NCBI GenBank assembly: GCA_016201865.1
Contig: JACQCA010000012.1
Location: 4,447 to 68,446 of the forward strand
Reading direction: 5' to 3'
DNA from: Nitrospirota bacterium
GTDB lineage: Bacteria > Nitrospirota > Nitrospiria > JACQBZ01
Length of the DNA: 64,000 bases
Position 1 is the stretch's first letter; every line of letters starts with the position of its first letter. Positions 1 through 64,000 of the stretch are shown piece by piece. The notes under the pieces are model-generated. The model was not told the DNA's origin. It saw only the letters and a program-made list of their open reading frames with translations, and did no database searches. The position numbers and the translations under genes were made by a program.

Positions 1-816
1 ATAGAGAAACCCACTGGGGCTAAAGGTAATAGACTTGGGATAGCTGAACTCTCCTGTTTTAATTCCTTCTCGGCCCCATTCCGAAAGGAATGCCCCATCG
101 CCGGTGAATTTTTGAATCCGATGATTATAGGTGTCGGCCACATACACATGACCCGTTTGATCCACGGCCACTCCAAACGGCCTGAAGAATTCTCCCGACT
201 TATTCCCTGGTTTTCCCCAAGCGCTAAGGAGCTTTCCCGTCTTATCAAATTTCACGATCCGGTGATTATCGGTATCGGCCACATAAACCATGCCGTCAGC
301 GGAGAGGGCCAGTCCTATTGGGATCAATAATTCTCCGGCAGGGGTATCCGATCCATTCCACATCGAGCGAAAGATGCCTTCCGGTGTGAAGACCTGGATG
401 CGACTGTTACCGGAATCAGCGACATAGATCAAGCCGTCGGGACCGATAGCAATTCCCAAGGGATTTCTAAAATCACCGGCCTCACCCCCCTCTTTTCCCC
501 ATTCTTGCAGTAAATTCCCCTGCGGACCAAACACACGAATTCGACTGGCTCCTGAATCGGCCACGTACACCCGTTTATTATCGGGAGCAACCGCGATGCC
601 ATGAGGGTACAAGAACAACCTCTGCTCAATCGAAGATCCTTTTCCTAATTGTGAAACATACCGATACCTTTCTCCTATCTGGATCCTATAGGAATCGCTT
701 TCGGGAGATTCGTGGGTTCCTCTTTCGCCTTTCTCGAAAGAGAACGCAGCCGGAAGGAAACCTATCGCTACGATTCCTATTGTCAGCAAGATCGTCTTGA
801 ACCGGTGTCTATTCAT
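1..816 (-). CDS. NHL-repeat beta-propeller protein, secreted (partial; C-terminal part runs off the window start)
   Basis: Absent from the ORF track because it is edge-truncated. ATG near 816 (complement) gives MNRHRFKTILLTIGIVAIGFLPAAFS (signal peptide). Blades then carry the NHL signature, e.g. VYVADSGASRIRVF, IYVADSGNSRIQVF, VYVADTDNHRIVKF, VYVADTYNHRIQKF. The frame stays open to position 1. Confidence 0.7.
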   Translation of the reverse strand, partial: MNRHRFKTILLTIGIVAIGFLPAAFSFEKGERGTHESPESDSYRIQIGERYRYVSQLGKGSSIEQRLFLYPHGIAVAPDNKRVYVADSGASRIRVFGPQGNLLQEWGKEGGEAGDFRNPLGIAIGPDGLIYVADSGNSRIQVFTPEGIFRSMWNGSDTPAGELLIPIGLALSADGMVYVADTDNHRIVKFDKTGKLLSAWGKPGNKSGEFFRPFGVAVDQTGHVYVADTYNHRIQKFTGDGAFLSEWGREGIKTGEFSYPKSITFSPSGFLY

Positions 817-851
817 TAAGTGACCTGCACAAAAGGTTTTGTCGGTGTCAT

Positions 852-2798
852 TTACAAGCCTGGTGTTTGAACCTTGGTAAAGATTTGAACACGGTTGTTA
901 AAGGAATCGGTTACATAGACGGTAGCGCCGTCCCGGGTCACGGCCAAATCGATCGGCAAGTTAAACTCTCCCTCACCGGAACCAAAATCCCCAAACTCGG
1001 TTACAAACATTCCATCGGAAGAAAATTTCTGAATGCGGTGATTTCCGGAATCGGCTACATAAACGGCCCCGTCGCCATCCACATCGATGCCAAGCGGAGT
1101 CTGGAATTGGCCGGGGCCGCCACCGAATCGGCCCCATTGATGAAGCAGGGTTCCTTCCTTATCGTATTTCAAGACGCGATGATTGCCGGCATCCAACACG
1201 TACAGACTTCCATCGGCCGACGCCGCGATACCGATGCAGTCTTCAAACTGCCGCTCTCCAAGGCCATGGGTGTTGACCGGCCTGACGAGTGGAGCGGCCG
1301 CGTCCGGGCGGGGCATAAAATCGAACGGAAGCCTTTCGTCCGGAATGTTGTTGAGGCCGCTTAACGAGCGGGTATCTTTCTCTTCATGGGTGCCGAAGCC
1401 CCTCCACTGTGCGAGAAAACCTCCGGTGGTGGTGAATTTCTGGACACGATGGTTTAGGGTATCCGTTACATAGAGAGCCTCTCCAAGGATCGTAACCGCC
1501 TCGGGAAAAGTGAATTTGCCCTCCCCCATTCCGGCACCACCCCAGGACAAGAGCGAATGTCCCTCCGGGTCAAACTTCTGAACGCGATGATTGCTGGCCT
1601 CCACGACGTAGAGCGCCCCCGTCTTATCCACCGTGAGACCAAACGGACCGTTAAGCTGACCCTTTTCCACGCCCGCCGTGCCGATTTTTCCCAACAAATG
1701 TCCCTGAAGGTCGAACTTTTGGACCCGGCTGTTCGCCATCTCGGCGACAAAGACCGCTCCCCGTGTTTCATCAAGCGCGATGCCGGCCGGAATGCTGAAG
1801 GCCCCGGGTTCGGAGCCGGCGGACTTGCCGATCGTAAGCAACGGTTTGCCCTTGGAGGAAAATTTCTGAATGCGGTTGTTTCCCGAATCGGCCAGATAGA
1901 TGTCGCCCTGCAAATCAACGGCGAGGCCGGACGGCACCAGGATTTCTCCCTTGCCCGCACCCGGCCTTCCCCAATGGTCCAGCAGCTTTCCGTCGGAACT
2001 AAACTTGAACAGCCGGTGCTCGCGCATATCGCTTACATAGACAAACCCTTTATCATCCACCGCGATCCCGTGCGGAAGACCGTCCACCAGCCAGGTCGCA
2101 AGGAAATGTCCATCGGCATCGAATTTCTGGACGCGGCGGTTATGCCGGTCGGCGACATACACGGCGTCTTTACCGTCCACCGCGACACCGGTCGGGAAGT
2201 TGAATTGGCCGTTGCGAATTCCAAATTGTCCGATCTGGCGTACAAATTTCCCATCGGGGGTGAATCTTTGGATGCGGTGATTAACCGTATCGGCCACGTA
2301 AACGGCTCCATCCGGGCCGACCGCAACAGCGGAGGGCACACGAAACTGTCCATCTCTATTCCCGGTTGAACCCCACTCGATCAGTAGTTTTCCTTCGGCC
2401 GAGAATTTCTTGATCCGATTGGTTGTGGCATCCGCGACATAGACGTTGCCCTCGCGGTCCACGGCAAGTCCGCGGGGTTCCCGCAATTGATCTGTGCCGA
2501 CATCGGCTCGCCCCCATGCGGCGAGAAATTGTCCGGAGGAAGAGAACTTCTGTATCCGATTATTGCGCAGATCGGCTACATAGACGAACCCGTCCGGGGA
2601 GACGGCCACGCTGACCGGTGTGCGAAATTCGCCATCCTGAGCGATGGCGCCCTTTGCCCATTGACCGAAGAAGCGGTAGGACTCGTCGGCAAGCGCGACC
2701 GGTGTTTGAGGCGAATGGAGGAGGCTAATGGTCAGATAAAACAATGATACACACGCGCTTTTCTTAAGCCCTTTTCCTTGTGTCGTTTTCCCCATCAC
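852..2798 (-). CDS. NHL-repeat beta-propeller protein (648 aa, roughly 12+ blades, two propellers), secreted
   Basis: Track ORF with hydrophobic signal peptide (LFYLTISLLHSPQTPVALA). Blade motif YV(A/T)D..N(H/N)R(I/V)QKF recurs many times (NNRIQKF, TNRIKKF, VNHRIQRF, HNRRVQKF, GNNRIQKF...). The track start 2798 is GTG; the ATG at 2795 with a GAGAGG upstream is the more likely start. Confidence 0.8.
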   Translation of the reverse strand: MMGKTTQGKGLKKSACVSLFYLTISLLHSPQTPVALADESYRFFGQWAKGAIAQDGEFRTPVSVAVSPDGFVYVADLRNNRIQKFSSSGQFLAAWGRADVGTDQLREPRGLAVDREGNVYVADATTNRIKKFSAEGKLLIEWGSTGNRDGQFRVPSAVAVGPDGAVYVADTVNHRIQRFTPDGKFVRQIGQFGIRNGQFNFPTGVAVDGKDAVYVADRHNRRVQKFDADGHFLATWLVDGLPHGIAVDDKGFVYVSDMREHRLFKFSSDGKLLDHWGRPGAGKGEILVPSGLAVDLQGDIYLADSGNNRIQKFSSKGKPLLTIGKSAGSEPGAFSIPAGIALDETRGAVFVAEMANSRVQKFDLQGHLLGKIGTAGVEKGQLNGPFGLTVDKTGALYVVEASNHRVQKFDPEGHSLLSWGGAGMGEGKFTFPEAVTILGEALYVTDTLNHRVQKFTTTGGFLAQWRGFGTHEEKDTRSLSGLNNIPDERLPFDFMPRPDAAAPLVRPVNTHGLGERQFEDCIGIAASADGSLYVLDAGNHRVLKYDKEGTLLHQWGRFGGGPGQFQTPLGIDVDGDGAVYVADSGNHRIQKFSSDGMFVTEFGDFGSGEGEFNLPIDLAVTRDGATVYVTDSFNNRVQIFTKVQTPGL

Positions 2799-2843
2799 CG
2801 GGCCTCTCGATCGATATGTTTTTGAACAGATAATCCTACCTTA

Positions 2844-2872
2844 AATCTATCAATAAATCCAGACTTTGTCAA
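2844..2872 (-). promoter_or_regulatory. candidate sigma70-type promoter for the NHL gene (852..2798)
   Basis: On the minus strand: TTGACA, 17-nt spacer (aagtctggatttattga), TAGATT. It lies in a 120-bp AT-rich gap between the BNR gene stop (2918) and the NHL gene start. Coordinates +/-2. Confidence 0.35.
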
Positions 2873-2917
2873 GGTTTCATAGAGGATAGTCCGCTTGAAA
2901 AATTATTCGAACCGCCC

Positions 2918-4150
2918 CTATAAATTAATGTTGATTCGCTTCCAGGTGGCCCCGGCATCCTGACTTTTCATGATGTATCCTAAAAAGGTCCCGGTGTAAA
3001 GGGTTGTATGCCGTAGCGTATCGATCGCAAGACTTGTAGTGTTATTACCTTGTTGGATCTCTCCATTGTCAATGTTCTCCCAGAAATTTCCTTCACTAAA
3101 ATAGTTCCTGGACAATCCATATACCCCCGCGTACAGAGCATCCTTGGCCCTCAACGCGTCGTCTGCCGGAGTATCGTTCAGATCCGGAATGGTCGGTGGG
3201 CATCGCGGCTCCTTCTGGATGCAAAAGGTCAGAACACGGACACTGAAACTCTGTACAGCAAACGGTATCGATACAACATTCCAACTCGTCCCCCCATTTG
3301 AACCTTTAAACAAGCTTCCCAGCGATTGACCTTCTCCCCCGCTGGTCCCCACATAAAGATCCGTCGGCACACGCGGATTGACGGCGATCACAAGAGGTGA
3401 GGCCGTCGTCTTTTCGCTCAGCCCCCCCAGAAGGGCCTCCTCCCATTTATTGCTGGTTCGGTTGAACCTGTAGAGATGGCCGCCTTCCGTCCCGGCATAA
3501 ATGTCCGAAGGCAACTTAATGTATGAGAAGACGGTCAACGCCGTCACGGTCATCTCGACAAGCCCGTTATTCATCTGGGTCCAATTAAGCCCATCGTCCT
3601 GGCTGACCCAGACGCCGCTTTCTTGGCTACCCACATAGAGACAGCGAGAAGGCGAACAGGGGGTAGACCATGGATCCACGGCGATCGCCGTAATGCTTTT
3701 GATGGTACCGGCAGAGGTCGACGGGTTAAACCAGTTCGCTCCGCCGTCGATCGTTTTAAATAATCCGTTATTCTCGGTGCCGGCATAAAGGGTCGCGGGA
3801 TCTTTTGGATCCATCACCAGTTTCGAAATATTCCATTCAATCAGCCCATCGACGATCCGGGTCCAGCTTCCTCCGCCATCCGGGCTTTTGAAGATGCCCC
3901 CGCCCGCCGTCGCCGCATAGACGGTGGGACAGTCCACCAGACCGGTGGAGCCATCCAAACTGCAACTGTTGGGGTCCAACAGAAGGGAAGTGATGGCATA
4001 GGAACTTCCGGTCTGCTTATTCGATGCGCTTCCCCAACAACCGCTTAAACTGATGGGAATCATGAATAATACGAATAAACCAACAATAAAACCGATACGG
4101 TTCATTCTACCTTTCCATCGAGACGACCGGAGAACTGGTGGACCGAACAA
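2918..4150 (-). CDS. BNR/Asp-box repeat beta-propeller lipoprotein (sialidase / xyloglucanase / Ycf48-like fold)
   Basis: Repeated YAGTENNGLFKTIDGGANW, YVGSQESGVWVSQDDGLNW, YVGTSGGEGQ...GSNGGTSW (S-x-D-G-G-x-(T/N)-W BNR signature). The probable start is the internal Met at ~4105 (MNRIGFIVGLFVLFMIPISLSGC, lipobox LSGC), which abuts the stop of the upstream gene at 4107. Confidence 0.65.
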   Translation of the reverse strand: MFGPPVLRSSRWKGRMNRIGFIVGLFVLFMIPISLSGCWGSASNKQTGSSYAITSLLLDPNSCSLDGSTGLVDCPTVYAATAGGGIFKSPDGGGSWTRIVDGLIEWNISKLVMDPKDPATLYAGTENNGLFKTIDGGANWFNPSTSAGTIKSITAIAVDPWSTPCSPSRCLYVGSQESGVWVSQDDGLNWTQMNNGLVEMTVTALTVFSYIKLPSDIYAGTEGGHLYRFNRTSNKWEEALLGGLSEKTTASPLVIAVNPRVPTDLYVGTSGGEGQSLGSLFKGSNGGTSWNVVSIPFAVQSFSVRVLTFCIQKEPRCPPTIPDLNDTPADDALRAKDALYAGVYGLSRNYFSEGNFWENIDNGEIQQGNNTTSLAIDTLRHTTLYTGTFLGYIMKSQDAGATWKRININL

Positions 4151-5162
4151 CCTTTTGTCCGGCCATTTCGACTACGGTAATCTCACCGTAACGCTCTCCA
4201 TACGAAACGTAGAGCCGCCCGCCGTCCGAGGTGGTCGTCATGCATCGGGGGGAATACTTTAATGGAATCGTCACGACCGCCTCCTGCTTCGCCGGATCCA
4301 CGACCGAAATGCTCTGCGATTGATTATTGAGGACATAGATCGGTCCTCCGGCAACCGTCAGAACTTCCATCGGCCGTTCCCCGATCCGGATTTTCCGAAT
4401 CACCTTCAGATCGTCCGTTCGAACGACGTTGAGCGTGCCGACATGGGCATCGCTCACAAACAGGAGCTGTCCGTCTTCCGAGACGGCTACATCGGTCGGG
4501 AATTCTCCCACGGAAGCTTTCCGAATCACCTCGAAGGAAGCGATCTCCACCACGGACAGATCGCCCGTGCCGCGATGCAGCACATACGCGTACCGACCTT
4601 CCGGATGAATGGCCATATCGGCGGGACGACCTCCTAACGAAAGGGTCTTCAGAACCTTGAGGGTATTCTTATCAATGACGGACAGGGTATCGGAGCCGTA
4701 GTTCGTAACGAAAAGATAGGGGGTTCGGGCCGATGTGGCGGCTCGAATTGGACGGTGCCCGACCGGGATTGTTTTCACCGCCTCCGGCGTTTTGAGGTTG
4801 ACGACCGTCACGTCATCCGAAAGGTAATTCACCACATACCCGATCTCACCGTCCATCGCCATCGCGATCGGCTTCCGGCCGACCGGAATTCGGTGAAGCG
4901 GACGAGCGGTCGCCGCATCCAAGATGAGCAGGCCGCTTTGCGGTTCGGAGTCGCGCAGCAGGTACAGGCGGGCATCATCGGGGGAAACGACGACGCGCAT
5001 AAACCCTTCCGGGATATCCGCCCAGGCCGCCTCGCCGGGATCATCCGGTGTGTGCGGTGCGGGGCTTGCGGTAAGCGTCGACAAGGCGCAACCCATTAAG
5101 ATCAATGATAAGGACGCTGCTGCTTGAACCATGACCCCGTTTCGCTTGAGTCGTTTTTTCAT
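4107..5162 (-). CDS. YVTN-family beta-propeller repeat lipoprotein (351 aa)
   Basis: Lipobox LILMGCALS. Blades of the 40-residue YVTN type: YVVNYLSDDVTVVNL, FVTNYGSDTLSVIDK, YVLHRGTGDLSVVEI, LFVSDAHVGTLNVVR, YVLNNQSQSISVVD. Confidence 0.7.
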   Translation of the reverse strand: MKKRLKRNGVMVQAAASLSLILMGCALSTLTASPAPHTPDDPGEAAWADIPEGFMRVVVSPDDARLYLLRDSEPQSGLLILDAATARPLHRIPVGRKPIAMAMDGEIGYVVNYLSDDVTVVNLKTPEAVKTIPVGHRPIRAATSARTPYLFVTNYGSDTLSVIDKNTLKVLKTLSLGGRPADMAIHPEGRYAYVLHRGTGDLSVVEIASFEVIRKASVGEFPTDVAVSEDGQLLFVSDAHVGTLNVVRTDDLKVIRKIRIGERPMEVLTVAGGPIYVLNNQSQSISVVDPAKQEAVVTIPLKYSPRCMTTTSDGGRLYVSYGERYGEITVVEMAGQKVVRSTSSPVVSMER

Positions 5163-5217
5163 CTCTGACCCATTTACATGGCATCGTTATTGAAGCCGCA
5201 CCTGATGCTTAACGCAC

Positions 5218-6012
5218 TTAACGACCTTTCAGCACAAAATCAACCCGTGTCTCGTTCTTAGCCTTTACTTCAACCGGTTGGGTGATCCTATCGGGAGCGT
5301 CGTATACGGGTCGCTGTAACAGACCTGGGCCGGATTTTAATGAATCCTCATAGGAGGAACGGTTCGTCATCGTATAGCCTTCATGCCAGGCCACCAGCGT
5401 GTATTCTCCCGGCGGCACACCGGCGATTCTAAAACGTCCATTCTCTTCAGTAACTGAAAAGTAGGGGTGATCGAGTGAAACGGCCCATCCCTGCATGTGT
5501 GCGTGCGAATCACACTGGATATGAATGATACCGCCGCTTTTGATCGTCCTCTTTGCAACATGACCCATTTGGGGCAGCGCGAGGTTGAAAAGCGTGGCGC
5601 CCCGTTCATTGAATGCATGCACGTTGTGAAGCACCATGTCATTGCTATGAAACACGACAGGCCTATTTTTAAAAACGACCGATACATGGGGAACAAAAAG
5701 GCACTTAAAAGCGTCAATGGCCATGCCGGTTGGAATGGCTTTTCCTCGATGAATACCTTCAAGGTACACCACGGTATTCTTGACGCCCTTGTTGGAGGGA
5801 TTGACCACAAGCACCGGATCCCACACCGCCTCCCCGCAGAATTCAGGGTTCTTGACCACCGGAATGGCCGGGATATCGGGCACCGAACCCGCAAAAGTGA
5901 CTCGCCCGAAGATCGTGCCGCTTTCTACGACCTCCGTCTCATCGTAAGCCAAAGCTGCGCCCCAGGGATTCATGAGTAAGACTGTTATGGCAATCCAAAC
6001 AAACCGAGTCAT
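5218..6012 (-). CDS. cupredoxin-like (type-1 copper) domain protein with C-terminal CarbopepD_reg-like beta-sandwich, secreted (264 aa)
   Basis: Signal peptide MTRFVWIAITVLLMNPWGAALA. Candidate blue-copper ligand set: His in VVFHSNDMVLHNVH, then GGIIHIQCDSHAHMQGW (C-x2-H-x2-M, the amicyanin/pseudoazurin spacing in the G.Y...C..H..M.G context). The C-terminal GRFRIAGVPPGEYTLVAWHEGY is a typical carboxypeptidase-regulatory-like domain motif. Confidence 0.5.
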   Translation of the reverse strand: MTRFVWIAITVLLMNPWGAALAYDETEVVESGTIFGRVTFAGSVPDIPAIPVVKNPEFCGEAVWDPVLVVNPSNKGVKNTVVYLEGIHRGKAIPTGMAIDAFKCLFVPHVSVVFKNRPVVFHSNDMVLHNVHAFNERGATLFNLALPQMGHVAKRTIKSGGIIHIQCDSHAHMQGWAVSLDHPYFSVTEENGRFRIAGVPPGEYTLVAWHEGYTMTNRSSYEDSLKSGPGLLQRPVYDAPDRITQPVEVKAKNETRVDFVLKGR

Positions 6013-6022
6013 TTATGTCTCA

Positions 6023-7228
6023 TTAATAGCAACAGGTGTTTTCTCCCAAATCTACGAAATAGACAAACATTCCATCCGTGGCAATCTCTAAAGGTTTTTT
6101 GAAGCCGACTCCACTGGCCAACTCCATTTGTGCAGGAGGAGGGCCGCCTTTTCCGATGCTCTTAACCGATGCGCTCCATACCTCGCTCCAGTAGACTTTG
6201 TTGTTATCCACGGCTACATTCATAGGCCAACTCAGCGATTCCGCCAGCAAGGTGCAGGATAATGAAGCCGAACCGGTTCCACAATCGGCCGGTGTAATCG
6301 GGTTCATTGGATCGGCATTCACTCCCGTAAGTTTATAGATCCTGCCCGCATCGGGACGCCCGACGTTAAAGTCCGCAAAATAAAGGATGTTTATACCATT
6401 ATTCTGAACCTCCAGCACAGGCGGGTACGGCGTTGAAAGCCCGGTGATCAGATTTTCCTGAACCGGCGGTATCGTAGACGCCGTCCGGCTCATCCGAAAC
6501 ACCCTCCCGCCGTACATTTCAACGACATAGACATACTGGGAATCCACCGCCACACCGACAGGCACGCTGAGATTCCCGGCCAAGGTCTCGACGCCCGTAA
6601 TCGTTCCGTCACTTCCAACCCGAATCTTTTTGACCGCGCCATCGGTATAGCCGTTCGTCTGTGTGCCTCGCTCGGAAAAGTAGACCGAGACCCCATTTTG
6701 ATCCGTGATTGCGACGACGGCAAACGGCGAGTTAAGGCCCGTCGCAAGAACGGTCTTTATTCCGGTATTAAGGTTCACGCGATCAACGGCGCCGTTGTCG
6801 CCATACTCCGTGAAATAAAGATCCCCATTATTGACGAACGAACTCCTCGGATTATTTAGTCCCCCCACCAGCACCTCCGGCGCGGTCCCCTGTACTGCAT
6901 CCGCATGGAGTTTTAGGATGCGCCCCGTACAATTTCCTGTTCCATCCTCGGTGAAATAGAGCATGCCGTTATCTACGGTCACGTGCCATGTAAGATTGAG
7001 CTGACCCACAAGCCTTTCCGGAAACGGCCCTCCGTTGACGGGCACTTTATAGAGCGCGCTTTTGTCTGTTTGAAACACGGAATCGCATTGGACTGCTAAA
7101 GCATTATTGTTCGGATTGGTCGTATTCGTGTTGGATGAAGGCGAGCTCATACAACCTCCCACCACGCCAAGCGCAGCCGAAACCGCCAGCGCGAGACCCA
7201 TCAGCGCATATCGTATTTGAAGTCGCAT
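6023..7228 (-). CDS. beta-propeller repeat lipoprotein (YWTD / NHL-like blades), 401 aa
   Basis: Lipobox VVGGCMSS. Repeated (L/V)YF(T/S)E...G.(I/V).(K/R)(L/V) blades: MLYFTEDGTGNCTGRILKL, DLYFTEYGDNGAVDRVNL, VYFSERGTQ...VKKIRV, ILYFADFNVG...RIYKL, KVYWSEVWSASVKSI. Confidence 0.5.
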   Translation of the reverse strand: MRLQIRYALMGLALAVSAALGVVGGCMSSPSSNTNTTNPNNNALAVQCDSVFQTDKSALYKVPVNGGPFPERLVGQLNLTWHVTVDNGMLYFTEDGTGNCTGRILKLHADAVQGTAPEVLVGGLNNPRSSFVNNGDLYFTEYGDNGAVDRVNLNTGIKTVLATGLNSPFAVVAITDQNGVSVYFSERGTQTNGYTDGAVKKIRVGSDGTITGVETLAGNLSVPVGVAVDSQYVYVVEMYGGRVFRMSRTASTIPPVQENLITGLSTPYPPVLEVQNNGINILYFADFNVGRPDAGRIYKLTGVNADPMNPITPADCGTGSASLSCTLLAESLSWPMNVAVDNNKVYWSEVWSASVKSIGKGGPPPAQMELASGVGFKKPLEIATDGMFVYFVDLGENTCCY

Positions 7229-7287
7229 GATCCTTAATCCCCCCTTAACGGTCCATCCCTGATTTTACATCGACACGTTCACAACTC

Positions 7288-8475
7288 TTATTGAAGATAC
7301 GCGTATTTCAGAGCATTATTGGTGGTGTCGCGGTAGATGATGTGGATCGTCCCGTTGCCGTCCTCGGCCATGGCCGATGTCCGGCCCACGTCCCCCGCCT
7401 CGTCGATCGTCTGATACGTCCAACCGTTTGCCGTCAGCACGGCATGCTTTAAGTCCTGATGGGTCCCGTCGAAATAACTCAGACGCAACTGACCCAAATG
7501 ATCGATCAGGCTTGCCAGTTGCAAATAACCCGTCGATTGAACGCCATCGCTGACGTACGTCAGATCTCCCACGGCAGACACCATCTCGGGAGTGGTCCAT
7601 GCTCCGCCGGCTTTGACTGTGTGTTCCAACGTCTGCCCGGCAATATCATAAAAAACAATATGAGGAACCGTCCCAGCCAATCTCAATTCCATCCGGGTTT
7701 CGCCGACGAGAGGAGAGGTCGTGACGTCTTCGGGATTTGAAAAACCATTGCCGGCCCCGACCATGTATTTTATCTTTTTCTCGACGGCGTCAAAAAAGGC
7801 CAGATGAAGATTATTGTTGACGTCGATCTGGAGCGACATCTGCGTTACATCGGGGTCGAGCCAAACCGATGTGGGCGCCCATGTTCCCGTTGAATCCTTT
7901 TTCGCATAATACACGCCGGACCCTGTCACGCAGTATCCAATATAGACATTCCCAAGCGCATCCAGCCTCAAATCGGCGCCGGGGCAGACCCCTCCCGGAT
8001 TCGCGACAACCTCAAAGCTCCAGGGATTCCCGGTGCCCGACATCTGCGTTGTGTACAGCAGCCTCCCGTTTGTCACATCCCAGTAGGCCAGGTGAACCCG
8101 TCCAAGACCATCCACGGCAATGCTGGTGTATCGGCCGACATCCACCGAAGGATCGTAAATATTCCCATCCACGGTCTCGACCGTCCAGACACCGGACTGC
8201 ATCACGGCATGCCGCAGCGCGCCGCCGCCCGACGCGATCAAATCATTCTTGGCATAATAGCTCGCATGCAAACGGCCGTCCGGGGCTATGGCGAGTGACG
8301 GATAGGCCCCGATGCGATAGTCGGCATCCACGACAAAGGTTTTGAAGTTGTTTCCCGGCGTCGCTGAATGATTCGGCGCGGCGGCATCCATGCAGGAGGT
8401 CAGGCCGTAAACCATAACGGCCGAGAGGATCCCGGCGCCCAAAAGGGTTCGAACTTTACGTTCTTGAGAAATCAT
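7288..8475 (-). CDS. beta-propeller repeat lipoprotein, family unassigned (395 aa)
   Basis: Lipobox VYGLTSCMD. Periodic blades end in ...LHLAFFD..KKIKYMVG, ...LRLSYFD..QDLKHAV, ...IHIIYRD..NALKYAYL. Confidence 0.45.
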   Translation of the reverse strand: MISQERKVRTLLGAGILSAVMVYGLTSCMDAAAPNHSATPGNNFKTFVVDADYRIGAYPSLAIAPDGRLHASYYAKNDLIASGGGALRHAVMQSGVWTVETVDGNIYDPSVDVGRYTSIAVDGLGRVHLAYWDVTNGRLLYTTQMSGTGNPWSFEVVANPGGVCPGADLRLDALGNVYIGYCVTGSGVYYAKKDSTGTWAPTSVWLDPDVTQMSLQIDVNNNLHLAFFDAVEKKIKYMVGAGNGFSNPEDVTTSPLVGETRMELRLAGTVPHIVFYDIAGQTLEHTVKAGGAWTTPEMVSAVGDLTYVSDGVQSTGYLQLASLIDHLGQLRLSYFDGTHQDLKHAVLTANGWTYQTIDEAGDVGRTSAMAEDGNGTIHIIYRDTTNNALKYAYLQ

Positions 8476-8500
8476 TTTCCCTCTTTTTACTTTTCAATCC

Positions 8501-11500
8501 TTACGACGGCGGTATCCATTTGTTCGCTCTGACACGGATGTTCAGCGCGGGCAGAACGCTTCCGGAGGTCAACTCGCTCTCCAGGAACAACGTCCAGGCA
8601 TTGCCGCAGCCGGCACTCGTTACACAATTTGTCAAACTATTTGCGGGATTCGTCCCTTCCATCGCGATGGCCGGATTCCCGTAATAGTCATCGCCGACGG
8701 TATAGTTATCAATGGGGGTTCGGGTCGTGGTGTCGAACCCGGCGCCGGCTTTAAACCTCATCCCGTACACACGCCACCGACCGGACGCATCCTTTTGCGC
8801 CCAGACCGCCATGCCGTTCCCGGTCGAGTCCAGCGCCACTTGGGGAGAGAAGGCCACACGGCTCACGGCGGTATCGTTCAGCACGGCATAGGGAAGGTTG
8901 TAAGTGTCATTCGTGGCCGCACCAAGCGCCGGGATTGGAAAGGAGGACCGCCAGTCGGTGGCGGTCGCCGCCGCACCGCCACAGGTCGTTGCACCGACCA
9001 CCTCAAAACAGTCGGCATAGACATCGTAATACGACCCGCTCGCATCCTTCCAGAACCGCTCCCAGACCGCCAGCGCAGTGCCGCTGGCATCTCCCGCCAT
9101 CGCGATCTGCGGAACATTGAGCTGGCATTCGATCAGCCAGATGCTTATCTCGGTCTGCACGCGGGCCTGCGAGGGGCAGTTGTAAAATTGCTCGGCTCCT
9201 CCGCGGTTGGTCGGTTGACTGGCATGGGCAAAGAGAAATGTCTTGTTGCCCGTCCAGCTTGTGGCCGCCCAGCTTGTGCCGCTTGCATATCGCATCGCCG
9301 CAATCGCATTGCCGCTCCAGTTAACAATTGCGTAGTTGGACAGACCGACATGCGTTTCTCTATTGACGAAGGCACATCGACCATTGGCGCCGCAGCCATT
9401 AGCAATATCCTCTTCTTCTCTCCAATAAACCTTCACCACCACGATCGCATTTCCGTTTCGATCCATCGCGATCTGCGGCTGAGAAGCCGTAATGCAGGCC
9501 GTCGTTAGACCCGCAATGGCTGTCGCACTACCTTGAGCCTCTCCAGTAGCAAAACAAGGAGTAACCGCAACGGGCGCATCCGGATCGATATTCAGTGCTC
9601 CGTTCGCGCCCCCCCAATTCGGGGTCAGGGGGGTGATGTTATCAAACTGATTCACATACACCGCGCCGTCGAAACAGGTAAACGTACCAACATTGACGGC
9701 AAGGGGCAAACCTTTAGAGGTCGGCGCAAGGTCGCAGGTCGAGGCCACCTGGCGAATGAAGGCCGCAATCGCACCGCCCGAAGCATCCATCGCCACGACG
9801 GGGCTGCTGGCAGGAGTCACTGACGTGCCGCCGCTGATAAAGCAGATCCCGTCATCGGCACCGCTATTGGTCGGGCAGACGCCGGCATCGCTTATTTCCC
9901 AGCCGCCGGAAAACCGCCGGGCCATCGTCTGCCATCCGGCGGCATAGCTGAAGATGTCTCCGTCCGTATTGGCAGTAGAACCAAATCCAGTATATAATAG
10001 GCCGTCATAGACTGCCATTGAGAATACCGCCTCAAAACTACCTGTATCCAGACTGACGGTCCAGTCCGTCCCATCGCAGACCGAGCACCGCTTGATATCC
10101 CCGTCTCCGGCCGAGCCGGTCCCCAGCCCGATATATAAGAAGCCGTTATAAGAAACCATCGAGCGCACCGCTTCATAGGTCGTGTCGGTCGGACTTCCGT
10201 TGGTAAACACCGTCGTCCAGTCCGTCGTCGTGTTGCATGCGGAACACCGCATCACATCCCCGTCCCCGCTTCCATCCCCCAGCCCGACATAGAGCTGGTT
10301 ATTATAGACCGCCATCGACCGAACGGCATCATACGGCGATCCCGCGCTTAAAACCGTGGTCAAATCCCCCGCTGTCACCCCGTCGCATACGGTGCATCGC
10401 ATCACAACCGCGTCCGTACTGGCCGTGATTCCAAGGCCGATGTAAAGTTGGTTGCCGCCGACGCTGTTAAAGACCATCAGGGCCGTCACTTCCTCAAAGG
10501 CATTTGTTGCCGAGTCCACCACAAGCTGCCAGTCCGTCCCATCGCAAAGGGTGCAGCGATAGACATCCGCGTTGCCGGTCGAGGTGCCCGTGCCGATATA
10601 GAGCTGACCGTTATAGACCGTCATGGATCGCACCGATTGGTACTGCCCGGTGTTGGCGGCCGGGATTCCGGTATCAAACACGGTCGTCCAGGTATTCGTC
10701 GTCACATCATACGACTGGACATCCCCGTCCCCTGCCGCACTGTCTCCATACCCCACATACAGTTTCCCATTGTAGACCGCCATCGAGTCCACTTGATCGT
10801 ACGGGGCCCCATTGTCATGGATGTTGGACCAGGTGCCGCCGCCGGGATTGTAAACGTAAACATCCCCGTCTCCATCTGTGTTATCGCCCATGCCGGCATA
10901 GAGTTTGCCGTTGTAGACCGCCATTGAGCGCACCGAATCATAAGGACTGCCGGTATTAAGCGATACCTGCCAATCCGTCTGGTAATACTGCGACCAGACG
11001 GCCATCGCCGTTCCGCCGCCGTCCGGCTCGACCGCGATCGCGGGAGCCGAGGCATTGAAGGTGGTAAAATCGGTGGAATTATTAAGCTGCTGAATCGGCC
11101 CCCAACTCCCGGAACTAAACCGACGGGCATAGACCCGCTGGGCAACCGTCCCGTCTCCGCCTAAGGCGGACTGCTCCCAAACCACGATCGCATTCCCGTT
11201 GTCGTCCATCGAGATCTTGGGCGCCCATGCGCCGTATTGCGCGCTTCCTGTATCAATAAGGCAGATACCATCACCGGGTGGAGGAGAAGTAGGGTCTGGA
11301 TTGCCGAACGGACAGCCGCTGTCGCTCGTGACCCAGTTGGGCCCGGTGGCCCGGCGGGCAAACAGATGATAGACGGCCGGGAGTGTGTCAAAGGGGTCCA
11401 GATCCACAAGCTTGACCCAAACCGCGATCGCCGTACCGCTCCCGTTCGGCTGTACCGCGATCTGAGGAGTTGTGGACATCCCGGTTCCGGTGTCCAGATT

Positions 11501-11653
11501 TGTCGCCCCTTGAAAGCCCAGCGCCTGAACGCCTGTCGAAGACGATCCCTTCCCCGGATCGGTCTTAAACCCGCAGCCGCTCAGCAGATAAAGGCCGCCG
11601 AGCAGGGCTATAAAGGTTAAAAAGTTTAAAGGGTTATGGATTTTCATCTTCAT
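8501..11653 (-). CDS. large repeat lipoprotein (1050 aa) with about 10 Kelch-like ~45-aa repeats
   Basis: Lipobox LYLLSGCGF. Repeats of the form (V/A)RSMAVYN(G/N)(K/Q)LY(V/I)G.GD..(G/A).GDV..(Y/C)...(T/D)(T/D)W, e.g. VRSMAVYNGKLYAGMGDNTDGDGDVYVYNPGGGTW, SMAVYNGKLYVGYGDSAAGDGDVQSYDVTTNTW, VRSMTVYNGQLYIGTGTSTGNADVYRC. The N-terminal third has a different repeat type (..AIAVW.., ..AIVVW.., ..AMAVW..). Confidence 0.6.
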   Translation of the reverse strand: MKMKIHNPLNFLTFIALLGGLYLLSGCGFKTDPGKGSSSTGVQALGFQGATNLDTGTGMSTTPQIAVQPNGSGTAIAVWVKLVDLDPFDTLPAVYHLFARRATGPNWVTSDSGCPFGNPDPTSPPPGDGICLIDTGSAQYGAWAPKISMDDNGNAIVVWEQSALGGDGTVAQRVYARRFSSGSWGPIQQLNNSTDFTTFNASAPAIAVEPDGGGTAMAVWSQYYQTDWQVSLNTGSPYDSVRSMAVYNGKLYAGMGDNTDGDGDVYVYNPGGGTWSNIHDNGAPYDQVDSMAVYNGKLYVGYGDSAAGDGDVQSYDVTTNTWTTVFDTGIPAANTGQYQSVRSMTVYNGQLYIGTGTSTGNADVYRCTLCDGTDWQLVVDSATNAFEEVTALMVFNSVGGNQLYIGLGITASTDAVVMRCTVCDGVTAGDLTTVLSAGSPYDAVRSMAVYNNQLYVGLGDGSGDGDVMRCSACNTTTDWTTVFTNGSPTDTTYEAVRSMVSYNGFLYIGLGTGSAGDGDIKRCSVCDGTDWTVSLDTGSFEAVFSMAVYDGLLYTGFGSTANTDGDIFSYAAGWQTMARRFSGGWEISDAGVCPTNSGADDGICFISGGTSVTPASSPVVAMDASGGAIAAFIRQVASTCDLAPTSKGLPLAVNVGTFTCFDGAVYVNQFDNITPLTPNWGGANGALNIDPDAPVAVTPCFATGEAQGSATAIAGLTTACITASQPQIAMDRNGNAIVVVKVYWREEEDIANGCGANGRCAFVNRETHVGLSNYAIVNWSGNAIAAMRYASGTSWAATSWTGNKTFLFAHASQPTNRGGAEQFYNCPSQARVQTEISIWLIECQLNVPQIAMAGDASGTALAVWERFWKDASGSYYDVYADCFEVVGATTCGGAAATATDWRSSFPIPALGAATNDTYNLPYAVLNDTAVSRVAFSPQVALDSTGNGMAVWAQKDASGRWRVYGMRFKAGAGFDTTTRTPIDNYTVGDDYYGNPAIAMEGTNPANSLTNCVTSAGCGNAWTLFLESELTSGSVLPALNIRVRANKWIPPS

Positions 11654-11677
11654 TTTTAATTATACCACTTTTTCTTC

Positions 11678-13072
11678 TTAATTCGACCGCGCAAAGTAGA
11701 CGTCATCCCCCTCATCATCGCCGCCCAAGCCGCGGCTTGCAAACCGGTTGTTGCGCTCATCCGTCCAGATCAGATAGGCCCTTCCGTTGGGGTCCAGTGT
11801 CACGCTGGGATGGTATTGATCCGCCTTGCCGGCATCATCATTGACGCGCCGGTTCGGACCGAATGTCTTCCCCCCATCCGGACTCTTCGCGAGATAAATA
11901 TCGGCATCGCCGTTTCGGAAATCTTCCCAGGCCACGGCGACGACGCCCTGGGCATTGGCCGTCGCGCTGGGGAAGGCCTGAGCCGCCGTTCCCGGATCGT
12001 CATTCAGCCGGAGATTCGCCGAAAAGGTCGCGCCGCCGTCCGTGCTTCGGGCGAAATAGATATCGGCATTACCGGTTCGGGCGGCTTCCCAATGCTGCTC
12101 TTCACCGGTCGCGGAAGGGTGCGGGGGCATTGTAACGGCGCTGTTTCGGAAATCGCTCCAGGCTACGACGATTTCGCCCGACGGCCCGAGCGCAAGGCTG
12201 GGCGAGATCTGGGGCGCCGATCCGCCCGCCGACGGCGGGTCGTCATTCACTCTTCGATTGGCGCTGAAGGTCGCGCCGCCGTCGAAGCTTTTGGTGAAAT
12301 AGATGTCGAAATTGTCGTTGCGGAAGTCTTCCCAAGCCGCGTAGATGACGCCCTGAGCGTCCACGGCCACGGAAGGATGGGAATGGTCCGTCGCCTCCGG
12401 ATCGTCGTTGACGCGCCGGTTTGTCGAGAAGGTCCGCCCTTGATCCTTGCTGACCGTCATATAAATATCATCCTTACCGTTGCGGGCATCCGTCCAGGCC
12501 ACGACCGCCCACCCCTTGGAATTCACGGCCAGTGTCGGGTTTCCTTGATAGGCCGCGCCGCGGTCATCGTTGAGTTGGAGGTTTTTCGAAAATGTCTTTC
12601 CGCCGTCGGTGCTTCGGGCGAAAAAGATGTCGGCATTGCCCTTTCGCCCGTCCCGCCAGGCGACATAGATCGTCCCTTGCGCATCCACGCCGATGCCGGG
12701 TTTGTACTGGACCGACGTCGTGGTGTCGTCATTGACCCTCTTGTTCGGCCCGAAGGTCCGGCCCCCGTCCACGCTTCTGGCGAAAAAGACGTCCGCATTC
12801 CCGTTCCGGACATCATACCAGACCGCATAAAGGGTATCCCCCCATACGGCCATGCTGTGACCGCCAGAGGAAAAGGTATGGGTCCAATAATGGGCCGCTT
12901 CATAGTCCGAGATTCTCCGATTCGATTCGAAAGTCAAAGGCGGCAACGAGGCCGGGACGGTCTCAACGCCTGCCTGACGGGCAGGCAGGCCGTCGCTCTG
13001 CGCAATGCGCAGGCCGGCATAACCGGAGGCGATACCGATCAAGATCACCCATAGAATCACCTTGAGTTTCAT
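11678..13072 (-). CDS. BNR/Asp-box repeat beta-propeller protein (exo-sialidase-like fold), secreted, 464 aa
   Basis: Six or more repeats (Y/F)(F/M)(A/T)(R/K)S.DGG(R/K/A)TF(G/S).N.R(V/L)NDD: FFARSVDGGRTFGPNKRVNDD, FFARSTDGGKTFSKNLQLNDD, YMTVSKDQGRTFSTNRRVNDD, YFTKSFDGGATFSANRRVNDD, YFARSTDGGATFSANLRLNDD, YLAKSPDGGKTFGPNRRVNDD. N-terminal signal MKLKVILWVILIGIASGYAG. Confidence 0.65.
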   Translation of the reverse strand: MKLKVILWVILIGIASGYAGLRIAQSDGLPARQAGVETVPASLPPLTFESNRRISDYEAAHYWTHTFSSGGHSMAVWGDTLYAVWYDVRNGNADVFFARSVDGGRTFGPNKRVNDDTTTSVQYKPGIGVDAQGTIYVAWRDGRKGNADIFFARSTDGGKTFSKNLQLNDDRGAAYQGNPTLAVNSKGWAVVAWTDARNGKDDIYMTVSKDQGRTFSTNRRVNDDPEATDHSHPSVAVDAQGVIYAAWEDFRNDNFDIYFTKSFDGGATFSANRRVNDDPPSAGGSAPQISPSLALGPSGEIVVAWSDFRNSAVTMPPHPSATGEEQHWEAARTGNADIYFARSTDGGATFSANLRLNDDPGTAAQAFPSATANAQGVVAVAWEDFRNGDADIYLAKSPDGGKTFGPNRRVNDDAGKADQYHPSVTLDPNGRAYLIWTDERNNRFASRGLGGDDEGDDVYFARSN

Positions 13073-13079
13073 GGCCCCC

Positions 13080-14120
13080 TCACCTCTCTAAATCTCCATT
13101 TAGAAATGAAGACAAGCCCCGTCCATCGTTGGCCGGATTCCGCGTCAAGTTAAAGGGACGCGATCCGTCCGCGCCCATCAGGTACAGCTCCCAGTTCCCG
13201 TCCCGGTTGGTATGAAACTGGATCTCGTTGTTGGTCAACCAGATCGGATCGTGATCGTCCATCACCGTGCGGGTCAGATTGCGTTGATCGGACCCGTCCG
13301 CATTCATGACATAGATCTCCTCGTTCCCGTCCCGGTCCGAAACAAAAGCGATCCGGGTGCCGTCCGGCGACCAGTCCGGAAACCGATCCGATCCAGGGTG
13401 GCGGGTCAGGTTCGTCGTCGCGCCGCCGTCGGAACGCATCACGTAGATCTCGTCGTTCCCGTCGCGATCCGAGACAAAAGCGATCCGGGTCCCGTCCGGC
13501 GACCAGACCGGATACCAACTGTTGGCCTGGTCGCGGGTGAGGTTAAACGGCCTCCGCCCATCGGAATACATCACATAGATCTCCTGATGGCCGTTTCGGG
13601 TCGACTCGAAGGCGATGCGGGTCCCGTCCGGCGACCACTGCGCGTTTTCATCCTCGCCCTTATCGTGGGTCAGCCGCGTCTGATGAGACCCGTCCGCATC
13701 CATGACATAGATCTCCCAGTTTCGATCCCGATGAGAACCGAAGACGATCTTCTTGCCGTCCGGCGACCAGCGGGGGGAATCCTCATCCTCGCTTGTGAAG
13801 GTCAACCGGCGAGGATCCGAACCGTCCTCATTCATCCGATAGATCTCTTTGTTCCCGTCCCGATCCGTCAGAAACACCACCTGTTTTATTCCCAGTATTC
13901 CGACGCTGTAATATTCCGCGGCCTTCGTGTAGGTTAAGCGCTTGAGATGCGAGCCGTCCAGGTACATCATGTAGATCTCCGGATTCCCGTCGCGGTCCGA
14001 AATAAAATGGATCTTAAAATCGGCCGGCAGCTCGCGAATCCCGCGCAATGCCGTCGATAGACAACCGACGGTGACCATCAGCAAGACGATTCCCGCTCTG
14101 AATATCCGTCCCAGCCTCAC
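13080..14120 (-). CDS. TolB-like (PD40 / WD40-like) beta-propeller repeat protein, secreted (346 aa)
   Basis: Track start is GTG. Signal peptide GIVLLMVTVGCLS. PD40 blades: DGNPEIYMMYLDGSHLKRLT, DGNKEIYRMNEDGSDPRRLTF...PRWSPDG, DRNWEIYVMDADGSHQTRLTH, WSPDGTRIAF repeated. Confidence 0.75.
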   Translation of the reverse strand: MRLGRIFRAGIVLLMVTVGCLSTALRGIRELPADFKIHFISDRDGNPEIYMMYLDGSHLKRLTYTKAAEYYSVGILGIKQVVFLTDRDGNKEIYRMNEDGSDPRRLTFTSEDEDSPRWSPDGKKIVFGSHRDRNWEIYVMDADGSHQTRLTHDKGEDENAQWSPDGTRIAFESTRNGHQEIYVMYSDGRRPFNLTRDQANSWYPVWSPDGTRIAFVSDRDGNDEIYVMRSDGGATTNLTRHPGSDRFPDWSPDGTRIAFVSDRDGNEEIYVMNADGSDQRNLTRTVMDDHDPIWLTNNEIQFHTNRDGNWELYLMGADGSRPFNLTRNPANDGRGLSSFLNGDLER

Positions 14121-14228
14121 CGTGCACCGTCATAGGGGCTCGCGTCGCCCCCTCCATCCGCCTCAGGCGGACTGGAGTCTTCCCCTCTCGCTCGCTCCCG
14201 CTCGCTGGGTATCTATCCGTAGGTGTCG

Positions 14229-15317
14229 CTAATTCTTTCGGTCCAGACCGCTTTCATTATATAGCACCACACTGCGCATATCGTCGGCCGGATCATGGGT
14301 CAGGTTGACCAGCCCCGAACCGTCCCGGTTCATCGCGAACAGATCCCAATTCCCCTCCCGGTTTCCAACAAACAGAATCCGCCCGTCCGGAAGCCAGACC
14401 GGGTCGTCCTCTTCGGCGTTGGGCGTGCGGGTCAGGTTCTTGGGGATCGATCCGTCCGAGTTCATGATATAGATTTCCCGGTTCCCATCGCGGGTCGTCA
14501 CAAACGGGAGGTACCGCCCGTCCATGGACCAGGTAAACATCCCGCTCCCGTCATCCGCCGGATTGCGGGTGAGATTCGTCGGATGGGACCCGTCGGCGTT
14601 CATGGCATAAATCTCCCGGTTGCCGTCGCGGGTGGACACGAACCCGATTCGGGTCCCGTCCGGCGACCAGAACGGGTTCCAGTCCAGTCCGGCCGTATCC
14701 GTCAGATTGCGCTGGCCGGACCCGTCGGCATTCATGAGATAGATATCCTCATCCCCGCCCGCCCGCGTGGACACAAAGGCGATCTGTGTTCCGTCCGGCG
14801 ACCACTTGGCGTCGGACTCTTCGGCCTCCGTCCGGGTCAGGCGGGTCGGGTCGGACCCGTCGGCGTTCATCACGTAAACCTCGCGGTTTCCATCCCGCGC
14901 CGATATAAACACGATTTTTTTCTTGTCCGGCGACCAGCGGGGAAAGTCATCCGTTCCGGCGCGGGTCAGTTGACGCTGATCGGTCCCATCCGCCGCCATC
15001 GAATAGATATCCCGCTTTCCCTGATCGTTGTTCACATAGACGACCCGGCTGCCGTCCAATGTCACAACGGCAAAGTACTTGGACCCGCCGCTGTTCGTCA
15101 GCCGGATCGGGTGTTCCCCGTCCGCGTCCATACGGAACAGCTCCCTGCCGCCGGTTCGATTCGACGAGAAGTAGATCTTAAAATCGTTGGTCTCTTGTGG
15201 GATGATCGCTTTCGGCTTGGCCGTCATTCCGGCCATCTGTCCGCAACCGGATATTAACAGGCCCGCCATGATCGCGACCCCGCCCCACAGACTCATCCTT
15301 TTCATAAAACCCTCCAT
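14229..15317 (-). CDS. TolB-like PD40 beta-propeller lipoprotein (362 aa)
   Basis: Lipobox LLISGCGQ. Blades: GGRELFRMDADGEHPIRLT, RDGNREVYVMNADGSDPTRLT, DGNREIYAMNADGSHPTNLT, WSPDG. Confidence 0.8.
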   Translation of the reverse strand: MEGFMKRMSLWGGVAIMAGLLISGCGQMAGMTAKPKAIIPQETNDFKIYFSSNRTGGRELFRMDADGEHPIRLTNSGGSKYFAVVTLDGSRVVYVNNDQGKRDIYSMAADGTDQRQLTRAGTDDFPRWSPDKKKIVFISARDGNREVYVMNADGSDPTRLTRTEAEESDAKWSPDGTQIAFVSTRAGGDEDIYLMNADGSGQRNLTDTAGLDWNPFWSPDGTRIGFVSTRDGNREIYAMNADGSHPTNLTRNPADDGSGMFTWSMDGRYLPFVTTRDGNREIYIMNSDGSIPKNLTRTPNAEEDDPVWLPDGRILFVGNREGNWDLFAMNRDGSGLVNLTHDPADDMRSVVLYNESGLDRKN

Positions 15318-16397
15318 TTAATTGTACGTGCCCGGCTGCAGCCGGATCCCCCTCGTATCGTCGGCCGGGTTATGGGTCAGGTTGGTCACACCGGAACCGT
15401 CCCGGTTCATGGTGTACAGTTCCCAGTTCCCGTCCCGGTTCGTCAGGAACAGGATGCGCCCATCCGGAAGCCAGACCGGATCATCTTCGTCCGCGTTGGG
15501 TGTGTTGGTGATGTTCCTCGGGTTCGAACCGTCCGCATTCATGATGTAGATCTCGCGGTGCCCATCGCGGTTGGTCACGAACGGCAAAACCCGTCCGTCC
15601 GAGGACCAGGTGAACATCCCGCTCCCGTCGTCCGCCGGATTACGGGTCAGGTTGGTCGGATTGGACCCGTCGGCGTTCATCGCATAGATCTCCCGGTTGC
15701 CGTCTCGGGTAGACACAAATCCGATCCGTGTGCCGTCCGGCGACCAGAACGGATTCCAGTCCTCTGCGGGATTCTTGGTCAGGTTACGCTGATTGGACCC
15801 GTCGGGGTTCATCACATAGATCTCTTCGTTGCCGTCGCGGTTGGAGGTGAAGGCGACCGTGTTTCCGCGCGGGAGCCACTGAGGGTCATCCTCCATCCCG
15901 GCCGTGTGAGTCAAGCGCGTCTGATCGGTCCCGTCCTCATTCATGATATAGACCTCGCCGTTTCCATCCCGCTCCGAAATAAACACGATCCTTTTACCGT
16001 CGGGCGACCACCGGGGCGCATAGTCGTCCGCGCTGTTGTTCGTGAGCCGCACCCGATTGGAGCCGTCCGTGTTGATCCGGTAAATCTCGCGGTTGCCGTC
16101 GCCGTCCGTCACATAGACCGCCTTCTTCTCATCCGGCGAGGCCACGGCATAATCCACCTGACCCATCTTCCGGGTCAACCGGGTCTGTCGGCTTCCGTCC
16201 GGCTCCATCATGTAAAGCTCGCGAGCGCCGTCTCGGTAGGAGATAAAAAACAGCTTGAAATTCGAAGACGCCGCGTCTTGAGCGGAAACCTCCGCGGTGG
16301 TTCTGGCGGCCGGCGTCATCGCGGAACTGCAGCCGATCAATCCCAAGACCGTTAGGGCTCCGATCACGGCCTTAAAGAACTGCCCCTCCATCTTCAT
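15318..16397 (-). CDS. TolB-like PD40 beta-propeller lipoprotein (359 aa)
   Basis: Lipobox LGLIGCSSA. Blades DGARELYMMEPDGSRQTRLT, DGNREIYRINTDGSNRVRLT, DGNGEVYIMNEDGTDQTRLT. Its C-terminal half is nearly identical to the preceding paralog (DGNREIYAMNADGS(H/N)PTNLTRNPADDGSGMFTWS.DGR.LPFVT.RDG.REIYIMN.DGS.P.N.T.TPNA.EDDPVWLPDGRILF). Confidence 0.8.
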   Translation of the reverse strand: MKMEGQFFKAVIGALTVLGLIGCSSAMTPAARTTAEVSAQDAASSNFKLFFISYRDGARELYMMEPDGSRQTRLTRKMGQVDYAVASPDEKKAVYVTDGDGNREIYRINTDGSNRVRLTNNSADDYAPRWSPDGKRIVFISERDGNGEVYIMNEDGTDQTRLTHTAGMEDDPQWLPRGNTVAFTSNRDGNEEIYVMNPDGSNQRNLTKNPAEDWNPFWSPDGTRIGFVSTRDGNREIYAMNADGSNPTNLTRNPADDGSGMFTWSSDGRVLPFVTNRDGHREIYIMNADGSNPRNITNTPNADEDDPVWLPDGRILFLTNRDGNWELYTMNRDGSGVTNLTHNPADDTRGIRLQPGTYN

Positions 16398-16451
16398 GGG
16401 TCATCCTCCTGTTAAGCAACTCGATTCACGATCATCAACCCGACGCACGGC

Positions 16452-18401
16452 TTACGGGCGCATCTCGATCGCTTTCGTCAGCAATCGTTTTTGCGCCCCA
16501 TTGGGGTCCGAAATCCAGATTCGGTATTCCCCGCTCGCGTTCGTGACGTAGGCCAGCCACCGGCCGTCGGGACTGACGGTCGGATGCCAGATGCGGGTGC
16601 CGAGCTGCGCCACCGAACGCGTCAACGATACGATCTCCCCGGTTTCCAGATTCTTTCGATACAGTTCATCATGGCCGGCCTCTTCCGCGATAAAATAGAG
16701 ACCCTTTCCGTCCGGGGCCCAGGCCGGCAGTCGCGCCGACGGACCCTGCACGACGGCTTTCGCATCTCGGCCGTCCCGATCCATCACATAAATGGCGGAC
16801 GCTCCGTCGCGGTGCGAAGTAAACGCGATCCGACGGTCGTCGGGCGACCAGGCCGGTTGAACATCCGCGCCGGGGGCGGTCGTCAACCGCATCGGGGTCG
16901 ACCCATCGGACGCCGCGAGGTAGACCTCCCAATTGCCGTCGCGATTGGATTCAAACGCGACCCACTTTCCGTCATGAGACAGGACCGGATCTTCACCCGG
17001 CCCAATCGTATCGCGATGCATCCGTCCGTCGGCCGCCCCGGTCGCCGCGCGCTCGATCCGACCGGTTTCGATCTCCACGACATACCATTCCCGAACCCGA
17101 CCCCGGCCGGCCGCAAAGGTAATCCGGCGGCCGTCCGCAGACCAGACAGGGTGTTCTTCAAAGTAGCCTCCCGTTCCATGCGAGCCTTCCTCGTTCGAGC
17201 GGGCAGTAACGGCAATTTCCTGAAAATCCGCCATACGGATGGCATAAATTTCTTCCCGGCCTCCGCGGTTTGAGGAAAAATAAATTTTCGTTCCATCCGG
17301 CGACCAATACGGGCAGATATCGTTGCCGGGGTTGAATGTCAACCGAGTTTGGTTTGATCCGTCGGAATTCATGACATAGATTTCCGGATTCCCATCTCGG
17401 TATGAGGCAAACGCCACATGTCTCATGTCCGGGGAGAAAACCGGGCTGGATTCGGCCGCCGGGGTTTGCGTCAGCCGGACCCGGCCGGTCCCGTCCGCGC
17501 GGATCGTGTAGACATCCCAATTCCCGTCTTTATTCGATTCAAAAATGATCCTCTGCCCGTCGGAAGACCAGCGCGGGTGATCCTCGTCGGAGGGATAATC
17601 GGTCAGGTCAACGGCCTCGCCCCCCTCCGAGGGCATACGAAAGATGTCCCAATTCCCGCTGCGATTCGAAATGAAGGCCAAGTACCGGCCGTCCGGCGAA
17701 TAGACCGGCGCGTCATTGTCTTTTGGACTGGCCGTCAAGGCCTCCAGACCCGTCCCATCGGGACGGATCCGGTAGATCTGCCAACTCCCGCGCCGGTTCG
17801 ACGCAAAGGCCAGCCATCGGCCGTCCGGCGACCAGACGGGGTTATAATCCTGCGCCGGGGAATTCGTCACGCGCCGGAGGTCCCGTCCGTCCGGTTTCAC
17901 GGTATAGATGTCCCAATTCCCGCTGCGCCGGGAAGAGAAAACGATCCGGCTCCCGTCGGGGGACCAGGCATAACTGCCGTTTCCGTCCTCGGCGCGGTTC
18001 CGGGTCAAATTCACGGGGTTGGATCCATCCTCATTCATCACATACAGCTCGGTGTTGCCGTCCCGACCGGAGACGAAGGCGATGCGTTTTCCATCCGGCG
18101 AGGCCACGGGCCAGATGTAAACCGGTTTGCCCTCGCGAAGATCCATGGGCTGATCTTCCCCTTCCGAAGCATAGGGCTGATTCCCCTTCAATGGGTCTAT
18201 CAGGGAAGGGACCATGCTGCCGCATCCTAAGCTCAGCAGAACGGTTATTGGAATGATGAAGGCGACCAGTAAGGCCACTTGCTTTCTCCTTGCAATTGGG
18301 TCAGCCGCATGACATGGGACCCATCCGGATCCATCAGATGGATCTGATAACTTCCCTCCCGGTTTGAACTGAACGCGATCTGTTTTCCATCCGGCGACCA
18401 T
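16452..18401 (-). CDS. TolB-like PD40 repeat lipoprotein, double-length (about 13 blades)
   Basis: PD40 blades throughout (NTELYVMNEDGSNPVNLT, SWQIYRIRPDGTGLEALT, NPEIYVMNSDGSNQTRLTF...). The track ORF overlaps the upstream gene by 157 nt. A more plausible start is the GTG at ~18278, preceded by AGGAGA, giving (M)ALLVAFIIPITVLLSLGCGS (lipobox LSLGC). Confidence 0.7.
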   Translation of the reverse strand: MVAGWKTDRVQFKPGGKLSDPSDGSGWVPCHAADPIARRKQVALLVAFIIPITVLLSLGCGSMVPSLIDPLKGNQPYASEGEDQPMDLREGKPVYIWPVASPDGKRIAFVSGRDGNTELYVMNEDGSNPVNLTRNRAEDGNGSYAWSPDGSRIVFSSRRSGNWDIYTVKPDGRDLRRVTNSPAQDYNPVWSPDGRWLAFASNRRGSWQIYRIRPDGTGLEALTASPKDNDAPVYSPDGRYLAFISNRSGNWDIFRMPSEGGEAVDLTDYPSDEDHPRWSSDGQRIIFESNKDGNWDVYTIRADGTGRVRLTQTPAAESSPVFSPDMRHVAFASYRDGNPEIYVMNSDGSNQTRLTFNPGNDICPYWSPDGTKIYFSSNRGGREEIYAIRMADFQEIAVTARSNEEGSHGTGGYFEEHPVWSADGRRITFAAGRGRVREWYVVEIETGRIERAATGAADGRMHRDTIGPGEDPVLSHDGKWVAFESNRDGNWEVYLAASDGSTPMRLTTAPGADVQPAWSPDDRRIAFTSHRDGASAIYVMDRDGRDAKAVVQGPSARLPAWAPDGKGLYFIAEEAGHDELYRKNLETGEIVSLTRSVAQLGTRIWHPTVSPDGRWLAYVTNASGEYRIWISDPNGAQKRLLTKAIEMRP

Positions 18402-19312
18402 TGGGGTCCGATGTCGTCCGCCGGATGGTTTGTGAGGTTCCGCAGGCCTTGGCCCTCCACGTCGACGACGTAAATTTCGCCCTTGCCTTGCTGAATCGAC
18501 TCAAAGGCCAATCGGCGGCCGTCCGGCGACCAGGTCGGATTCGAATCGGCGCCGGCCATCCGCGTGAGGCGAATCAGATCAGATCCATCGGCGGCCATGA
18601 CATAGATTTCCCAGTTTCCATCCCGGTTCGATTCAAACGCGATTTTCTTCCCGTCCGGCGACCAGATCGGCGTTTCGCTATCCGCCGGCCCGTGGGTCAG
18701 GGGGACCGGATCGCCGCCGTTTCCATCCGGCCGCACCGCCACCCGATAGATCTCCCAGCGGCCCGCGGTATTGGACTCAAAGGCGATCGCCTCCCCATCC
18801 GGAGACCAGGCCGCCGCCACCTTATCACCCGGAAGATCCGTAAGCCGGGTTCTTGGCTGCCCGTCATTTCGCATGAGATAGATCTCCCGATGGCCCTCTT
18901 CCCCGACCACAAAGGCCAGCCGTCGGCCGTCCGGCGACCAGGCCGGTGAACCTTCCCGTTCCGGCGTCCGCGTCAGCTTGGTCTCTGCGAAATCCCGAAG
19001 GCTCATGCTGTAGATCTCCCAATTGCCGTCCCGGTTGCTGGCATAGGCCAGCCGTTCCCCGTCGGACGACCAGGAGGGCCAGATATTTTTACCGTGCCCC
19101 CGTGTCAGATTCGTCAAGTGGCGTCCATCCCGGTTGACGATGTAAATATCCCGACCTTCCCCATGCAGGAGCGTGAAGGCCAACCGGGGTCCCCGCAAAT
19201 CCGGGTCCGTGGATCCGGATTCACGACCCGCATTTCCCGTCGGCGCACAACCCGCATGGATCAACCCTAAACTCATTGTGAAAAGAGCCAACCGCCATAC
19301 AATTTCCTTCAT
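18245..19312 (-). CDS. TolB-like PD40 beta-propeller lipoprotein (355 aa)
   Basis: Lipobox GLIHAGCAP. Blades NWEIYSMSLRDFAETKLT, HREIYLMRNDGQPRTRLT, NWEIYVMAADGSDLIRLT, WSPDGKKIAF. Confidence 0.8.
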   Translation of the reverse strand: MKEIVWRLALFTMSLGLIHAGCAPTGNAGRESGSTDPDLRGPRLAFTLLHGEGRDIYIVNRDGRHLTNLTRGHGKNIWPSWSSDGERLAYASNRDGNWEIYSMSLRDFAETKLTRTPEREGSPAWSPDGRRLAFVVGEEGHREIYLMRNDGQPRTRLTDLPGDKVAAAWSPDGEAIAFESNTAGRWEIYRVAVRPDGNGGDPVPLTHGPADSETPIWSPDGKKIAFESNRDGNWEIYVMAADGSDLIRLTRMAGADSNPTWSPDGRRLAFESIQQGKGEIYVVDVEGQGLRNLTNHPADDIGPQWSPDGKQIAFSSNREGSYQIHLMDPDGSHVMRLTQLQGESKWPYWSPSSFQ

Positions 19313-19342
19313 CTCTCCCTCAGGGACCGCCGCAGCAAACGA

Positions 19343-20476
19343 TCAAGGCCTTTCCTGTCTGGCCTGCTGAATTCCCCAGAGGTGCATGAGAAAGATCTGC
19401 CACGGCCCGCTGTTTTCCTTCCCGATGAAACTGATCCGCGATCCGTCCGGCGACCAGGAAGGAACCTCCTTCTCCGAAACGGCATCCGTCATCGTCTTTT
19501 GAATGCGACCGGCCAGGTCCACGACGGAAATGGTTGCTCCCGCCGTTCCTTTCGAGACAAAGGCGATCATTTTCCCGTCGGGAGACCAACGCGGGCTGTC
19601 TTCTTCTTCCGGCGTCCGCGTCAGTTGCCGCTGATCCAAACCGTCCGCGTTCATCACGTACAGTTCCCAGTTGCCGGTCCGATTGGAAACAAAGGTCAGG
19701 TGTTTCCCGTCCGGGGACCAATTGGGACAGGTGCTCTCCCCCGCGCTCTTTGTGAGCGGCCGGACCGTCGAGCCCCCGCCGCCCATGATGTAGATCTCGT
19801 TGTGGCCGGTTTGATTCGAGACAAAGACGACGTGTTTCATGTCCGGCGACCATTTCTGGTTGTCCTCCACGGCCGCCGTCGCGGTGAGCCTCCGCGTGTC
19901 CGATCCGTCCGGATTCATCGAAAAAAGGTCCCAGCTTCCCGATCGGTCCGAAATAAACATGATCTTCACGCCGTTATTCGACGCCGGGGGAGACCAGATC
20001 GGCCAGCGATCGTTGGCGGCATTCCGGCTTAAATTTTTCTGATGCGAACCGTCCGAATCCATGAGATAGATCTCTTTATTCCCGTCCCGGTTTGAGACAA
20101 ACACCAGATGCTTGCCGTCGGGCGACCAGATCGGGTCGTCGTCCTCGGCCGGATTCTGCGTCAGGTTCCGCGCACGGCCGCCGTCGGCATCCATCGTGTA
20201 GATCTCCTTATTCCCGTCCCGTCCGGACTCGAAGGCCAGGCGGGTTCCGTCCGGCGACCAGACCGGATTCTCCTCATCCGTCTCGGTGCTCGTGAGCCGG
20301 ACGACCACCGGCGTTGTTCGGTTGATCCGCTCGGCTGCCGTTGCATCAAAACCGGATGGCTCGGTCGAGACCCCGCGCATCCCGCAACTCGTCAACACCG
20401 CAAGATTAAAAAGTTGCGCGAACACCAGGACGGCTCTCATCTTATGACTCATTTTATGACTCATTTCGGTCCCCAA
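19343..20476 (-). CDS. TolB-like PD40 beta-propeller lipoprotein (377 aa)
   Basis: Lipobox AVLTSCGM. Blades DGNKEIYTMDADGGRARNLT, DGNKEIYLMDSDGSHQKNLS, HNEIYIMGGGGSTVRPLT, NWELYVMNADGLDQRQLT. Confidence 0.8.
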   Translation of the reverse strand: MGTEMSHKMSHKMRAVLVFAQLFNLAVLTSCGMRGVSTEPSGFDATAAERINRTTPVVVRLTSTETDEENPVWSPDGTRLAFESGRDGNKEIYTMDADGGRARNLTQNPAEDDDPIWSPDGKHLVFVSNRDGNKEIYLMDSDGSHQKNLSRNAANDRWPIWSPPASNNGVKIMFISDRSGSWDLFSMNPDGSDTRRLTATAAVEDNQKWSPDMKHVVFVSNQTGHNEIYIMGGGGSTVRPLTKSAGESTCPNWSPDGKHLTFVSNRTGNWELYVMNADGLDQRQLTRTPEEEDSPRWSPDGKMIAFVSKGTAGATISVVDLAGRIQKTMTDAVSEKEVPSWSPDGSRISFIGKENSGPWQIFLMHLWGIQQARQERP

Positions 20477-21546
20477 AACGGCCAGGTATTGTCCGCCGCC
20501 GTGTCGGTCAGACGCTTCTGATGCGACCCGTCACGGTTCATGATATAGATCTCGTTATGTCCGTCCCGACCGGAGACAAAGGTGATCTGACCTCCGTCCG
20601 GCGACCAGGTCGGGATGTCCGCATCGGTCGGGCCGGCAGTCAAGCGTTTCACGTTCGACCCGTCGACGTTCATCAGGTAAACCTGCCAATTGCCGTCCCG
20701 GTTCGAAATCACCGTCAGTTGCCGGCTGTTCGGAGCCCAGAAAAAGGCCCCGCGGCCGTCCTCCCCTTTATGACGGGTCACGTTGGCAGCCTGCGACCCG
20801 TCGGCGTTCATGACATAGATCTCGTTGTTGCCGTCCCGGTTCGAGACGAAACCGATCTTCGTGCCGTCCGGCGACCATTTCGGGTTGAAATCGCTTCCGG
20901 CGCTCCGCGTTAAATTCCTCGGGTCGGTTCCATCGCTGTTCATGACGTAGATCTCGCTGTTTCCGTCCCGCTTGGACAGAAACGCGATCCGGGATCCGTC
21001 CGGCGACCAGAACGGTCGGGAGTCCTCGGCCGGATCATGGGTCAACCGATGGAGATCGGTTCCATCGCTCTTCACCACATAGATCTCGAAATTGCCGTCC
21101 CGTGTCGAGATGAATGCCAGCCGGCTTCCATCGGGAGACCAGAAAGGGTCTTCATCCTCCGCTGGATCGTGCGTCAATCGAACCGGATGCGAACCGTCCG
21201 CATTCATGATGTAGATTTCCTTGTTTCCATCCCGGTTTGAAACAAACGCCAATCGCCGGCCGTCGGCCGACCAGACCGGCCAGATGTCGTCGCCGGGGTT
21301 GCGGGTCAGGTTGATTTGACGGGACCCGTCCGCGTCCATCGTATAAATTTCCCAGTTTCCATCCCGATGGGACTCGAAGGCGATCTTCCGATCGTCGAGT
21401 CCCTGCTTGGCCGAGACAAACCAAGGCCCGGCCGGAATCAGAGCCGTCCCAAAAAGAATCATGACCGCCATCTTCTTCAAGAAGCCGACCCCAAAGAATC
21501 CCCGAAGAATCCGGAACGATCGCGGCAGGCCGTGCATCTTCATCAA
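20461..21546 (-). CDS. TolB-like PD40 beta-propeller protein, secreted (361 aa)
   Basis: Signal MAVMILFGTALIPAGPWFVSA (internal Met; the true start may be at ~21471). Blades DGNWEIYTMDADGSRQINLT, DGNKEIYIMNADGSHPVRLTH, DGNFEIYVVKSDGTDLHRLTH, DGNSEIYVMNSDGTDPRNLT, DGNNEIYVMNADGSQAANVT. Confidence 0.8.
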   Translation of the reverse strand: MMKMHGLPRSFRILRGFFGVGFLKKMAVMILFGTALIPAGPWFVSAKQGLDDRKIAFESHRDGNWEIYTMDADGSRQINLTRNPGDDIWPVWSADGRRLAFVSNRDGNKEIYIMNADGSHPVRLTHDPAEDEDPFWSPDGSRLAFISTRDGNFEIYVVKSDGTDLHRLTHDPAEDSRPFWSPDGSRIAFLSKRDGNSEIYVMNSDGTDPRNLTRSAGSDFNPKWSPDGTKIGFVSNRDGNNEIYVMNADGSQAANVTRHKGEDGRGAFFWAPNSRQLTVISNRDGNWQVYLMNVDGSNVKRLTAGPTDADIPTWSPDGGQITFVSGRDGHNEIYIMNRDGSHQKRLTDTAADNTWPFWGPK

Positions 21547-21564
21547 ACCTCCTTCATTTCAGCT

Positions 21565-22653
21565 TTAGTTCATCAACCACTGCGGATCGACCTTTTGTCC
21601 TCCGGCAGCGGTGACCTGCAGAACGTTGGAGCCGTCGGCATCCGCCACAAAAAGCTGCGTCGCCTCGACCTGATAGGCCACAAACAATAATCGTCGGCCA
21701 TCCCGCGACCAGACCGCCTTGGCCTCCTCCGGAAGCCGTCTCATGAGCCGTTTTTCATGCCGTCCGTCCGCATCCATGACATGAAGTTCTCGACGGCCGC
21801 TCTGCTTCAAGGCATACGCGATTTGACGACCGTCCGGCGACCAGACGGGGTCCGCCTCGTCGCCGCGGCTCCGGCTCAACCGGACCACTTCCGCGCCGTC
21901 CGCTGACATACGGTAAAGTTCCCAGTTACCGGTGCGATTCGAGACAAACAGCAGCTGCCGACCGTCCGGCGACCAGGCCGGGCATTGCTCATCGGCCGCG
22001 CTCCTCGTGAGATTCATCGAATCGGTTCCGTCCGCATTCATCGAAAAAATCTCCCAGGCCCCGTCCCGGCGAAATTCGTAGGCGATCCGGCGGCCGTCCG
22101 GCGACCAGACCGGGTTGGCCTCTTCCGACATCGTCTCCGTCAGTCTCCGCTCATTCGAGCCGTCCGCATCGATGCCGTAAAGCTCCCAGTTTCCATCTCG
22201 ATTCGATTCAAACACCAACCGACGGCTGTCCGGCGACCAGACCGGTCCTTCATCAATACCCTCGGCATAGGTCAGCCGGATCTGATCCGACCCGTCGGTG
22301 TTCATGATATAGATCTCGTAGTCCCCGTCGCGTCTTGAAACGAAGGCGATCTTGGTTCCATCGGGAGAAGGCACCAGCCCTTCCTCTTCGGCCGGGGTTG
22401 ACGTCAGTCGCTGCGCGTCTCGACCGTCGGTCGTAATGGAATAGATGTCCCAGGAACCGTCCTGGTTCGACGCATACACCACTCTGCCCACGGCCGTTTC
22501 CACCGACATCGGCGCAGGGAACACCCTTTCTTGCAAGAGAAGGTTTTGACCACAGCCCATCATCAGCACGGTCACGCCATACGCAACCAAGACCGTTGCT
22601 TTATTCACTCCACCGTTTCTATCCCAGACACGATCCCACATAGGACTACTCAC
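21565..22653 (-). CDS. TolB-like PD40 beta-propeller lipoprotein (362 aa)
   Basis: Lipobox TVLMMGCGQ. Blades GSWDIYSITTDGRDAQRLT, DGDYEIYIMNTDGSDQIRLTY, DGNWELYGIDADGSNERRLT, WSPDG. Confidence 0.8.
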   Translation of the reverse strand: MSSPMWDRVWDRNGGVNKATVLVAYGVTVLMMGCGQNLLLQERVFPAPMSVETAVGRVVYASNQDGSWDIYSITTDGRDAQRLTSTPAEEEGLVPSPDGTKIAFVSRRDGDYEIYIMNTDGSDQIRLTYAEGIDEGPVWSPDSRRLVFESNRDGNWELYGIDADGSNERRLTETMSEEANPVWSPDGRRIAYEFRRDGAWEIFSMNADGTDSMNLTRSAADEQCPAWSPDGRQLLFVSNRTGNWELYRMSADGAEVVRLSRSRGDEADPVWSPDGRQIAYALKQSGRRELHVMDADGRHEKRLMRRLPEEAKAVWSRDGRRLLFVAYQVEATQLFVADADGSNVLQVTAAGGQKVDPQWLMN

Positions 22654-23611
22654 CGCTCGATCGGATGGCCAGCCCGCTCGGCCTCACGCCCACTTTCACG
22701 GTCCGGATCAGATGCCCGGACGGAAGAGCGATGACCGACAGGTCGGATGATCCTTCATTCAAAACGTATGCATAGCGACCGTCCCGGCTGATCTTGATCT
22801 CCACGGGCGTTTTGCCAACCGGAATGCTCTTTACGACGCGGTAATCGCCGGCATCGATCACCGAAATATTGTCCGTGCTGACATTCGTCACATAAACAAA
22901 ACGTCCGTCCGGAGAAAAGGTCAGGCCCGCCGGAAAGCTGTCGACCGTTACCGTTCGGGCGATGGCTCTGGAAACCGTGTCGATGATCGTCACCCCGCGG
23001 GGATAATCGGCCACCCAAACGGTCCGACCGTCCGGAGAAACAGTGATCCCGGTCGGCATCTCACCCACCTTGATTCTTTGGATCACGGAGCTGGTCTCCG
23101 TTTCGATCACGACCACTTCGCTGGAGCTGCCGTTGCTGACGTAGACAAACCGCCCATCCGGCGTGACGTCGATCCAGTTCGGACCCAGCCCGACGGGAAT
23201 GGTCTTCACCGCCCGGCCGCTGCTCCGGTCGACAAGGGAAACGGTATTGGAAGAGCGATTGGTCACGTAGAGGAAACGGTCATCCGGCGTCAGCACCAGT
23301 CCCGTCGCTCCATTTCCGACTTCAATGGTATCGATTACTTGATTGGCGGCCGTATCCACCACGGTAACGGTGTTCGTGAAATTGGCTACATACAACCGCT
23401 GACCGTCCCGCGTCAGCGCCACGCCGCCCGGCATCGCGCCCACCGGCAATGTTTTGATCGGCCGATACCGCTGCGTATCGATGATGACCAGATCATTGGA
23501 CCCTTCATTCGTTACATAGAGATAACTTCCGGGGCCATTTTGACTGCCGAATGTCGCGCAACCGGCTAAAGCGATGAAACACAGCAGCGGGACGGTTTTA
23601 GCCAACGTCAT
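22646..23611 (-). CDS. YVTN-family beta-propeller repeat lipoprotein (321 aa)
   Basis: Lipobox FIALAGCAT. Seven blades: YVTNEGSNDLVIID, YVANFTNTVTVVD, YVTNRSSNTVSLVD, YVSNGSSSEVVVIE, WVADYPRGVTIID, YVTNVSTDNISVID, YVLNEGSSDLSVIA. It overlaps the next gene by 4 nt. Confidence 0.75.
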   Translation of the reverse strand: MTLAKTVPLLCFIALAGCATFGSQNGPGSYLYVTNEGSNDLVIIDTQRYRPIKTLPVGAMPGGVALTRDGQRLYVANFTNTVTVVDTAANQVIDTIEVGNGATGLVLTPDDRFLYVTNRSSNTVSLVDRSSGRAVKTIPVGLGPNWIDVTPDGRFVYVSNGSSSEVVVIETETSSVIQRIKVGEMPTGITVSPDGRTVWVADYPRGVTIIDTVSRAIARTVTVDSFPAGLTFSPDGRFVYVTNVSTDNISVIDAGDYRVVKSIPVGKTPVEIKISRDGRYAYVLNEGSSDLSVIALPSGHLIRTVKVGVRPSGLAIRSSGE

Positions 23612-24681
23612 TTTTGCGCCACTCCCTCATGAATGGTATCTCCCACGGCAAGCGATTTAACCACTTTTTCCGTCTCCAAGTCCAAGATCGTCACGTCGCT
23701 TGAATCACGGTGCGAGATAAAGGCCTTTCGCCCGTCATCGGTAAAAAGGATATCGACCGGAAATTTTCCTCCGGTGGGCAGCGTCTTCACCACGTCGTCC
23801 GTCGTCGAGTCGATCACGGAGATATTATTGTCCCGCTCATTGGCCACATAAACATACCGGCCGTCGGGGGCGAGCGAGACCCCGGCGGGCGCATCTCCGA
23901 CCTTGATGGTCTTCACCACGGTGAGTGTCCGAAGATCAATCACGGAGACGTCGTCGCTGACATTGTTCGCCACATAGGCCCGCGATTCATCGGGGGTGAG
24001 GACGATCCCCTCCGGAACCGTCCCAACCGTAATGTACCGGACGACCTCGATCCGGGAGGTGTCGATCACGGCCACATTGTTCGAATCGCAATTGGTCAGA
24101 TAGGCCGTTTTCCCGTCTCGACTGAAGACCAGATTATCCGGCGACTTTCCGACCGGCAGGGTTTTGACCACCGTCCAGTCCATCACCCGGATCACGGTCA
24201 GATCATTCGAGCCCGCATTCGCCACGTAGGTGAATCGTCCGTCCGGCGTCATCGTGACCCCGTCCGGTCCGATTCCGGCCGGAACGGTCCGGATCACCTT
24301 CAGGGATTTCAAGTCCACCACCGAAACATTGCTCGAGTCAAAATTGGCGGTCACCGCATAGAGACCGTTCTTCGTCAACGTAACGCCCAGCGGTCGCTTT
24401 CCGACACGAATCGTTTTAATGATCTGTTCGGTGACGGGGTCCACGATGGCCAGCTCGTCCGTCGCCGCGTTGGTCATATAGAAGAGCCCGTTGCCCTGAT
24501 GACCGGGTTTCACGACCGGTTGAGTCGTCGTGAGGGCGGCCTCGACCCGATGGCCGGACGGAGCGTTGCCGCTTTGATGGCTCGCCCAAACCCCGCCGGG
24601 AACAACAAACAGGATGGTGAATGTCAGAGCGGCAGCTAAAAAGTGGTCATCTGTCGTTTTCATGTCGTCTCTCTCTCGCAC
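23608..24681 (-). CDS. YVTN-family beta-propeller repeat protein, secreted (357 aa)
   Basis: Signal LAAALTFTILFVVPGGVWA. Blades FYMTNAATDELAIVD, YAVTANFDSSNVSVVD, YVANAGSNDLTVIR, YLTNCDSNNVAVID, YVANNVSDDVSVID, YVANERDNNISVID. Confidence 0.75.
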   Translation of the reverse strand: MRERDDMKTTDDHFLAAALTFTILFVVPGGVWASHQSGNAPSGHRVEAALTTTQPVVKPGHQGNGLFYMTNAATDELAIVDPVTEQIIKTIRVGKRPLGVTLTKNGLYAVTANFDSSNVSVVDLKSLKVIRTVPAGIGPDGVTMTPDGRFTYVANAGSNDLTVIRVMDWTVVKTLPVGKSPDNLVFSRDGKTAYLTNCDSNNVAVIDTSRIEVVRYITVGTVPEGIVLTPDESRAYVANNVSDDVSVIDLRTLTVVKTIKVGDAPAGVSLAPDGRYVYVANERDNNISVIDSTTDDVVKTLPTGGKFPVDILFTDDGRKAFISHRDSSDVTILDLETEKVVKSLAVGDTIHEGVAQK

Positions 24682-25717
24682 CTATTTTCAGCGTGATCAG
24701 CCAGATGTCGCTGTTTCCGGAGCGCAAGGAAGTATAAGCGATCTTCTTGCCGTCCGGACTCCAGGATGAGCGCCACCCGTCCACCATCCCGTCAACGGTC
24801 AACGGCGACGGACTCGATCCGTTGGAATCCATGATCCAGAGATTGGAGTCGGCCGTCCGAAACACGATGCGCTTCCCGTCCGGGCTCCAGGACGCCGCCG
24901 GATTATTATCGAACCGTTTGTCGGCCGCCAACCGGACCAGATTTCCCCCGCGCAGATCCGAAAGCCAGAGGCCCCATGCCCCGCTCATGTTCGATGAAAA
25001 AAGGACTTGTTGCCCGTCCGGACTGAACGAAGGATGCCAATGTTCGGCCATGCCGATGGAATGCGGCCACTGCTTTTGTGTCGCAAGATCCATGATCCAG
25101 TTCTCATCCTTGCCCGTTCGGTTCGAGGTAAAAATAATCATCGTCCCATCGCGGCTCCAGGAGGGATCGCGACTCCAGGTGGTTGGAAGAGGATCGGCCT
25201 GCGTCAAGGGTCGCGGGTTCGAGCCGTTCGCATCCATGAGCCAGATCTGGTTTGCCCCGCTGCGGTTCGACGTAAAGGCAATCGCCTTCCCATCCGGACT
25301 CCAGGCCGGCGACCAATTCCCGTTGGGACCGTTCGTCAGCGGGCGGGCATGGGTCCCGTCCAGATCCATCACCCAGATCTCTTCGCGACCGGTGGCGTAA
25401 GAAGTAAAGACCATCCGCTTCCCATCGGGGCTGAAGCTTGGGATGTAGTCCATCTCTTCGCTCGTCGTGAGCTGGACCTCGAAGGCCACAAGCGGACCGA
25501 GCGTACTCGGCCCCGGAGAACCTGCAACGGCCGCCGATGAATTCAGGATCATTACAACCATCAAGAGCCACAGGAATTTACGCATGGGATTCTCCCAATT
25601 CTTAATCAACTTAATCATCGCTCGGCGAGAACTGCTCCCTTCGTTTCGCCATACCCGCCGAGGCCTTCTTTCTCGGACCGGGGCCGGTATAAGCCACGTA
25701 GGCGATCTTTGAACCAT
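24647..25717 (-). CDS. WD40-like/PD40 (TolB C-terminal-like) beta-propeller protein, secreted
   Basis: WSPDGK..AF blades (FSPDGKRMVFTSYATGREEIWVMDLDGTHARPLT, WSPDGKAIAFTSNRSGANQIWLMDANGSNPRPLT...). The track ORF overlaps the upstream gene by 107 nt. The probable start is the internal Met at ~25585 (MRKFLWLLMVVMILNSSAAVA), preceded by GGGAG. Confidence 0.7.
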   Translation of the reverse strand: MVQRSPTWLIPAPVRERRPRRVWRNEGSSSRRAMIKLIKNWENPMRKFLWLLMVVMILNSSAAVAGSPGPSTLGPLVAFEVQLTTSEEMDYIPSFSPDGKRMVFTSYATGREEIWVMDLDGTHARPLTNGPNGNWSPAWSPDGKAIAFTSNRSGANQIWLMDANGSNPRPLTQADPLPTTWSRDPSWSRDGTMIIFTSNRTGKDENWIMDLATQKQWPHSIGMAEHWHPSFSPDGQQVLFSSNMSGAWGLWLSDLRGGNLVRLAADKRFDNNPAASWSPDGKRIVFRTADSNLWIMDSNGSSPSPLTVDGMVDGWRSSWSPDGKKIAYTSLRSGNSDIWLITLKIGARERRHENDR

Positions 25718-26774
25718 CGGGCGACCATCGATGCCGGTCCCGACCCTTGTCGGCCATCCCCCGGGTCAGCCGCCGCTGATCGGATCCGTCGGGGTTCATC
25801 ATATAAATCTCGTTGTGCCCGTCCCGATCGGAGATAAAAGCGATTTTGCGCCCGTCCGGCGACCAGAAGGGGTTAAAGTCCTTTGCCCGATTCGCGGTCA
25901 ACCGATGCGGATCGGCGCCGTCTGCATTCACCAGATAGATCTCCCAGTTTCCGTCCCGCCGCGACGTGTAAACGACGCGACTCCCGTCCGGCGACCAGGC
26001 CGGCCCCTCCGTCGGCGCAGGGAGAGGGCTGAGATTCCGCTGATGACCTCCGTCCGCGTCCATGCGGTACACCTGATAGGTTCCATCGCGATTCGAATCG
26101 AACAGGATCGAACGGCCGTCGGGGGACCACTCGTTCCAGCAGAATCCGTCCATCGCCGGATCATGCGTTAAGCGTTGTTCGTGTGTTCCGTCCGCCGCAA
26201 CGACATAAACCTCCCAATTCCCGTCCTTGTTGCTGACATACGAAAGGACGTGTCCATCGGGCGACCAGGCCGGATTGATGCTGTCGCCTGCAACCGTCCG
26301 AGTCAGACGGCGTTGTTCCGAACCGTCCGCCGCCATGGCATACAATTCCCAGTGACCGGTCTGATCCGACGTAAACACGATCCGGAAACCGTCCGGCGCC
26401 CATTCCGGATCATCCTCGTCGGCTTGATTGTATGTCAATCGAAGCCCATTGGATCCGTCCGCGTTCATCACATAAACTTCATCAGTCCCATCCCGATTTG
26501 AGATAAAGGCGAGTTTGGTCCCATCCGGAGACCAGGCCAGACTTCGTCCTTCCACGGGAGGAAGCGTTAAACGATAGGGACGAGAGTCCTCAACGGATGT
26601 CCAAAACAGCTCCCACCGACCGTCCGGCCGATGGTTTAAAGGACTCCGATGATTAAAAGCCCCTCCCTGATCCAATAGACCACACCCTGCCAACGCGAGA
26701 AGGCCCAAAAGCTTAATCGCGGGCAGGGGGATTTGACTCTTTGAATTTTGATCCATCATCGTTGGACTCTTCAT
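25611..26774 (-). CDS. TolB-like PD40 beta-propeller lipoprotein (387 aa)
   Basis: Lipobox LALAGCGL. Blades DGTDEVYVMNADGSNGLRLTY, GHWELYAMAADGSEQRRLT, DGNWEVYVVAADGTHEQRLTH, DGNWEIYLVNADGADPHRLT, DGHNEIYMMNPDGSDQRRLT. Confidence 0.8.
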   Translation of the reverse strand: MKSPTMMDQNSKSQIPLPAIKLLGLLALAGCGLLDQGGAFNHRSPLNHRPDGRWELFWTSVEDSRPYRLTLPPVEGRSLAWSPDGTKLAFISNRDGTDEVYVMNADGSNGLRLTYNQADEDDPEWAPDGFRIVFTSDQTGHWELYAMAADGSEQRRLTRTVAGDSINPAWSPDGHVLSYVSNKDGNWEVYVVAADGTHEQRLTHDPAMDGFCWNEWSPDGRSILFDSNRDGTYQVYRMDADGGHQRNLSPLPAPTEGPAWSPDGSRVVYTSRRDGNWEIYLVNADGADPHRLTANRAKDFNPFWSPDGRKIAFISDRDGHNEIYMMNPDGSDQRRLTRGMADKGRDRHRWSPDGSKIAYVAYTGPGPRKKASAGMAKRREQFSPSDD

Positions 26775-28618
26775 AATCCTGCGGCTTTGGGTGCCAGCCA
26801 GTGGCTTCCGCCGTCTTCCGTGTAACGAATCACTCCCCCTGTTCCTACCGCCGCCCCATGTTCATGATCCGAGAAATGAACGCTGTAAAAATCATTCGTC
26901 GTGTTTGATTTCTGAAACCGCCATCGCTTTCCGCCGTCTTCGGTCGCCAGAATCACGCCTTTATCTCCCACGATCCAACCGTGCCGGGTATCCGGAAAAT
27001 AGACATCGCCCAGTTTCTCAGTCGTGCCCACCGTCTCCCGGTTCCAGGCGGTTCCACCGTCCGTCGTATGGAGGACAACGCCGTCGCTCCCCACCGTCCA
27101 GCCGTTCTGCGTATCAACGAAATGGATATCGCCGAGCCATTTGCCGTCCGGGGCGCGTTGCATCCGCCAGGTTTTTCCGCCGTCTTCGGTCGAAAGAATC
27201 ACGCCGCCGCGACCGACCGCCCAGCCCCGAAGGTGATCCTGCATAAAAAGTCCGTCCAGCCAATCAGTCGTCCCGCTCTCTTGCTTCTCCCAGGTATCGC
27301 CCCCGTTTCGGGTGTGGAGAATGAGCCCATTGCGTCCGACCGCCCAGCCTGATTGTACATCCACAAACTGAATATCATAAATCCAGTTCTCCGTCGTCCC
27401 GCTGGTTTGTGCGGACCAGTGTCCGCCTCCGTCGCCTGTATGCCAGATCGCCCCGAAACCGCCCACCACCCAGCCGTTCTTCGGATCGATGAACTGAACA
27501 CCGCAGAGCCAGCGCATCGTCTCGATCGGCTGGGCCGTCCATCGTCTCCCGCCGTCCGTGGTATGAAGGATCACCCCGCTGTCTCCTGCCGCCCATCCGT
27601 TTTGAGAATCCGTGAAATGCACGCCGCATAACCAAGCCGCAACCTCCCGGCTTTGAGCGACCCAGGTTTCACCCGCATTGGTGGTATGCCGAATCGTCCC
27701 GCCGCGGCCGACAACCCAACCGTTCTGTCGGTCGGTAAAAAACACACCGAGCCAATTGGACGTCCCGCTGGACTGCAATTTCCACCGTTCTCCGCCATCG
27801 GTGGTATGAAGCACCGTTCCGGCAACACCGACCGACCATCCATGGCGCTCGTCTGCAAAATAGACGCTATAGAGGGAGCGATTGGTTCCGCTCACCTGGG
27901 GCCTCCACGTCCGACCACCGTCGCGGGTCGAGAGAATGACTCCATCCTTGCCCACGGCCCATCCCTGCTGATCATTCAAGAAAAAGACCTCATAAAGCCA
28001 GTCGTCCTGGGCCAGGGTTTCGGTCTTCCAGGTCTCGCCGCCGTCCACCGTATGGAGTATCAATCCGTCCCTCCCCACAATCCATCCCTTGCCCGCATCC
28101 GCAAAGGCAACACTATACAGATTCTTCTGCGTCCCGCTGGCCTGGGGCCGCCAGTGCCGCCCGCCGTCTTCGGTATGGAGAATCGCCCCATCACGTCCCA
28201 CAATCCAACCTTGTTTGGAATCGACAAAATGGAGACTGAAGAGGTGAGTGGTTGTTCCCGCATGCTGGGGCTGCCACCGCTTTCCTCCATCCAGGGACAT
28301 TAAGATGGTCCCGTTGTCGCCGATCGCCCATCCCTCCAGTGGATCCAAGAATTGGACGCCGCCCAGGCCGTTCTGTGTGCCGCTGTCCTGCATCGTCCAG
28401 TTCTCCCCGCCGTCTTCAGTATGAAGGATCAGCCCGCCCTTGCCTACGATCCAGCCTTTGGCCTTATCCAAGAAGAAGACACGATCCAGATCCTGTTGAG
28501 GCCAGGGCGGAGACTCCACCGTCTCGCGCCATAAAACACACCCTGAAGCGAGCGTCATCACAAGAATCATACCGACAAAGAACACAACCCAACGGTCACG
28601 GTCGACCATTTCATTCAA
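26771..28618 (-). CDS. Ycf48-like / BNR-repeat double beta-propeller protein (615 aa, about 14 blades), secreted
   Basis: About 14 repeats of G.ILHT(E/T)DGG..W......GT...L..V.F.D...GW.VG, e.g. LILHTEDGGENWTMQDSGTQNGLGGVQFLD, AILHTEDGGRHWRPQASGTQKNLYSVAFAD, VILSTRDGGRTWRPQVSGTNRSLYSVYFAD. Signal VVFFVGMILVMTLASGC. Confidence 0.7.
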   Translation of the reverse strand: MNEMVDRDRWVVFFVGMILVMTLASGCVLWRETVESPPWPQQDLDRVFFLDKAKGWIVGKGGLILHTEDGGENWTMQDSGTQNGLGGVQFLDPLEGWAIGDNGTILMSLDGGKRWQPQHAGTTTHLFSLHFVDSKQGWIVGRDGAILHTEDGGRHWRPQASGTQKNLYSVAFADAGKGWIVGRDGLILHTVDGGETWKTETLAQDDWLYEVFFLNDQQGWAVGKDGVILSTRDGGRTWRPQVSGTNRSLYSVYFADERHGWSVGVAGTVLHTTDGGERWKLQSSGTSNWLGVFFTDRQNGWVVGRGGTIRHTTNAGETWVAQSREVAAWLCGVHFTDSQNGWAAGDSGVILHTTDGGRRWTAQPIETMRWLCGVQFIDPKNGWVVGGFGAIWHTGDGGGHWSAQTSGTTENWIYDIQFVDVQSGWAVGRNGLILHTRNGGDTWEKQESGTTDWLDGLFMQDHLRGWAVGRGGVILSTEDGGKTWRMQRAPDGKWLGDIHFVDTQNGWTVGSDGVVLHTTDGGTAWNRETVGTTEKLGDVYFPDTRHGWIVGDKGVILATEDGGKRWRFQKSNTTNDFYSVHFSDHEHGAAVGTGGVIRYTEDGGSHWLAPKAAGL

Positions 28619-28630
28619 TCGGCTTTCTTT

Positions 28631-29662
28631 TCATTTCATTAACTGAGCCACTTGCAGCACGGCAATCTCTCCTCGACCCTCGTCATTCACACGCGTAAAT
28701 GCAAGGTCGCGACCGTCCGGGCTCCATGAGAGATAAAGGAAGCTCAAACCGTCGAAGACCTGTTTATCCACATTATATTTAAGCTCATGCGCTCCCAAGG
28801 CGCCCTTTGCAATGCGCCGCTCATTCTTTCCATCACGGTCCATCAGCCAGATATCCCGTCGGCCGTTCCGTTCCGAGACAAAGGCGATATGGCTTCCGTC
28901 CGGGCTCCAGGCCGGGAGAAAGTCCCGGCGGGTTTCCGTTTTCTGGGTCAATTGTTTAATCGTTCGCTCCGCCGTATCAATGATCCAGATATCGCTCTTG
29001 CCGCGCATCGAGGAAACGGCCGCCACGGATTTCCCATCCGGACTCCAAGCCGATACCCAATCGCCGCAGCGGATATTCGGCATCCCCTGGACGTTTCCGC
29101 CGTCCGCATCCATAACCCAAACGAGGACGTCCATGGATCGTGAAGAAACAAAGGCGATGCGTTTTCCATCCGGACTCCAGACGGGGGCGATATCCAGTCC
29201 ATTGAATTGTGTCAGCTGGCGGTTGTCGGTCCCGTCTAATTTCATGCTCCAGATATCCCAATTTCCGCTGCGATCCGACGCGTAAGCCAGCCGGGCGCCG
29301 TCCGGACTCCAAGAAGCAAAACGCTCATTGCTCGGATTATTCGTGATCTGCTTGAGCCCTGTCCCATCCCGGTTTATCGTCCAGATATCCCAATTTCCGG
29401 CCAGATCGCTTTCAAAAGCCAATGCCTTGCCGTCCGGGCTCCAGACCGGATGAATCGCGTTGGCCGGCAATGCACGGATCGGCATCACGGTCGCATTGCT
29501 CCACGCACAGCCCGCAATCAGCAAAAGAGGGATGAGGTATAAGGAGTAAGTGATCAGCGCATGGCTGATATTCGACCCGGACTTGATCTTTAGATGTCTT
29601 AACCCCTTCATTTTTGTTTCCCTCCTCATCCCGCGGCTTTTGCGTCGCTTCACGGCTGCCAT
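28631..29662 (-). CDS. WD40-like/PD40 beta-propeller protein, secreted (343 aa)
   Basis: Signal-anchor ITYSLYLIPLLLIAGCAWS (lipobox-like). Blades WSPDGKALAFESDLAGNWDIWTINRDGTGLKQIT, WSPDGARLAYASDRSGNWDIWSMKLDGTDNRQLT. Confidence 0.75.
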   Translation of the reverse strand: MAAVKRRKSRGMRRETKMKGLRHLKIKSGSNISHALITYSLYLIPLLLIAGCAWSNATVMPIRALPANAIHPVWSPDGKALAFESDLAGNWDIWTINRDGTGLKQITNNPSNERFASWSPDGARLAYASDRSGNWDIWSMKLDGTDNRQLTQFNGLDIAPVWSPDGKRIAFVSSRSMDVLVWVMDADGGNVQGMPNIRCGDWVSAWSPDGKSVAAVSSMRGKSDIWIIDTAERTIKQLTQKTETRRDFLPAWSPDGSHIAFVSERNGRRDIWLMDRDGKNERRIAKGALGAHELKYNVDKQVFDGLSFLYLSWSPDGRDLAFTRVNDEGRGEIAVLQVAQLMK

Positions 29663-30717
29663 CGGGGCGCACTGACCTCGCTACGGTTGAACGTCAACCG
29701 TTGCGGGTGATCCCCATTCGCATCCATGACGTAAACTTCCTCCGCACCGTCCCGGTTGGAGACAAAGGCGATCCGCTTCCCGTCCGGAGACCAGACCGGC
29801 TGGATATCCGCCGCCGGGTGTCGGGAAAGGTTCTTCACGTCGGAACCGTCCCGATTCATCGCATAGATCTCGCTGTTTCCGTCTCGCGTCGTTGTGAAGA
29901 GGATCTGCCGACCGTCCGGAGACCAGACCTGCATCCCCATTTGCTCATCTGATTTTGTCCGTGTCACGTTGCGCGGCCGGGAGCCGTCGGCATTCATCAC
30001 GTAGATCTCCCAGTTTCCATCCCGGTTCATGTCCCGATCGGTTCCCCAAGCAATCAGCATGCCGTCCGGAGACCAGGAATGGAAGCCCCGGCCGTCCTCG
30101 GCGGGATTCTGGGTGAGATTGATCGGATGGCCTCCATCGGCATCCATGGTATAGATCTCATAGTTGTCGTCCCGTCGGGAGACAAAGGCGATCTTCGATC
30201 CGTCCGGAGACCAGTGGGGGCTGTAATCCCGCGCTTCATTTCGGGTCAGTCGGCTCGGATGGCTGCCGTCGGCCGCCATCGAATAGATCTCTTGATTCCC
30301 GTCCCGATCCGAGACAAAGGCCAAGCGTCCCCCATCGGGAGACCACATCGGGTTATAGTCCTGTGCGCCGTTCCGCGTCAGGTTCGTCGGGTGCGAACCA
30401 TCGGCATTCATGATATAGATCTCTTTGTTTCCATCACGCTCCGAAACGAAGACGATCTTCTTTCCATCCGGGGACCAAAACGGGGAGCGGTTTTCGGCCT
30501 GGGTGTCGGTCAGACGCACGGCGTCTGTACCGTCGGCATTCATCATGTAGATTTCCCATTGACCGCTTTGCTTGGATTCGTAAACGATCTTTTTCTCTCC
30601 GGCCGCAACCGGGTTCGACAGAAACAGCACAACGGCGCCGATGATTAGCACCCCAAGACCCAAAGCGGATGCCCGACCGGCACGGCCTACCATTAAAATG
30701 TCCTTCATCGTTTTCAC
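29650..30717 (-). CDS. TolB-like PD40 beta-propeller protein, secreted (355 aa)
   Basis: Signal LGVLIIGAVVLFLSNPVAA. Blades SGQWEIYMMNADGTDAVRLT, DGNKEIYIMNADGSHPTNLT, DGNQEIYSMAADGSHPSRLT, DDNYEIYTMDADGGHPINLT, DGNSEIYAMNRDGSDVKNLS. Confidence 0.8.
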   Translation of the reverse strand: MKTMKDILMVGRAGRASALGLGVLIIGAVVLFLSNPVAAGEKKIVYESKQSGQWEIYMMNADGTDAVRLTDTQAENRSPFWSPDGKKIVFVSERDGNKEIYIMNADGSHPTNLTRNGAQDYNPMWSPDGGRLAFVSDRDGNQEIYSMAADGSHPSRLTRNEARDYSPHWSPDGSKIAFVSRRDDNYEIYTMDADGGHPINLTQNPAEDGRGFHSWSPDGMLIAWGTDRDMNRDGNWEIYVMNADGSRPRNVTRTKSDEQMGMQVWSPDGRQILFTTTRDGNSEIYAMNRDGSDVKNLSRHPAADIQPVWSPDGKRIAFVSNRDGAEEVYVMDANGDHPQRLTFNRSEVSAPRWQP

Positions 30718-30746
30718 TCCTTTATATATGCCTCAGGATATATGCC

Positions 30747-32966
30747 TCAGGGTTGCCAACGGGGGTAGTCTTCCCTCGTCCGCGTAAAGGTCAATTGGAC
30801 TTGATGCCTGCCGTCTGTATCCATGACATAGATCTCGTCAAAACCGGTCCGATTGGATACAAACGTCACCTTCTCCCCATCCGGGGACCAGAGCGGGACA
30901 TCATCCATCGCCGGGTTTCTCGAAAGATTCAAGGAACCGGTTCCATCCCCATTGACGACATACACCTCTTCGTTGTTGTCCCGGTTCGAAATAAAGGCGA
31001 TCTGTTGACCGTCCGGGGACCACACAAACATCCCGATCCCTTCCTCGGCCGGATGATGAGTCACATTGATTGGTTTAGAACCGTCCGCATTCATCACATA
31101 AATCTCCCAGTTTCCATCCCGGTTTGTAACCCAGGCAATCTTGGACCCGTCCGGCGACCAGGAATGACTTCCGCGGCCGTCTTCGGCGGAGTTTTTCGTC
31201 AGGTCTGTTTGCTCCGCTCCGTCCGGGTTCATGAGGTAGATCTCATTATTGCCGTCGCGATTGGAAACGAAGGCCACTCTTTTACCATCCGGAGACCAGT
31301 TGGGATTCCAGTTATCACCGGCCGCGGTCAAGCGGGATTGGCGCCGTCCTTCCGTGTCCATACGGTAGATCTCACGATGACTGTCCCGCTTGGAAACGAA
31401 TGTGATCCATTGACCGTCTGGCGACATGGAGGGACTGAAATCCTGTCCCTCGCTGCGGGTGAGGTTGCGCTGATCCGACCCGTCCGCATTCATCAGATAG
31501 ACTTCTTTATTCCCATCGCGGTCCGAAACAAATAGAATCGTACGCCCATCAGGAGACCAAAAGGGGGCCCGATTCTCAGCACGGGTATACGTCAGGCGGA
31601 CCTGGCCGGTCCCGTCTGCATTCATGAGATAGATTTCCCAGTTCCCGGATCGCCGCGATTCGAAGACGATCTTATGGCCCGGATCAGGCCGTAGAGAACC
31701 GCTGTGCTGAGCATCCGAGAATGTTCCGGCCAAGGCTTTATGGGCTCCGGTCTTCGCCGTCTCTCCTCGATCGAGAACGGTAAAAGCAAACGGAGCAAGA
31801 AACAGAACCGCAAAGAGGGCCGACACAAACGGGATATGTTTGATCCGACCTTTCTCTTTTTCTCTGCGCCATCGATACAGCATGCGCCGCAACCCTCTTG
31901 GGAAAATTCCCTTCACCGCCCCGAGCATGACGGTCGAAACGACTTTATAATGATCGGCGTCAATCACCGAAACGCTCGATGAGCCCTGGTTCACCACATA
32001 AATCGTCCTTCCATCCGGAGAAACGGTGATGTCCCATGGATCCTTTCCCACCGTAATCTTCTTGACGACCTTCTCCTGCACCGTATCGAGAACCGAGATC
32101 TCATTGGCGTCGCGGTGCGCGATGTAAAGATAGCGGCCGTCCGGCGATAGGGCCAGTCCGCCGGGATAGCTCCCGACCTTTACCATTTTCCGCATTTGGT
32201 TCGTTCGAGTATCCAAAATCGCAATTTCACCGCTGTCCTCAATCGCCGCATAGGCCGTCTTTCCATCCGGCGCCATCACAATATCCCTCGGCCCCCGAAG
32301 GACCTCTTCGCCATCCGGCAGGATGACGGTCCGAGCCGCATCGGAACTCGGATCCTTCAAGTCCAATCGGGCTTTAACGGCGCCGGTGGCCGTATCCACG
32401 ACGCGAATCGAATAGAAATCGGTTACGTAAACGGATTTTCCATCCGGCGTCATCGCCACATTCTGCGGCCCCACGCCGAGCGGAACGCGTTTCTTGACGG
32501 TACGGCTGGCCAGATCCACGATGGACAGGTTATTGCCGGATTCGGTCGCCACGTAGATCGTCCTCCCGTCCGGCGAGACGGCCATCCCGCCCGGATCCAT
32601 ATAACCGCCCTTTTCATCCTTTAATGAAATCTTGGCCCGGATGCTGTTGGAACGGGTGTCCACCACCGCGATCGCATCCGCCTCGCCCAACGCCACATAG
32701 AAATCCCGTCCATCTTGAGTAATGAAGCCGCCGCAGGGGGGAGAGTCGATCGACACCTTGCGGACCTGCGCGGGATCATTCCGGTCAATGATGTAGAACT
32801 GCCGGAGGCCTTTCAACGTCACGAAGAGTTGGGTCGGCCCATAAATGATCCGGCTGGCCGTATGCTTGGCCCAGACCGCGTCGGAACTTTGGAGCACAAG
32901 GCCCGCAGCAAAAATCATCCAGAGAAAGATCGTCTTCCGAGCCCTTATCTTCCCCATGACACCCAT
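30747..32966 (-). CDS. in-frame fusion ORF: N-terminal YVTN propeller (~350 aa) joined without a stop to a complete TolB-like PD40 propeller module carrying its own signal peptide
   Basis: The N-terminal half has YVTN-type blades (YVATESGNNLSIVD, YVTDFYSIRVVD, YIAHRDANEISVLD, YVVNQGSSSVSVID). At residue ~362 an internal Met (ATG ~31883, preceded by AGAGGG) opens MLYRWRREKEKGRIKHIPFVSALFAVLFLAPFAFTVL, a full signal peptide. PD40 blades follow (SGNWEIYLMNADGTGQVRLTY, DGNKEVYLMNADGSDQRNLT, DGNNEIYLMNPDGAEQTDLT...). Each half matches the size of the stand-alone paralogs. Confidence 0.6.
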   Translation of the reverse strand: MGVMGKIRARKTIFLWMIFAAGLVLQSSDAVWAKHTASRIIYGPTQLFVTLKGLRQFYIIDRNDPAQVRKVSIDSPPCGGFITQDGRDFYVALGEADAIAVVDTRSNSIRAKISLKDEKGGYMDPGGMAVSPDGRTIYVATESGNNLSIVDLASRTVKKRVPLGVGPQNVAMTPDGKSVYVTDFYSIRVVDTATGAVKARLDLKDPSSDAARTVILPDGEEVLRGPRDIVMAPDGKTAYAAIEDSGEIAILDTRTNQMRKMVKVGSYPGGLALSPDGRYLYIAHRDANEISVLDTVQEKVVKKITVGKDPWDITVSPDGRTIYVVNQGSSSVSVIDADHYKVVSTVMLGAVKGIFPRGLRRMLYRWRREKEKGRIKHIPFVSALFAVLFLAPFAFTVLDRGETAKTGAHKALAGTFSDAQHSGSLRPDPGHKIVFESRRSGNWEIYLMNADGTGQVRLTYTRAENRAPFWSPDGRTILFVSDRDGNKEVYLMNADGSDQRNLTRSEGQDFSPSMSPDGQWITFVSKRDSHREIYRMDTEGRRQSRLTAAGDNWNPNWSPDGKRVAFVSNRDGNNEIYLMNPDGAEQTDLTKNSAEDGRGSHSWSPDGSKIAWVTNRDGNWEIYVMNADGSKPINVTHHPAEEGIGMFVWSPDGQQIAFISNRDNNEEVYVVNGDGTGSLNLSRNPAMDDVPLWSPDGEKVTFVSNRTGFDEIYVMDTDGRHQVQLTFTRTREDYPRWQP

Positions 32967-34006
32967 TTCTCCTCCGCATCGGTATGCGTCAATCGTCGCG
33001 GGCGAGACCCGTCCCGGTCCATGACATAGACCTCCGAATTCCCATCCCGTGTTGAAGTAAACGCGATCTGTCTTCCGTCCGGAGACCAGACCGGCCAGAA
33101 ATGATCGCCAGGAGCGGTCGTCAGCGGCGTGAGTTCCGAGCCGTCCGGTCTTATCCGGTAAATTTCCTGGCGGCCGCTTCGATCGGACACAAAAAGAAGA
33201 TCGCGGCCGTCCGGAGACCAGACCGGTCCGTCATCCGCGGCCGGATGGTTCGTCGCGTTCCGCGCCCCGGATCCGTCGGACGCCATGACATAGATCTCGC
33301 GATTCGCGTCCCGTTCCGAAACGAACGCGATCTGTCTTCCGTCCGGAGACCAGACGTGGCTGTCCATGCCGTCGCTCGCCGAGTTGTACGTCAGCCGGAT
33401 CTGATTGGAACCGTCACGGTTCATGACATACACCTCAGGGTTTCCATCGCGGGTCGAGACAAACAGAATTTTCGTTCCATCCGGAGACCAAACCGGGATG
33501 GCATCCATGGCCGGGTCATGAGTCAATCGCCGCTCATGAAGCAAGGATGTTCGTTCATCGCCGCCGACGTCCACCGCGTAGATCTCTTCATTCCCATCGC
33601 GCAAGGATGTAAAGACGATCCGCTCCCCCTCCGGCGACCAGTCCGGATCCTCCTCATCGGCCTCGGTGTAGGTCAGCCGCGTCTGCCCTGTGCCGTCGGC
33701 CCGCATCAGATAAAGCTCCTTGTTGCCGTCACGGGTCGAGATGAAGGCGATGCGCGTCCCATCCGGAGACCCGGCCGGCCAGATGTCATCCCCGCGGCTT
33801 CGGGTCAGTCGTTCTTCTTTTCCGGTCGTCGCATCCATGAGATAAATTTCCCAGTCTCCGTCCCGGTTAGAACCGTAAACAAGTCGCGCATGGGGAGCAG
33901 GAGATTCGGAATGGATCCGAACCCCCATGCAGCCTGCCATCATCAATCCCAAAACCCCCAACCATTTCAGCACCGCTCTCGACTCTCGACTCACACTATT
34001 TGTCAA
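32945..34006 (-). CDS. TolB-like PD40 beta-propeller lipoprotein (353 aa)
   Basis: Lipobox LMMAGCMG. Blades DGDWEIYLMDATTGKEERLT, DGNKELYLMRADGTGQTRLTY, DGNEEIYAVDVGGD, DGNPEVYVMNRDGSNQIRLTY, DGNSEVYVMDRDGSRPRRLTH. Confidence 0.8.
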   Translation of the reverse strand: MTNSVSRESRAVLKWLGVLGLMMAGCMGVRIHSESPAPHARLVYGSNRDGDWEIYLMDATTGKEERLTRSRGDDIWPAGSPDGTRIAFISTRDGNKELYLMRADGTGQTRLTYTEADEEDPDWSPEGERIVFTSLRDGNEEIYAVDVGGDERTSLLHERRLTHDPAMDAIPVWSPDGTKILFVSTRDGNPEVYVMNRDGSNQIRLTYNSASDGMDSHVWSPDGRQIAFVSERDANREIYVMASDGSGARNATNHPAADDGPVWSPDGRDLLFVSDRSGRQEIYRIRPDGSELTPLTTAPGDHFWPVWSPDGRQIAFTSTRDGNSEVYVMDRDGSRPRRLTHTDAEEKWVSWGR

Positions 34007-34872
34007 TCCTTAGCGCATCGAAACCCGTAGGTATAATCCGAGTGCCAACCGTCCGCCTCACGGGGCCCGACGGTCGGAAGAACCGCTAATCGCGCGGCGG
34101 TTCTTGAAAAAGCGGCGTCGGTTAAATACGATCCGCCCCGGATGATCTTGAACGATCCGGACCCGCTCACGGCTCGCGCGGTGTTGCCCGGATAGGACCG
34201 ATAGACCGTCGCCGTCCATTCTCTTACGTTGCCGGCCATATCGTACACACCGTACGGGCTGAGATCCTCCGGATGACTCCCAACCGGCGCCTTCCAACCC
34301 TTCACTCCGTAATGCTCTTGTCCTTCCGGCGACTTCCAGCGCGCACTGGTCTCCAAGGTATTCGCGCGACCGGGTTCAAACCGATTGCCCCACGGCCAGA
34401 GACGCCCATCCGTCCCCCGCGCGGCCTTTTCCCATTCCGCCTCGGTCGGCAGGCGTTTCCCGGCCCACCGGCAGTATTCGACCGCATCAAACCAGTCCAC
34501 ATCCGATACGGGATAGGTTTCATATCCTTCCGGAAAGGAATCCTCGCGGCCCGCTTCCTTCCAATAACCCGGATACTTTTTTGAGCCGGTCGCCTTCAAA
34601 AATTGAAGATACTCCGCCTCCGTAATCTCATAGCGGTCGATATAAAACGACCGAACATACATCTTTTGCTGCGGGAGCTCATCCACCCCGATCTCAAATC
34701 CGATCTTCCCATCCCGGTCGGTGCTGCCGATCAGAAACGAACCGCCGGGGACATAGACCATAGGAGTCATAGGAGTCGCAGAGCGAGGGTTCGGAACGGC
34801 GGGGGTCATAAAGACACACCCTCCCAGAACCGGCCACAAAAGCAGCATCGTTAACCGGATTCTTTTTCTCAT
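34003..34872 (-). CDS. FGE-sulfatase (formylglycine-generating enzyme) fold protein, secreted, lacking the catalytic Cys pair (289 aa)
   Basis: Signal LTMLLLWPVLGGC. Diagnostic FGE-family motifs RLPTEAEWEKAARGTDGRLWPWGN and IRGGSY. The C-terminal region reads RGGSYLTDAAFSRTAARL, without the CxxxxC of catalytic FGEs; it ends GFRCAKD. Confidence 0.8.
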   Translation of the reverse strand: MRKRIRLTMLLLWPVLGGCVFMTPAVPNPRSATPMTPMVYVPGGSFLIGSTDRDGKIGFEIGVDELPQQKMYVRSFYIDRYEITEAEYLQFLKATGSKKYPGYWKEAGREDSFPEGYETYPVSDVDWFDAVEYCRWAGKRLPTEAEWEKAARGTDGRLWPWGNRFEPGRANTLETSARWKSPEGQEHYGVKGWKAPVGSHPEDLSPYGVYDMAGNVREWTATVYRSYPGNTARAVSGSGSFKIIRGGSYLTDAAFSRTAARLAVLPTVGPREADGWHSDYTYGFRCAKD

Positions 34873-35700
34873 CTAATTCGCATCCTTCGCGCACCGGAAA
34901 CCGAAATCCGGCTGGGCGAGATCGGCCAGCCGGTAATGCCGGTGGGCCGCACGCGCAAACGGATTCGCCGGCATTTCCCATGAACCGCCCCGCAGGATCC
35001 GAAATTTCTTGTCCGGCGCAATCGTCCGGGGTGATCCCGGATAGGATTTTAGAATTGACGCGGTCCATTCCATCGCATTCCCGGCCAGATCAAATACTCC
35101 ATAGGAACTGGCGCCTTCCGGAAGGCTTCCGACCGGCGTCGTCCAGTTACGTTTCGAGTCCTCGGTGTTCATCCGCTTTAAATCCAGTTCATTCCCCCAA
35201 GGCCAGATCCGGCCGTCCGTCCCGCGCGCCGCCTTTTCCCATTCCTCCTCGGTCGGCAAGCGTTTCCCCGCCCATCGGCAGTAGGCCTCGGCATCATAGA
35301 AGTTCACGTCGATCACCGGGTGATGATCCTCCGGCGCCGGATAACCGAATTCCTTGTAGTCCTTCCAGATCGCCGGAGATTCATGACCGGTTGCGGTCAC
35401 GAACGGCCGATACGATCCGACCGAGACCTCATAACGATCGATCCAGAACGCTTTGACGGAAACCGCATGCTTCGGCATGGAATCCACCCCCACTTCGAAT
35501 CCGATCTTGCCGTCGTTCGCGTCGCTCCCCATCATGAATTCACCGGCCGGAATAAGCGCCATGTCCGACGGCGGCGGGGATGCGGAAGCGGCATCAGCAT
35601 ACTGTTGAAGTATTAAACCGGCCGAAAGCATGATCCATACTCCCACCCCCGCACCCCTTAATACTTCAACCCTTGGACTCATTTTAGATCCGCCGCGCAC
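34873..35700 (-). CDS. FGE-sulfatase fold protein, secreted, non-catalytic paralog (about 270 aa)
   Basis: RLPTEEEWEKAARGTDGRIWPWGN, LRGGSW...FARAAHRHYR, no Cys pair, ends FGFRCAKD. The likely start is the Met at ~35682 (MSPRVEVLRGAGVGVWIMLSAGLILQQYADAA), overlapping the upstream gene by 4 nt. Confidence 0.8.
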   Translation of the reverse strand: MRGGSKMSPRVEVLRGAGVGVWIMLSAGLILQQYADAASASPPPSDMALIPAGEFMMGSDANDGKIGFEVGVDSMPKHAVSVKAFWIDRYEVSVGSYRPFVTATGHESPAIWKDYKEFGYPAPEDHHPVIDVNFYDAEAYCRWAGKRLPTEEEWEKAARGTDGRIWPWGNELDLKRMNTEDSKRNWTTPVGSLPEGASSYGVFDLAGNAMEWTASILKSYPGSPRTIAPDKKFRILRGGSWEMPANPFARAAHRHYRLADLAQPDFGFRCAKDAN

Positions 35701-36503
35701 CGAAAACCGATCGACCGATGCCTTTTCCCGGGCTCGCGGGCCATGCTGCGACTGGCCGATCGGGCATATGGTTCGCCCGGCAAGGTGTAGGCGCCGCCTT
35801 TGACGACCTTGTTTTTGCCGAACGCGTTCCGAACGAGTTTACTCCCCGGATAGGCCTGATACCAGTCGGCCGTCCATTCGGCCACATTACCGGCCATGTC
35901 GTATACCCCGTACGGACTGACACCTTTCGGAAAGCTGCCCACGGGAAGCGTGCCCGCCGCTTTATACTCTTGAACATTGGCCTTTTGCGGATCGAACATA
36001 TTTCCCCATGGCCAGATCCGACCGTCCGTGCCGCGCGCAGCCTTTTCCCACTCCGCCTCGGTGGGCAATCGCATCCCGGCCCATTTGCAGTAAGCATCCG
36101 CATCGTCCCATGACACATAAATCACCGGATGGTTTTCAAACTCCTTCGGAACGCCGCCCTCGCGGGCCCATGGATAAATCTCCGGGAACCGCGGATCGCC
36201 GGGCGGCTTTCTTCCGGTCGCTTCGATAAATTTTCGATACTGCTTTGCTGCGACCTCATACCGGTCGATCGAGTACGCTTTCAGATCCACCGCGTGCTGA
36301 GGCAGCTCGTCCACCCCCACCGTAAAACCCACGCGACCGTCTTTGGGCTCGCTTCCCATCAAAAACGTCCCGGCCGGAATCGGCACCATGTCGGCTGTAG
36401 GTTGCGAGCGGGCCTGCCCCCCGAAAAGCAATGAGCACGTTACCGCTTGAGTCATGAGCAGACTCCACTTGAATAATGTTCCTCCACGACTCACAACTCT
36501 CAA
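35679..36503 (-). CDS. FGE-sulfatase fold protein, secreted, non-catalytic paralog (about 274 aa)
   Basis: RLPTEAEWEKAARGTDGRIWPWGN, VKGGAY...YARSASRSMAREPGKRHRSIGFRCAAD, no Cys pair. The track start is TTG; an ATG (MTQAVTCSLLFGG) preceded by GGAG is an alternative start. Confidence 0.8.
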   Translation of the reverse strand: MRVVSRGGTLFKWSLLMTQAVTCSLLFGGQARSQPTADMVPIPAGTFLMGSEPKDGRVGFTVGVDELPQHAVDLKAYSIDRYEVAAKQYRKFIEATGRKPPGDPRFPEIYPWAREGGVPKEFENHPVIYVSWDDADAYCKWAGMRLPTEAEWEKAARGTDGRIWPWGNMFDPQKANVQEYKAAGTLPVGSFPKGVSPYGVYDMAGNVAEWTADWYQAYPGSKLVRNAFGKNKVVKGGAYTLPGEPYARSASRSMAREPGKRHRSIGFRCAADLK

Positions 36504-36528
36504 CTCTCAATTTCCAGATCTCAACTCT

Positions 36529-39500
36529 TTACCCGCTCGTTCCCGGGTTTCTTCCTCCCGCGCACCACCGGGCGTTCGGCGTGCCGGTGTTGCTCGACTG
36601 ATAAGCGCAGGAATCCATCACTTCGTTATGACAACGGAGGTAGCACCGGAAACTGGTGCCGTCATAGAACCACATCGGCTTCTGGGCCGTGGTCCCTTCC
36701 GCCTGAGGACCGAAATTAATCAGATGCGTTCCGACCACCCCGTCCGTCATGCCGTCCACGCTGTCGGGCGGCAGCATCCCGCCGCGACCGTCGCCGAAGA
36801 TGGTATTGAGCGCTTCGACATTCGAATGGACATTGTAGTGGCATTCATGGCACATCGCGCCGGTCCACCGGAGGTGATACATATGCAGATTGCCGTTCCA
36901 CCAGGAATCCACACCGCCTGAACTTGCCGCCGTATTCAGACCGAAGAAATGGGTCCAACTCCGATCCTTATCCAGGGATGGGGTACCCGATTGACTATCA
37001 ATCGGGTTTCCGGCCGAAGGGTCGAACCCGCGGCGATCGTGGCATTGGAAACAGAGAAGAAATTTCCTAAAGTGGGTCGGATTGATTCCTCCCCCGCCTC
37101 CGGCGATGGCATGGGAGGGTGTTCCTCCGGGAGCGCTATACCCATCGCCCTCCTTCCCCGCGCAACTGATCTGAGGATTGTTCTGTTCAAAACACCGGAT
37201 AGGACTTAGAATATCGGTATCGTAATTGGCACGCAGGATGCGCCGGTTAATCGAACCGTGCGGACCGATCGGCTTGCCCGGCCGATCCGTCACGTAATTA
37301 AAACCGATGACGGCATTTAAGTCCGGCCAGACATCCGTAGGTCTCAGATTGGATTCGGTCAGCGGCCCACGGATGCCAGAATTATCTTGCGCCGCCGTTG
37401 CAGCATCGAGATTGGCCTGGTAAATATTGGAGTAAACGTCATACGCATTGTTGTTGTGACAATCCGTGCATTGAATCGTCAGATTGCTCAACGCGGCCGA
37501 GGCCGCGGCCGGATTGCCGGGAGCAGGCACGACGTTGCCCGGCCCGTTGCCGCAGTTTAAGCTAAAGGCAACGGCCAGTTGGTTGCATAACTGAAAGGCG
37601 CCGTTGCGACCGGGTTTTACCACGGGATGGTAGGCCGGGTTTTTTATTTGCTGGGTATGTGAAAAGACCACTTGGCCATAGCGGGTCAGATCGATGCTCA
37701 ACATCGCAGGCGTTTCGACATCGGCCGTTTGGGGATTCAGTTCCCGCCATTTGTTGCTGAAGCCGCGGAACGAGAAGGCGGTGCCCGTGGCCCCATTGGT
37801 CGGATCGGTCCTGGGTGAAAACAGGGTCGTCTTGTAAGAGGCAAAACCATCCGGCACCGCAAGGCTGGTCACATCGTTGGGGTAGCGCAGGTTGGGCGTG
37901 CCTGTATCCGGACCGAAGACTTTTTCATAGCTGTTGCCGTGGCAACGGAAACAGACTTCGTAGACGTAGGGATCTCGATTGGCTGAGGTGCCGTCGACCG
38001 TGGTGTCCCTTCCACAGATCACATAGCCGGGCAGACACCGGCTTACCACCACGGGCCGCGTCCCCGTGATGTCGATGCCGACCCCCTTCGCCCCCTTCAA
38101 TCGTGCTCCTTGTCCGTTCGCGCCGGGACTTCCGATTCCGCCCGGAGGATTCGGGGCGCCATTGTAAGACAGCGCCGCCAAGTTGGGACTGTTCACTTGG
38201 TGGGGGTTGTGGCAGTCCACGCATTCCACATGGGTCGTATCAAGCGTCGTGATGCCGGGCGTCGTCTCGTTGTTCACCGGAACAAGCGCGGCTCCCTCGC
38301 TCCTGAGCTGGACTCCTTCTTGGGAGCGGGATATGATGACCGGCTCATGCCCGCCGGCCAACTGCAGACACATCGCGCTTCCCCCTCCCGATCCTCCCAA
38401 GCAGATCGCGCTGTCTTTGGCAAATTCGCTGTAGATATCGGGAGCGACGCGCGCCGAACCGGAACTGCCGCAGGCGCCGGACGTGTTGGTTCCGTCGCAG
38501 AACCGGTGATTCACATTTTGGACCGTGGGATCGCCGGCCGGAAGGAAGACGTTGGACACCGTTTGGTTGTTGGGCGAATGACAGAGGAAACAGGTGTTTT
38601 CCACGGCATCCCCGGCTCCAAAGGCCGTGACGCCTTCCCGGTGAAGCCTCTTCGCCCCCTGAGCGGTGTGGGGATCATGACAGTTTCGGCAGGCATACGC
38701 CGCAACTGTGTGGCCTCCGTCAAAATCATACGGGCTGCTCGCGCCGGGATAGGCCGCATGAACGGCCTGGCTGATATCATGCGTGCTGTTATCCCAGCCG
38801 GGTTTGCTGTGGCAATAGAGGCAGATGATTTGGCCGGCGGGAGCCACACGAGCAGGCTCGCCCACTAAATATCCCGTCTCGGTCGCGTCCTGGAACCGCG
38901 GCGCCCGAAGAAACTTGGGGTAGGTCACCGCATGGGGATTGTGGCAGGAGGTGCATTGGACTTTGTTGAAGTCGAGGGGGTCCGCGGGGTTGTTTCCCGG
39001 ATACCGTTTCACACCGGTCTGGTATCCCCCGGCCGGGGCCAAGGGGGTAATGGAGCTCAGAGCGGCGGGCGGTCCGGGATCCACCAGCTCCGCATCCACA
39101 TTGACCGCGAGGTTCGAATCAAACGAAAACGAGATCGGATGGTCGTTCTGAAGATTGGTGCCGAGCACGCGCGTGTCGCCGGTCAGCAGTCCCGCCCCAA
39201 CGGCCCCGGCTTGAGTAGACATGGCCCCGACTCCTAAGAAATCCGTCGTGGGCGTCTCTGTGCCGTATCCCCCCGATCCCGGTTTATTGATCACGCTGCC
39301 GATGGCGATCACCCCGTCGTGACACGAAAGACACAACCGGGAATAGCCGGTCGGCTTGCTCGGATCGTTCAGCGCTCCTTCGAATGAAAAGCTCCAGGCC
39401 TGATCATATAAGACATACGCCGTGGTATCCCGATAGGAAAGGTTCCGGTTCCAGATCGGCGCCTTAATCGCAGGAAGAGTGGAAGACGCTCCGACACTGC

Positions 39501-39843
39501 TCGCCCCGTGAGGGGTGTGACAGAAAACACAGACCTCGGACTGGCTCGCCGAGTGGGTCGTCCCGAACCCTGAAGAGGAAAGGTTATGTCGGCTGAGCCT
39601 GATATCCTCCTCGACAGCCACCGTCCCCGGCGGCAACGGCGGACATTCGGAACCGCCCGGACATGTGGCCCAGGCCTGCGAGTCGAGTATTGGGAGTTGA
39701 ACGTTGAAAGTTGAGAGCAAGGCGAAAATAAACCAAAAGAATACCACCTTGCCAGCGGCTGGGGACAGATTTGAAATCTGTCCCCTCCCGATTTTCAAAT
39801 CCGTCCCCTCCCGGTTCATCACTCTTCGATCCTTCCCTTTCAT
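36529..39843 (-). CDS. multiheme c-type cytochrome, 1104 aa, 11 CXXCH plus 1 CXXXCH heme-binding motifs, signal-anchored/secreted
   Basis: Motifs CVFCH, CLSCH, CTSCH, CLYCH, CRNCH, CFLCH, CVDCH, CFRCH, CTDCH, CFQCH, CHECH and CYLRCH. The N-terminal module (CVFCHTPHGAS...APIWNRNL...CLSCHDG...NDHPISF) matches the first module of the four smaller cytochromes at 57.9-63.6 kb. Strong RBS GGAGGAAGG before the ATG; hydrophobic segment VVFFWFIFALLSTF. Confidence 0.85.
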   Translation of the reverse strand: MKGKDRRVMNREGTDLKIGRGQISNLSPAAGKVVFFWFIFALLSTFNVQLPILDSQAWATCPGGSECPPLPPGTVAVEEDIRLSRHNLSSSGFGTTHSASQSEVCVFCHTPHGASSVGASSTLPAIKAPIWNRNLSYRDTTAYVLYDQAWSFSFEGALNDPSKPTGYSRLCLSCHDGVIAIGSVINKPGSGGYGTETPTTDFLGVGAMSTQAGAVGAGLLTGDTRVLGTNLQNDHPISFSFDSNLAVNVDAELVDPGPPAALSSITPLAPAGGYQTGVKRYPGNNPADPLDFNKVQCTSCHNPHAVTYPKFLRAPRFQDATETGYLVGEPARVAPAGQIICLYCHSKPGWDNSTHDISQAVHAAYPGASSPYDFDGGHTVAAYACRNCHDPHTAQGAKRLHREGVTAFGAGDAVENTCFLCHSPNNQTVSNVFLPAGDPTVQNVNHRFCDGTNTSGACGSSGSARVAPDIYSEFAKDSAICLGGSGGGSAMCLQLAGGHEPVIISRSQEGVQLRSEGAALVPVNNETTPGITTLDTTHVECVDCHNPHQVNSPNLAALSYNGAPNPPGGIGSPGANGQGARLKGAKGVGIDITGTRPVVVSRCLPGYVICGRDTTVDGTSANRDPYVYEVCFRCHGNSYEKVFGPDTGTPNLRYPNDVTSLAVPDGFASYKTTLFSPRTDPTNGATGTAFSFRGFSNKWRELNPQTADVETPAMLSIDLTRYGQVVFSHTQQIKNPAYHPVVKPGRNGAFQLCNQLAVAFSLNCGNGPGNVVPAPGNPAAASAALSNLTIQCTDCHNNNAYDVYSNIYQANLDAATAAQDNSGIRGPLTESNLRPTDVWPDLNAVIGFNYVTDRPGKPIGPHGSINRRILRANYDTDILSPIRCFEQNNPQISCAGKEGDGYSAPGGTPSHAIAGGGGGINPTHFRKFLLCFQCHDRRGFDPSAGNPIDSQSGTPSLDKDRSWTHFFGLNTAASSGGVDSWWNGNLHMYHLRWTGAMCHECHYNVHSNVEALNTIFGDGRGGMLPPDSVDGMTDGVVGTHLINFGPQAEGTTAQKPMWFYDGTSFRCYLRCHNEVMDSCAYQSSNTGTPNARWCAGGRNPGTSG

Positions 39844-39923
39844 CCTTCCTCCGCTTTTAACCCACGGGACAAACAGCCGCCATCCACTATATCACACTTA
39901 ATCCTTTCATATCGATGGTCTTC

Positions 39924-42900
39924 TCACGGACCCGGAATAATCAGCTCATATGTATTCGTATCGCCACTGCCGTTTCCGGCCTGGATGAAATAGCCTTTCC
40001 ACGGCTCTAAGATCGCCTGCGGGGCGCTGTACACATCCGGCAAGGCCGGTGCCAGATAAATATAGTTGGCGCCCTTCAATTCATAAATGGCGCCCGCGTT
40101 TTGGATCCAGTTATTGGGATAGGGATTAGTGTACGCAGCAGTGTAGGTAACACAGCTTGCGTCATTGTTAAATATTCGAACCTTACTGTTCGTTAAATCC
40201 TTCCGTGTGGTGAACGGATTGCCAATCATGTTCCAACCCTTACTCAAGTGAATGGCGAAACTGTTGGCCACACCACAATATGTCCCATAGTTCACATCGC
40301 CCGCCTGCAGCGCACGCGATCCCACCGGCACATCAATCACGGGATTGTACGGTCCGCCGATTAAGAAGTAGCCTTCGCCGGGCTGAATCAGTAACGTTGT
40401 CGTCGTAAGGGGACCGGTGGCCGTGGCATGGGCCCAAATCTCGCTTGAGGTCAGCGCCCGGTTCCAGATCGCGACTTCGTCAACGGTGCCGGCCAAGAAT
40501 TGACTTTGTGTTCCGACCGCATCCCAAGCCGCCCCGATCGTGAGATTTCTGATTGTCGTCAGATTCGCCCCGATCAGGCTTGGGTTGGTCTGATTTATTT
40601 CTAACGCACCGTCAACATACACGAGAAGTTGACCTGTTGTGCTGTTCCATGTCATGGCAATGTGATGCCACTGCCCATCATTGATTACTTTTGTGGAAAG
40701 AGCAGGGACACCGTAATTTGCTCCTGTATTGGTTGTCACACCCGAATAAATGGAAGCGCTGAGTCCATTGTCAACGACAACATTATTTAATGTTGAAGCG
40801 CCGGAGATTTGCCAGCCCGCGGTGGTGCCTGCGTTTCCTGTGCCCCGTTTTTGGACAAGCCGCCATTGAGTCCCCTGGGTCGTTTTGATCCAGCCTTCAA
40901 CCGTAAAGCTCTGGGCGTTAAAATTCAAGACATTGCCCATATCCACATATTGCGTCGCCCCGTTCAAGGAAAGGGCACTGGTGAATTTACCCGCACCGTA
41001 TGAAGGACCGCCAACTAATGTGCCGTTATTTGCATACCCGCTCGAATCCGGCGTCGGACTTCCACCATCCAAATGCCACACGCCCACGGCATCCGATGAC
41101 AGGCCGTAGCCGGTATAAGTGGCATTATAGTTTATAAAGGAGCCGTTATCGGCGTTGAAGCCGGTTGAATTCCACCGGAAGAGCTGCGGCGCCCCGCTAA
41201 TGTCATCCTCGAAGATGACCATCGGATTCGGGCTGGCCGGCTTGAGCGGCACTGAGATAAGGTTGAAGTTCGTCCGAAGCGCCGTGCGGCCGGCCTTGCT
41301 GCCGTCGGTCGTGTTGTCGCCGCAGGAGGTCGTCGTCCCGGCGCAGTATGCGACGTTGGACATCAGCGACTGTCCCGTCGGAAATCCTCGCTCATCCGCG
41401 GCCTTGAGCGCAAAGTAGTAAATCGTATTTGTTGCCAGACCGGTCACCGTAAACGTTTCGGGAGACCCGGCTAATTGGGGCGCGGGTTCACCTGTGGCCT
41501 GCACCACGCAATCTACCGGCTTGGTGGAATCGGCGCAGGCAAGGTTGCTCCAGTCCACCTGATTGGCGCCGGGAGTTCCATCCACAATCGGCAGCATGGA
41601 GTACCGCACGTCGTAACTGGCGGCCGAGCCCACACCGGGCGCATCGAAATCATCTGGCGGCGCGGTCCAAGTCAGCGTAATGGAATCTTTGCGCTGTTCT
41701 CCCTGCTTGATGGTAAGATCCGTAACCGCTGCAGGAGCCTTCGTATCCGAACTTCCGGAGGTGGGGTTCGGAGCCTGAGCCTGGTTCGAGTAGGCCGAAT
41801 TGATATCCTGCGAGCCGTCTGAAGCCGCCCACACAGGACGAACAAAAGCTCTCACTTGATAGCAATATTTCTTCCCGGGTGTAAGCCCCGTGTCGGGATA
41901 ATAGACAAGGCCGCCGGTCGACGCCGACTGAACGGTGTCGCTCAAGACTTCTTTGATCTGGGTGAAGCCCGTGGTCGTACCCGGACAGACCCCGGTCCCG
42001 GTTATATCCAACCGCTCCACTTTAAACCCGGTTTCCGGATCCGGCGGACTGTTGGCGGAGCCGGAGTTGTCCACCCAGGTCAGATTAAGCTGCGTCTGAC
42101 TTAACGTCGCATCGGGCGGATTCGTGACCGTCAGGTTCGGCGCCCTGATCTGGGAAGCGGTGGGCGCAATGGCCGCAACGGCCTTGACCGAGTCGGGATT
42201 CGCAGCCATCGCAGCGTTTACTACGAGACCGCTGGTGGCTGCGGCATGGGCCTGAATTTCAGTCAGGGTCAGCGCCCGGTTCCAGATCACAACTTCGTCA
42301 ATGGAGCCGAGGAATGGGGACATGAAACCCGTGACCCCGGACACCCCGATCTTCAGGCTCCCCGTGGTGGCCACGCGAGGTTCTCCAACAATGGCTTGCG
42401 TCGTGCCATTCCGTGCCTCATTCACATAGAAGGTCACATTCCCGCCGCTCACTACCGCGGCGACATACTGCCAGATGCCTGGCGTCAATGAAGCGCCGTT
42501 GGAGATCGTATCCTGTGATGTTGCGCTCTTTCGATGGCTGAAATTGAGCAGGCCCGCCGAGGTAATACTTAATCGATATTCCGCATCGAAATTACCGCTC
42601 GGTTGCGCCTTGGATAAAATCCACCGCGTCGCGGCAAAATTAGTCGGATTCACCCATGCTTCAAGCGTGAGATCGCCGGTCAGTTGCAGGGGGGCCGCGT
42701 TCGGCACCTCCACATAATCATCCACGCCGTCGAAGGAGAGCGCGTTGACGAATCCTGATTTACCGGTGGTCCATGTAGGCATGGTAGAGACTCTGGTAAA
42801 GCTCAATTCATCCACCCAGCCATTGCCTGCAGGAGTGCCATCCGCAAAGCATCGGACATTAACGCTTGTCGTCCCCACCGGAATGAGTACAGTCTCAGTT

Positions 42901-45900
42901 GCAAACGTCCAATCGGCGTTGACATCCAGCCGTATGCCAGAAGAATCGATCCCTGTGCCCTGCACATCGCATTGCAAAAACTTATTCGTGCTGGTCAGTG
43001 AATTTCTCAACCAACCGCGCAGCACATATTGAGCATTGGCCGTCACGGCGACTGCCTGTTGTCTACCGAATGCCGCAGAGGTGCCGTTAAAGACAAGTTT
43101 CATGCTCTGCAAGCCGCCGTGTTGCACGGTGGCGTCCACATTTGACGAAGTGCCGGTGCCGATGACAACAGTCCAACTCGTCGGAGCCCCGGAAGTGGGA
43201 GTTTCAAAGCTGGGGTTTAATAAGAGGTTGGTTGCCGAAAGATACCCCGTATTGTTGTTGGTCGTTCCATCAGAAGTTGTCACGCCACTGCCCTCATCAA
43301 AATGCCACAGGCTTGCAGCAACACCCGATGTACAGGCCGAGGTGGTCGGGACGATGTTCACAATGATCTGCTCAGTCACAGCCCCAGAGAGCGGTGGTGT
43401 CGCCTTCAAGGTATACATCGCCGAAGCCCCCGGCAATATACTTCCTGTCGGATAGGATCCGTTGGATGTCTCGGTTGTGCCGTCGGTTACAGAGACGGTC
43501 CAGTTCGTGGGAGTGATCCAACTTAACGTGAATGTCGTCGCCGTAATCTGCTCGTTCTGGACCGATAACGCATAAGAAGACGTCGCGCCGGGCGTCACGG
43601 TCAGCGTCTGCGAGCCTCCGAGCCCGCTCCCCGTAGCGTCGTACACATTATCGCCGTTGCCGCCGATGATTCCATCCGCGCGGCAGGGAGCCGTGAAATC
43701 AGCATCCGCCGGAGTGGTTGGCGGACTGCCGTCGCTGTTGCTTCCGAACGAGACCCAGCCGCTGATTCCATCCGAACGTGCCGTGTCATCCAGCGCCCGC
43801 GCGCGCCAGTGATAACTTCCGCCCAAGGTCAGCCCGTTGACCGCTATGGCTTTGACGCCCGGCGCACCGTAAGTTGTCGAAGAAGGATTATAATGCGTCG
43901 CCGTTCCCGTAAAGGACGCCCCGACCGGCTGGACCTCGATTTCCAATCGAATATTGTTGGTCGGAAGCGTGTTCGTATCCGATACGGCCGCCTCAAGGCA
44001 GATGCCGGATGTGCTGATGACCCCTCCTACGGCCACCCCGGCTTCATTGCCGTCGCACGACCCATCATAGAACCGTTGTAGGAGGGAGATAACCGGCGTC
44101 GCATTCACCACCATAAAGTCCGTGTTCCCCGATGTCCCGAACTCGGTCCAGCCGGTGAACCCTCCCGCGCTGTCCACCGCGCGGTACTTCCAATGATAAC
44201 TCGTCCCATAGGACAACGACCCCACTTCGACCTTTGCAACCGTCCCGGACTTGACCGCAAGGCTGCTTGCGGTGACGTTACCGATAAAGGTCGAGCTCAT
44301 CGGCACGACCTCCACCTGCAACTGGAGCTCCTGAGGCGGGAGGGTATTGACATCCACCAGCGTCGCATTCATGCAGATGGTTTGCTGTAAGATGGCGCCC
44401 GCCGCGGCGGCGCCCACCTGCTCAACCACCGTCGCTTCATTCGCATCACACGAACCGTCATACACCCGCTGCCGGACCGTCGCGGCATTAATCGTGGGCG
44501 TTGCATTCGTCACGGTGAAATCGGTATTGTTCACCGTCCCGAACTCGGTCCAGTCGCTGGCCCCGCCCGCGCTGTCCACCGCGCGGTACTTCCAATGATA
44601 ACTCGTCCCATAAGAAAGACTGCCCGTATCAAAAGCGCGGGTATAGTGGTCGGTGATTTGGTCCGGGTTCAGGGGAATGTTGAAGATGGCCACTTCGTCC
44701 ATGCGGCCGTCGAATGGCCAACCCGGCAAGTCCGGACGGTATCCGATATCAACCGTATCGACTGTATCCCCAACACCTCCCGTAAAGGTCCCGGTCGCAT
44801 CGAGGATTGCATTCAGATACAAATTGATATTGGTTCCGTCATACGTCATGGCCACATGATACCAGTTACCGGGAACCAGAGGAGTGCCTCCTGTGACCTC
44901 AGCGCTCAACCCAAATGCTACCCCGCCATCTCCTATATAACCAGCTAACAGTCCATCCGGTCGGACCGCGAGTACATAGTTTAACTCTTTGGCAACAATG
45001 GTCTGAGGATCTGGGGTTGGGGTCAAGGAATTGAGATTGACCCATGCTTCCACACTCATATTGGTCATCCCATCCAGGGTCGGACTATCCGGCACCACCA
45101 CGTGATCGAGCGTCGCGGCAGCGAAACTGCCCGCGGCCGCGCCCAGTCGGGATGCGATCGTAAAGGTTGCGCCATTGACGGCCGTTCCGTTGTTGACGGG
45201 GATATTGAGCGAGCTGTCCAACCAGTCATTATTCATATGCCACAAGGCCATAAGATTCGAGTTCAACACGCCGGGGCCCAAATCACCGGGGGCCAACCCC
45301 CTCCCCGGTGTCCCGGAAGGCCCTGAAACACGGGCTATCCCCCCGTCGATCACGAGCCCGCTCGTTGACGATGCCGTTCCGGTAAAGGTCTGGCTCACCG
45401 GCTTGACTTCCACCTCCAGCGTGATCGTCTGGGACGGCAGCGTGCTTGTGTCCCGCAGAGAAGCTTCAAAGCAGATATTCTGCTGAAAAATGCTGGTATT
45501 TTCGGGCACGACCGCGCCGCTTCCGTTGCAAGGAGAGGGAATGCTATTATACACCCGTTGGTTTGCCGTTCCGGCCTGAATCGTCGGCAGCGCATTCACC
45601 ACTTTGAAATCGGTGTTCCCCGACGTCCCGAATTCGGTCCAGACGCTGGCGGCATTCAACTGATCCACCGCGCGGTATCGCCAGTGATAGCTCGTCCCAT
45701 AGGACAGCGACCCCACCTCTATCGTTGCCACACCTCCGTCGCTGACCGGGCCGCTCGTCGCCACGGCCCCCCCAAAGGTCGAGGTAACCGGCTGCACCTC
45801 CACCTGCAGCGTGATCGTATCGCCCACATTGACATCCGACAGCGTCGCGTTCAAGCAGATGCTCAATTCCCCGATGGTGCCCGCCGGGGTGGCGCCCGCC

Positions 45901-48233
45901 TGTTCAGCCACCGTGCTCCCGGCCAACGTCGGACAACTTCCAAGGTCCTTCCGTTGCTGCACCGTGGCGGGATTGATCGTTGGGGCCGCATTCCCCACGC
46001 TAAAGCTCGCGCCGCTCACATCCGTCCCAAATGAGGTCCAGGCGCTGTATCCATCCGCGTCACGCAAGGTGGAGTCCTTCGCGCGATACTGCCAGTGATA
46101 ACTGCCGTCGGCAAGCCCGCTCACACGGACCCGTCCAATGATTCCGTCCGTCACGGCGGTGCCGCGGCTTACGGTCGTCGCATTGCAGGCCCCTGTCCCC
46201 GTGCAGCTAAAGGTCGACGTCGTCGGCTGCACTTCGACCTCTAACGTGATCGTCTGGCTCGGAAGCGTGTTCGCATCCGACAGCGTCGCATTAAAACAGA
46301 TATTCCCCACACTGACGACGCCTCCGACGATAACCGTTGTCTCGCCCGGAACAGTACTCCCATTGCAGACCCCGTCGTCATCCACCCGTTGCTGCGCCAG
46401 AGTCGCCGTGGGCGTCTTATTCACGACATTAAAATCCGGATCATTCGGATCGAAATTCGTCGCAAACGAGGTCCAGCCGCTCTCGAGACCGGTCGGATCC
46501 ACCGCCCGCGCCTGCCAGTGATAACTCGTGCCGTAGGCCAAAGGCGCACCGCCGCGAAGATAGTGATCGGCGATCTGCGGCGCCGTGAGGGGAGCGCTAA
46601 AGATGGCGACCTCGTCAATGAAGCCGTTGAAAAAATCGCTGCATGTCGTGCTGGCGACACCACTGCATGCCGCTCCGATTTGGTTGTCTCTTGTAGAATT
46701 GTTGATGGTCCTTGCTGCGGAGTTCCTTAGCGTCCCGTCCACATAAATATAACCGTTTGTCCCATCCCATACACCTGCGATGTGATGCCATGCCCCGTCA
46801 GAAACAGACACGCCCGAATCTAATGTGCTCCCGCCAATTACGACCGCGGCATTACTCCATGTAAAAGGGCGTCCTGATTGTAGATAAAGTTGATATCCAC
46901 TCCCGCCGTCATAGGTTGAGAATACCACCTGAGTCGTTGCACTGGTTGTTTTGACCCACGCCTCTACTGTTTTAGTGGTGCCGGTATTTATGGCTGACGC
47001 ATTACCTACTATTACAAAATTACTGCCGCCGTTAAACGAAAGGGCTCGGTTAAATCTGCCCGCGGTGGTCCAGGCCGTGCCGCCGGTCAACGTCCCTGTA
47101 TCCGCCGGCACGTTTCCACTGTCGGCCGCCGTCAACCCCGTCCCTTCATCGAAATGCCATAGGGCCAGAAGGCTCGAATCCGCTACACCCGGCCCTAAGT
47201 TGCCGGGAATGGACAATGGATTTATAGGTCCTACTTGTATTACAGTACCTACCCCCACGCTTCCACTGTTGAGCGGGTCAATCGCCACCGTCGCAGTATT
47301 GGAAAACGCCGTCCCCACCGGCTGCACTTCAACCTCCACGCGAACGGTCGCACTATCAAGATCATCTGCCTTCGTCTCCAAGCAGATGGTCTGCTGAAGA
47401 ATATCGCCGCCCACTCTCACCGTCGTCTCGTCGCCGTTGCAGGCAACTCCATCCCAGACCCGCTGCTGCAATGCGCTGATGGTCGGCGGGAACTTTGTCG
47501 GGATAAAGTCCGTGTCGAACGGATCGAAATTCGTCCCGAAGGAGGTCCAGGCGCTGGCTGCTCCGATGCTATCCAGGCCGCGTGCCTGCCAGTGATACGC
47601 CGTGTTAAAGGTGAGGGCGCTGAACGTGATCCGCGCCACCGTCCCGCTGTTCACGGCGCCGCTCGTCACCACCTGCGGCGATGCCGCGCAGGTTCCCGTC
47701 CCCGTACAGCCGAAGGTCGTCGCCGTCGGCTGCACCTCCACCTGCAACTGGATCGTCTGGGGCGGATTCGTATTGGTATCGTTTACGGTCGCCTCAAGGC
47801 AGATCGTCGTTTGATCAATATTGCCGCCCACCCCCACCGTCGTCTCGATGCCGTCGCATGAGCCGTCGTAAATCCGTTGCTGAAGACCCGTGACCGACGG
47901 CGCCGCATTCACCACCGTAAAGTCCGTGTTCAGCGCCGTCAAATATTCCGTCCAACCGGTCTGCCCATCCGTCCGAGCCGTCGAGTCCAACGCACGGTAC
48001 TGCCAATGATAGCTCGTCCCGTACGACAACGACCCCGCCCGCACCCGCGCGATCTGCCCGGTGTTCACGGTGCCGCTCGTCACCACCTTCGCCGACGCCG
48101 TGCAGGTCCCCGTCGCCGGACAGCCGCAACTCCCCGATCGTCCCCGTGATCTCGGCCACCACGTTCCCGGCCGTCGTCGGACAACTTCCCAGGTCCTCCC
48201 GCTGCTCGACGAACGCCAGCGTCGGCGTCGCAT
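39924..48233 (-). CDS. giant repetitive surface/adhesin-like protein, distal 2769-aa portion (FN3-like repeats, LamG domains, 2 FN3, C-terminal domain)
   Basis: About 8 repeats carrying the ...LSYGTSYHW(Q/K/R)(Y/A)RA(V/L)D...W(T/V)(E/S)FG signature (FN3-like F-G strand pattern). LamG (Laminin_G_3-type) modules: LALWHFDEGTG...VEAWVKTT...IDEVAIFSAPLTAPQIADHY, MALWHMNNDW...VEAWVNLN...MDEVAIFNIPLNPDQITDHY, LSFDGVDDYVEV...LEAWVNPTN...IDEVVIWNRALTLTEIQAH, VGVWHLDGG...VEGWIKTT...VDEVAIWNRALTSSEIWAH. FN3: LTVTNPP...KKYCYQVRAFV and TDLTIKQGEQ...TIYYFALKAADERG. The first 35 residues (MRRRRWRSSSSGRTW...) are an out-of-frame read of a duplicated repeat segment, so this is not a real N-terminus. Confidence 0.7.
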   Translation of the reverse strand: MRRRRWRSSSSGRTWEVVRRRPGTWWPRSRGRSGSCGCPATGTCTASAKVVTSGTVNTGQIARVRAGSLSYGTSYHWQYRALDSTARTDGQTGWTEYLTALNTDFTVVNAAPSVTGLQQRIYDGSCDGIETTVGVGGNIDQTTICLEATVNDTNTNPPQTIQLQVEVQPTATTFGCTGTGTCAASPQVVTSGAVNSGTVARITFSALTFNTAYHWQARGLDSIGAASAWTSFGTNFDPFDTDFIPTKFPPTISALQQRVWDGVACNGDETTVRVGGDILQQTICLETKADDLDSATVRVEVEVQPVGTAFSNTATVAIDPLNSGSVGVGTVIQVGPINPLSIPGNLGPGVADSSLLALWHFDEGTGLTAADSGNVPADTGTLTGGTAWTTAGRFNRALSFNGGSNFVIVGNASAINTGTTKTVEAWVKTTSATTQVVFSTYDGGSGYQLYLQSGRPFTWSNAAVVIGGSTLDSGVSVSDGAWHHIAGVWDGTNGYIYVDGTLRNSAARTINNSTRDNQIGAACSGVASTTCSDFFNGFIDEVAIFSAPLTAPQIADHYLRGGAPLAYGTSYHWQARAVDPTGLESGWTSFATNFDPNDPDFNVVNKTPTATLAQQRVDDDGVCNGSTVPGETTVIVGGVVSVGNICFNATLSDANTLPSQTITLEVEVQPTTSTFSCTGTGACNATTVSRGTAVTDGIIGRVRVSGLADGSYHWQYRAKDSTLRDADGYSAWTSFGTDVSGASFSVGNAAPTINPATVQQRKDLGSCPTLAGSTVAEQAGATPAGTIGELSICLNATLSDVNVGDTITLQVEVQPVTSTFGGAVATSGPVSDGGVATIEVGSLSYGTSYHWRYRAVDQLNAASVWTEFGTSGNTDFKVVNALPTIQAGTANQRVYNSIPSPCNGSGAVVPENTSIFQQNICFEASLRDTSTLPSQTITLEVEVKPVSQTFTGTASSTSGLVIDGGIARVSGPSGTPGRGLAPGDLGPGVLNSNLMALWHMNNDWLDSSLNIPVNNGTAVNGATFTIASRLGAAAGSFAAATLDHVVVPDSPTLDGMTNMSVEAWVNLNSLTPTPDPQTIVAKELNYVLAVRPDGLLAGYIGDGGVAFGLSAEVTGGTPLVPGNWYHVAMTYDGTNINLYLNAILDATGTFTGGVGDTVDTVDIGYRPDLPGWPFDGRMDEVAIFNIPLNPDQITDHYTRAFDTGSLSYGTSYHWKYRAVDSAGGASDWTEFGTVNNTDFTVTNATPTINAATVRQRVYDGSCDANEATVVEQVGAAAAGAILQQTICMNATLVDVNTLPPQELQLQVEVVPMSSTFIGNVTASSLAVKSGTVAKVEVGSLSYGTSYHWKYRAVDSAGGFTGWTEFGTSGNTDFMVVNATPVISLLQRFYDGSCDGNEAGVAVGGVISTSGICLEAAVSDTNTLPTNNIRLEIEVQPVGASFTGTATHYNPSSTTYGAPGVKAIAVNGLTLGGSYHWRARALDDTARSDGISGWVSFGSNSDGSPPTTPADADFTAPCRADGIIGGNGDNVYDATGSGLGGSQTLTVTPGATSSYALSVQNEQITATTFTLSWITPTNWTVSVTDGTTETSNGSYPTGSILPGASAMYTLKATPPLSGAVTEQIIVNIVPTTSACTSGVAASLWHFDEGSGVTTSDGTTNNNTGYLSATNLLLNPSFETPTSGAPTSWTVVIGTGTSSNVDATVQHGGLQSMKLVFNGTSAAFGRQQAVAVTANAQYVLRGWLRNSLTSTNKFLQCDVQGTGIDSSGIRLDVNADWTFATETVLIPVGTTSVNVRCFADGTPAGNGWVDELSFTRVSTMPTWTTGKSGFVNALSFDGVDDYVEVPNAAPLQLTGDLTLEAWVNPTNFAATRWILSKAQPSGNFDAEYRLSITSAGLLNFSHRKSATSQDTISNGASLTPGIWQYVAAVVSGGNVTFYVNEARNGTTQAIVGEPRVATTGSLKIGVSGVTGFMSPFLGSIDEVVIWNRALTLTEIQAHAAATSGLVVNAAMAANPDSVKAVAAIAPTASQIRAPNLTVTNPPDATLSQTQLNLTWVDNSGSANSPPDPETGFKVERLDITGTGVCPGTTTGFTQIKEVLSDTVQSASTGGLVYYPDTGLTPGKKYCYQVRAFVRPVWAASDGSQDINSAYSNQAQAPNPTSGSSDTKAPAAVTDLTIKQGEQRKDSITLTWTAPPDDFDAPGVGSAASYDVRYSMLPIVDGTPGANQVDWSNLACADSTKPVDCVVQATGEPAPQLAGSPETFTVTGLATNTIYYFALKAADERGFPTGQSLMSNVAYCAGTTTSCGDNTTDGSKAGRTALRTNFNLISVPLKPASPNPMVIFEDDISGAPQLFRWNSTGFNADNGSFINYNATYTGYGLSSDAVGVWHLDGGSPTPDSSGYANNGTLVGGPSYGAGKFTSALSLNGATQYVDMGNVLNFNAQSFTVEGWIKTTQGTQWRLVQKRGTGNAGTTAGWQISGASTLNNVVVDNGLSASIYSGVTTNTGANYGVPALSTKVINDGQWHHIAMTWNSTTGQLLVYVDGALEINQTNPSLIGANLTTIRNLTIGAAWDAVGTQSQFLAGTVDEVAIWNRALTSSEIWAHATATGPLTTTTLLIQPGEGYFLIGGPYNPVIDVPVGSRALQAGDVNYGTYCGVANSFAIHLSKGWNMIGNPFTTRKDLTNSKVRIFNNDASCVTYTAAYTNPYPNNWIQNAGAIYELKGANYIYLAPALPDVYSAPQAILEPWKGYFIQAGNGSGDTNTYELIIPGP

Positions 48234-48664
48234 TCACCACCGTAAAGTCCGTGTTCCCGGACGTTAAATACTCCGTCCAGCCGCTGGCTATTGCTTGGTC
48301 ATCCAACGCACGGTACTGCCAATGATAGCTCGTCCCGTACGACAACGACCCCGCCCGCACCCGCGCGATCTGCCCGGTGTTCACGGTGCCGCTCGTCACC
48401 ACCTTCGCCGACGCCGTGCAGGTCCCCGTCGCCGGACAGCCGCGCCGTGCAGGTCCCCGTCGCCGGACAGCCGAAGGTCGTCGCCGTCGGCTGCACCTCC
48501 ACCTGCAACTGGATTGTCTCGGCCACATGGACATCCGACAGCGTCGCATTAAAGCAGATGCTCAACTCCCCGATCGTCCCCGTGATCTCGGCCACCACGT
48601 TCCCGGCCGTCGTCGGACAACTTCCCAGGTCCTCCCGCTGCTCGACGAACGCCAGCGTCGGCGG
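47987..48664. repeat. perfect local tandem duplication inside the giant gene: 141-bp unit X (about 47987-48127 and 48303-48443) and 101-bp unit Y (about 48128-48228 and 48564-48664), plus a ~31-bp direct duplication (about 48413-48443 / 48444-48474)
   Basis: The identical peptide GCPATGTCTASAKVVTSGTVNTGQIARVRAGSLSYGTSYHWQYRALD is encoded twice (N-terminus of the 2769-aa ORF and inside the 244-aa ORF 47815..48549). TLAFVEQREDLGSCPTTAGNVVAEITGTIGEL is also encoded twice (244-aa ORF and the C-terminus of the 1519-aa ORF). Copy 1 joins X directly to Y, lacking the ~89-bp segment Z (about 48475-48563) present in copy 2. Copy 2 carries the extra ~31-bp duplicate. Both changes shift the frame; the 1519-aa ORF ends in the out-of-frame reading RLSGDGDLHGVGEGGDERHREHRADRAGAGGVVVVRDELSLAVPCVG. 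Unit boundaries +/-2 nt. Confidence 0.7.
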
Positions 48665-51600
48665 CGTATTCGTCACCTTAAAATCCGAATTCGCCTCGGG
48701 ATTCCCCCCAAAGGACGTCCAGGCGCTGACCACGTTGTTGTTGTCCACGCCGCGGTACTGCCAATGATAGTTGGTGCCGTACGTGCGCCCGGAAACAGCC
48801 ACCGTAATAACGACACCCTGGGTCGTAAAACCGGAACAATCCGGCGAACAGAACTGTGCGGTATTGCTGAAGGTCGTCAAGACCGGTTGCACCTCCACTT
48901 CCAGCCGGACAGAGTTTCCTTCGACATCGGCCACATTGGCCTCAAGACAGATGGAGGTCTCGTTAATCTCGCCCCCCACCGGCACCGTCGTTTCGCTGCC
49001 CAAACAGACTGAGTCGGCAAACACATCCACACGCTGCTGCACCGTCGAGGCGTTGATCGTCGGCGGGAAATTATTCATTCTAAAATCGGTATTGTTCGCC
49101 GCTCCAAACTCGGTCCAGACGGTGGCCGCTCCACGGTCGTCCACCCCACGGTACTTCCAGTGATAACTGGTCCCGGAGACCAGCCCGCCCACCGAAATAA
49201 TTTTAGTCCCGCCGGAGGCAAAGGAACCGAGAGGCGGTTCGGAATGCGTGGCTGTTCCAGAAAAAGTGCTGGTGGTCGGCTCCACCTCGACCTCGAGACG
49301 AACCGGATTTAGGTCCGGATCGGTTATATTCCCCTGAAGGCATATGGTGGTTGTAAGAACGTCAGTCCCCTCCGGAATGACGATCCCGCTCCCAACGGCA
49401 CAAGTTCCGTTGAAGAGGTTCCGCTGCAGCGGCGGCGACGTTGTCGTGTCGATGATCGGCGGGTGATTCGTCACGGTAAAATCGGTATTGTTCGCCGTCC
49501 CGAACTCGGTCCAGGCGCTGATTCCATCGGCACGCGTCGTATCATCCACCGCGCGATACTGCCAGTGATAGCTCGTACCGGACTGGAGCGGACCCACCGT
49601 CACCCGCGCCACAGGGGCAGACTCGGTCACGGCCGTGCTTGTCCAGTTCTGAGTACCCGAGAAGGTCGACGTGGTCGGCTGGACTTCCACCTGCAACGTG
49701 ATCGTCTGATTGCTCGTCAAACCGGATAGCGGCAACTTGTTATTGGGATCCGAAAGCGTCGCATTAAGACAGATGCTTGTCTGGTCAATTGCGCGGCCTT
49801 CCACCACGGTGACTTCCCCGGCCCCCAATCCGTCGCACGCTCCGTCATATACCCGCTGCTCGACGGCCGATGCCGTCGGCGGCAAGTTCACCACTTTGAA
49901 ATCCGTGTTCCCCGCCGTTCCAAACTCGGTCCAGCCGGTGGCCGCGTTCAGGTTATCCACCCCACGCGCCTGCCAGTGATAAGAACTGCCATAGGAACGT
50001 CCGCTGATCGTCACAATTTTTTGGCCCTGTGCCGATGTGCCGGCACAGGTGGAAGCGTCGTCGCAGAAAATATTTGTGGTGCCGTCAAAGGTAGACCCTG
50101 TCGGCTTCACCTCCACCTCAAGACGGATGGTCTGTACGGGATCGATATCGGTCACATTCACATCAAGGCAGATCGTCGTGGTTCCAACGCTGCCTTGCTC
50201 CGACACCGTGGTCTCATTGCCTTTGCAGCGTAAGCTGTTATCGAAAATCCGCTGCAGCATTGTGATCATCGTAGGAGGCAGGTTGACCGCGCTGAAATCA
50301 ATCCCAGACGGCTCGGGATTCGCCCCAAACAAGATCCAGCCGCTGGGCGCTCCCTGTTCATCCACCGCACGTGCCTGCCAGTGATATTTTGTGCCGTAAG
50401 AAACAGTAACCGGCAAATACTTGCCGGTCTGCAAGTCAAAGGAACCGGTCGTAGTAGCGGCATTGCCAAAGGTCGTCCCGATCGGCTGCACCTCCAACTC
50501 AAGACGGGTTTGCTGGGTTGAATCCGTATCGTTCACAGTCGCTTCAAGGCAGATGGTCTGCGCATTAATGCTGCCCCCCACAACCACCGTGCTCTCATTG
50601 CCTTTGCAGCGCAAGCTGTTATCGAAAATCCGCTGGTTCAGGCTGCCGGCGATGATTGTAGGCGGCACATTGACCGGTATAAAATCGACGTTCGAGGGAT
50701 AAACTGCGCCGTCATTATTCCCAAAGTCGCTCCAGCCGCTGTCTGCTCCAAAGCTGTCCACCCCACGCGCCTGCCAGTGATATTCCGTGCCGTAGGAAAG
50801 CCCTCTGATCGTCACAATTTTTTGGCCCCCTGTCGATGTGCCGGTACAGGTGGAAATGTCGTCGCAGAAAATATCGGTGACAGTGTCAAAGGGCTTGACC
50901 AACGGCTTTACTTCCACCTCCAACCGGACGGCATTACCGTCAGGATCGGTGACATCTGCGTCAAGGCAGATAACCCGCGTGTTAATGCTGCCCCCCACAA
51001 CCACCGTGGTCTCATTGCCTTTGCAGCGCAAGCTGGTATCGAAAATCCGCTGCAGCATGGCGCTGATCGCGGGCCGGGTATTACCCACGGTGAAATCGGA
51101 CGCCGCAGAAACGGTCGGAGGATTGCCGTCGCTGTTGTTCCCAAAGGAGAACCAAGATGTGGTCGTCCCCCCGGGGAAATCCACCACACGCGCGCGCCAG
51201 TGATAGCTTTTACCGTTGGCAAGCCCGGTCACCGTCACAATTTTTTGGCCCTGTGCCGATGTGCCGGCACAGGTGGAAAGGTCGTCGCAGAAAAGATTGG
51301 TGGCGCCGTCAAAGGACGTTCCCACCTCCTTTACTTCAACTTCGAGACGGACACTTTGGCCGGCGGCATCGGTCACATCCGCCTCAAGGCAGATGGTCTG
51401 TGTTCCAATGCTGCCCCCCACGGCCACCGTGGTCTCATTGCCTTTGCAGCGCAAGCTGGTATCGAAAATCCGCTGCAGCATGGCGCTGATCGTGGGAGAA
51501 GGAGAGCCTATACTAAAATCCGGATCAAACGGATCGGTATTCGTCCCAAACGAGGTCCAGGCGCTGACACCATCGGTGCGCCCCGTATCATCCACCCCAC

Positions 51601-52858
51601 GCGCCCGCCAGTGATAAGCCGTGCCGGAGGAAAGCCCGGTCACCGTCACAATTTTTTGGCCCTGCCCCGATGTGCCGGCACAGGTGGAAAGGTCGTCGCA
51701 GAAAAGATTGGTGGTGCCGTTGAAGGTCACGCCGACCGGCTTCACCTCCACCTCAAGACGGACACCGTTTCCGGCGGCATCCTGCACATCTGCATCAAGG
51801 CAGATGGCCTGTGTATTAATAGTGCTCCCCATGTCCACCGTTGTCTCATTGCCTTTGCAGCGTAAGCTGGTATCGAAAATCCGCTGCGTCATTGCGCCGA
51901 GGGTGGGCGGCGTATTCACCGTCTTGAAATCGGTATTCCCCGCCGTTCCAAACTCGGTCCAGCCGGTGGCCAAACCTACCATATCCACTCCACGCGCGCG
52001 CCAGTGATAAGAACTGCCGTAGGAAAGGCCGGTCACCATGGCAGGGAACGGAGTCTGGACACCCGTGGTGACGCAGTCATTTGAAGGTGAGCAGAAAATA
52101 TTGGTGGTGCCGTTAAAGGTCGCCCCTGCCGGTTTTACTTCGACCTCCAGCCGGACGGTATCGCCGGCAACATCCTCCACAGTCGAATCAACGCAGATGC
52201 TCCGCGTATTAATCGTGCCTTGCTCCGACACCGTGAACTCATTGCCCTTGCAGCGTGCGGTGGCATCGAAAATCCGCTGGTTCATTGCGCCGATGGTGGG
52301 CGGCGTATTCACGGCGGTGAAATCCGGATCCGAGGGCAATGGATTCCGATCGATATTCGTCCCAAACGAGGTCCAGGCACTGGCCGCTCCCGTGAAATCC
52401 ACCCCCCGCGCGCGCCAGTGATAAGAACTGCCGTAGGAAAGGCCGGTCACCGTGGCAACATAAGTAGTGTTCTGGATGCCGGTGGTGATACAATCAGATG
52501 AAGGTGAGCAGAAAATTTTGGTGGTGCCGTCAAAGGTTATGCCGACCGGTTTCACTTCGACCTCAAGCCGGACGGTATCGCCATCGCCGTCGGTAATATT
52601 GGCCTCAAGGCAAACGGTCTGTGTATTAATAGTGCTCCCCATGGCCACCGTTGTCTCATTGCCTTTGCAGCGTCCGGTGGTATCGAAAATCCGCTGCAGC
52701 ACACTGCCCGGGGTGATCGTAGGGGCAACGGCCGAGGAGGCGGTTCCGCTGAAGATGATTGGAAGAAGTTGGAGGGCAAAGAAGGCCGTCACCCCTACTG
52801 CTTTGAGGAGCAGAGGTCCTTTCAGAACAGTTCGCCCTCTGTCGGCTTGCAATCTCAT
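48299..52858 (-). CDS. giant repetitive surface/adhesin-like protein, proximal 1519-aa portion with signal peptide and about 11 FN3-like repeats
   Basis: N-terminus MRLQADRGRTVLKGPLLLKAVGVTAFFALQLLPIIFSGTASSA (signal peptide). Repeats each carry L(R/C)CKGNETTV....I.T..ICL(E/D)A.V.D..G..VRLEVEVKP.G..F.GTT..FC.......G.......V.GLS.G(S/T).YHW(R/Q)ARGVD. The last repeat is truncated by the frameshift. Confidence 0.7.
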   Translation of the reverse strand: MRLQADRGRTVLKGPLLLKAVGVTAFFALQLLPIIFSGTASSAVAPTITPGSVLQRIFDTTGRCKGNETTVAMGSTINTQTVCLEANITDGDGDTVRLEVEVKPVGITFDGTTKIFCSPSSDCITTGIQNTTYVATVTGLSYGSSYHWRARGVDFTGAASAWTSFGTNIDRNPLPSDPDFTAVNTPPTIGAMNQRIFDATARCKGNEFTVSEQGTINTRSICVDSTVEDVAGDTVRLEVEVKPAGATFNGTTNIFCSPSNDCVTTGVQTPFPAMVTGLSYGSSYHWRARGVDMVGLATGWTEFGTAGNTDFKTVNTPPTLGAMTQRIFDTSLRCKGNETTVDMGSTINTQAICLDADVQDAAGNGVRLEVEVKPVGVTFNGTTNLFCDDLSTCAGTSGQGQKIVTVTGLSSGTAYHWRARGVDDTGRTDGVSAWTSFGTNTDPFDPDFSIGSPSPTISAMLQRIFDTSLRCKGNETTVAVGGSIGTQTICLEADVTDAAGQSVRLEVEVKEVGTSFDGATNLFCDDLSTCAGTSAQGQKIVTVTGLANGKSYHWRARVVDFPGGTTTSWFSFGNNSDGNPPTVSAASDFTVGNTRPAISAMLQRIFDTSLRCKGNETTVVVGGSINTRVICLDADVTDPDGNAVRLEVEVKPLVKPFDTVTDIFCDDISTCTGTSTGGQKIVTIRGLSYGTEYHWQARGVDSFGADSGWSDFGNNDGAVYPSNVDFIPVNVPPTIIAGSLNQRIFDNSLRCKGNESTVVVGGSINAQTICLEATVNDTDSTQQTRLELEVQPIGTTFGNAATTTGSFDLQTGKYLPVTVSYGTKYHWQARAVDEQGAPSGWILFGANPEPSGIDFSAVNLPPTMITMLQRIFDNSLRCKGNETTVSEQGSVGTTTICLDVNVTDIDPVQTIRLEVEVKPTGSTFDGTTNIFCDDASTCAGTSAQGQKIVTISGRSYGSSYHWQARGVDNLNAATGWTEFGTAGNTDFKVVNLPPTASAVEQRVYDGACDGLGAGEVTVVEGRAIDQTSICLNATLSDPNNKLPLSGLTSNQTITLQVEVQPTTSTFSGTQNWTSTAVTESAPVARVTVGPLQSGTSYHWQYRAVDDTTRADGISAWTEFGTANNTDFTVTNHPPIIDTTTSPPLQRNLFNGTCAVGSGIVIPEGTDVLTTTICLQGNITDPDLNPVRLEVEVEPTTSTFSGTATHSEPPLGSFASGGTKIISVGGLVSGTSYHWKYRGVDDRGAATVWTEFGAANNTDFRMNNFPPTINASTVQQRVDVFADSVCLGSETTVPVGGEINETSICLEANVADVEGNSVRLEVEVQPVLTTFSNTAQFCSPDCSGFTTQGVVITVAVSGRTYGTNYHWQYRGVDNNNVVSAWTSFGGNPEANSDFKVTNTPPTLAFVEQREDLGSCPTTAGNVVAEITGTIGELSICFNATLSDVHVAETIQLQVEVQPTATTFGCPATGTCTARLSGDGDLHGVGEGGDERHREHRADRAGAGGVVVVRDELSLAVPCVG

Positions 52859-52865
52859 GGCTGTT

Positions 52866-53510
52866 CTATGACACCCTCAACACAAAATGCCGAATCTGCC
52901 CGTCAGCGGCGTAGGTAAGCGGGCCGCTCGCGCAGAGATCCGTTTGGGGCAGTTGTCCTTCTGTGTTCCAGAGCATAAACTGATGGGTGGCGCAGCTTAC
53001 CCCGCCGGCAGGCGGAACCCAGGAAACCGTGACGGTTCTCCCCGATGCCGCAACCACCTCGATCCGCCATTCCGCAGGCAGATTGAGCGATCGGAGATCC
53101 TGCCACAGTTGTTGGCTGTTCGTGTCGTAACCGGCATCGCCGGCATGAGCGAAATAGGCCTGAATCGGCGCATCGGTGTACAAGAGGGCTCGGACATCCC
53201 CTGCGTTGTCAAACCCGTCTGTTGCAGTTTCTCCTACTCCGGCCGACAGACGGTTATACGCCACGCCGCCGTCCGCCCCACTCTCCGGCACCGATATCTG
53301 AAGTGTCAACCGCCAGCCCGCGGGCTTGGAGCCAATTTGAGGCGCCGCTCCCCCATCGGGCGAAGAGGATGAACCCCGATCCTGGCATGCAAACAGCCCA
53401 AGCATCCCGAATACTAAAACGAGCCCATGAATCGCGCGCGTCATTTGGTTTATGCTTGACGGTTTGTGGTTGAGGGCTGCCGTAAGGGTATGCATCACAC
53501 CTCCAAACAT
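52866..53510 (-). CDS. small lipoprotein of unknown function (about 190-214 aa), 8 nt upstream of the giant gene
   Basis: Lipobox-containing signal MTRAIHGLVLVFGMLGLFACQDRG. The likely start is the second ATG (about 53495), preceded by GGAGG. No recognisable domain. Co-directional and nearly abutting the giant gene start. Confidence 0.45.
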   Translation of the reverse strand: MFGGVMHTLTAALNHKPSSINQMTRAIHGLVLVFGMLGLFACQDRGSSSSPDGGAAPQIGSKPAGWRLTLQISVPESGADGGVAYNRLSAGVGETATDGFDNAGDVRALLYTDAPIQAYFAHAGDAGYDTNSQQLWQDLRSLNLPAEWRIEVVAASGRTVTVSWVPPAGGVSCATHQFMLWNTEGQLPQTDLCASGPLTYAADGQIRHFVLRVS

Positions 53511-53565
53511 TCTAATTTAAGATTTTCCCCTATGTTACGGCAATAAAAGAGATTTTCCCTTTTTA

Positions 53566-53593
53566 ATCTTACCACTTTTAGACCTGCTGTCAA
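53566..53593 (-). promoter_or_regulatory. candidate sigma70-type promoter for the lipoprotein + giant-gene transcription unit
   Basis: On the minus strand: TTGACA, 16-nt spacer (gcaggtctaaaagtgg), TAAGAT. It sits in a 96-bp AT-rich gap after the NHL gene stop (53607). Coordinates +/-2. Confidence 0.35.
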
Positions 53594-53606
53594 CGACAAA
53601 CAGGCC

Positions 53607-54716
53607 TTATTGTATTGGATTTTTTGTTCCTTCAACAGCGCCTCCGGCCGGTTGTGGCTGAGAAGCCGACGCATCTTCTTTAGGACTGCCTAAAAATAGA
53701 AATACCTGGACCCGTTGGTTATAAGTGTCCGCCACGTAAATCCGGTTCTTGTCGTCAATCGCGATCCCCGCCGGAAGGTAGAAATCCCCTTCTTTTTCAC
53801 CTGTTTGACCGAAATTCATCAATAAATCCCCTGTGCGGTCGAAGATCTGAATCGTGTCGAAGATCCCGTCCACAACGTAAATATGCCCTTCCAAATCCAC
53901 GGCGACGCCCTTCGGCTTTGAAAAACTACCGAGGATATTGCCCATTTGACCTAACTTTCCCTGAAATTTTCCTTCCGAGTCGAAAATCTGCACGCGGAAA
54001 TTCATCGAGTCCGTAATGTAGAGGGCGCCTTTGGAATCAACCGCAATGTGGGTCGGAAAATTTAATTCGCCCTCTTTTTCGCCCCGTTGGCCGAAGGTCG
54101 TTACCACGTTGCCGTCCGGATCGAATACCGTTACCCGATGGGCCGCGGTATCCACCGCGTAGAGGCGGCGCAACTTCGGATGATACGCGATGCCGGTCAG
54201 CCGCTGGAACTGCCCCGGTTCGCCGATCGTCTTTACCAATCGTCGTCTTTTGGGTTCGTAGACAAAGATACGGTTGAGTTGGGAATCGGAAACATAAAGC
54301 AACCCCTTTTCATCCAGCGCCACGCCCACCGGCGACATCAACCGGGACCGGCCCCGGACAATCCAGAAGATTTGCTGATAGCTCTTCGATGGAAAATCGT
54401 AGATGTGGACCGTCTGTAGACCGGTGTCCGCCACATAAACGCGGCCGGAACCATCCGTTGCCACGGCATACGGACGAAGCATATGAGGGCTGCCTTCCTC
54501 GCCGAACAGAAATTCGACGGCCTTCATGAACCAACTCCGCTTGGCCCCCATGTCCTTCGGTTCGGAGAAACTATTCAGATACGAAATCACGGGAGGATCC
54601 GGCGGCGTCGGCCAAGACCGCTCGACACGAGATCGGACCGGTTCCATGGCGGCGCACGCCGATAGAACGACGACGATGCCGATCCCGATAACCGTCTGAA
54701 TCGCCCGCTTCATCAC
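53607..54716 (-). CDS. NHL-repeat beta-propeller lipoprotein (369 aa)
   Basis: Track start is GTG followed by ATG: MMKRAIQTVIGIGIVVVLSACAAME (lipobox LSAC). NHL blades: VYVADTGLQTVHIYD, LYVSDSQLNRIFVYE, LYAVDTAAHRVTVFD, LYITDSMNFRVQIFD, IYVVDGIFDTIQIFD, IYVADTYNQRVQVF. Confidence 0.8.
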   Translation of the reverse strand: MMKRAIQTVIGIGIVVVLSACAAMEPVRSRVERSWPTPPDPPVISYLNSFSEPKDMGAKRSWFMKAVEFLFGEEGSPHMLRPYAVATDGSGRVYVADTGLQTVHIYDFPSKSYQQIFWIVRGRSRLMSPVGVALDEKGLLYVSDSQLNRIFVYEPKRRRLVKTIGEPGQFQRLTGIAYHPKLRRLYAVDTAAHRVTVFDPDGNVVTTFGQRGEKEGELNFPTHIAVDSKGALYITDSMNFRVQIFDSEGKFQGKLGQMGNILGSFSKPKGVAVDLEGHIYVVDGIFDTIQIFDRTGDLLMNFGQTGEKEGDFYLPAGIAIDDKNRIYVADTYNQRVQVFLFLGSPKEDASASQPQPAGGAVEGTKNPIQ

Positions 54717-56683
54717 TAAAATGCCCGGCTGGCTCGACCCATAACGGACCGGGATCCAAATCGCTTCCCGGCCGTTCGGGTTTCGACCTCTTGATACTGC
54801 GCTCCCAATGTTACGGCGCCGAGTTGATAACCAAGGTTCAGGTTGCCCTCCACGACATTGACGTCCGCCTGGTAACGATTGTCTTCCACGGAATCCCTTG
54901 CCGATATCAACGTGTTGATGCGCGAGAAGAGATACGTTGCGTACTGAACCTGCGTGGTGAGGACTTGCCGGTCCAAATGAAGCTCGGTCGGGTAATTGTC
55001 GATATGGTAGTTGGCTGTGGCGGAAAAACCGATCAAGGTGCCGTAGCTCGCAGTCAACTCACCGGACATGACCCTTCCTTCCACCCCGAAACCGGAGGTG
55101 TGGGAGTAACTGCCCCCGCCCCGGAGCCCCACGCTATCCCCAATCAGGATCAGATTCCTAAAATAAGAGCTGTCGGCCGATAACTGAATCAAATAGCTGC
55201 TCTGTTCCGACTTCACCGATTCGGTGACACGTTGGATGTCGCTAAAGGTCGCGCCAAGTCCCGCATGGATCTTTTCGGCGTTCGTGTTATCCACGCCGAA
55301 GTTGACGCTATTCCCCAAATCCCTTGAACTAAAACCGCCCGGCCGCGTGTCCGATTCACCGTAATTGATATTATAAGCCGCTCGGTACTGAAAGCGTTGC
55401 CACGGTTTGGTGTAACTGATGCTGGACTGGTAGTGCTGAAAGAGATTGTCCGTGTTTGCGGTGCCGGTCGCGCGCATTGACGTCATTCCCCCGCTCCCGC
55501 TCAATCCGGTGGTCAAACCGAAAAAGGGACGGTAATTTAGGCTCGCATCGGCCGATTCGGAGTTGACGGTCGAATCGGTAGAGGAAACGAGCAGGTATCG
55601 AGCGCCGAAGCCCGAGTCCGTTTTTTCGTTATAGCGCAGATTGGCCGAACCCTGCACGGCATGGCTCTTAAAGTCATTCACAAAGGGATTCTCGCTGTAG
55701 TTGTAAGAAGCGCTGCCGTCCCACCAGTACAACGGCGGCCGATAGAATATTCCCATCCCGGCGCTCCGCTCTTGAAAGAGGGTGACTCCGGGCGTCTGTA
55801 CATTTTCAGGAAGATGACTGCTCGAGTACCGACCGTAGGCCGTTACGATCAGGCTGGTGGTCAACTGGGAACTGGTGTCGATATTAACTCCGTGCGAACG
55901 GGACGTCCCGCCCGGGGGGGCTTCGGTCGTGCTCAACTGGTAACCGACGGCAATGCGGGTGACTCCGACCGATGTATCGGTAAAGGCGCTGTAAGCATGG
56001 CTGGTCGATCTCCCGCCCGGATGCGTCGCCGTCTCCTGGTAACTCAAAACCAACCGCGGCAGATGGCTGATACTCATGACCCAATTGGCGCCGAGAGAAT
56101 CAATGCGGTCTTTGGTCGTGACCCTCAAGGTGGCGAGCTCCAAGTCGGTCTTCCGCACGGTTCGTTGACCGGTCAGACCGAGCGGCGACCATTGCGGAAA
56201 CAAATTCAGCGCAAGCCGGTAACTCGTCACGCTAAAACGGTTCTTCTGATCCGTCGTCTCGACATTCACGGTCTGATTCAACAATGAGACCTCCCCGTTG
56301 TAACTACCCACGCGATAGGCGTCTCCGGACAGATTAAGATTGGCCTGCAGGCCGGACGAGTTGACCGCGGAATTTCCGTTGTCGGCCAAGGTGATGGCCC
56401 GACTGTAATTCACGTTCAACGATCCGCCGAGATTGAGAATCCGCGCTTCCGCGGTAGAGACCGGCCACGGCATCTCTCCGCCCATGACGATGCTGAAAAC
56501 GGCCCCGATCCAGAACCAAAACCATGGACCCCGGCGGCGGTTAACGGCCGGCTTCGCGCAAGGGCAATCCACACCCTCGTTTCGATGGGGGCAGGCGTTC
56601 GATTCACCCTTGCAACGGGTCACATCCAACGACCGGAATCGACTTTTCACGCAATGGGATCCCTTGCTCGTCTTTCGTATCAA
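54716..56683 (-). CDS. predicted large outer-membrane beta-barrel protein (porin-like, up to 655 aa)
   Basis: Composition and pattern typical of an OMP barrel: Gly/Ser/Thr/Tyr/Asn-rich, alternating hydrophobic residues, many short Y.x.Y/(S/T).x.(S/T) strands, C-terminus ...VMGRASRAF ending in Phe. A hydrophobic signal-like segment WFWFWIGAVFSIVMGGEMPWPVSTAEA lies about 60 aa into the track ORF, so the first ~50 Cys/Arg-rich residues are probably not translated and the true start is near 56540. Confidence 0.55.
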   Translation of the reverse strand: MIRKTSKGSHCVKSRFRSLDVTRCKGESNACPHRNEGVDCPCAKPAVNRRRGPWFWFWIGAVFSIVMGGEMPWPVSTAEARILNLGGSLNVNYSRAITLADNGNSAVNSSGLQANLNLSGDAYRVGSYNGEVSLLNQTVNVETTDQKNRFSVTSYRLALNLFPQWSPLGLTGQRTVRKTDLELATLRVTTKDRIDSLGANWVMSISHLPRLVLSYQETATHPGGRSTSHAYSAFTDTSVGVTRIAVGYQLSTTEAPPGGTSRSHGVNIDTSSQLTTSLIVTAYGRYSSSHLPENVQTPGVTLFQERSAGMGIFYRPPLYWWDGSASYNYSENPFVNDFKSHAVQGSANLRYNEKTDSGFGARYLLVSSTDSTVNSESADASLNYRPFFGLTTGLSGSGGMTSMRATGTANTDNLFQHYQSSISYTKPWQRFQYRAAYNINYGESDTRPGGFSSRDLGNSVNFGVDNTNAEKIHAGLGATFSDIQRVTESVKSEQSSYLIQLSADSSYFRNLILIGDSVGLRGGGSYSHTSGFGVEGRVMSGELTASYGTLIGFSATANYHIDNYPTELHLDRQVLTTQVQYATYLFSRINTLISARDSVEDNRYQADVNVVEGNLNLGYQLGAVTLGAQYQEVETRTAGKRFGSRSVMGRASRAF

Positions 56684-56792
56684 CGGCCTCGCGCCCAGGA
56701 TTCATGTCGCTGCTGACGAATTAAATGGCGATCTATTTATCCCGCCGCCTCGTCCTAACGAAACGGCGTTCCCACGGTTTTTTACGCTTGAA

Positions 56793-57767
56793 TCAGTAAA
56801 TCTTGATCTCGGCCTTCGTCTTCAGGCCCGCAGCCCACTCCGCAAAACGTTTTTCGATGGCCGACGTCTTCATTTCTCTTCGTAATAACTCTTTATCCAC
56901 CTCCTCGTAACTCAACGGCTTGGAGGGACGTTTTTCCTCGATCTTGAACACGACATAGCCTTGAAGCAGTCTCACCGGATCGACGACGTCGCCGACCTTC
57001 CGTGAGAATGCCGCCTCCTCCATATCCGTAAACGGCAGACGACCCTGATGGAGCAAACCGGTGTCTCCTCCGTTCACCTTCGTTTCGTCATCCTCCGAAA
57101 ATTCAGCGGCCAACGAGGCCGCGTCCTCGCCCGCGCGGATTCGATCCGCAAGCCCCTGGGCTTTTTTACGGCCTTCTTCCCAGTCCGGCTCGCTCCCGCC
57201 GGGCTCGACCTTGATCAGGATCATTCGTAGACGAATCGCATCGGGTATGACAAACTGCTCCCGATGCCCGTCGTAGTAGGTTTTGAGCTCGTCGTCCGTG
57301 AGCACAATCTTGGAACGAACCTCTTGTTCCGTCACCTTTCGGATCATCAGATAACGCCCAAGCCCCTCGCGGACGTCGGACGGCGTCAGGCCCTGTCGAT
57401 CCAGGTTTTCCTTAAACTGCTTCTCGGAAGGGAAACGGCCCGCAATCCTGGAAAATTCGGCTTCCACCTCATTGGATTCAACCTTGATCCCAAGCCGAAT
57501 GGCTTCCTGATAAATCAGTTCCCTCACGATGAGCTTATTCAATTCTTCCTGTCGAATCTCGAAGAGACGATTTTGGGATAAAGATCGGTGGCCGGTGGCC
57601 GGAATTCGCTCTTCGATCGCCTGCTTCAACATCTTTACCGTAATGGGCGTATTATTGACTTTGGCGATCGGATCGGAATCCTTCTTTCCGCCTGCGGCGG
57701 ACGATTCCGCGGCCCGGCCCGTTCCGGCCAACACCAAGAACATAAGACAGGCGATGATGGTCCTCAT
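56793..57767 (-). CDS. SurA-like periplasmic chaperone / PpiC (parvulin)-type peptidyl-prolyl cis-trans isomerase (324 aa)
   Basis: Signal MRTIIACLMFLVLAGTGRA. The SurA_N-like region (PITVKMLKQAIEERIP...ELNKLIVRELIYQEA) is followed by one parvulin rotamase domain (EFSEDDETKVNGGDTGLLHQGRLPFTDMEEAAFSRKVGDVVDPVRLLQGYVVFKIEEKR). RBS AGGAG about 9 nt before the ATG. Confidence 0.75.
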   Translation of the reverse strand: MRTIIACLMFLVLAGTGRAAESSAAGGKKDSDPIAKVNNTPITVKMLKQAIEERIPATGHRSLSQNRLFEIRQEELNKLIVRELIYQEAIRLGIKVESNEVEAEFSRIAGRFPSEKQFKENLDRQGLTPSDVREGLGRYLMIRKVTEQEVRSKIVLTDDELKTYYDGHREQFVIPDAIRLRMILIKVEPGGSEPDWEEGRKKAQGLADRIRAGEDAASLAAEFSEDDETKVNGGDTGLLHQGRLPFTDMEEAAFSRKVGDVVDPVRLLQGYVVFKIEEKRPSKPLSYEEVDKELLRREMKTSAIEKRFAEWAAGLKTKAEIKIY

Positions 57768-57804
57768 GACTTGTTTGCTCCTAATGAATCAAAAATACCG
57801 TAAC

Positions 57805-57893
57805 TCATATACAAAAGCGGGTAATCCTCCCCGACGTCGCATCGGGGAGGATTACCCAAGCTTCTGTAGGGGTTTGATTAATCAAACCCCTAC
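57805..57893 (-). terminator. rho-independent terminator region after the tetraheme cytochrome gene 57915..58952: two perfect hairpins, the second followed by a U-tract
   Basis: Hairpin A at about 57866-57893: gtaggggtttgattaatcaaacccctac (28-nt perfect palindrome). Hairpin B at about 57819-57857: gggtaatcctccccga-cgtcgca-tcggggaggattaccc (16-bp stem). On the transcript hairpin B is followed by GCUUUUGUAUAU. It lies between the cytochrome stop (57915) and the SurA start (57767). Confidence 0.55.
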
Positions 57894-57914
57894 AACACAA
57901 GGGCATTGCGCCCC

Positions 57915-58952
57915 TTATTTCTCATGGCAGGACAGGCAGACCGCGCTCCCCGCGTTCGGATTATCCGCGATCTTGGTGCTGTCAATAATGCCAAGCACCG
58001 TGCCCACCGTCGTGGTTCCGCCGCCCTTTTCGATGCCGCCGGGTACAGCAGTAGTGGTCGGCAACCTTAAGAACAGAGGCCTCGGCGCATGCGGGTTGTG
58101 GCAGGAGGCGCACTCCACCCATGTCCCCACAGTGGTACTTCCACCGCTTGCAGGATAGAGCCGTAGCGCATCCCGTCTATCTTGCGGCGGCAAAGCCCCG
58201 GTCCGGCCTATCTTCTGGATAAGGCCGTCCGTAACAAGAGCGCCGCTCAGGAGCACGTCACTGAACTGTGGATCACCGGCAGGCATCGGGAAGCTGATCG
58301 GATGGTCATCCGACAGATCCTTTGTCAGGTTCGGGAACGGAATGGCGCCTCCCAGAATCGTCCCGTAGTTCGGACCGGTATCGGTACGATCCGGCGTGCC
58401 TAAGGCTGCGCCCTCCATCGACAGATCGAGATCCAAAAACGCGCTGCCAGCGGGCTTTGTGATCGCACCGGTCGAGGTGGTGTTGGTCTTCCCGAAGAAC
58501 TTACCCGAGCCGCCTCCGTTGATAAAGGCATCCAACGCGGCCACGCCGTCATGGCAGGAAAGACAGGCAAGTGAAACGCCCATCGGTTGGCCCGCGCTGC
58601 CCTGATCGAAGTTGGGGCTGGTGTAGGTCGAGTAGCCCGAACTGGTCGGGATGGCCCGGTTCCACAGAGGCGCGGCCGCCGTGCCTACATTGGCGCCGTG
58701 CGGCGTATGGCAGAAGACGCAGACCTCGGTCGTCGGGCTGCCGCCCGCGCCGATGTTCGTTCCGGCGACCGGGTTGGATGTGCTCAGGTTATGGAGCGTA
58801 TTTCTTACATTCTCCGCCGGCCAGCTCGTATGGGCTATGCCCAAATGCAGCGCCCATGCGGAGATCGGGGCGGTGATGAAAAACGCCCCTGCAATGAGCA
58901 GAGTCAGGGCGAAAGACCTTCCGCTCCTGCTCCGGCTTTTTGGGTGTTCCAT
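57915..58952 (-). CDS. tetraheme c-type cytochrome, secreted (345 aa)
   Basis: CVFCHTPHG, CLSCHDG, CASCHNPHA, CLSCHEK, plus the family motifs APLWNR and LSDDHPISFP. Signal FALTLLIAGAFFITAPISAWA. Strong RBS AAAAAGGAGGGAAUAAG before the AUG. Confidence 0.85.
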   Translation of the reverse strand: MEHPKSRSRSGRSFALTLLIAGAFFITAPISAWALHLGIAHTSWPAENVRNTLHNLSTSNPVAGTNIGAGGSPTTEVCVFCHTPHGANVGTAAAPLWNRAIPTSSGYSTYTSPNFDQGSAGQPMGVSLACLSCHDGVAALDAFINGGGSGKFFGKTNTTSTGAITKPAGSAFLDLDLSMEGAALGTPDRTDTGPNYGTILGGAIPFPNLTKDLSDDHPISFPMPAGDPQFSDVLLSGALVTDGLIQKIGRTGALPPQDRRDALRLYPASGGSTTVGTWVECASCHNPHAPRPLFLRLPTTTAVPGGIEKGGGTTTVGTVLGIIDSTKIADNPNAGSAVCLSCHEK

Positions 58953-59279
58953 CTTATTCCCTCCTTTTTATTTTTTCCCGTTTCGAGATCCGGCTCTCGA
59001 GTGGCCCGATCTCGGTTGGTTCACAGTTCACAGCTTCATGGTCGCCGTGCCTGTCCTATGATCCGAGGCGCCATGCATTGCGCCTCTTTACTTATGGCGA
59101 TCCATGAATCGCCCGCGACAAACCGGGGTCCAGCCCCTCATCTTGGGCGCAATGAATTGCGCTCCTGCATTTCATAACATTTCCTCCTTTCTTGTATTTT
59201 TGTCTTGTGTTCTTGGTTCATCTTTTCCAATGGCCGCGGAGATAAACTCCGCGCTGTATCGGGCGCAATGAATTGCGCG
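58953..59279 (-). promoter_or_regulatory. 327-bp intergenic spacer carrying three copies of a GC-rich palindromic motif (consensus GCGCAAT-GA-ATTGCGC) and a possible 27-codon small ORF
   Basis: Copies at about 59263-59278 (gcgcaatgaattgcgc, 2 nt after the stop of gene 59280..60437), 59147-59162 (gcgcaatgaattgcgc) and 59065-59086 (gaggcgc-catgcatt-gcgcctc variant). An additional hairpin cgcggag-ataaa-ctccgcg is at about 59237-59255. A minus-strand small ORF, about 59092-59175 (MKCRSAIHCAQDEGLDPGLSRAIHGSP), has RBS AAAGGAGGA and overlaps the middle motif. Confidence 0.4.
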
Positions 59280-60437
59280 TTACTTCTGATGACAGGACAG
59301 ACAAATGGCGCTCCCTGAGTTCGGTTTCTGCCCCCAGGTTACCCCGGCATCCGTCGCAGACCACGCTGTATCAATCGTATCCGTCGGGCCGGTAATGTGC
59401 CAGTAATCAAGCGGATTATCAATTACACCCGTAGTCCTAATATCTTTTCTAATGGAGCTTGGGAGTCTTAAGAACGAGACCCTCGGCGTATGCGGGTTGT
59501 GGCATGAGGCGCATTCAACATAGTATCGGTTAGTGGGATAATCTGAGGGATAGAGCCGGATTCGATCCCGTTTGTCGGTTGCTAACTGTCCATCCTTCGT
59601 AACAAACATCACGCTCGAGCCGGCGGTGCCGCCGTCTAATGATGAGTTTTTTCCGATAAGAGAGAACTGCGGATCGAACGACGCGCATAGCCCTCCACAA
59701 AACCTGGGATCCGGCACCGCCATTCCGATGGGATGGTCATCCGAGAGATCGATGTCCAAGTTGGGAAAGGGATACGCGCTCTCGATAGGGCTTGCTCCGC
59801 CAATGACACCGGTAATGGTGTCATGAATACCCCCTGAATAAGGGCTTAGAGAAGTGAGGTTTGTTTCAGTGCCATTCCGGTAGTCGGGTGGCAATGCTCC
59901 TCCTCTCATACTGGAATCAGTATCGATGATTCCACCGCCGAAGTCGATAGCGGGAATGCTTATATTGCCGGTAATGCCTAAGTTCAATTTCTCAAATCCG
60001 CCGGAACCCGGCGCATTGATCAGCGCATCAACAGCGATCGTGCCGTCATGGCAGGATAAACAGGCCAGCGAGACCCCCTTCGGTTTTCCTGGGGTGTTCC
60101 CGCCTCTATCAAAGTTAACCGCGTTGTACTCTTTGTATGTTCCTGAATCCGGAAGGTTCCGGTTCCATAACGGGGCCAAAGCCTGGGTCGCCCCGTTTGC
60201 GCCGTGGGGCGTATGGCAGAAGACGCAGACCTCAGACATCGGGGGAAATGTTGTCGCCCCCCTGGCCAGGACATCCGGGTTTCCGATCATGTAATGTTTT
60301 GTATTTCTGATATCCTCCGTTTCGGTCACGGTATGGGTCGCCATGACTTCCGAGGCCACAAACCCACAGGCGGATATCATCAGCAGAGGAAGCGCATATC
60401 GCCGCAGGCCCTTGCTCTTCCCTTGAAAGGATTTCAT
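59280..60437 (-). CDS. tetraheme c-type cytochrome, secreted (385 aa), paralog of 57915..58952
   Basis: CVFCHTPHGANG, CLSCHDG, CASCHNPH, CLSCHQK, APLWNRNL, LSDDHPIGMAVP. Signal YALPLLMISACGFVASEVMA. Confidence 0.85.
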   Translation of the reverse strand: MKSFQGKSKGLRRYALPLLMISACGFVASEVMATHTVTETEDIRNTKHYMIGNPDVLARGATTFPPMSEVCVFCHTPHGANGATQALAPLWNRNLPDSGTYKEYNAVNFDRGGNTPGKPKGVSLACLSCHDGTIAVDALINAPGSGGFEKLNLGITGNISIPAIDFGGGIIDTDSSMRGGALPPDYRNGTETNLTSLSPYSGGIHDTITGVIGGASPIESAYPFPNLDIDLSDDHPIGMAVPDPRFCGGLCASFDPQFSLIGKNSSLDGGTAGSSVMFVTKDGQLATDKRDRIRLYPSDYPTNRYYVECASCHNPHTPRVSFLRLPSSIRKDIRTTGVIDNPLDYWHITGPTDTIDTAWSATDAGVTWGQKPNSGSAICLSCHQK

Positions 60438-60517
60438 TTTCTTCCCTCCCTATGTCGGTTCACCGTTGCCGCACGGACAACGGCTCGCCGCGCCAAAGAC
60501 AAACACACGATCTCGGT

Positions 60518-61618
60518 CTACTTCTCATGACAACTCAGGCAAATGGCGCTGCTGGCATTCGGTTGCTGACCCCAATTCTTTCCTCCGGGATGCCCGAGAC
60601 TGTCCGTCGGCGAAAGATTCGTCCTCACCAAATCCGGCACTCCGCTCGGCAATCTTAAGAATGAAACCCGAGGCGCATGCGGGTTATGGCATGAAGCGCA
60701 TTCGATAAAGTAACGCCCGGGCTGATCGGTCGAGGGATAAGCCCGAAGCCGGTCTCGTTTCTCAAGCGGCCAGATCACCGATCGGTCCGGGGATGTCCGG
60801 CTGATGAAGGCCACGCTGGTTCCATCCGTTCCTCCGTCCAACTTTGAGGCCGTCAATTCTTCGCAGATCTCGCTGAACTGGCTGTCGGTTATACATGGAA
60901 TCTCCATTCCGACCGGATGGTCATCCCGAAGGTCCTGGCCCAGATTCGGAAAAGGCTGGGCGCCTTCGCTGCCTTTTCCGACGCCGCGCACGAGATCATG
61001 AAGGCCTCCTGAATAAGGGCTTTCCGCCGTCGGCTCAACCTCTGTGGAATCTCTTAAACCCTCGGCAAACGTGTCGCTGGCATCCACAATCCCGCCCCCC
61101 AGAAAACTGATCTTGGGATCGCCGATTCCAGGACCCCGTCCTACGCCCAGATTGGCCGGAACGAATCCGCCCGAGCCGGATCCATTGATGAGGGAATCAA
61201 ACGCAATGCTTCCATCATGGCAGGACAGACAGGCCAGGGACACCCCTTTGGGCCGATGGGTTCCCAGGATATCTTGCGCGTCGAAATTAGGTGAACTGTA
61301 AACCTCATAGCTGGAATCGTCCGGAAGCAGCCGGTTCCAAAGGGGGGCGTGGCCCGGAGCGGCCATGTTGCCGCCGTGCGGGGTGTGACAGAAAACGCAG
61401 ATCTCGGTCGTGCCGATCGCGTTAATGTCCGGATTGGAGGAAAGATTGTGCTTTGTTTGGCTCACGTCTTCCGACAACCTCACATCATGACTTGCAATCG
61501 CCCATGTTCCCCCTAATAACAACAGGAGCACGTAAGTCATCGCTGGTAGCAAATAAACTGTTTTCGGCCGCATCGTTGCTCGTCCGCTTCGGGGGCCGTT
61601 GCCGCTCGCTGCTTTCAC
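60518..61618 (-). CDS. tetraheme c-type cytochrome, secreted (366 aa), paralog
   Basis: CVFCHTPHGG, CLSCHDG, CASCHNPHAPR, CLSCHEK, APLWNRLL, LRDDHPVGMEIP. Signal VYLLPAMTYVLLLLLGGTWAIA. RBS AGGGAGGGAAG. Confidence 0.85.
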   Translation of the reverse strand: MKAASGNGPRSGRATMRPKTVYLLPAMTYVLLLLLGGTWAIASHDVRLSEDVSQTKHNLSSNPDINAIGTTEICVFCHTPHGGNMAAPGHAPLWNRLLPDDSSYEVYSSPNFDAQDILGTHRPKGVSLACLSCHDGSIAFDSLINGSGSGGFVPANLGVGRGPGIGDPKISFLGGGIVDASDTFAEGLRDSTEVEPTAESPYSGGLHDLVRGVGKGSEGAQPFPNLGQDLRDDHPVGMEIPCITDSQFSEICEELTASKLDGGTDGTSVAFISRTSPDRSVIWPLEKRDRLRAYPSTDQPGRYFIECASCHNPHAPRVSFLRLPSGVPDLVRTNLSPTDSLGHPGGKNWGQQPNASSAICLSCHEK

Positions 61619-61636
61619 TTTCGTTTCCTCGCGACT

Positions 61637-62761
61637 CTACTTTTTACCCTCCACGCCGGACCCCACAACCTTTGCTTTGTATTTTTCGCCCATGTATTGA
61701 TAGATATTAATACGGTGATTGTATTGATCGGCTACGTAAATCTGGTCGTCCTCATCAATCGCCATGCCGGCTGGTAACCAGAGTTGTCCCGGTCTGCTTC
61801 CAAACCCCCCGAAGAAAAGGAGAAGCTGGCCTTGTTGATCAAAGATCTGAATGTTGCTGAAAGCGGCATCCACCACATAGACATGCCCCTCGGAGTCCAA
61901 GGCAATCCCCTTCGGTTTCGCGAAATGCCCGAGGGCGGTGCCGACGCCTCCGAATTTCGCTTGAAACTTTCCATCCGCGTCAAAAACCTGGACCCGAAAA
62001 TTAAACGTGTCCATGACAAACAGCTTGCCGTCCTTGTCGACGGCGATGTTGGTCGGCCAATTGAATAGGCCGTCCTCAACCCCTCGACCCCCGATCTCGA
62101 AAAGGAATTTCCCTTCGTCGGCATCAAAGACCGAAACTTTGTGTTTTTTGGTGTCCGCGATATAGACGCGTTTCAACGCGTCGTTCACTGCAATCCCCAC
62201 CGGTTGGTCGAAGCGGCCTTTTTCACCCATCGCCAGCAAGAAATTGCCGCTGTGATCATACACCACGGCCCGGTTTTGAACGACGTCGGTGACGTAGATC
62301 CGCCCGGCGGCATCCGTGGTCACCCCCATCGGCTTGGCCAAGACGCCCGGTCCCTCCAACCCGATCAATGTGAACTGTTGATTCTTGGTGTCAAAAACTA
62401 AAACGCTGGCCCATCCGCTGTCCGTCACCAGCAACCGGCCTTCTCGATCCATATGAACGGCGTACGGCTTGGCCAAACGCGCGCTCGGTTGGGCGCCGAC
62501 AATCAGCTCTCCGACTTGTTTCCAGAACGTTTGTTTTTCGACGTCGCGCGAGCCGGTGATGCTCTTTACAAACTTGATCTTCGGCTCCTCCGGCGGCAGC
62601 GGCCAGATCACCTCGGCCGGTTTCGGCGTCGCACAACCGGCCGATATTGATAAAGCACAAAAAAGCAGTAGAAACCCTATTCGTCTATCTTTTGCGCCTT
62701 GGAACACCGATCGGACCTCCCCCCTGTTCTTTTTTAACCTATGAAGCCTTGACTCTCTCAT
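61637..62761 (-). CDS. NHL-repeat beta-propeller lipoprotein (374 aa)
   Basis: Lipobox LLFCALSISAGCAT. NHL blades LLVTDSGWASVLVFD, IYVTDVVQNRAVVYD, VYIADTKKHKVSVFD, LFVMDTFNFRVQVFD, VYVVDAAFSNIQIFD, IYVADQYNHRINIY. It lies 18-19 nt from the cytochrome genes on both sides. Confidence 0.8.
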   Translation of the reverse strand: MRESRLHRLKKNRGEVRSVFQGAKDRRIGFLLLFCALSISAGCATPKPAEVIWPLPPEEPKIKFVKSITGSRDVEKQTFWKQVGELIVGAQPSARLAKPYAVHMDREGRLLVTDSGWASVLVFDTKNQQFTLIGLEGPGVLAKPMGVTTDAAGRIYVTDVVQNRAVVYDHSGNFLLAMGEKGRFDQPVGIAVNDALKRVYIADTKKHKVSVFDADEGKFLFEIGGRGVEDGLFNWPTNIAVDKDGKLFVMDTFNFRVQVFDADGKFQAKFGGVGTALGHFAKPKGIALDSEGHVYVVDAAFSNIQIFDQQGQLLLFFGGFGSRPGQLWLPAGMAIDEDDQIYVADQYNHRINIYQYMGEKYKAKVVGSGVEGKK

Positions 62762-62780
62762 TGTTTTAACCTTTTACCCC

Positions 62781-63650
62781 TCATTTCTGGTGACATGTCA
62801 AGCATAAAGCGCTGAATCGGTTCGATGCCCGTAAAAACGGATCCCGCCCTTCAATATTCTTTTCATCCGGATTATGGGGATCATGACAGGATGCGCACTG
62901 AACCTTGTCGTCATCAAACGTCTGAACTCCGTTCGGAAAGGTGCGACCCCCATCCTCCTTCGCGATGGGAGGCTGGTTAAAGGCCGAGTCTTTGCTGAAT
63001 GTCGGGTAAGTGATCGAGATGGGGTGATCGTCTTTGAGGTTCTTGGTCAAGTATCGGATCGTCGCATCGTGGGCGCCGCTCAATCCCGCGTAGGCCCCCC
63101 GTTGCCGGTTATGGCATTTTCCGCAACTGTCCGAACCGACCGCTCCCTCCGGACTCATACGATAGTGAACACCGGAATCAAACCAGTCATGAAATTTTGG
63201 TTTGTTGATCACGGCATCCACCGCCACCGATCCATCGTGACAGGACAAACAGCCCAAGGAAATGCCGTCCGGCGCATGGGGCGCGGCCGAATCGAAGTTG
63301 GGGCTGGAATACATCTGGTAGCCGTTGCCGTTCAGATCCGGAAGTTGGCGGTTCCAGAGGGGGGCCATCGTACTCGCCTTATGGGGTGTGTGACAATAGA
63401 CGCAGGTTTCCCGGTAGTCGTTGAAGGAGCCGCCGGTCATCGGACCGGTCTCGCTGCCGTAACCTCTCATATTCAACGCAGACAGATCATGCCGGGAACC
63501 GATGACGGATCCGCCCATAGAGGAAATCGCTGCTACAAACAGCCCTCCACCCACAACAACGGCCGATGCGACAAACCGAGAGATCTTCACGGCCCCCTCC
63601 TCTGATTCTCCCTTATTTATGATGATAGAAGAAGAACGGTGATCGGTCAA
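62781..63650 (-). CDS. pentaheme c-type cytochrome, secreted (289 aa), first gene of the cluster
   Basis: CVYCHTPH, CLSCHDG, CGKCHNRQ, CASCHDPH, CLTCHQK, APLWNRQL, LKDDHPISITYP. Signal FVASAVVVGGGLFVAAISSMGG. Confidence 0.85.
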   Translation of the reverse strand: MTDHRSSSIIINKGESEEGAVKISRFVASAVVVGGGLFVAAISSMGGSVIGSRHDLSALNMRGYGSETGPMTGGSFNDYRETCVYCHTPHKASTMAPLWNRQLPDLNGNGYQMYSSPNFDSAAPHAPDGISLGCLSCHDGSVAVDAVINKPKFHDWFDSGVHYRMSPEGAVGSDSCGKCHNRQRGAYAGLSGAHDATIRYLTKNLKDDHPISITYPTFSKDSAFNQPPIAKEDGGRTFPNGVQTFDDDKVQCASCHDPHNPDEKNIEGRDPFLRASNRFSALCLTCHQK

Positions 63651-63897
63651 GGGAAGTATGGATAAATCTCTTCACATGGTTACCAGTCCCTCATCAGGCA
63701 ATTGCAATGACCTATATCATATATCATAGGAGAGAAAACGATACAGAATTTATCAGAATCTGTCAAGAAAAAAGACCGCACAATCCTGTGGTATGTCTTT
63801 TGTTTGTAGCGGATGAAATACCCGCCTGTGAAAAATACAACCCCTGCGAACTTTAAGCATGGAACACACCACAAATTTTATTATGAAGTTGGAGGCG
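63651..63897 (-). promoter_or_regulatory. AT-rich upstream region of the cytochrome/NHL/porin cluster (probable promoter region)
   Basis: Markedly lower GC than the rest of the window. A possible -35 TTGACA on the minus strand is at about 63761-63766, with a weak -10 (TATCGT) 17 nt downstream. Direct repeat atatcatatatcat. The track ORF 63680..63874 lies here and is probably spurious. Confidence 0.3.
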
Positions 63898-64000
63898 TTA
63901 CTGCGGGGAAAACCCTTCCAATTTGCTGATGCCTTTTAACGTGCCAAACCATTTAAATCCAAGAGGATCCGTAACCACGGTGAAGACCCCGTCATCCACC
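63898..64000 (-). CDS. 3-prime end of a minus-strand CDS entering from beyond the window end; product unknown
   Basis: Open frame on the minus strand ending in a TAA at about 63898-63900: ...VDDGVFTVVTDPLGFKWFGTLKGISKLEGFSPQ*. Only about 34 codons are visible; codon usage is GC-rich, as in the neighbours. Confidence 0.3.
   Translation of the reverse strand, partial: VDDGVFTVVTDPLGFKWFGTLKGISKLEGFSPQ

What the first reader, a model, noticed from the sequence alone, without database searches (positions are those of the whole stretch)
13080..34006. 21-kb co-directional array of about 17 paralogous secreted beta-propeller lipoproteins (TolB-like PD40, YVTN, Ycf48-like) with 4-30 nt overlaps or gaps
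Seen in the sequence: successive 320-390 aa ORFs, nearly all with lipobox or signal peptides. Each encodes a single propeller built from D(G/R)N.EIY.MN.DGS....LT...WSPDG (PD40) or YV(T/A)N...(N/D)..SVID (YVTN) blades. Neighbouring genes overlap by ATGA-type 4-nt or 8-22-nt overlaps, so they are probably co-translated. Paralogs are diverged (different lipoboxes, blade sequences), with one recent partial duplication (the C-terminal 200 aa of 14229..15317 and 15318..16397 are near-identical). Real TolB has an extra N-terminal domain and is single-copy, so these are not Tol-Pal components. Inference: an expanded family of periplasmic or surface-tethered propeller scaffolds, perhaps a diversified binding repertoire associated with the cytochrome and adhesin systems in the same window. 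I do not know a described system with this organisation.
Basis: partly seen in the sequence, partly recalled or inferred. Interest (0 to 1): 0.65.

Follow-up and report, generated by a model that had tools for sequence, protein, structure and literature searches.

The report
Conserved 17-gene secreted beta-propeller array
An uncultured groundwater Nitrospirota bacterium carries a real, anciently conserved run of 17 genes for secreted, non-enzymatic beta-propeller proteins directly downstream of genes for OmcE-type "nanowire" cytochromes; it probably encodes binding or scaffold parts of that cell-envelope apparatus, but the function has not been tested.

Summary
Window 13080-34006 (minus strand) has 17 tightly packed genes encoding 20 beta-propeller domains. 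These are 12 single PD40 propellers, one double PD40, two YVTN/YncE-like, one YVTN+PD40 fusion and one double Ycf48-like. All have signal sequences and 12 have a lipobox-like cysteine.

Three genes encode two propellers rather than one. The "recent near-identical" duplication is an old mosaic shared by relatives.

The array is not a fast-diversifying repertoire. It recurs gene for gene, in the same order, on at least 7 independent contigs of related uncultured Nitrospirota. Every position forms its own orthogroup, and ortholog dN/dS is 0.07-0.28.

The proteins are not TolB. They score below the NCBIfam cut-off, lack the TolB N-domain and are modelled with seven blades.

The array follows three FGE-fold proteins that lack the FGE catalytic cysteines, an 11-haem cytochrome with an OmcE-like N-domain, two giant adhesin-like proteins and a canonical OmcE-type nanowire cluster. 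PD40+FGE-fold fusions exist elsewhere.

However, tandem arrays of secreted PD40 propellers also occur in unrelated bacteria without cytochromes.

Best reading: each gene encodes a non-catalytic, individually specialised, outer-membrane-tethered binding subunit of an envelope assembly. That assembly is probably linked to the cytochrome apparatus.

The parts
32945..34006 (-). PD40 propeller lipoprotein (353 aa). It is the first gene of the array, and its TTG start overlaps the stop of the last FGE-like gene by 4 nt (TTGA).
   Evidence: PF07676 E=7e-67. Lipobox-like MAGC. Orthologs in L002, L001 and L055 at 54-73%. dN/dS 0.19.
30747..32966 (-). Fusion protein (739 aa): YVTN/Lactonase-type propeller, then an Arg/Lys-rich hydrophobic linker that looks like a relic signal peptide, then a PD40 propeller.
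   Evidence: Pfam Lactonase, Cytochrom_D1 and YNCE in the N-half and PD40 x5 in the C-half. The fusion is conserved in L001, L055 and L002, and the linker is deleted in L002.
29650..30717 (-). PD40 propeller (355 aa) with a signal peptide and no lipobox. Closest paralog of the C-half of 30747 (60%).
28631..29662 (-). PD40 propeller lipoprotein (343 aa as longest ORF), a divergent paralog.
   Evidence: PF07676 E=4e-55. Lipobox IAGC. Orthologs at 64-94%.
26771..28618 (-). Double Ycf48-like (BNR/Asp-box) propeller lipoprotein (615 aa), the unique marker used to find the array elsewhere.
   Evidence: PF14870 E=8.5e-92 with 9 stretches. NF010237 scores 363 bits with 11 stretches. Orthologs at 58-78% at the same array position.
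25611..26774 (-). PD40 propeller lipoprotein (387 aa). ATGA overlap with the upstream gene.
24647..25717 (-). Divergent PD40 propeller. The likely true start is ATG at 25585 (312 aa). Signal peptide, no lipobox.
   Evidence: PF07676 E=1.8e-46. Start preceded by a Shine-Dalgarno-like (SD-like, ribosome-binding) motif. Orthologs of 300-322 aa.
23608..24681 (-). YVTN/YncE-like propeller (357 aa) with a signal anchor or signal peptide.
   Evidence: PF21783 E=5e-26. Orthologs at 47-84%.
22646..23611 (-). YVTN/YncE-like propeller lipoprotein (321 aa).
   Evidence: PF21783 E=6e-26. PDB 1l0q (M. mazei surface-layer protein) E=2.8e-54 and hydrazine synthase beta E=5e-31. Lipobox LAGC.
21565..22653 (-). 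PD40 propeller lipoprotein (362 aa), the fastest-evolving member.
   Evidence: dN/dS 0.28. The L060 ortholog is only 43% identical.
20461..21546 (-). PD40 propeller (361 aa), the paralog modelled by AlphaFold2. Seven blades (residues 54-358) after a disordered N-terminus and linker.
   Evidence: AlphaFold2 pLDDT 89.4, pTM 0.82. Foldseek: TolB TMq (TM-score normalised to query length) 0.59, 7-bladed S9-peptidase propeller TMq 0.74. TIGR02800 below cut-off.
19343..20476 (-). PD40 propeller lipoprotein (377 aa as longest ORF).
18245..19312 (-). PD40 propeller, probable lipoprotein (355 aa).
   Evidence: PF07676 E=6e-75. Only four clear orthologs (65-67%) in the 5.8-billion-protein collection.
16452..18401 (-). 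Double PD40 propeller lipoprotein. The likely true start is GTG at 18278 (about 608 aa).
   Evidence: PF07676 E=2e-116 with 10 stretches. SD-supported start. Orthologs of 612-617 aa.
15318..16397 (-). PD40 propeller lipoprotein (359 aa), old paralog of 14229.
   Evidence: dN/dS 0.07.
14229..15317 (-). PD40 propeller lipoprotein (362 aa), old paralog of 15318, with a 0-nt gap to it.
13080..14120 (-). PD40 propeller, probable lipoprotein (346 aa), the last PD40 gene.
11678..13072 (-). BNR/sialidase-like propeller (464 aa), 7 nt downstream of the array. It belongs to the same conserved syntenic block.
   Evidence: PF13088. Orthologs at 75-77% directly after the 13080 ortholog in L048-L051.
34003..36503 (-). 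Three paralogous FGE-fold (SUMF1/PvdO/PorK-like) secreted proteins immediately upstream of the array. The one aligned (34003-34872) lacks the human FGE catalytic cysteines.
   Evidence: PF03781 E=1e-55 to 1e-59. Alignment of 34003-34872 to human FGE shows Thr and Ser at the C336 and C341 positions. The trio is conserved with the cytochrome in L001, L055, L002, L056 and L058.
36529..39843 (-). 1104-aa cytochrome with 11 CXXCH motifs and an OmcE-like N-terminal domain. It is the conserved partner of the FGE-like trio.
   Evidence: PDB 7tfs (OmcE filament) E=6e-12 over residues 74-314. Orthologs at 62-64% in L001 and L055, 39-43% in L056 and L058.

Best explanation
Shown. The region is a conserved, tightly packed, single-strand block of 17 genes encoding 20 non-catalytic beta-propeller domains (PD40, YVTN and Ycf48-like). 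The proteins are exported, and most are lipid-anchored. None has Asp at +2, so by the E. coli sorting rule they would go to the outer membrane. All duplications are old. Each position is an individually conserved orthogroup under purifying selection in a narrow clade of uncultured Nitrospirota.

Inferred. Each propeller is a specialised binding subunit with its own fixed partner, not an interchangeable copy. The residues that are conserved among orthologs but differ between paralogs are concentrated on the innermost strand A, which lines the central channel, with strand D and the D-A loops next. In TolB-type propellers that region is the canonical ligand site. Together with the three FGE-fold proteins translated just upstream, the propellers would form or organise an outer-membrane-tethered periplasmic or surface assembly. 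That assembly would serve the adjacent extracellular-electron-transfer apparatus: the OmcE-type cytochromes, the 11-haem cytochrome and the giant LamG/fn3 surface proteins. Possible roles are holding, positioning or anchoring these components. This would be an expanded version of the one or two beta-propeller lipoproteins found in OmcE/OmcS nanowire clusters.
For: - Domain content and export signals.
- A confident seven-bladed stand-alone propeller model with no catalytic domain.
- 1:1 orthology in the same order on L001, L002, L055, L059, L060, L049, L050 and L051, with monophyletic orthogroups.
- dN/dS of 0.07-0.28.
- Strand A shows 0.86 identity within orthogroups against 0.31 between paralogs, the largest contrast of any structural element.
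- The block cytochrome, then 3 FGE-like genes, then propellers is conserved. There is a 4-nt TTGA overlap between the last FGE-like gene and the first PD40 gene.
- The more distant L058 has NHL, cytochrome, 3 FGE-like genes and 3 PD40 genes.
- FGE-fold and PD40 domains are fused in unrelated proteins: P0190 and NCBIfam TIGR02171, which is hit by both window proteins.
- YVTN and PD40 propellers are fused in 30747 and its orthologs.
- The upstream genes are OmcE homologs (7tfs E=1e-15 to 7e-18). With them are two NHL lipoproteins, a PPIase and a probable beta-barrel with a C-terminal Phe. This is the published hallmark set of OmcE clusters, which includes beta-propeller lipoproteins (bioRxiv 10.1101/2025.10.22.684050).
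- OscE/F/G of the OmcS companion operon are proposed secretion factors (Shen et al. 2025, as cited in PMC13194489).
Against: - There is no experimental or expression data, so operon structure is unproven.
- Tandem arrays of 6-10 secreted PD40 propellers occur in unrelated genomes with no cytochrome or FGE-like genes nearby (L061, L062, L063). An array therefore does not need cytochromes.
- The cytochrome plus 3 FGE-like module occurs in L056 followed by TPR proteins instead of propellers.
- The known nanowire-cluster propellers are, in this window, of the NHL type, which is a different family from PD40.
- The column-conservation contrast is modest and depends on the alignment.
- Sub-cellular side (periplasmic or surface) is inferred from an E. 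coli rule that may not hold in Nitrospirota.
Confidence: 0.4

Rival explanations
1. The array is an autonomous envelope module. Tandem sets of secreted PD40 propellers would be a general feature of some bacteria, for example binding cell-wall, peptide or polymer ligands as TolB-like periplasmic binders. The position next to cytochrome genes in this clade would then be historical and carry no functional coupling.
For: Three of four randomly sampled stand-alone PD40 homologs from other lineages lie in tandem PD40 clusters without cytochromes or FGE-like genes. L056 has the cytochrome plus FGE-like module without propellers. PD40 domains also occur fused to wHTH regulators and ECF-sigma proteins, which fits a generic extracytoplasmic binding or sensing role (Pfam lists).
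Against: Adjacency to the cytochrome/FGE-like core is conserved, with a 4-nt overlap, across lineages diverged to about 55-65% identity. L058 also pairs the core with PD40 genes. FGE+PD40 domain fusions exist.
Confidence: 0.3
2. The propellers are surface-exposed structural or adhesive proteins: an S-layer-like coat or mineral/biofilm adhesins, working with the giant LamG/fn3 proteins. They would not be periplasmic scaffolds.
For: The YVTN members are most similar to the Methanosarcina mazei surface-layer protein (1l0q, E=2.8e-54). The neighbouring 2769-aa and 1519-aa proteins are acidic, with LamG, fn3 and Ig-like domains. Most PD40 members are acidic, with pI 4.7-5.4.
Against: No S-layer anchoring domains and no surface-lipoprotein export signal could be identified. 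Seventeen distinct subunits conserved 1:1 are not typical of a coat built from one or two proteins. Localisation was not testable here.
Confidence: 0.15
3. One reading: a diversifying repertoire of interchangeable binding propellers, produced by recent expansion under positive selection.
For: There are many paralogs with different blade and loop sequences. The loops between strands D and A vary between paralogs.
Against: All duplications predate the split of the lineages sampled, and every position has its own ortholog in the same order. dN/dS is 0.07-0.28. The supposedly recent duplication is an old shared mosaic. Copy number is almost invariant, with one extra YVTN gene in L059.
Confidence: 0.05
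4. The propellers are substrate-gating or substrate-delivery partners for proteases or peptide uptake. This would be analogous to the PD40-type propellers of S9 peptidases and the tricorn protease.
For: The best structural superposition is with the 7-bladed propeller of S9 peptidases (TMq 0.74). Pfam DPPIV_N and Peptidase_S9_N hits were found.
Against: No peptidase domain is present in any array protein or anywhere in the 64-kb window.
Confidence: 0.07
5. The array is an assembly artefact, or the genes are Tol-Pal components.
For: None beyond the repeated domain type and the generic 'Tol biopolymer transport system component' names given by JGI.
Against: Paralogs are only 31-60% identical, and the same array is found in independent assemblies from different samples. 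TIGR02800 scores below its cut-off, there is no TolB N-domain, the model has seven blades, and there are no tol/pal neighbours.
Confidence: 0.01

Closest known systems
TolB (Tol-Pal system), C-terminal PD40 beta-propeller
   Same: Same repeat family (PF07676). TolB is the best PDB sequence match (E about 4e-26) and the best Foldseek match. Both are periplasmic protein-binding propellers.
   Different: The array proteins have no TolB N-terminal domain. The model has seven blades rather than six. TIGR02800 scores below its cut-off (290 against 343 bits). There are 14 PD40-containing genes in tandem instead of one gene in a tol-pal operon. Most are lipoproteins.
Beta-propeller lipoproteins of OmcE/OmcS cytochrome-nanowire clusters (osc operon) and NHL propellers of other extracellular-electron-transfer operons (Uet of Tenderiales, D. 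ferrophilus, SEEP-SRB)
   Same: They are non-catalytic propeller lipoproteins encoded with OmcE-type cytochromes, a PPIase and a large beta-barrel. The window contains exactly such a set at 53607-63650 on the same strand (bioRxiv 10.1101/2025.10.22.684050; bioRxiv 10.1101/2022.05.06.490989; PMC9769857; PMC12246660).
   Different: Known clusters have one or two propellers. The two in this window's cluster are of the NHL type. Here 17 further genes (20 domains) of PD40, YVTN and Ycf48 type follow, about 20 kb away and behind an FGE-like trio. Homology of the array proteins to OscE/OscF was not tested.
NCBIfam TIGR02171 family lipoproteins (Fibrobacter succinogenes paralogous family) and metagenomic protein P0190
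   Same: They combine an FGE-sulfatase-fold domain and PD40 repeats in one exported protein. The window encodes the same two domain types as adjacent genes.
   Different: In the window the domains are on separate polypeptides in a 3 + 17 gene arrangement. The scores to TIGR02171 are far below its cut-off, so the resemblance is only at domain level. The function of TIGR02171 proteins is also unknown.
Hydrazine synthase beta subunit and the M. mazei surface-layer YVTN propeller
   Same: The YVTN members match both (E=5e-31 and 2.8e-54). HZS-beta is a precedent for a seven-bladed propeller with no active site serving as a structural subunit of a haem-protein complex (PMC12758564).
   Different: There are no HZS alpha or gamma homologs here, and the resemblance is at the fold and repeat level only.
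PorK/GldK-PorN ring of the type IX secretion system
   Same: PorK/GldK is an FGE-fold outer-membrane lipoprotein that builds a large periplasmic ring. The window's FGE-like proteins hit PorK/GldK (PDB 9mzu E=1.3e-15; TIGR03525 at 94 bits) and, where aligned (34003-34872), lack the FGE catalytic cysteines.
   Different: Scores are far below the GldK cut-off of 350 bits. No other T9SS genes are present. This is an analogy for how FGE-fold lipoproteins can be structural, not a membership claim.

Membership tests
PD40 / WD40-like beta-propeller repeat family (PF07676) | Pfam PF07676 score above the gathering threshold, with multiple repeats | tested here: met
   14 of 17 genes score 143-378 bits against a cut-off of 20.9, with 3-10 separately significant repeats. 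A 44-residue periodicity gives 7 repeats in most single-domain members.
TolB (Tol-Pal system) | NCBIfam equivalog TIGR02800 score at or above its curated cut-off | tested here: not met
   290.3 bits against a cut-off of 343.15 for 20461-21546. PRK01029 scores 167 against 405. Only this one paralog was tested.
TolB (Tol-Pal system) | N-terminal alpha/beta TolB domain preceding the propeller | tested here: not met
   No TolB N-domain family appears among the Pfam hits of any array protein. In the model only a signal segment and a disordered linker precede the propeller.
TolB (Tol-Pal system) | Six-bladed propeller | tested here: not met
   The AlphaFold2 model of 20461-21546 has seven blades with velcro closure, pLDDT 89. 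The superposition is better on 7-bladed S9 propellers (TMq 0.74) than on TolB (0.59).
TolB (Tol-Pal system) | Single gene in a tolQRA-tolB-pal-cpoB neighbourhood | tested here: not met
   No Tol or Pal families were found among the 40 large ORFs of the window.
YVTN / YncE-like seven-bladed propellers (PF21783, PF10282) | Pfam score above the gathering threshold | tested here: met
   22646-23611 and 23608-24681 score 92 bits against a cut-off of 27.1. The N-half of 30747 scores 50.6 bits on YNCE and 83.9 bits on Lactonase.
Ycf48 / HCF136 photosystem II assembly factor | Family model above cut-off, single ~330-aa propeller, and occurrence in an oxygenic phototroph | tested here: inconclusive
   PF14870 scores 308 bits and NF010237 scores 363 bits against a cut-off of 326. 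However, the protein is 615 aa with 9-11 matched stretches, so it is a tandem double domain whose score is summed. The host is a Nitrospirota MAG. It is a fold relative, and the Ycf48 function is not implied.
Accessory beta-propeller lipoproteins of OmcE/OmcS nanowire (osc-type) clusters | Encoded together with an OmcE/OmcS-type polymerising cytochrome and a large outer-membrane beta-barrel | tested here: inconclusive
   This is met for the two NHL lipoproteins at 53607-54716 and 61637-62761. They flank three OmcE homologs, a PPIase and a 655-aa probable barrel. The array itself lies 20 kb downstream on the same strand, next to a cytochrome with an OmcE-like N-domain.
Accessory beta-propeller lipoproteins of OmcE/OmcS nanowire (osc-type) clusters | Sequence homology to the G. 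sulfurreducens cluster propellers (OscE/OscF or the omcE-cluster lipoproteins) | not tested
Formylglycine-generating enzyme (for the three upstream FGE-fold genes) | Catalytic copper-binding cysteine pair (human C336/C341) | tested here: not met
   The HMMER alignment of 34003-34872 to human FGE places Thr and Ser at the two positions (residue numbering from established knowledge of human FGE). The other two copies were not aligned.

The most novel reading that the evidence does not exclude
The 17 propeller genes, the three catalytically dead FGE-fold proteins and the flanking BNR and Kelch-like lipoproteins would together encode a previously undescribed, stoichiometric multi-propeller envelope machine in Nitrospirota. 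This machine would assemble, anchor or insulate OmcE-type cytochrome filaments and giant adhesins. More generally, tandem arrays of secreted PD40 propellers in diverse bacteria would build hetero-oligomeric periplasmic or surface scaffolds.
Probability: 0.2. Interest if true: 0.75.

Novelty: new variant of a known kind. Interest (0 to 1): 0.55.

Why it matters
How cytochrome nanowires and other extracellular-electron-transfer complexes are secreted, anchored and organised in the envelope is an open question (PMC12307469, section 5.4; bioRxiv 10.1101/2025.10.22.684050). The only recurrent non-cytochrome clues are a beta-barrel, a PPIase and one or two propeller lipoproteins.

This window comes from an uncultured Nitrospirota clade. 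Here that accessory theme appears expanded to at least 20 individually conserved propeller domains plus three FGE-fold proteins. If the link is real, it gives a rich, testable parts list for such an apparatus in a phylum where extracellular electron transfer is poorly understood.

Independently, tandem arrays of secreted stand-alone PD40 propellers recur in unrelated bacteria. This points to an uncharacterised, apparently common envelope feature for a very large family that is usually just labelled 'TolB-like'.

Tried and rejected
- Exact-sequence look-ups of window proteins returned nothing. The source is known only through a 100% match of one FGE-like protein named 'MAG: Nitrospirae bacterium'.
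- I checked the Manganitrophaceae idea. The mBio comparative paper mentions no propeller, PD40 or FGE genes, so I dropped it. The lineage below phylum level remains unknown.
- Literature searches for PD40 or TolB-like arrays with multihaem cytochromes, and for FGE with multihaem cytochromes, found nothing relevant.
- Shen et al. 2025 (osc machinery) is not held in the library, so its content is cited only second-hand (PMC13194489).
- Promoter and terminator scans were no better than shuffles.
- Ycf48-like homologs in other phyla (L003-L047) are ordinary single genes without the array.
- The AFDB Foldseek library was unavailable.
- I did not use the second structure job. A two-propeller model without cross-domain co-variation would not have been informative.
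- I considered and rejected: Tol-Pal membership, assembly artefact, a recent or diversifying expansion, and true FGE enzymatic function.

Full report
**Source and layout**

The window comes from an uncultured Nitrospirota (Nitrospirae) MAG. One FGE-like protein is 100% identical to an NCBI entry named 'MAG: Nitrospirae bacterium' on a 79.9-kb contig. Every sizeable gene in the 64 kb is on the minus strand, and GC content is even at 0.53-0.61.

**Checking the observation**

Between 13080 and 34006 there are 17 consecutive ORFs. Pfam assigns them as follows:
- PD40 (PF07676, E = 1e-42 to 1e-116) in 14 genes.
- YNCE/Lactonase/Cytochrome-D1-type (YVTN) propellers in 22646-23611, 23608-24681 and the N-half of 30747-32966.
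- PSII_BNR/Ycf48 in 26771-28618.

Three genes encode two propellers each: 16452 (double PD40), 26771 (double Ycf48-like) and 30747 (YVTN+PD40). The count is therefore 20 propeller domains in 17 genes, not one propeller per gene.

All 17 proteins carry an N-terminal hydrophobic signal. By my reading of the sequences printed, 12 have a lipobox-like motif ending in Cys, and none is followed by Asp.

Junctions are tight. Three are exact 4-nt overlaps (ATGA, ATGA, TTGA). Once two over-long ORF starts are replaced by starts preceded by a Shine-Dalgarno-like (ribosome-binding) motif, all junctions lie between about -34 and +108 nt.

Paralogs are 31-60% identical. This excludes a collapsed or concatenated repeat.

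The 'near-identical C-terminal 200 aa' of 14229 and 15318 is overstated. The two are 59% identical overall and about 82% over about 140 C-terminal residues.

**The array is old and conserved**

I used unique, non-paralogous neighbours as probes: the FGE-like gene, the Ycf48-like gene and the BNR gene. With these I recovered related loci from the GTDB genome collection, JGI metagenomes, Logan and NCBI.

Eight contigs from different samples (L001, L002, L055, L059, L060, L049, L050, L051) show the same genes in the same order. Each window gene's best match is the gene at the equivalent position:
- 72-94% identity in the closer relatives.
- 54-73% in L001 and L055.
- Second-best (paralog) matches are 33-61%.

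In a neighbour-joining tree of 60 PD40 domains every array position is a monophyletic group.

Differences between genomes are few:
- One extra YVTN gene in L059.
- A strongly diverged 21565 ortholog in L060 (43% identity).
- A 597-aa insertion between the cytochrome and the FGE-like genes in L055.

The 14229/15318 mosaic (N-half about 50%, C-half about 80%) is identical in the relatives. Orthologs (84-90%) are closer than the within-genome paralogs throughout. It is an old event, not a recent partial duplication.

Nei-Gojobori dN/dS between the window and its closest available orthologs is 0.07-0.28 for all 17 genes. dS is 0.7-1.6 and therefore near saturation, so the ratios are rough.

The array is thus a stable set of individually maintained genes, not a rapidly diversifying repertoire.

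**What the proteins are**

An AlphaFold2 model of 20461-21546 (pLDDT 89.4, pTM 0.82) shows three parts:
- a signal segment;
- a disordered linker of about 20 residues;
- a seven-bladed propeller closed by a C-terminal 'velcro' strand.

The 44-residue period gives seven repeats in most single-domain paralogs.

The best sequence and Foldseek matches are TolB. Geometrically the model superposes better on the seven-bladed propellers of S9 peptidases (TMq, the TM-score normalised to query length, is 0.74 against 0.59).

Four tests argue against TolB membership:
- TIGR02800 scores below its cut-off (290 against 343 bits).
- No N-terminal TolB domain is detected.
- The blade number differs.
- There are no tol/pal neighbours.

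No array protein has a catalytic domain.

The YVTN members are most similar to the Methanosarcina mazei surface-layer protein and to hydrazine synthase beta. The latter is a propeller with no active site that acts as a structural subunit of a haem-protein complex (PMC12758564).

I mapped alignment columns onto the model's strands. The innermost strand A, which lines the central channel, is the most conserved element among orthologs (0.86) yet among the least conserved between paralogs (0.31). Strand D and the D-A loops come next, while the A-B turn (SPDG) is conserved everywhere. This suggests paralog-specific binding at the canonical propeller site, but it is no proof.

**Context**

Immediately upstream, and overlapping the first PD40 gene by 4 nt, are three paralogous FGE-fold proteins (34003-36503). 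In the one aligned to human FGE (34003-34872), the residues at the catalytic C336 and C341 positions are Thr and Ser. Their relatives include PvdO, CalU17 and the T9SS ring lipoprotein PorK/GldK.

Before them lies a 1104-aa cytochrome with 11 CXXCH motifs. Its N-terminal domain matches the OmcE nanowire subunit (7tfs, E=6e-12; the identity of 7TFS is from PMC12954529).

Further upstream are two giant acidic LamG/fn3/Ig-like proteins of 2769 and 1519 aa.

At 53607-63650 there is a set consisting of:
- a five-haem cytochrome;
- three tandem OmcE homologs (the two tested match 7tfs at E=1e-15 and 7e-18);
- two NHL-propeller lipoproteins;
- a SurA-like PPIase;
- a 655-aa S/G/T/N/Y-rich protein ending in Phe, a probable beta-barrel.

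[quoted passage not shown] It also parallels the osc (OmcS companion) operon, for which folding and secretion roles are proposed (Shen et al. 2025, cited in PMC13194489). Similar propeller and PPIase partners occur in the Uet module (bioRxiv 10.1101/2022.05.06.490989), in D. ferrophilus (PMC9769857) and in SEEP-SRB operons (PMC12246660).

Downstream of the array, five more propeller-type genes continue to the start of the window.

**Is the array functionally tied to the cytochromes?**

Evidence for a tie:
- The order giant protein, then 11-haem cytochrome, then 3 FGE-like genes, then propellers is kept in L001 and L055. L002 keeps the FGE-like genes followed by the propellers.
- In a much more distant lineage (L058; cytochrome 39% identical) the NHL, cytochrome and 3 FGE-like core sits next to three PD40 genes.
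- FGE-fold and PD40 domains are fused in one polypeptide in unrelated proteins. P0190 has Pfam FGE at residues 69-292 and five PD40 repeats further C-terminal (best stretch 510-544). The NCBIfam TIGR02171 lipoprotein family is hit by both window proteins in different parts of its profile.
- The conserved YVTN+PD40 fusion shows that different propeller classes of the array act together. It retains what looks like the second gene's signal peptide as a linker in three lineages and has lost it in L002.

Evidence against a tie:
- L056 has the cytochrome plus 3 FGE-like core followed by TPR proteins, with no propellers.
- I sampled four stand-alone PD40 homologs from other, unrelated metagenomic lineages. 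Three lie in tandem co-directional PD40 clusters of 8 genes (L061), 10 genes (L062) and about 6 genes (L063). These have Sec signal peptides and no cytochrome or FGE-like genes within 10 kb. The fourth (L064) is essentially solitary.

Tandem arrays of secreted PD40 propellers are therefore a recurrent phenomenon, undescribed as far as the literature held here shows. The cytochrome linkage is specific to this clade.

**Best explanation and its limits**

Well supported:
- This is a conserved block of exported, mostly lipid-anchored, non-catalytic propellers.
- Each is kept for its own role.

Inferred:
- They are fixed-partner binding subunits.
- Together with the FGE-fold trio they form or organise an outer-membrane-tethered assembly serving the adjacent OmcE-type electron-transfer apparatus. 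This would be an expanded analogue of the one or two propeller lipoproteins of known nanowire clusters.

I put this at about 0.4. The main rival is an autonomous envelope-binding module with no cytochrome coupling, at about 0.3. Smaller shares go to:
- a surface-coat or adhesin role;
- a protease-partner role;

Tol-Pal membership and assembly artefact are excluded.

**Novelty**

The protein families are ordinary, and propeller accessories of cytochrome operons are known. What is new:
- the scale (17 genes, 20 domains);
- the ancient 1:1 conservation;
- the pairing with a cysteine-less FGE-fold trio and an OmcE-domain cytochrome;
- the recognition that PD40 tandem arrays recur elsewhere.

I rate this a new variant of a known kind, of moderate interest.

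Noticed in passing
window 53607-63650 (-): This is a canonical-looking OmcE-type cytochrome-nanowire cluster. It holds a 5-CXXCH cytochrome (62781-63650) and an NHL lipoprotein (61637-62761). Three tandem 4-CXXCH cytochromes follow (60518-61618, 59280-60437, 57915-58952); the two tested match the OmcE filament 7tfs at E=1e-15 and 7e-18. After them come a SurA-like PPIase (56793-57767), a 655-aa probable beta-barrel with no Pfam hit that ends in Phe (54716-56683), and a second NHL lipoprotein (53607-54716).
   Followed up: partly
window 34003-39843 (-); L001, L055, L056, L058: A module made of a ~900-1100-aa multihaem cytochrome (OmcE-like N-domain in the window) plus three paralogous FGE-fold proteins is conserved well beyond the array-bearing clade. 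The one copy aligned to human FGE lacks the catalytic cysteines. The module has different downstream partners: TPR proteins in L056, and three PD40 genes plus a 3756-aa protein in L058. I found no description of this module in the literature.
   Followed up: partly
window 39924-48233 and 48299-52858 (-): Two giant, very acidic secreted proteins of 2769 aa (pI 4.5, four LamG_3 domains plus fn3 and Ig-like) and 1519 aa (pI 4.5) lie between the two cytochrome modules. Counterparts of 1500-3700 aa flank the related loci.
   Followed up: no
window 30747-32966 (-), residues ~355-400; L002 5719-7797: The conserved YVTN+PD40 fusion keeps an internal Arg/Lys-rich plus hydrophobic segment that looks like the signal peptide of the formerly separate downstream gene. 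The closest relative (L002) has deleted exactly this segment. It is unclear whether the segment is a membrane anchor, a relic or an internal start.
   Followed up: partly
L061 7795-16426; L062 4094-16403; L063 8670-20990: Unrelated metagenomic genomes (GC about 50% for L061 and L062) carry tandem co-directional arrays of 8, 10 and about 6 secreted single-propeller PD40 genes, with no cytochromes nearby. In L061 even the signal peptides are conserved between the copies (57-81% identity), which indicates a younger expansion.
   Followed up: partly
window 852-13072 (-): The run of propeller-type genes continues past the stated boundary. It includes BNR (11678-13072), a 1050-aa Cys-rich Kelch-like lipoprotein (8501-11653), two proteins with no Pfam hit (7288-8475, 6023-7228), a CarboxypepD_reg protein (5218-6012), YNCE-like (4107-5162), Sortilin/BNR-like (2918-4150) and a 648-aa NHL protein (852-2798).
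   Followed up: partly
window + strand, e.g. 11810-13054, 14295-15257, 15372-16355, 23710-24639, 33101-34030: Long ORFs of 300-414 aa run antisense to the propeller genes. They are most likely non-coding shadow ORFs of GC-rich repetitive coding sequence. I did not examine them.
   Followed up: no
L059 12828-13790; L060 6505-7659; L055 6596-8389: Small lineage-specific changes occur in the otherwise fixed array. L059 has an extra YVTN gene between the 16452 and 15318 orthologs. L060 has a strongly diverged (43%) ortholog of 21565. L055 has a 597-aa gene related to 8501-11653 inserted between the cytochrome and the FGE-like genes.
   Followed up: no
proteins (P0142, P0168, P0173, P0200); L063 12421-16077: PD40 propellers of this subfamily are also found fused to winged-helix (Trans_reg_C) regulators and to ECF-sigma-type domains. 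This suggests that they can act as extracytoplasmic sensor domains.
   Followed up: no

What the first reader, a model, noticed from the sequence alone, without database searches (positions are those of the whole stretch)
34003..36503. Three tandem secreted FGE-sulfatase-fold paralogs that all lack the catalytic cysteine pair
Seen in the sequence: each ~270-290 aa protein has a signal peptide, the hallmark RLPTE(A/E)EWEKAARGTDGR(L/I)WPWGN and (I/L/V)(R/K)GG(S/A)(Y/W) motifs, and a C-terminal GFRCA(K/A)D. None has the C-x4-C pair (as in LCHxSYCxRYR) that catalytic formylglycine-generating enzymes use. No sulfatase gene is nearby. Established knowledge: Cys-less FGE-fold proteins (e.g. NirV next to copper nitrite reductase, PvdO in pyoverdine maturation) act as accessory or maturation factors, not sulfatase activators. 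Inference: these may mature or chaperone the neighbouring multiheme cytochrome or cupredoxin rather than sulfatases.
Basis: partly seen in the sequence, partly recalled or inferred. Interest (0 to 1): 0.6.

Follow-up and report, generated by a model that had tools for sequence, protein, structure and literature searches.

The report
Cysteine-less FGE-fold trio beside undecaheme cytochrome
Three exported proteins with the fold of the sulfatase-activating enzyme, but without its copper-binding cysteines, sit directly behind an 11-heme cytochrome in a groundwater Nitrospirota genome; the pairing is conserved across that lineage, so they are most likely dedicated helper subunits of an outer-membrane electron conduit.

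Summary
Three back-to-back minus-strand genes (34003-36503) encode full-length FGE-sulfatase-fold proteins (Pfam E about 1e-55). Each mature protein has only two cysteines, and these align with a structural disulfide of human FGE. The catalytic C-x4-C pair is replaced by L/M and P/A. No sulfatase, cupredoxin or nirK is found in the 64 kb window.

The trio is not a recent duplication. A, B and C are three orthologous lineages under purifying selection (dN/dS about 0.1) and are translationally coupled. C is always a lipoprotein.

The upstream neighbour is an undecaheme cytochrome. It lies in a cluster with tetraheme cytochromes, a PPIase, a predicted 30-strand outer-membrane barrel and NHL propellers, which resembles the published Uet/Occ clusters.

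Sampling from the cytochrome side gives a clear split. All 7 evaluable close homologues (34-67% identity) are followed by 1-3 Cys-less FGE genes. Only 2 of 47 distant undecaheme loci are.

The link to the cytochrome is therefore well supported. A maturation or chaperone role is untested. I favour a non-catalytic docking or assembly role, as in PorK.

Related FGE pairs elsewhere fuse a diheme cytochrome c to an FGE domain that keeps the Cys pair. Verdict: new variant of a known kind, moderately interesting.

The parts
35679..36503 (-). FGE-A: exported Cys-less FGE-fold protein (274 aa), first of the trio
   Evidence: PF03781 E = 1.4e-58. AF2 pLDDT 84; Foldseek top hits are CalU17, ToxD and FGEs at TM 0.70-0.75. 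Orthologue clade A. dN/dS 0.12-0.15.
34873..35700 (-). FGE-B: exported Cys-less FGE-fold protein. The likely start is the ATG at 35682, which overlaps the FGE-A stop (ATGA).
   Evidence: PF03781 E = 1.9e-56. Junction sequence. Orthologue clade B. dN/dS 0.09-0.12.
34003..34872 (-). FGE-C: Cys-less FGE-fold lipoprotein (289 aa). Its ATG abuts the FGE-B stop codon (TAG|ATG).
   Evidence: PF03781 E = 5.2e-55. The lipobox VLGGC is conserved in all C orthologues. Junction. dN/dS about 0.10.
36529..39843 (-). Undecaheme c-type cytochrome (1104 aa, 11 CXXCH), directly upstream of the trio; UetJ/OccP-like
   Evidence: 11 CXXCH. Paired_CXXCH_1 and Cytochrome_C7 hits. 100% identical to NCBI HY204_01520 from a Nitrospirae MAG. 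Homologues have 11 CXXCH.
39924..52858 (-). Giant fn3/LamG repeat surface protein, read as three ORFs (39924-48233, 47815-48549, 48299-52858). It is inserted between the NHL gene and the cytochrome.
   Evidence: Laminin_G_3, fn3 and Pur_ac_phosph_N hits. Homology to the L002 giant protein runs through frames 1, 2 and 3 near 48100-48400.
52866..53510 (-). 214-aa exported protein of unknown family
   Evidence: No Pfam or NCBIfam hit.
53607..54716 (-). NHL-repeat beta-propeller (UetH/I-like)
   Evidence: PF01436 E = 3.5e-37. An NHL gene lies directly upstream of the undecaheme gene in 50 of 56 distant and 4 of 4 close metagenome loci.
54716..56683 (-). Predicted large outer-membrane beta-barrel (655 aa; UetC/MtrB-like position)
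   Evidence: AF2 pLDDT 83.6 with 30 strands. Best Foldseek PDB hit is MtrB 6r2q_B at E = 1.6e-9, with low TM of 0.33. Invariant C-terminal R..F.
56793..57767 (-). SurA-like peptidyl-prolyl isomerase (UetB-like)
   Evidence: SurA_N_3 and Rotamase hits.
57915..61618 (-). Three tetraheme paired-CXXCH cytochromes (57915-58952, 59280-60437, 60518-61618; UetA-like)
   Evidence: 4 CXXCH each. Paired_CXXCH_1 hits.
61637..63650 (-). Second NHL propeller (61637-62761) and a pentaheme cytochrome (62781-63650)
   Evidence: 5 CXXCH.
25611..34006 (-). Downstream propeller set in conserved order (PD40 353 aa, YncE+PD40 739 aa, PD40 355 aa, PD40 343 aa, Ycf48/BNR-like 615 aa, PD40 387 aa). It follows the trio in the closer relatives only.
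   Evidence: Pfam hits. The same order occurs in L001, L002, L007, L008, L009 and L089.

Best explanation
The three genes encode exported, non-catalytic FGE-fold proteins: two soluble and one lipid-anchored. They are dedicated accessory components of a Nitrospirota version of the Uet/Occ-type outer-membrane electron conduit, which consists of a large beta-barrel, NHL propellers, a PPIase, tetraheme cytochromes and an extracellular-type undecaheme cytochrome.

Shown:
- They have the FGE fold but no Cu(I)-binding cysteine pair.
- They are three old orthologous lineages under purifying selection.
- They are translationally coupled to each other and co-directional with the undecaheme gene.
- In this lineage the undecaheme gene is always followed by 1-3 such genes.

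Inferred: the former substrate groove of the fold has been repurposed for protein binding, as in PorK/GldK of the type IX secretion system and in the Tsi3 immunity proteins. A, B and C would then form a hetero-oligomeric docking or assembly hub, anchored to a membrane through FGE-C. This hub would position, stabilise or help insert the undecaheme cytochrome at its barrel.
For: - Fold and loss of the Cu site.
- No Cx4C in any cytochrome-linked FGE: window, L001-L009, L087-L096, L102 and L136.
- Three orthologous subclades A, B and C, each in 8 or more contigs.
- dN/dS of 0.09-0.15, similar to the cytochrome.
- ATGA and TAG|ATG gene junctions.
- Conserved lipobox in C.
- Synteny from the FGE side.
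- Unbiased sampling from the cytochrome side: 3 of 3 look-ups and 4 of 4 evaluable close metagenome loci have FGE genes directly downstream, against 2 of 47 distant loci.
- The conduit nature of the neighbourhood: 11 CXXCH; a 30-strand barrel whose best PDB match is MtrB; NHL, PPIase and tetrahemes; and the published uet and occ cluster composition.
- Precedent for Cys-less FGE folds acting as docking hubs or binders: PMC12421860 and bioRxiv 10.1101/2021.05.21.445229.
Against: - There is no direct evidence of any physical interaction. A multimer prediction could not be run.
- The copy number varies from 1 to 3 between lineages, which sits awkwardly with a fixed A:B:C complex.
- The uet and occ clusters described in Proteobacteria, and 45 of 47 distant undecaheme loci, lack FGE genes. 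The conduit as such therefore does not need them.
- The PorK-type insertion domains that build its ring are absent here.
- Strong conservation of polar residues inherited from catalytic FGEs (E130, R345, R349, human numbering) would also fit a ligand-binding or enzymatic site.
- Sister clades with an intact Cys pair fused to a diheme cytochrome hint at redox chemistry in the wider family.
Confidence: 0.45

Rival explanations
1. They are enzymes after all: Cys-independent periplasmic oxidoreductases or modifying enzymes, PvdO-like. They would act on the undecaheme cytochrome (a true maturation step) or on a small periplasmic or extracellular substrate, exchanging electrons with the cytochrome chain.
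For: - PvdO, a Cys-less periplasmic FGE-fold protein, is required for an oxidation step.
- The closest solved structures by fold, CalU17 and ToxD, are biosynthetic-pathway proteins.
- Related clades fuse a diheme cytochrome c to an FGE domain that keeps the Cx4C pair, so the wider family is wired to c-type cytochromes.
- Groove residues E130, R345 and R349 are invariant.
Against: - No candidate metal ligands replace the lost cysteines. The positions hold L/M/T and P/A and differ between paralogues.
- PvdO-, EgtB-, SenA- and OvoA-specific models score far below their cut-offs, and there is no DinB domain.
- PvdO's own catalytic activity has never been shown in vitro.
- Most undecaheme relatives mature without an adjacent FGE gene.
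Confidence: 0.25
2. They are lectin-like binding modules of the cell-surface matrix. As C-type-lectin-like folds they would bind glycans, exopolymer or mineral surfaces, working with the giant fn3/LamG protein and the many PD40, NHL and BNR propellers. On this view they do not work specifically with the cytochrome.
For: - The whole 64 kb window is one co-directional array of exported propellers and a protein of about 4300 aa with fn3/LamG repeats.
- Giant fn3/TIG proteins accompany the FGE genes in L002, L004, L087, L088 and L091.
Against: - The invariant neighbour is the undecaheme gene, not the giant protein or the PD40 set. L090 and L092 have the cytochrome plus FGE without a giant protein within 10 kb, and the downstream genes differ between L001, L004, L090 and L092.
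- The lipobox on C points to a membrane-anchored protein that is probably periplasmic.
Confidence: 0.15
3. They are ordinary formylglycine-generating enzymes that serve sulfatases encoded elsewhere in the genome.
For: Strong PF03781 matches. Database names such as 'formylglycine-generating enzyme required for sulfatase activity' are attached to homologues.
Against: - Both Cu-binding cysteines are absent in all three and in all orthologues. This pair is essential for FGE chemistry.
- There is no sulfatase domain in the 64 kb window.
- The related MAG JACQBZ carries a separate FGE with a Cx4C pair at another locus (L010).
Confidence: 0.02
4. They are variable ligand-binding proteins of a diversity-generating retroelement (like Treponema TvpA, an FGE-type fold), or T6SS immunity proteins of the Tsi3 type.
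For: TvpA (2y3c) is among the PDB sequence hits. A bAvd-like gene sits between two FGE genes in L090. Tsi3 proteins are Cys-less FGE folds.
Against: - There is no reverse transcriptase and no near-identical template/variable repeat pair in the window or in L090. The only repeats are the 66-76% identical paralogue cores.
- No T6SS genes are present.
- Orthologues are conserved at their C-terminal ends instead of being hypervariable.
Confidence: 0.01

Closest known systems
PorK / GldK / GldJ (type IX secretion and gliding; FGE-like fold used as a docking hub)
   Same: They are exported and outer-membrane-associated, and anchored as lipoproteins (here FGE-C). They have the FGE fold without the two catalytic cysteines. 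Several FGE-fold paralogues work together, as GldJ and GldK do. The substrate groove is reused for protein-protein contacts (PMC12421860).
   Different: The window proteins are minimal FGE domains of 270-290 aa without PorK's InsH and InsV insertions. They score 92-98 bits against a 350-bit cut-off for TIGR03525. No T9SS genes are nearby, the phylum differs, and the partner would be a cytochrome conduit, not PorN.
Canonical aerobic FGE (human SUMF1; Thermomonospora curvata and Streptomyces coelicolor FGE)
   Same: Same fold (TM 0.67-0.71). The structural disulfide C218-C365, the GNxxEWT segment, E130, R345 and R349 are kept. Sequence identity is 30-35%.
   Different: C336 and C341 (the Cu(I) ligands) and the C235-C346 disulfide are absent. 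A clade-specific insertion DG[KR][IV]GFxVGVD is present. No sulfatase lies nearby.
PvdO (pyoverdine maturation) and NirV (next to nirK)
   Same: Both are periplasmic, single-domain, Cys-less FGE-fold proteins encoded beside the redox system they serve.
   Different: NF051459 scores 63-77 bits against a 500-bit cut-off. There are no pyoverdine genes and no nirK or multicopper-oxidase domain in the window. The biochemical roles of PvdO and NirV are themselves unresolved.
Uet cluster of Ca. Tenderia electrophaga and Gallionella; Occ cluster of Ca. Dechloromonas occultata (the neighbourhood, not the FGE genes)
   Same: An undecaheme cytochrome of about 900-1100 aa lies with NHL propellers, a PPIase, a very large outer-membrane barrel and tetraheme cytochromes, in one co-directional cluster.
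   Different: The published clusters list no FGE-fold gene: 'sulfatase' and 'formylglycine' occur zero times in the three papers that describe these clusters. They continue with ccsAB, nrfG and batABD, and contain triheme c7 proteins and a cupredoxin (UetD-G) that were not found here. Direct sequence comparison with UetJ or OccP was not possible.
Diheme-cytochrome-c-FGE fusions paired with Cys-less lipoprotein FGEs (uncharacterised; found here in Nitrospirota, Gammaproteobacteria and Deltaproteobacteria MAGs)
   Same: They are the nearest sequence relatives outside the cytochrome-linked clade (41-52% identity). They are tandem FGE paralogues, one of them a Cys-less lipoprotein, and are linked to c-type hemes. 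NHL, tetraheme and PPIase genes lie upstream in L028 and L066.
   Different: In those pairs one member keeps the C-x4-C pair and carries its own two hemes. In the window trio no member does.

Membership tests
PF03781 FGE-sulfatase domain superfamily (FGE / C-type-lectin-like fold) | Full-length match to the family HMM above the gathering score, and the FGE fold | tested here: met
   187-199 bits against a 23.3-bit cut-off, covering profile positions 2/3-254/255 of 255. The AF2 model matches FGE, CalU17 and ToxD structures at TM 0.67-0.75.
Catalytic aerobic formylglycine-generating enzyme (SUMF1 type) | Two active-site cysteines (human C336 and C341, C-x4-C) that bind Cu(I) | tested here: not met
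   L/M/L at 336 and P/P/A at 341. There are only two Cys per mature protein, and both align with the structural C218-C365 pair. None of the cytochrome-linked orthologues has a Cx4C.
Catalytic aerobic formylglycine-generating enzyme (SUMF1 type) | A sulfatase substrate (PF00884 with C/S-x-P-x-R) in the genome, often nearby | tested here: inconclusive
   None in the 64 kb window, and no [CS]xPxR in the neighbouring cytochromes or barrel. The rest of the genome could not be searched.
EgtB / OvoA / SenA sulfoxide and selenoxide synthases | N-terminal DinB_2 domain with the iron site, and a score above the equivalog cut-off | tested here: not met
   46-111 bits against cut-offs of 360-420. Only the C-terminal FGE part of those models is matched. 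The proteins are 270-290 aa with a signal peptide.
PvdO (dihydropyoverdine dehydrogenase) | Score above the NF051459 cut-off and a pyoverdine gene context | tested here: not met
   63-77 bits against 500. No NRPS or pvd genes in the window.
PorK/GldK and GldJ (T9SS) | Score above the TIGR03525/TIGR03524 cut-off, insertion domains, and T9SS partners (PorL/M/N) | tested here: not met
   92-98 bits against 350, and 27-58 bits against 458. The length of 270-290 aa leaves no room for the roughly 150-aa InsH. No T9SS genes are present. Only the lipoprotein feature is shared, by FGE-C.
NirV | Encoded next to copper nitrite reductase nirK | tested here: not met
   No multicopper-oxidase or cupredoxin domain in any window ORF.
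Uet/Occ-type undecaheme electron-transfer cluster (neighbourhood) | Undecaheme cytochrome with an NHL propeller, a PPIase, a large OM beta-barrel and a tetraheme cytochrome in one cluster | tested here: met
   11 CXXCH. NHL, PPIase and tetraheme genes. A 30-strand barrel whose best match is MtrB. In relatives the NHL gene directly precedes the undecaheme gene; in the window a giant gene is inserted between them.
Uet/Occ-type undecaheme electron-transfer cluster (neighbourhood) | Sequence homology to Ca. Tenderia UetJ/UetC or Ca. Dechloromonas OccP; presence of the triheme c7 proteins UetD/E/G and the cupredoxin UetF | not testable with these tools
   Reference sequences could not be fetched. 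Metagenome relatives at 27-33% identity with 11 hemes and an upstream NHL gene exist, but they carry no taxonomy. No triheme c7-only protein or cupredoxin was found in the window.
DGR variable proteins of the FGE/CLec type (TvpA-like) | Reverse transcriptase plus a template/variable repeat pair at the 3' end of the gene | tested here: not met
   No RT domain, and no near-identical repeat; the only repeats are the 66-74% identical paralogue cores.

The most novel reading that the evidence does not exclude
The FGE fold has been recruited twice into extracytoplasmic electron transfer.

(i) In a Nitrospirota branch of the Uet/Occ family, one to three Cys-less FGE-fold proteins would form an outer-membrane-anchored docking hub that is an integral structural part of a porin-undecaheme cytochrome conduit. 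This would be a PorK-like solution in a system where no such component has been described.

(ii) Their nearest relatives are periplasmic copper-type FGE domains that carry their own diheme cytochrome c as a built-in electron donor, each paired with a Cys-less lipoprotein partner. This would point to a heme-driven periplasmic Cu oxidase, and would bear on what donates electrons to FGE-type copper sites outside the cytosol.
Probability: 0.25. Interest if true: 0.7.

Novelty: new variant of a known kind. Interest (0 to 1): 0.5.

Why it matters
Porin-cytochrome conduits are how many lithotrophs and metal reducers exchange electrons with minerals. How their large extracellular cytochromes are positioned and assembled is poorly understood, especially in uncultured Nitrospirota from groundwater.

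A lineage-wide, tightly coupled set of FGE-fold proteins behind the undecaheme gene gives a concrete and testable candidate for such an accessory component. It would add a third documented non-catalytic use of the FGE fold, after PorK/GldK and Tsi3.

It also matters for annotation. Homologues are named 'formylglycine-generating enzyme required for sulfatase activity', 'iron(II)-dependent oxidoreductase' or 'SUMF1/EgtB/PvdO family nonheme iron enzyme', and none of these names fits.

The diheme-cytochrome-FGE fusions found on the way may be of independent biochemical interest.

Tried and rejected
- An exact-sequence look-up of FGE-A found nothing, probably because the deposited start codon differs. 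The source was identified through the cytochrome instead: 100% identity to HY204_01520 from a Nitrospirae MAG.
It was redone with database homologues.
- Sulfatase-activating FGE was rejected: no Cys pair and no sulfatase.
- Membership of EgtB, OvoA, SenA, PvdO, GldK and GldJ was rejected on the NCBIfam cut-offs.
- A NirV-like context was rejected: no nirK or cupredoxin.
- A DGR variable protein was rejected: no RT and no TR/VR pair.
- A Tsi3-type immunity protein was rejected: no T6SS context.
- I looked for a [CS]xPxR recognition motif in the cytochromes and the barrel as a possible binding target and found none.
- Recent tandem duplication was rejected. A, B and C are separate orthologous clades, 47-48% identical to each other but 78-80% identical to their orthologues.
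- Literature searches for FGE-fold genes in uet, occ or Nitrospirota cytochrome clusters, and for diheme-FGE fusions, found nothing relevant in the held library.

Full report
**Observation.** Each matches Pfam PF03781 (FGE-sulfatase) over the whole profile, with E = 1e-55 to 1e-58. They are 47-48% identical to one another and share the quoted motifs. An AlphaFold2 model of FGE-A (pLDDT 84) superposes on CalU17, ToxD and bacterial and human FGEs at TM 0.67-0.75.

HMMER and MAFFT alignments to human FGE place L/M/L at C336 and P/P/A at C341. The second structural disulfide (C235-C346) is also gone. Each mature protein has exactly two cysteines, in AYC[KR]WAG and GFRCA, which align with the C218-C365 disulfide of human FGE. 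A displaced catalytic pair is therefore excluded. Residue numbering and the roles of these cysteines are from my knowledge of the human FGE structures; the need for two Cu-binding cysteines is also stated in the papers read.

E130, R345, R349 and the D/N293-G296-E300 segment are retained. The fold-stabilising framework, and what I recall as the second Ca site, are thus kept; only the copper site is lost. No sulfatase domain occurs in any ORF of 150 aa or more in the window.

**Anatomy of the trio.**
- The FGE-A stop overlaps an ATG of FGE-B (ATGA; the likely true start is at 35682).
- The FGE-B stop is immediately followed by the FGE-C ATG (TAG|ATG).
- The FGE-C stop overlaps the start of the next gene.
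- All three have N-terminal export signals. FGE-C and every one of its orthologues carry a lipobox (L-[GA]-G-C or a close variant), whereas A and B in the close relatives have Sec-type signals.

In a neighbour-joining tree of 142 FGE domains from the fetched loci, the cytochrome-linked proteins form one clade. It splits into three orthologous subclades A, B and C, each represented in eight or more independent contigs. Orthologues are 78-80% identical where paralogues are 47-48% identical. Against two relatives, dN/dS is 0.09-0.15 for each paralogue, about the same as for the cytochrome (dS exceeds 1, so the ratios are rough). This is an old, maintained triplication, not a recent tandem duplication or decaying copies. 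The clade has its own invariant insertion, DG[KR][IV]GFxVGVD.

**Neighbourhood.** The whole 64 kb window is one minus-strand array.

Directly upstream of the trio lies a 1104-aa c-type cytochrome with 11 CXXCH motifs. It is 100% identical to hypothetical protein HY204_01520 of a Nitrospirae MAG. The closest genome for the trio is another groundwater Nitrospirae MAG, at 90% identity.

Further upstream, in order:
- a giant fn3/LamG repeat protein that is read as three ORFs;
- a 214-aa unknown protein;
- an NHL propeller;
- a 655-aa protein with no family assignment;
- a SurA-like PPIase;
- three tetraheme cytochromes;
- a second NHL propeller;
- a pentaheme cytochrome.

The 655-aa protein is predicted with pLDDT 83.6 as a 30-strand beta-barrel. 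Its best Foldseek match in the PDB is MtrB of the Mtr complex, although the TM-score is low (0.33) because barrel sizes differ. Its family ends in an invariant R..F.

This composition is that of the published uet cluster of Ca. Tenderia electrophaga and Gallionella: UetA tetraheme, UetB PPIase, UetC 28-strand barrel, UetH/I NHL and UetJ undecaheme. It also matches the occ cluster of Ca. Dechloromonas occultata, with OccP as a 922-aa undecaheme plus NHL proteins. I could not compare sequences directly with those references, so 'Uet/Occ-like' rests on architecture.

Downstream of the trio come PD40, YncE and Ycf48-like propellers, followed by about a dozen more PD40 paralogues.

**Is the link to the cytochrome real?**

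From the FGE side, contigs with relatives down to about 50% identity show the order PPIase, barrel, NHL, undecaheme, then two or three FGE genes. In L087 the order is undecaheme, giant fn3 protein, a 166-aa protein, then two FGE genes.

That sampling is biased towards synteny, so I also sampled from the cytochrome side:
- Three homologues at 38-44% identity, picked only for long contigs, are followed directly by 3, 2 and 1 FGE genes.
- In a metagenome scan with a cytochrome alignment, all 4 evaluable loci of the close clade (at least 390 bits to the window protein) have FGE genes directly downstream.
- Of the distant loci (107-260 bits, 27-33% identity, mostly 11 CXXCH, with an NHL gene directly upstream in 50 of 56), only 2 of 47 do.
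- None of these FGE genes has a Cx4C pair.

The FGE genes are therefore a lineage-specific but, within that lineage, invariable appendage of the undecaheme gene. By contrast, the genes further downstream and the giant protein vary between loci.

**The wider FGE clade.** Relatives at 41-52% identity occur in Nitrospirota, Gammaproteobacteria (for example Thiotrichaceae) and Deltaproteobacteria MAGs, typically as tandem pairs. The first member carries an N-terminal segment with two CXXCH motifs and an FGE domain that keeps a C-x4-C pair (GGSW[VIYFW][DN]CSFYxCG). The second is a lipoprotein without the pair (GGxGHY). This holds for 30 of the 32 Cx4C-containing proteins in the sample.

In L028 and L066 such a pair lies just behind an NHL gene, a tetraheme cytochrome and a PPIase. 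Some MAGs carry both kinds of locus: JBMOMC has L016 and L060 plus L090, and JACQBZ has L010 plus L007. Chloroflexota relatives are singletons. The family as a whole is thus tied to c-type cytochromes by fusion as well as by neighbourhood, and the window trio belongs to the branch in which no member retains the copper site.

**Mechanism.** What is shown: these are exported FGE folds without a Cu site; they form three maintained orthologous lineages; they are translationally coupled; and they are invariably adjacent to the undecaheme cytochrome in this lineage.

What I infer as most likely (about 0.45): they act as a non-catalytic docking or assembly module for the conduit, anchored through the lipoprotein FGE-C. 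The reasons are:
- The lost cysteines are replaced by variable hydrophobic residues, not by alternative ligands.
- The two experimentally characterised Cys-less exported FGE folds act by protein binding. PorK/GldK/GldJ are outer-membrane lipoprotein docking hubs that reuse the substrate groove, and Tsi3 binds its effector.
- Three distinct, co-translated paralogues suggest a hetero-oligomer.

The PvdO precedent, the conserved polar groove residues and the heme-fused relatives favour it. The absence of candidate metal ligands counts against it, as does the fact that 45 of 47 distant undecaheme loci manage without an adjacent FGE gene.

A lectin-like matrix-binding role together with the giant protein and the propellers is possible (about 0.15), but it fits the invariant adjacency less well. 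Canonical FGE, DGR variable protein and T6SS immunity roles are rejected.

**Comparison with what is known, and novelty.** The proteins are members of the PF03781 superfamily. They fail the defining tests for catalytic FGE, EgtB/OvoA/SenA, PvdO, PorK/GldK/GldJ and NirV.

Cys-less FGE folds are common and would not surprise a specialist in themselves. What appears unreported in the library I could search is their fixed association with a Uet/Occ-like undecaheme conduit in Nitrospirota, and the diheme-cytochrome-FGE fusions next door. 'Sulfatase' and 'formylglycine' occur zero times in the uet, occ, Gallionellaceae and Manganitrophaceae papers, and nothing relevant came up.

I rate this as a new variant of a known kind, with interest about 0.5.

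**Limits.**
- No interaction, localisation or expression data are available.
- Multimer modelling was unavailable.
- The metagenome loci carry no taxonomy.
- The rest of the genome could not be searched for sulfatases.
- The neighbour-joining tree has no support values.
- The Ca-site assignments are from memory.

Noticed in passing
L013:9016-10792, L016:8928-10780, L028:7222-10726, L066:9674-13153, L042:9698-11693, L036:1588-5852 and about 20 further loci: These are tandem pairs in Nitrospirota, Gammaproteobacteria and Deltaproteobacteria MAGs. The first gene fuses two N-terminal CXXCH heme motifs to an FGE domain that keeps the C-x4-C copper-type pair. The second is a Cys-less FGE-fold lipoprotein (GGxGHY). 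This holds for 30 of the 32 Cx4C proteins in the sample, and I found no description of it in the searched literature.
   Followed up: partly
window:47815-48549 with 39924-48233 and 48299-52858: The two giant ORFs (1519 and 2769 aa) and a bridging 244-aa ORF look like one fn3/LamG repeat gene of about 4300 aa. Homology to the L002 giant protein passes through frames 1, 2 and 3 around 48100-48400. This is either two frameshifts or assembly errors in a repetitive region, or a pseudogene. Intact relatives of 4094-4378 aa exist in L088 and L091.
   Followed up: partly
window:13080-34006: About 18 consecutive co-directional genes encode exported beta-propellers. Most are roughly 350-aa PD40/TolB-like paralogues, with some YncE-like and one Ycf48/BNR-like. 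More NHL, BNR, Kelch and sortilin-like propellers lie at 852-13072. The whole 64 kb has no credible plus-strand gene. The first six propellers keep their order in L001, L002, L007-L009 and L089.
   Followed up: partly
L093-L171 (metagenome loci): An NHL-repeat propeller gene lies directly upstream of the undecaheme cytochrome gene in 50 of 56 distant and 4 of 4 close loci. Nearly all complete cytochromes have exactly 11 CXXCH despite lengths of 660-1180 aa. NHL plus undecaheme looks like the invariant core of this conduit family.
   Followed up: partly
L090:15061-15393: A 110-aa gene with bAvd / 23S_rRNA_IVP hits (the accessory protein of diversity-generating retroelements) sits between the second and third FGE genes of a Nitrospirota MAG. 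FGE-type folds are known DGR targets, but no template/variable repeat was found in 12500-17000 and no reverse transcriptase was called nearby.
   Followed up: partly
window:54716-56683: The predicted barrel has 30 strands. That is larger than MtrB (26) and than the 28 strands predicted for UetC. Its family was found only in Nitrospirota-type contigs (32 database hits, none with a Pfam domain).
   Followed up: yes
L092:13019-13870: In one distant Nitrospirota MAG the single FGE gene behind the undecaheme cytochrome is of the GGxGHY 'partner' type that elsewhere accompanies the diheme-FGE fusions. The two FGE subfamilies can therefore occupy the same position.
   Followed up: no
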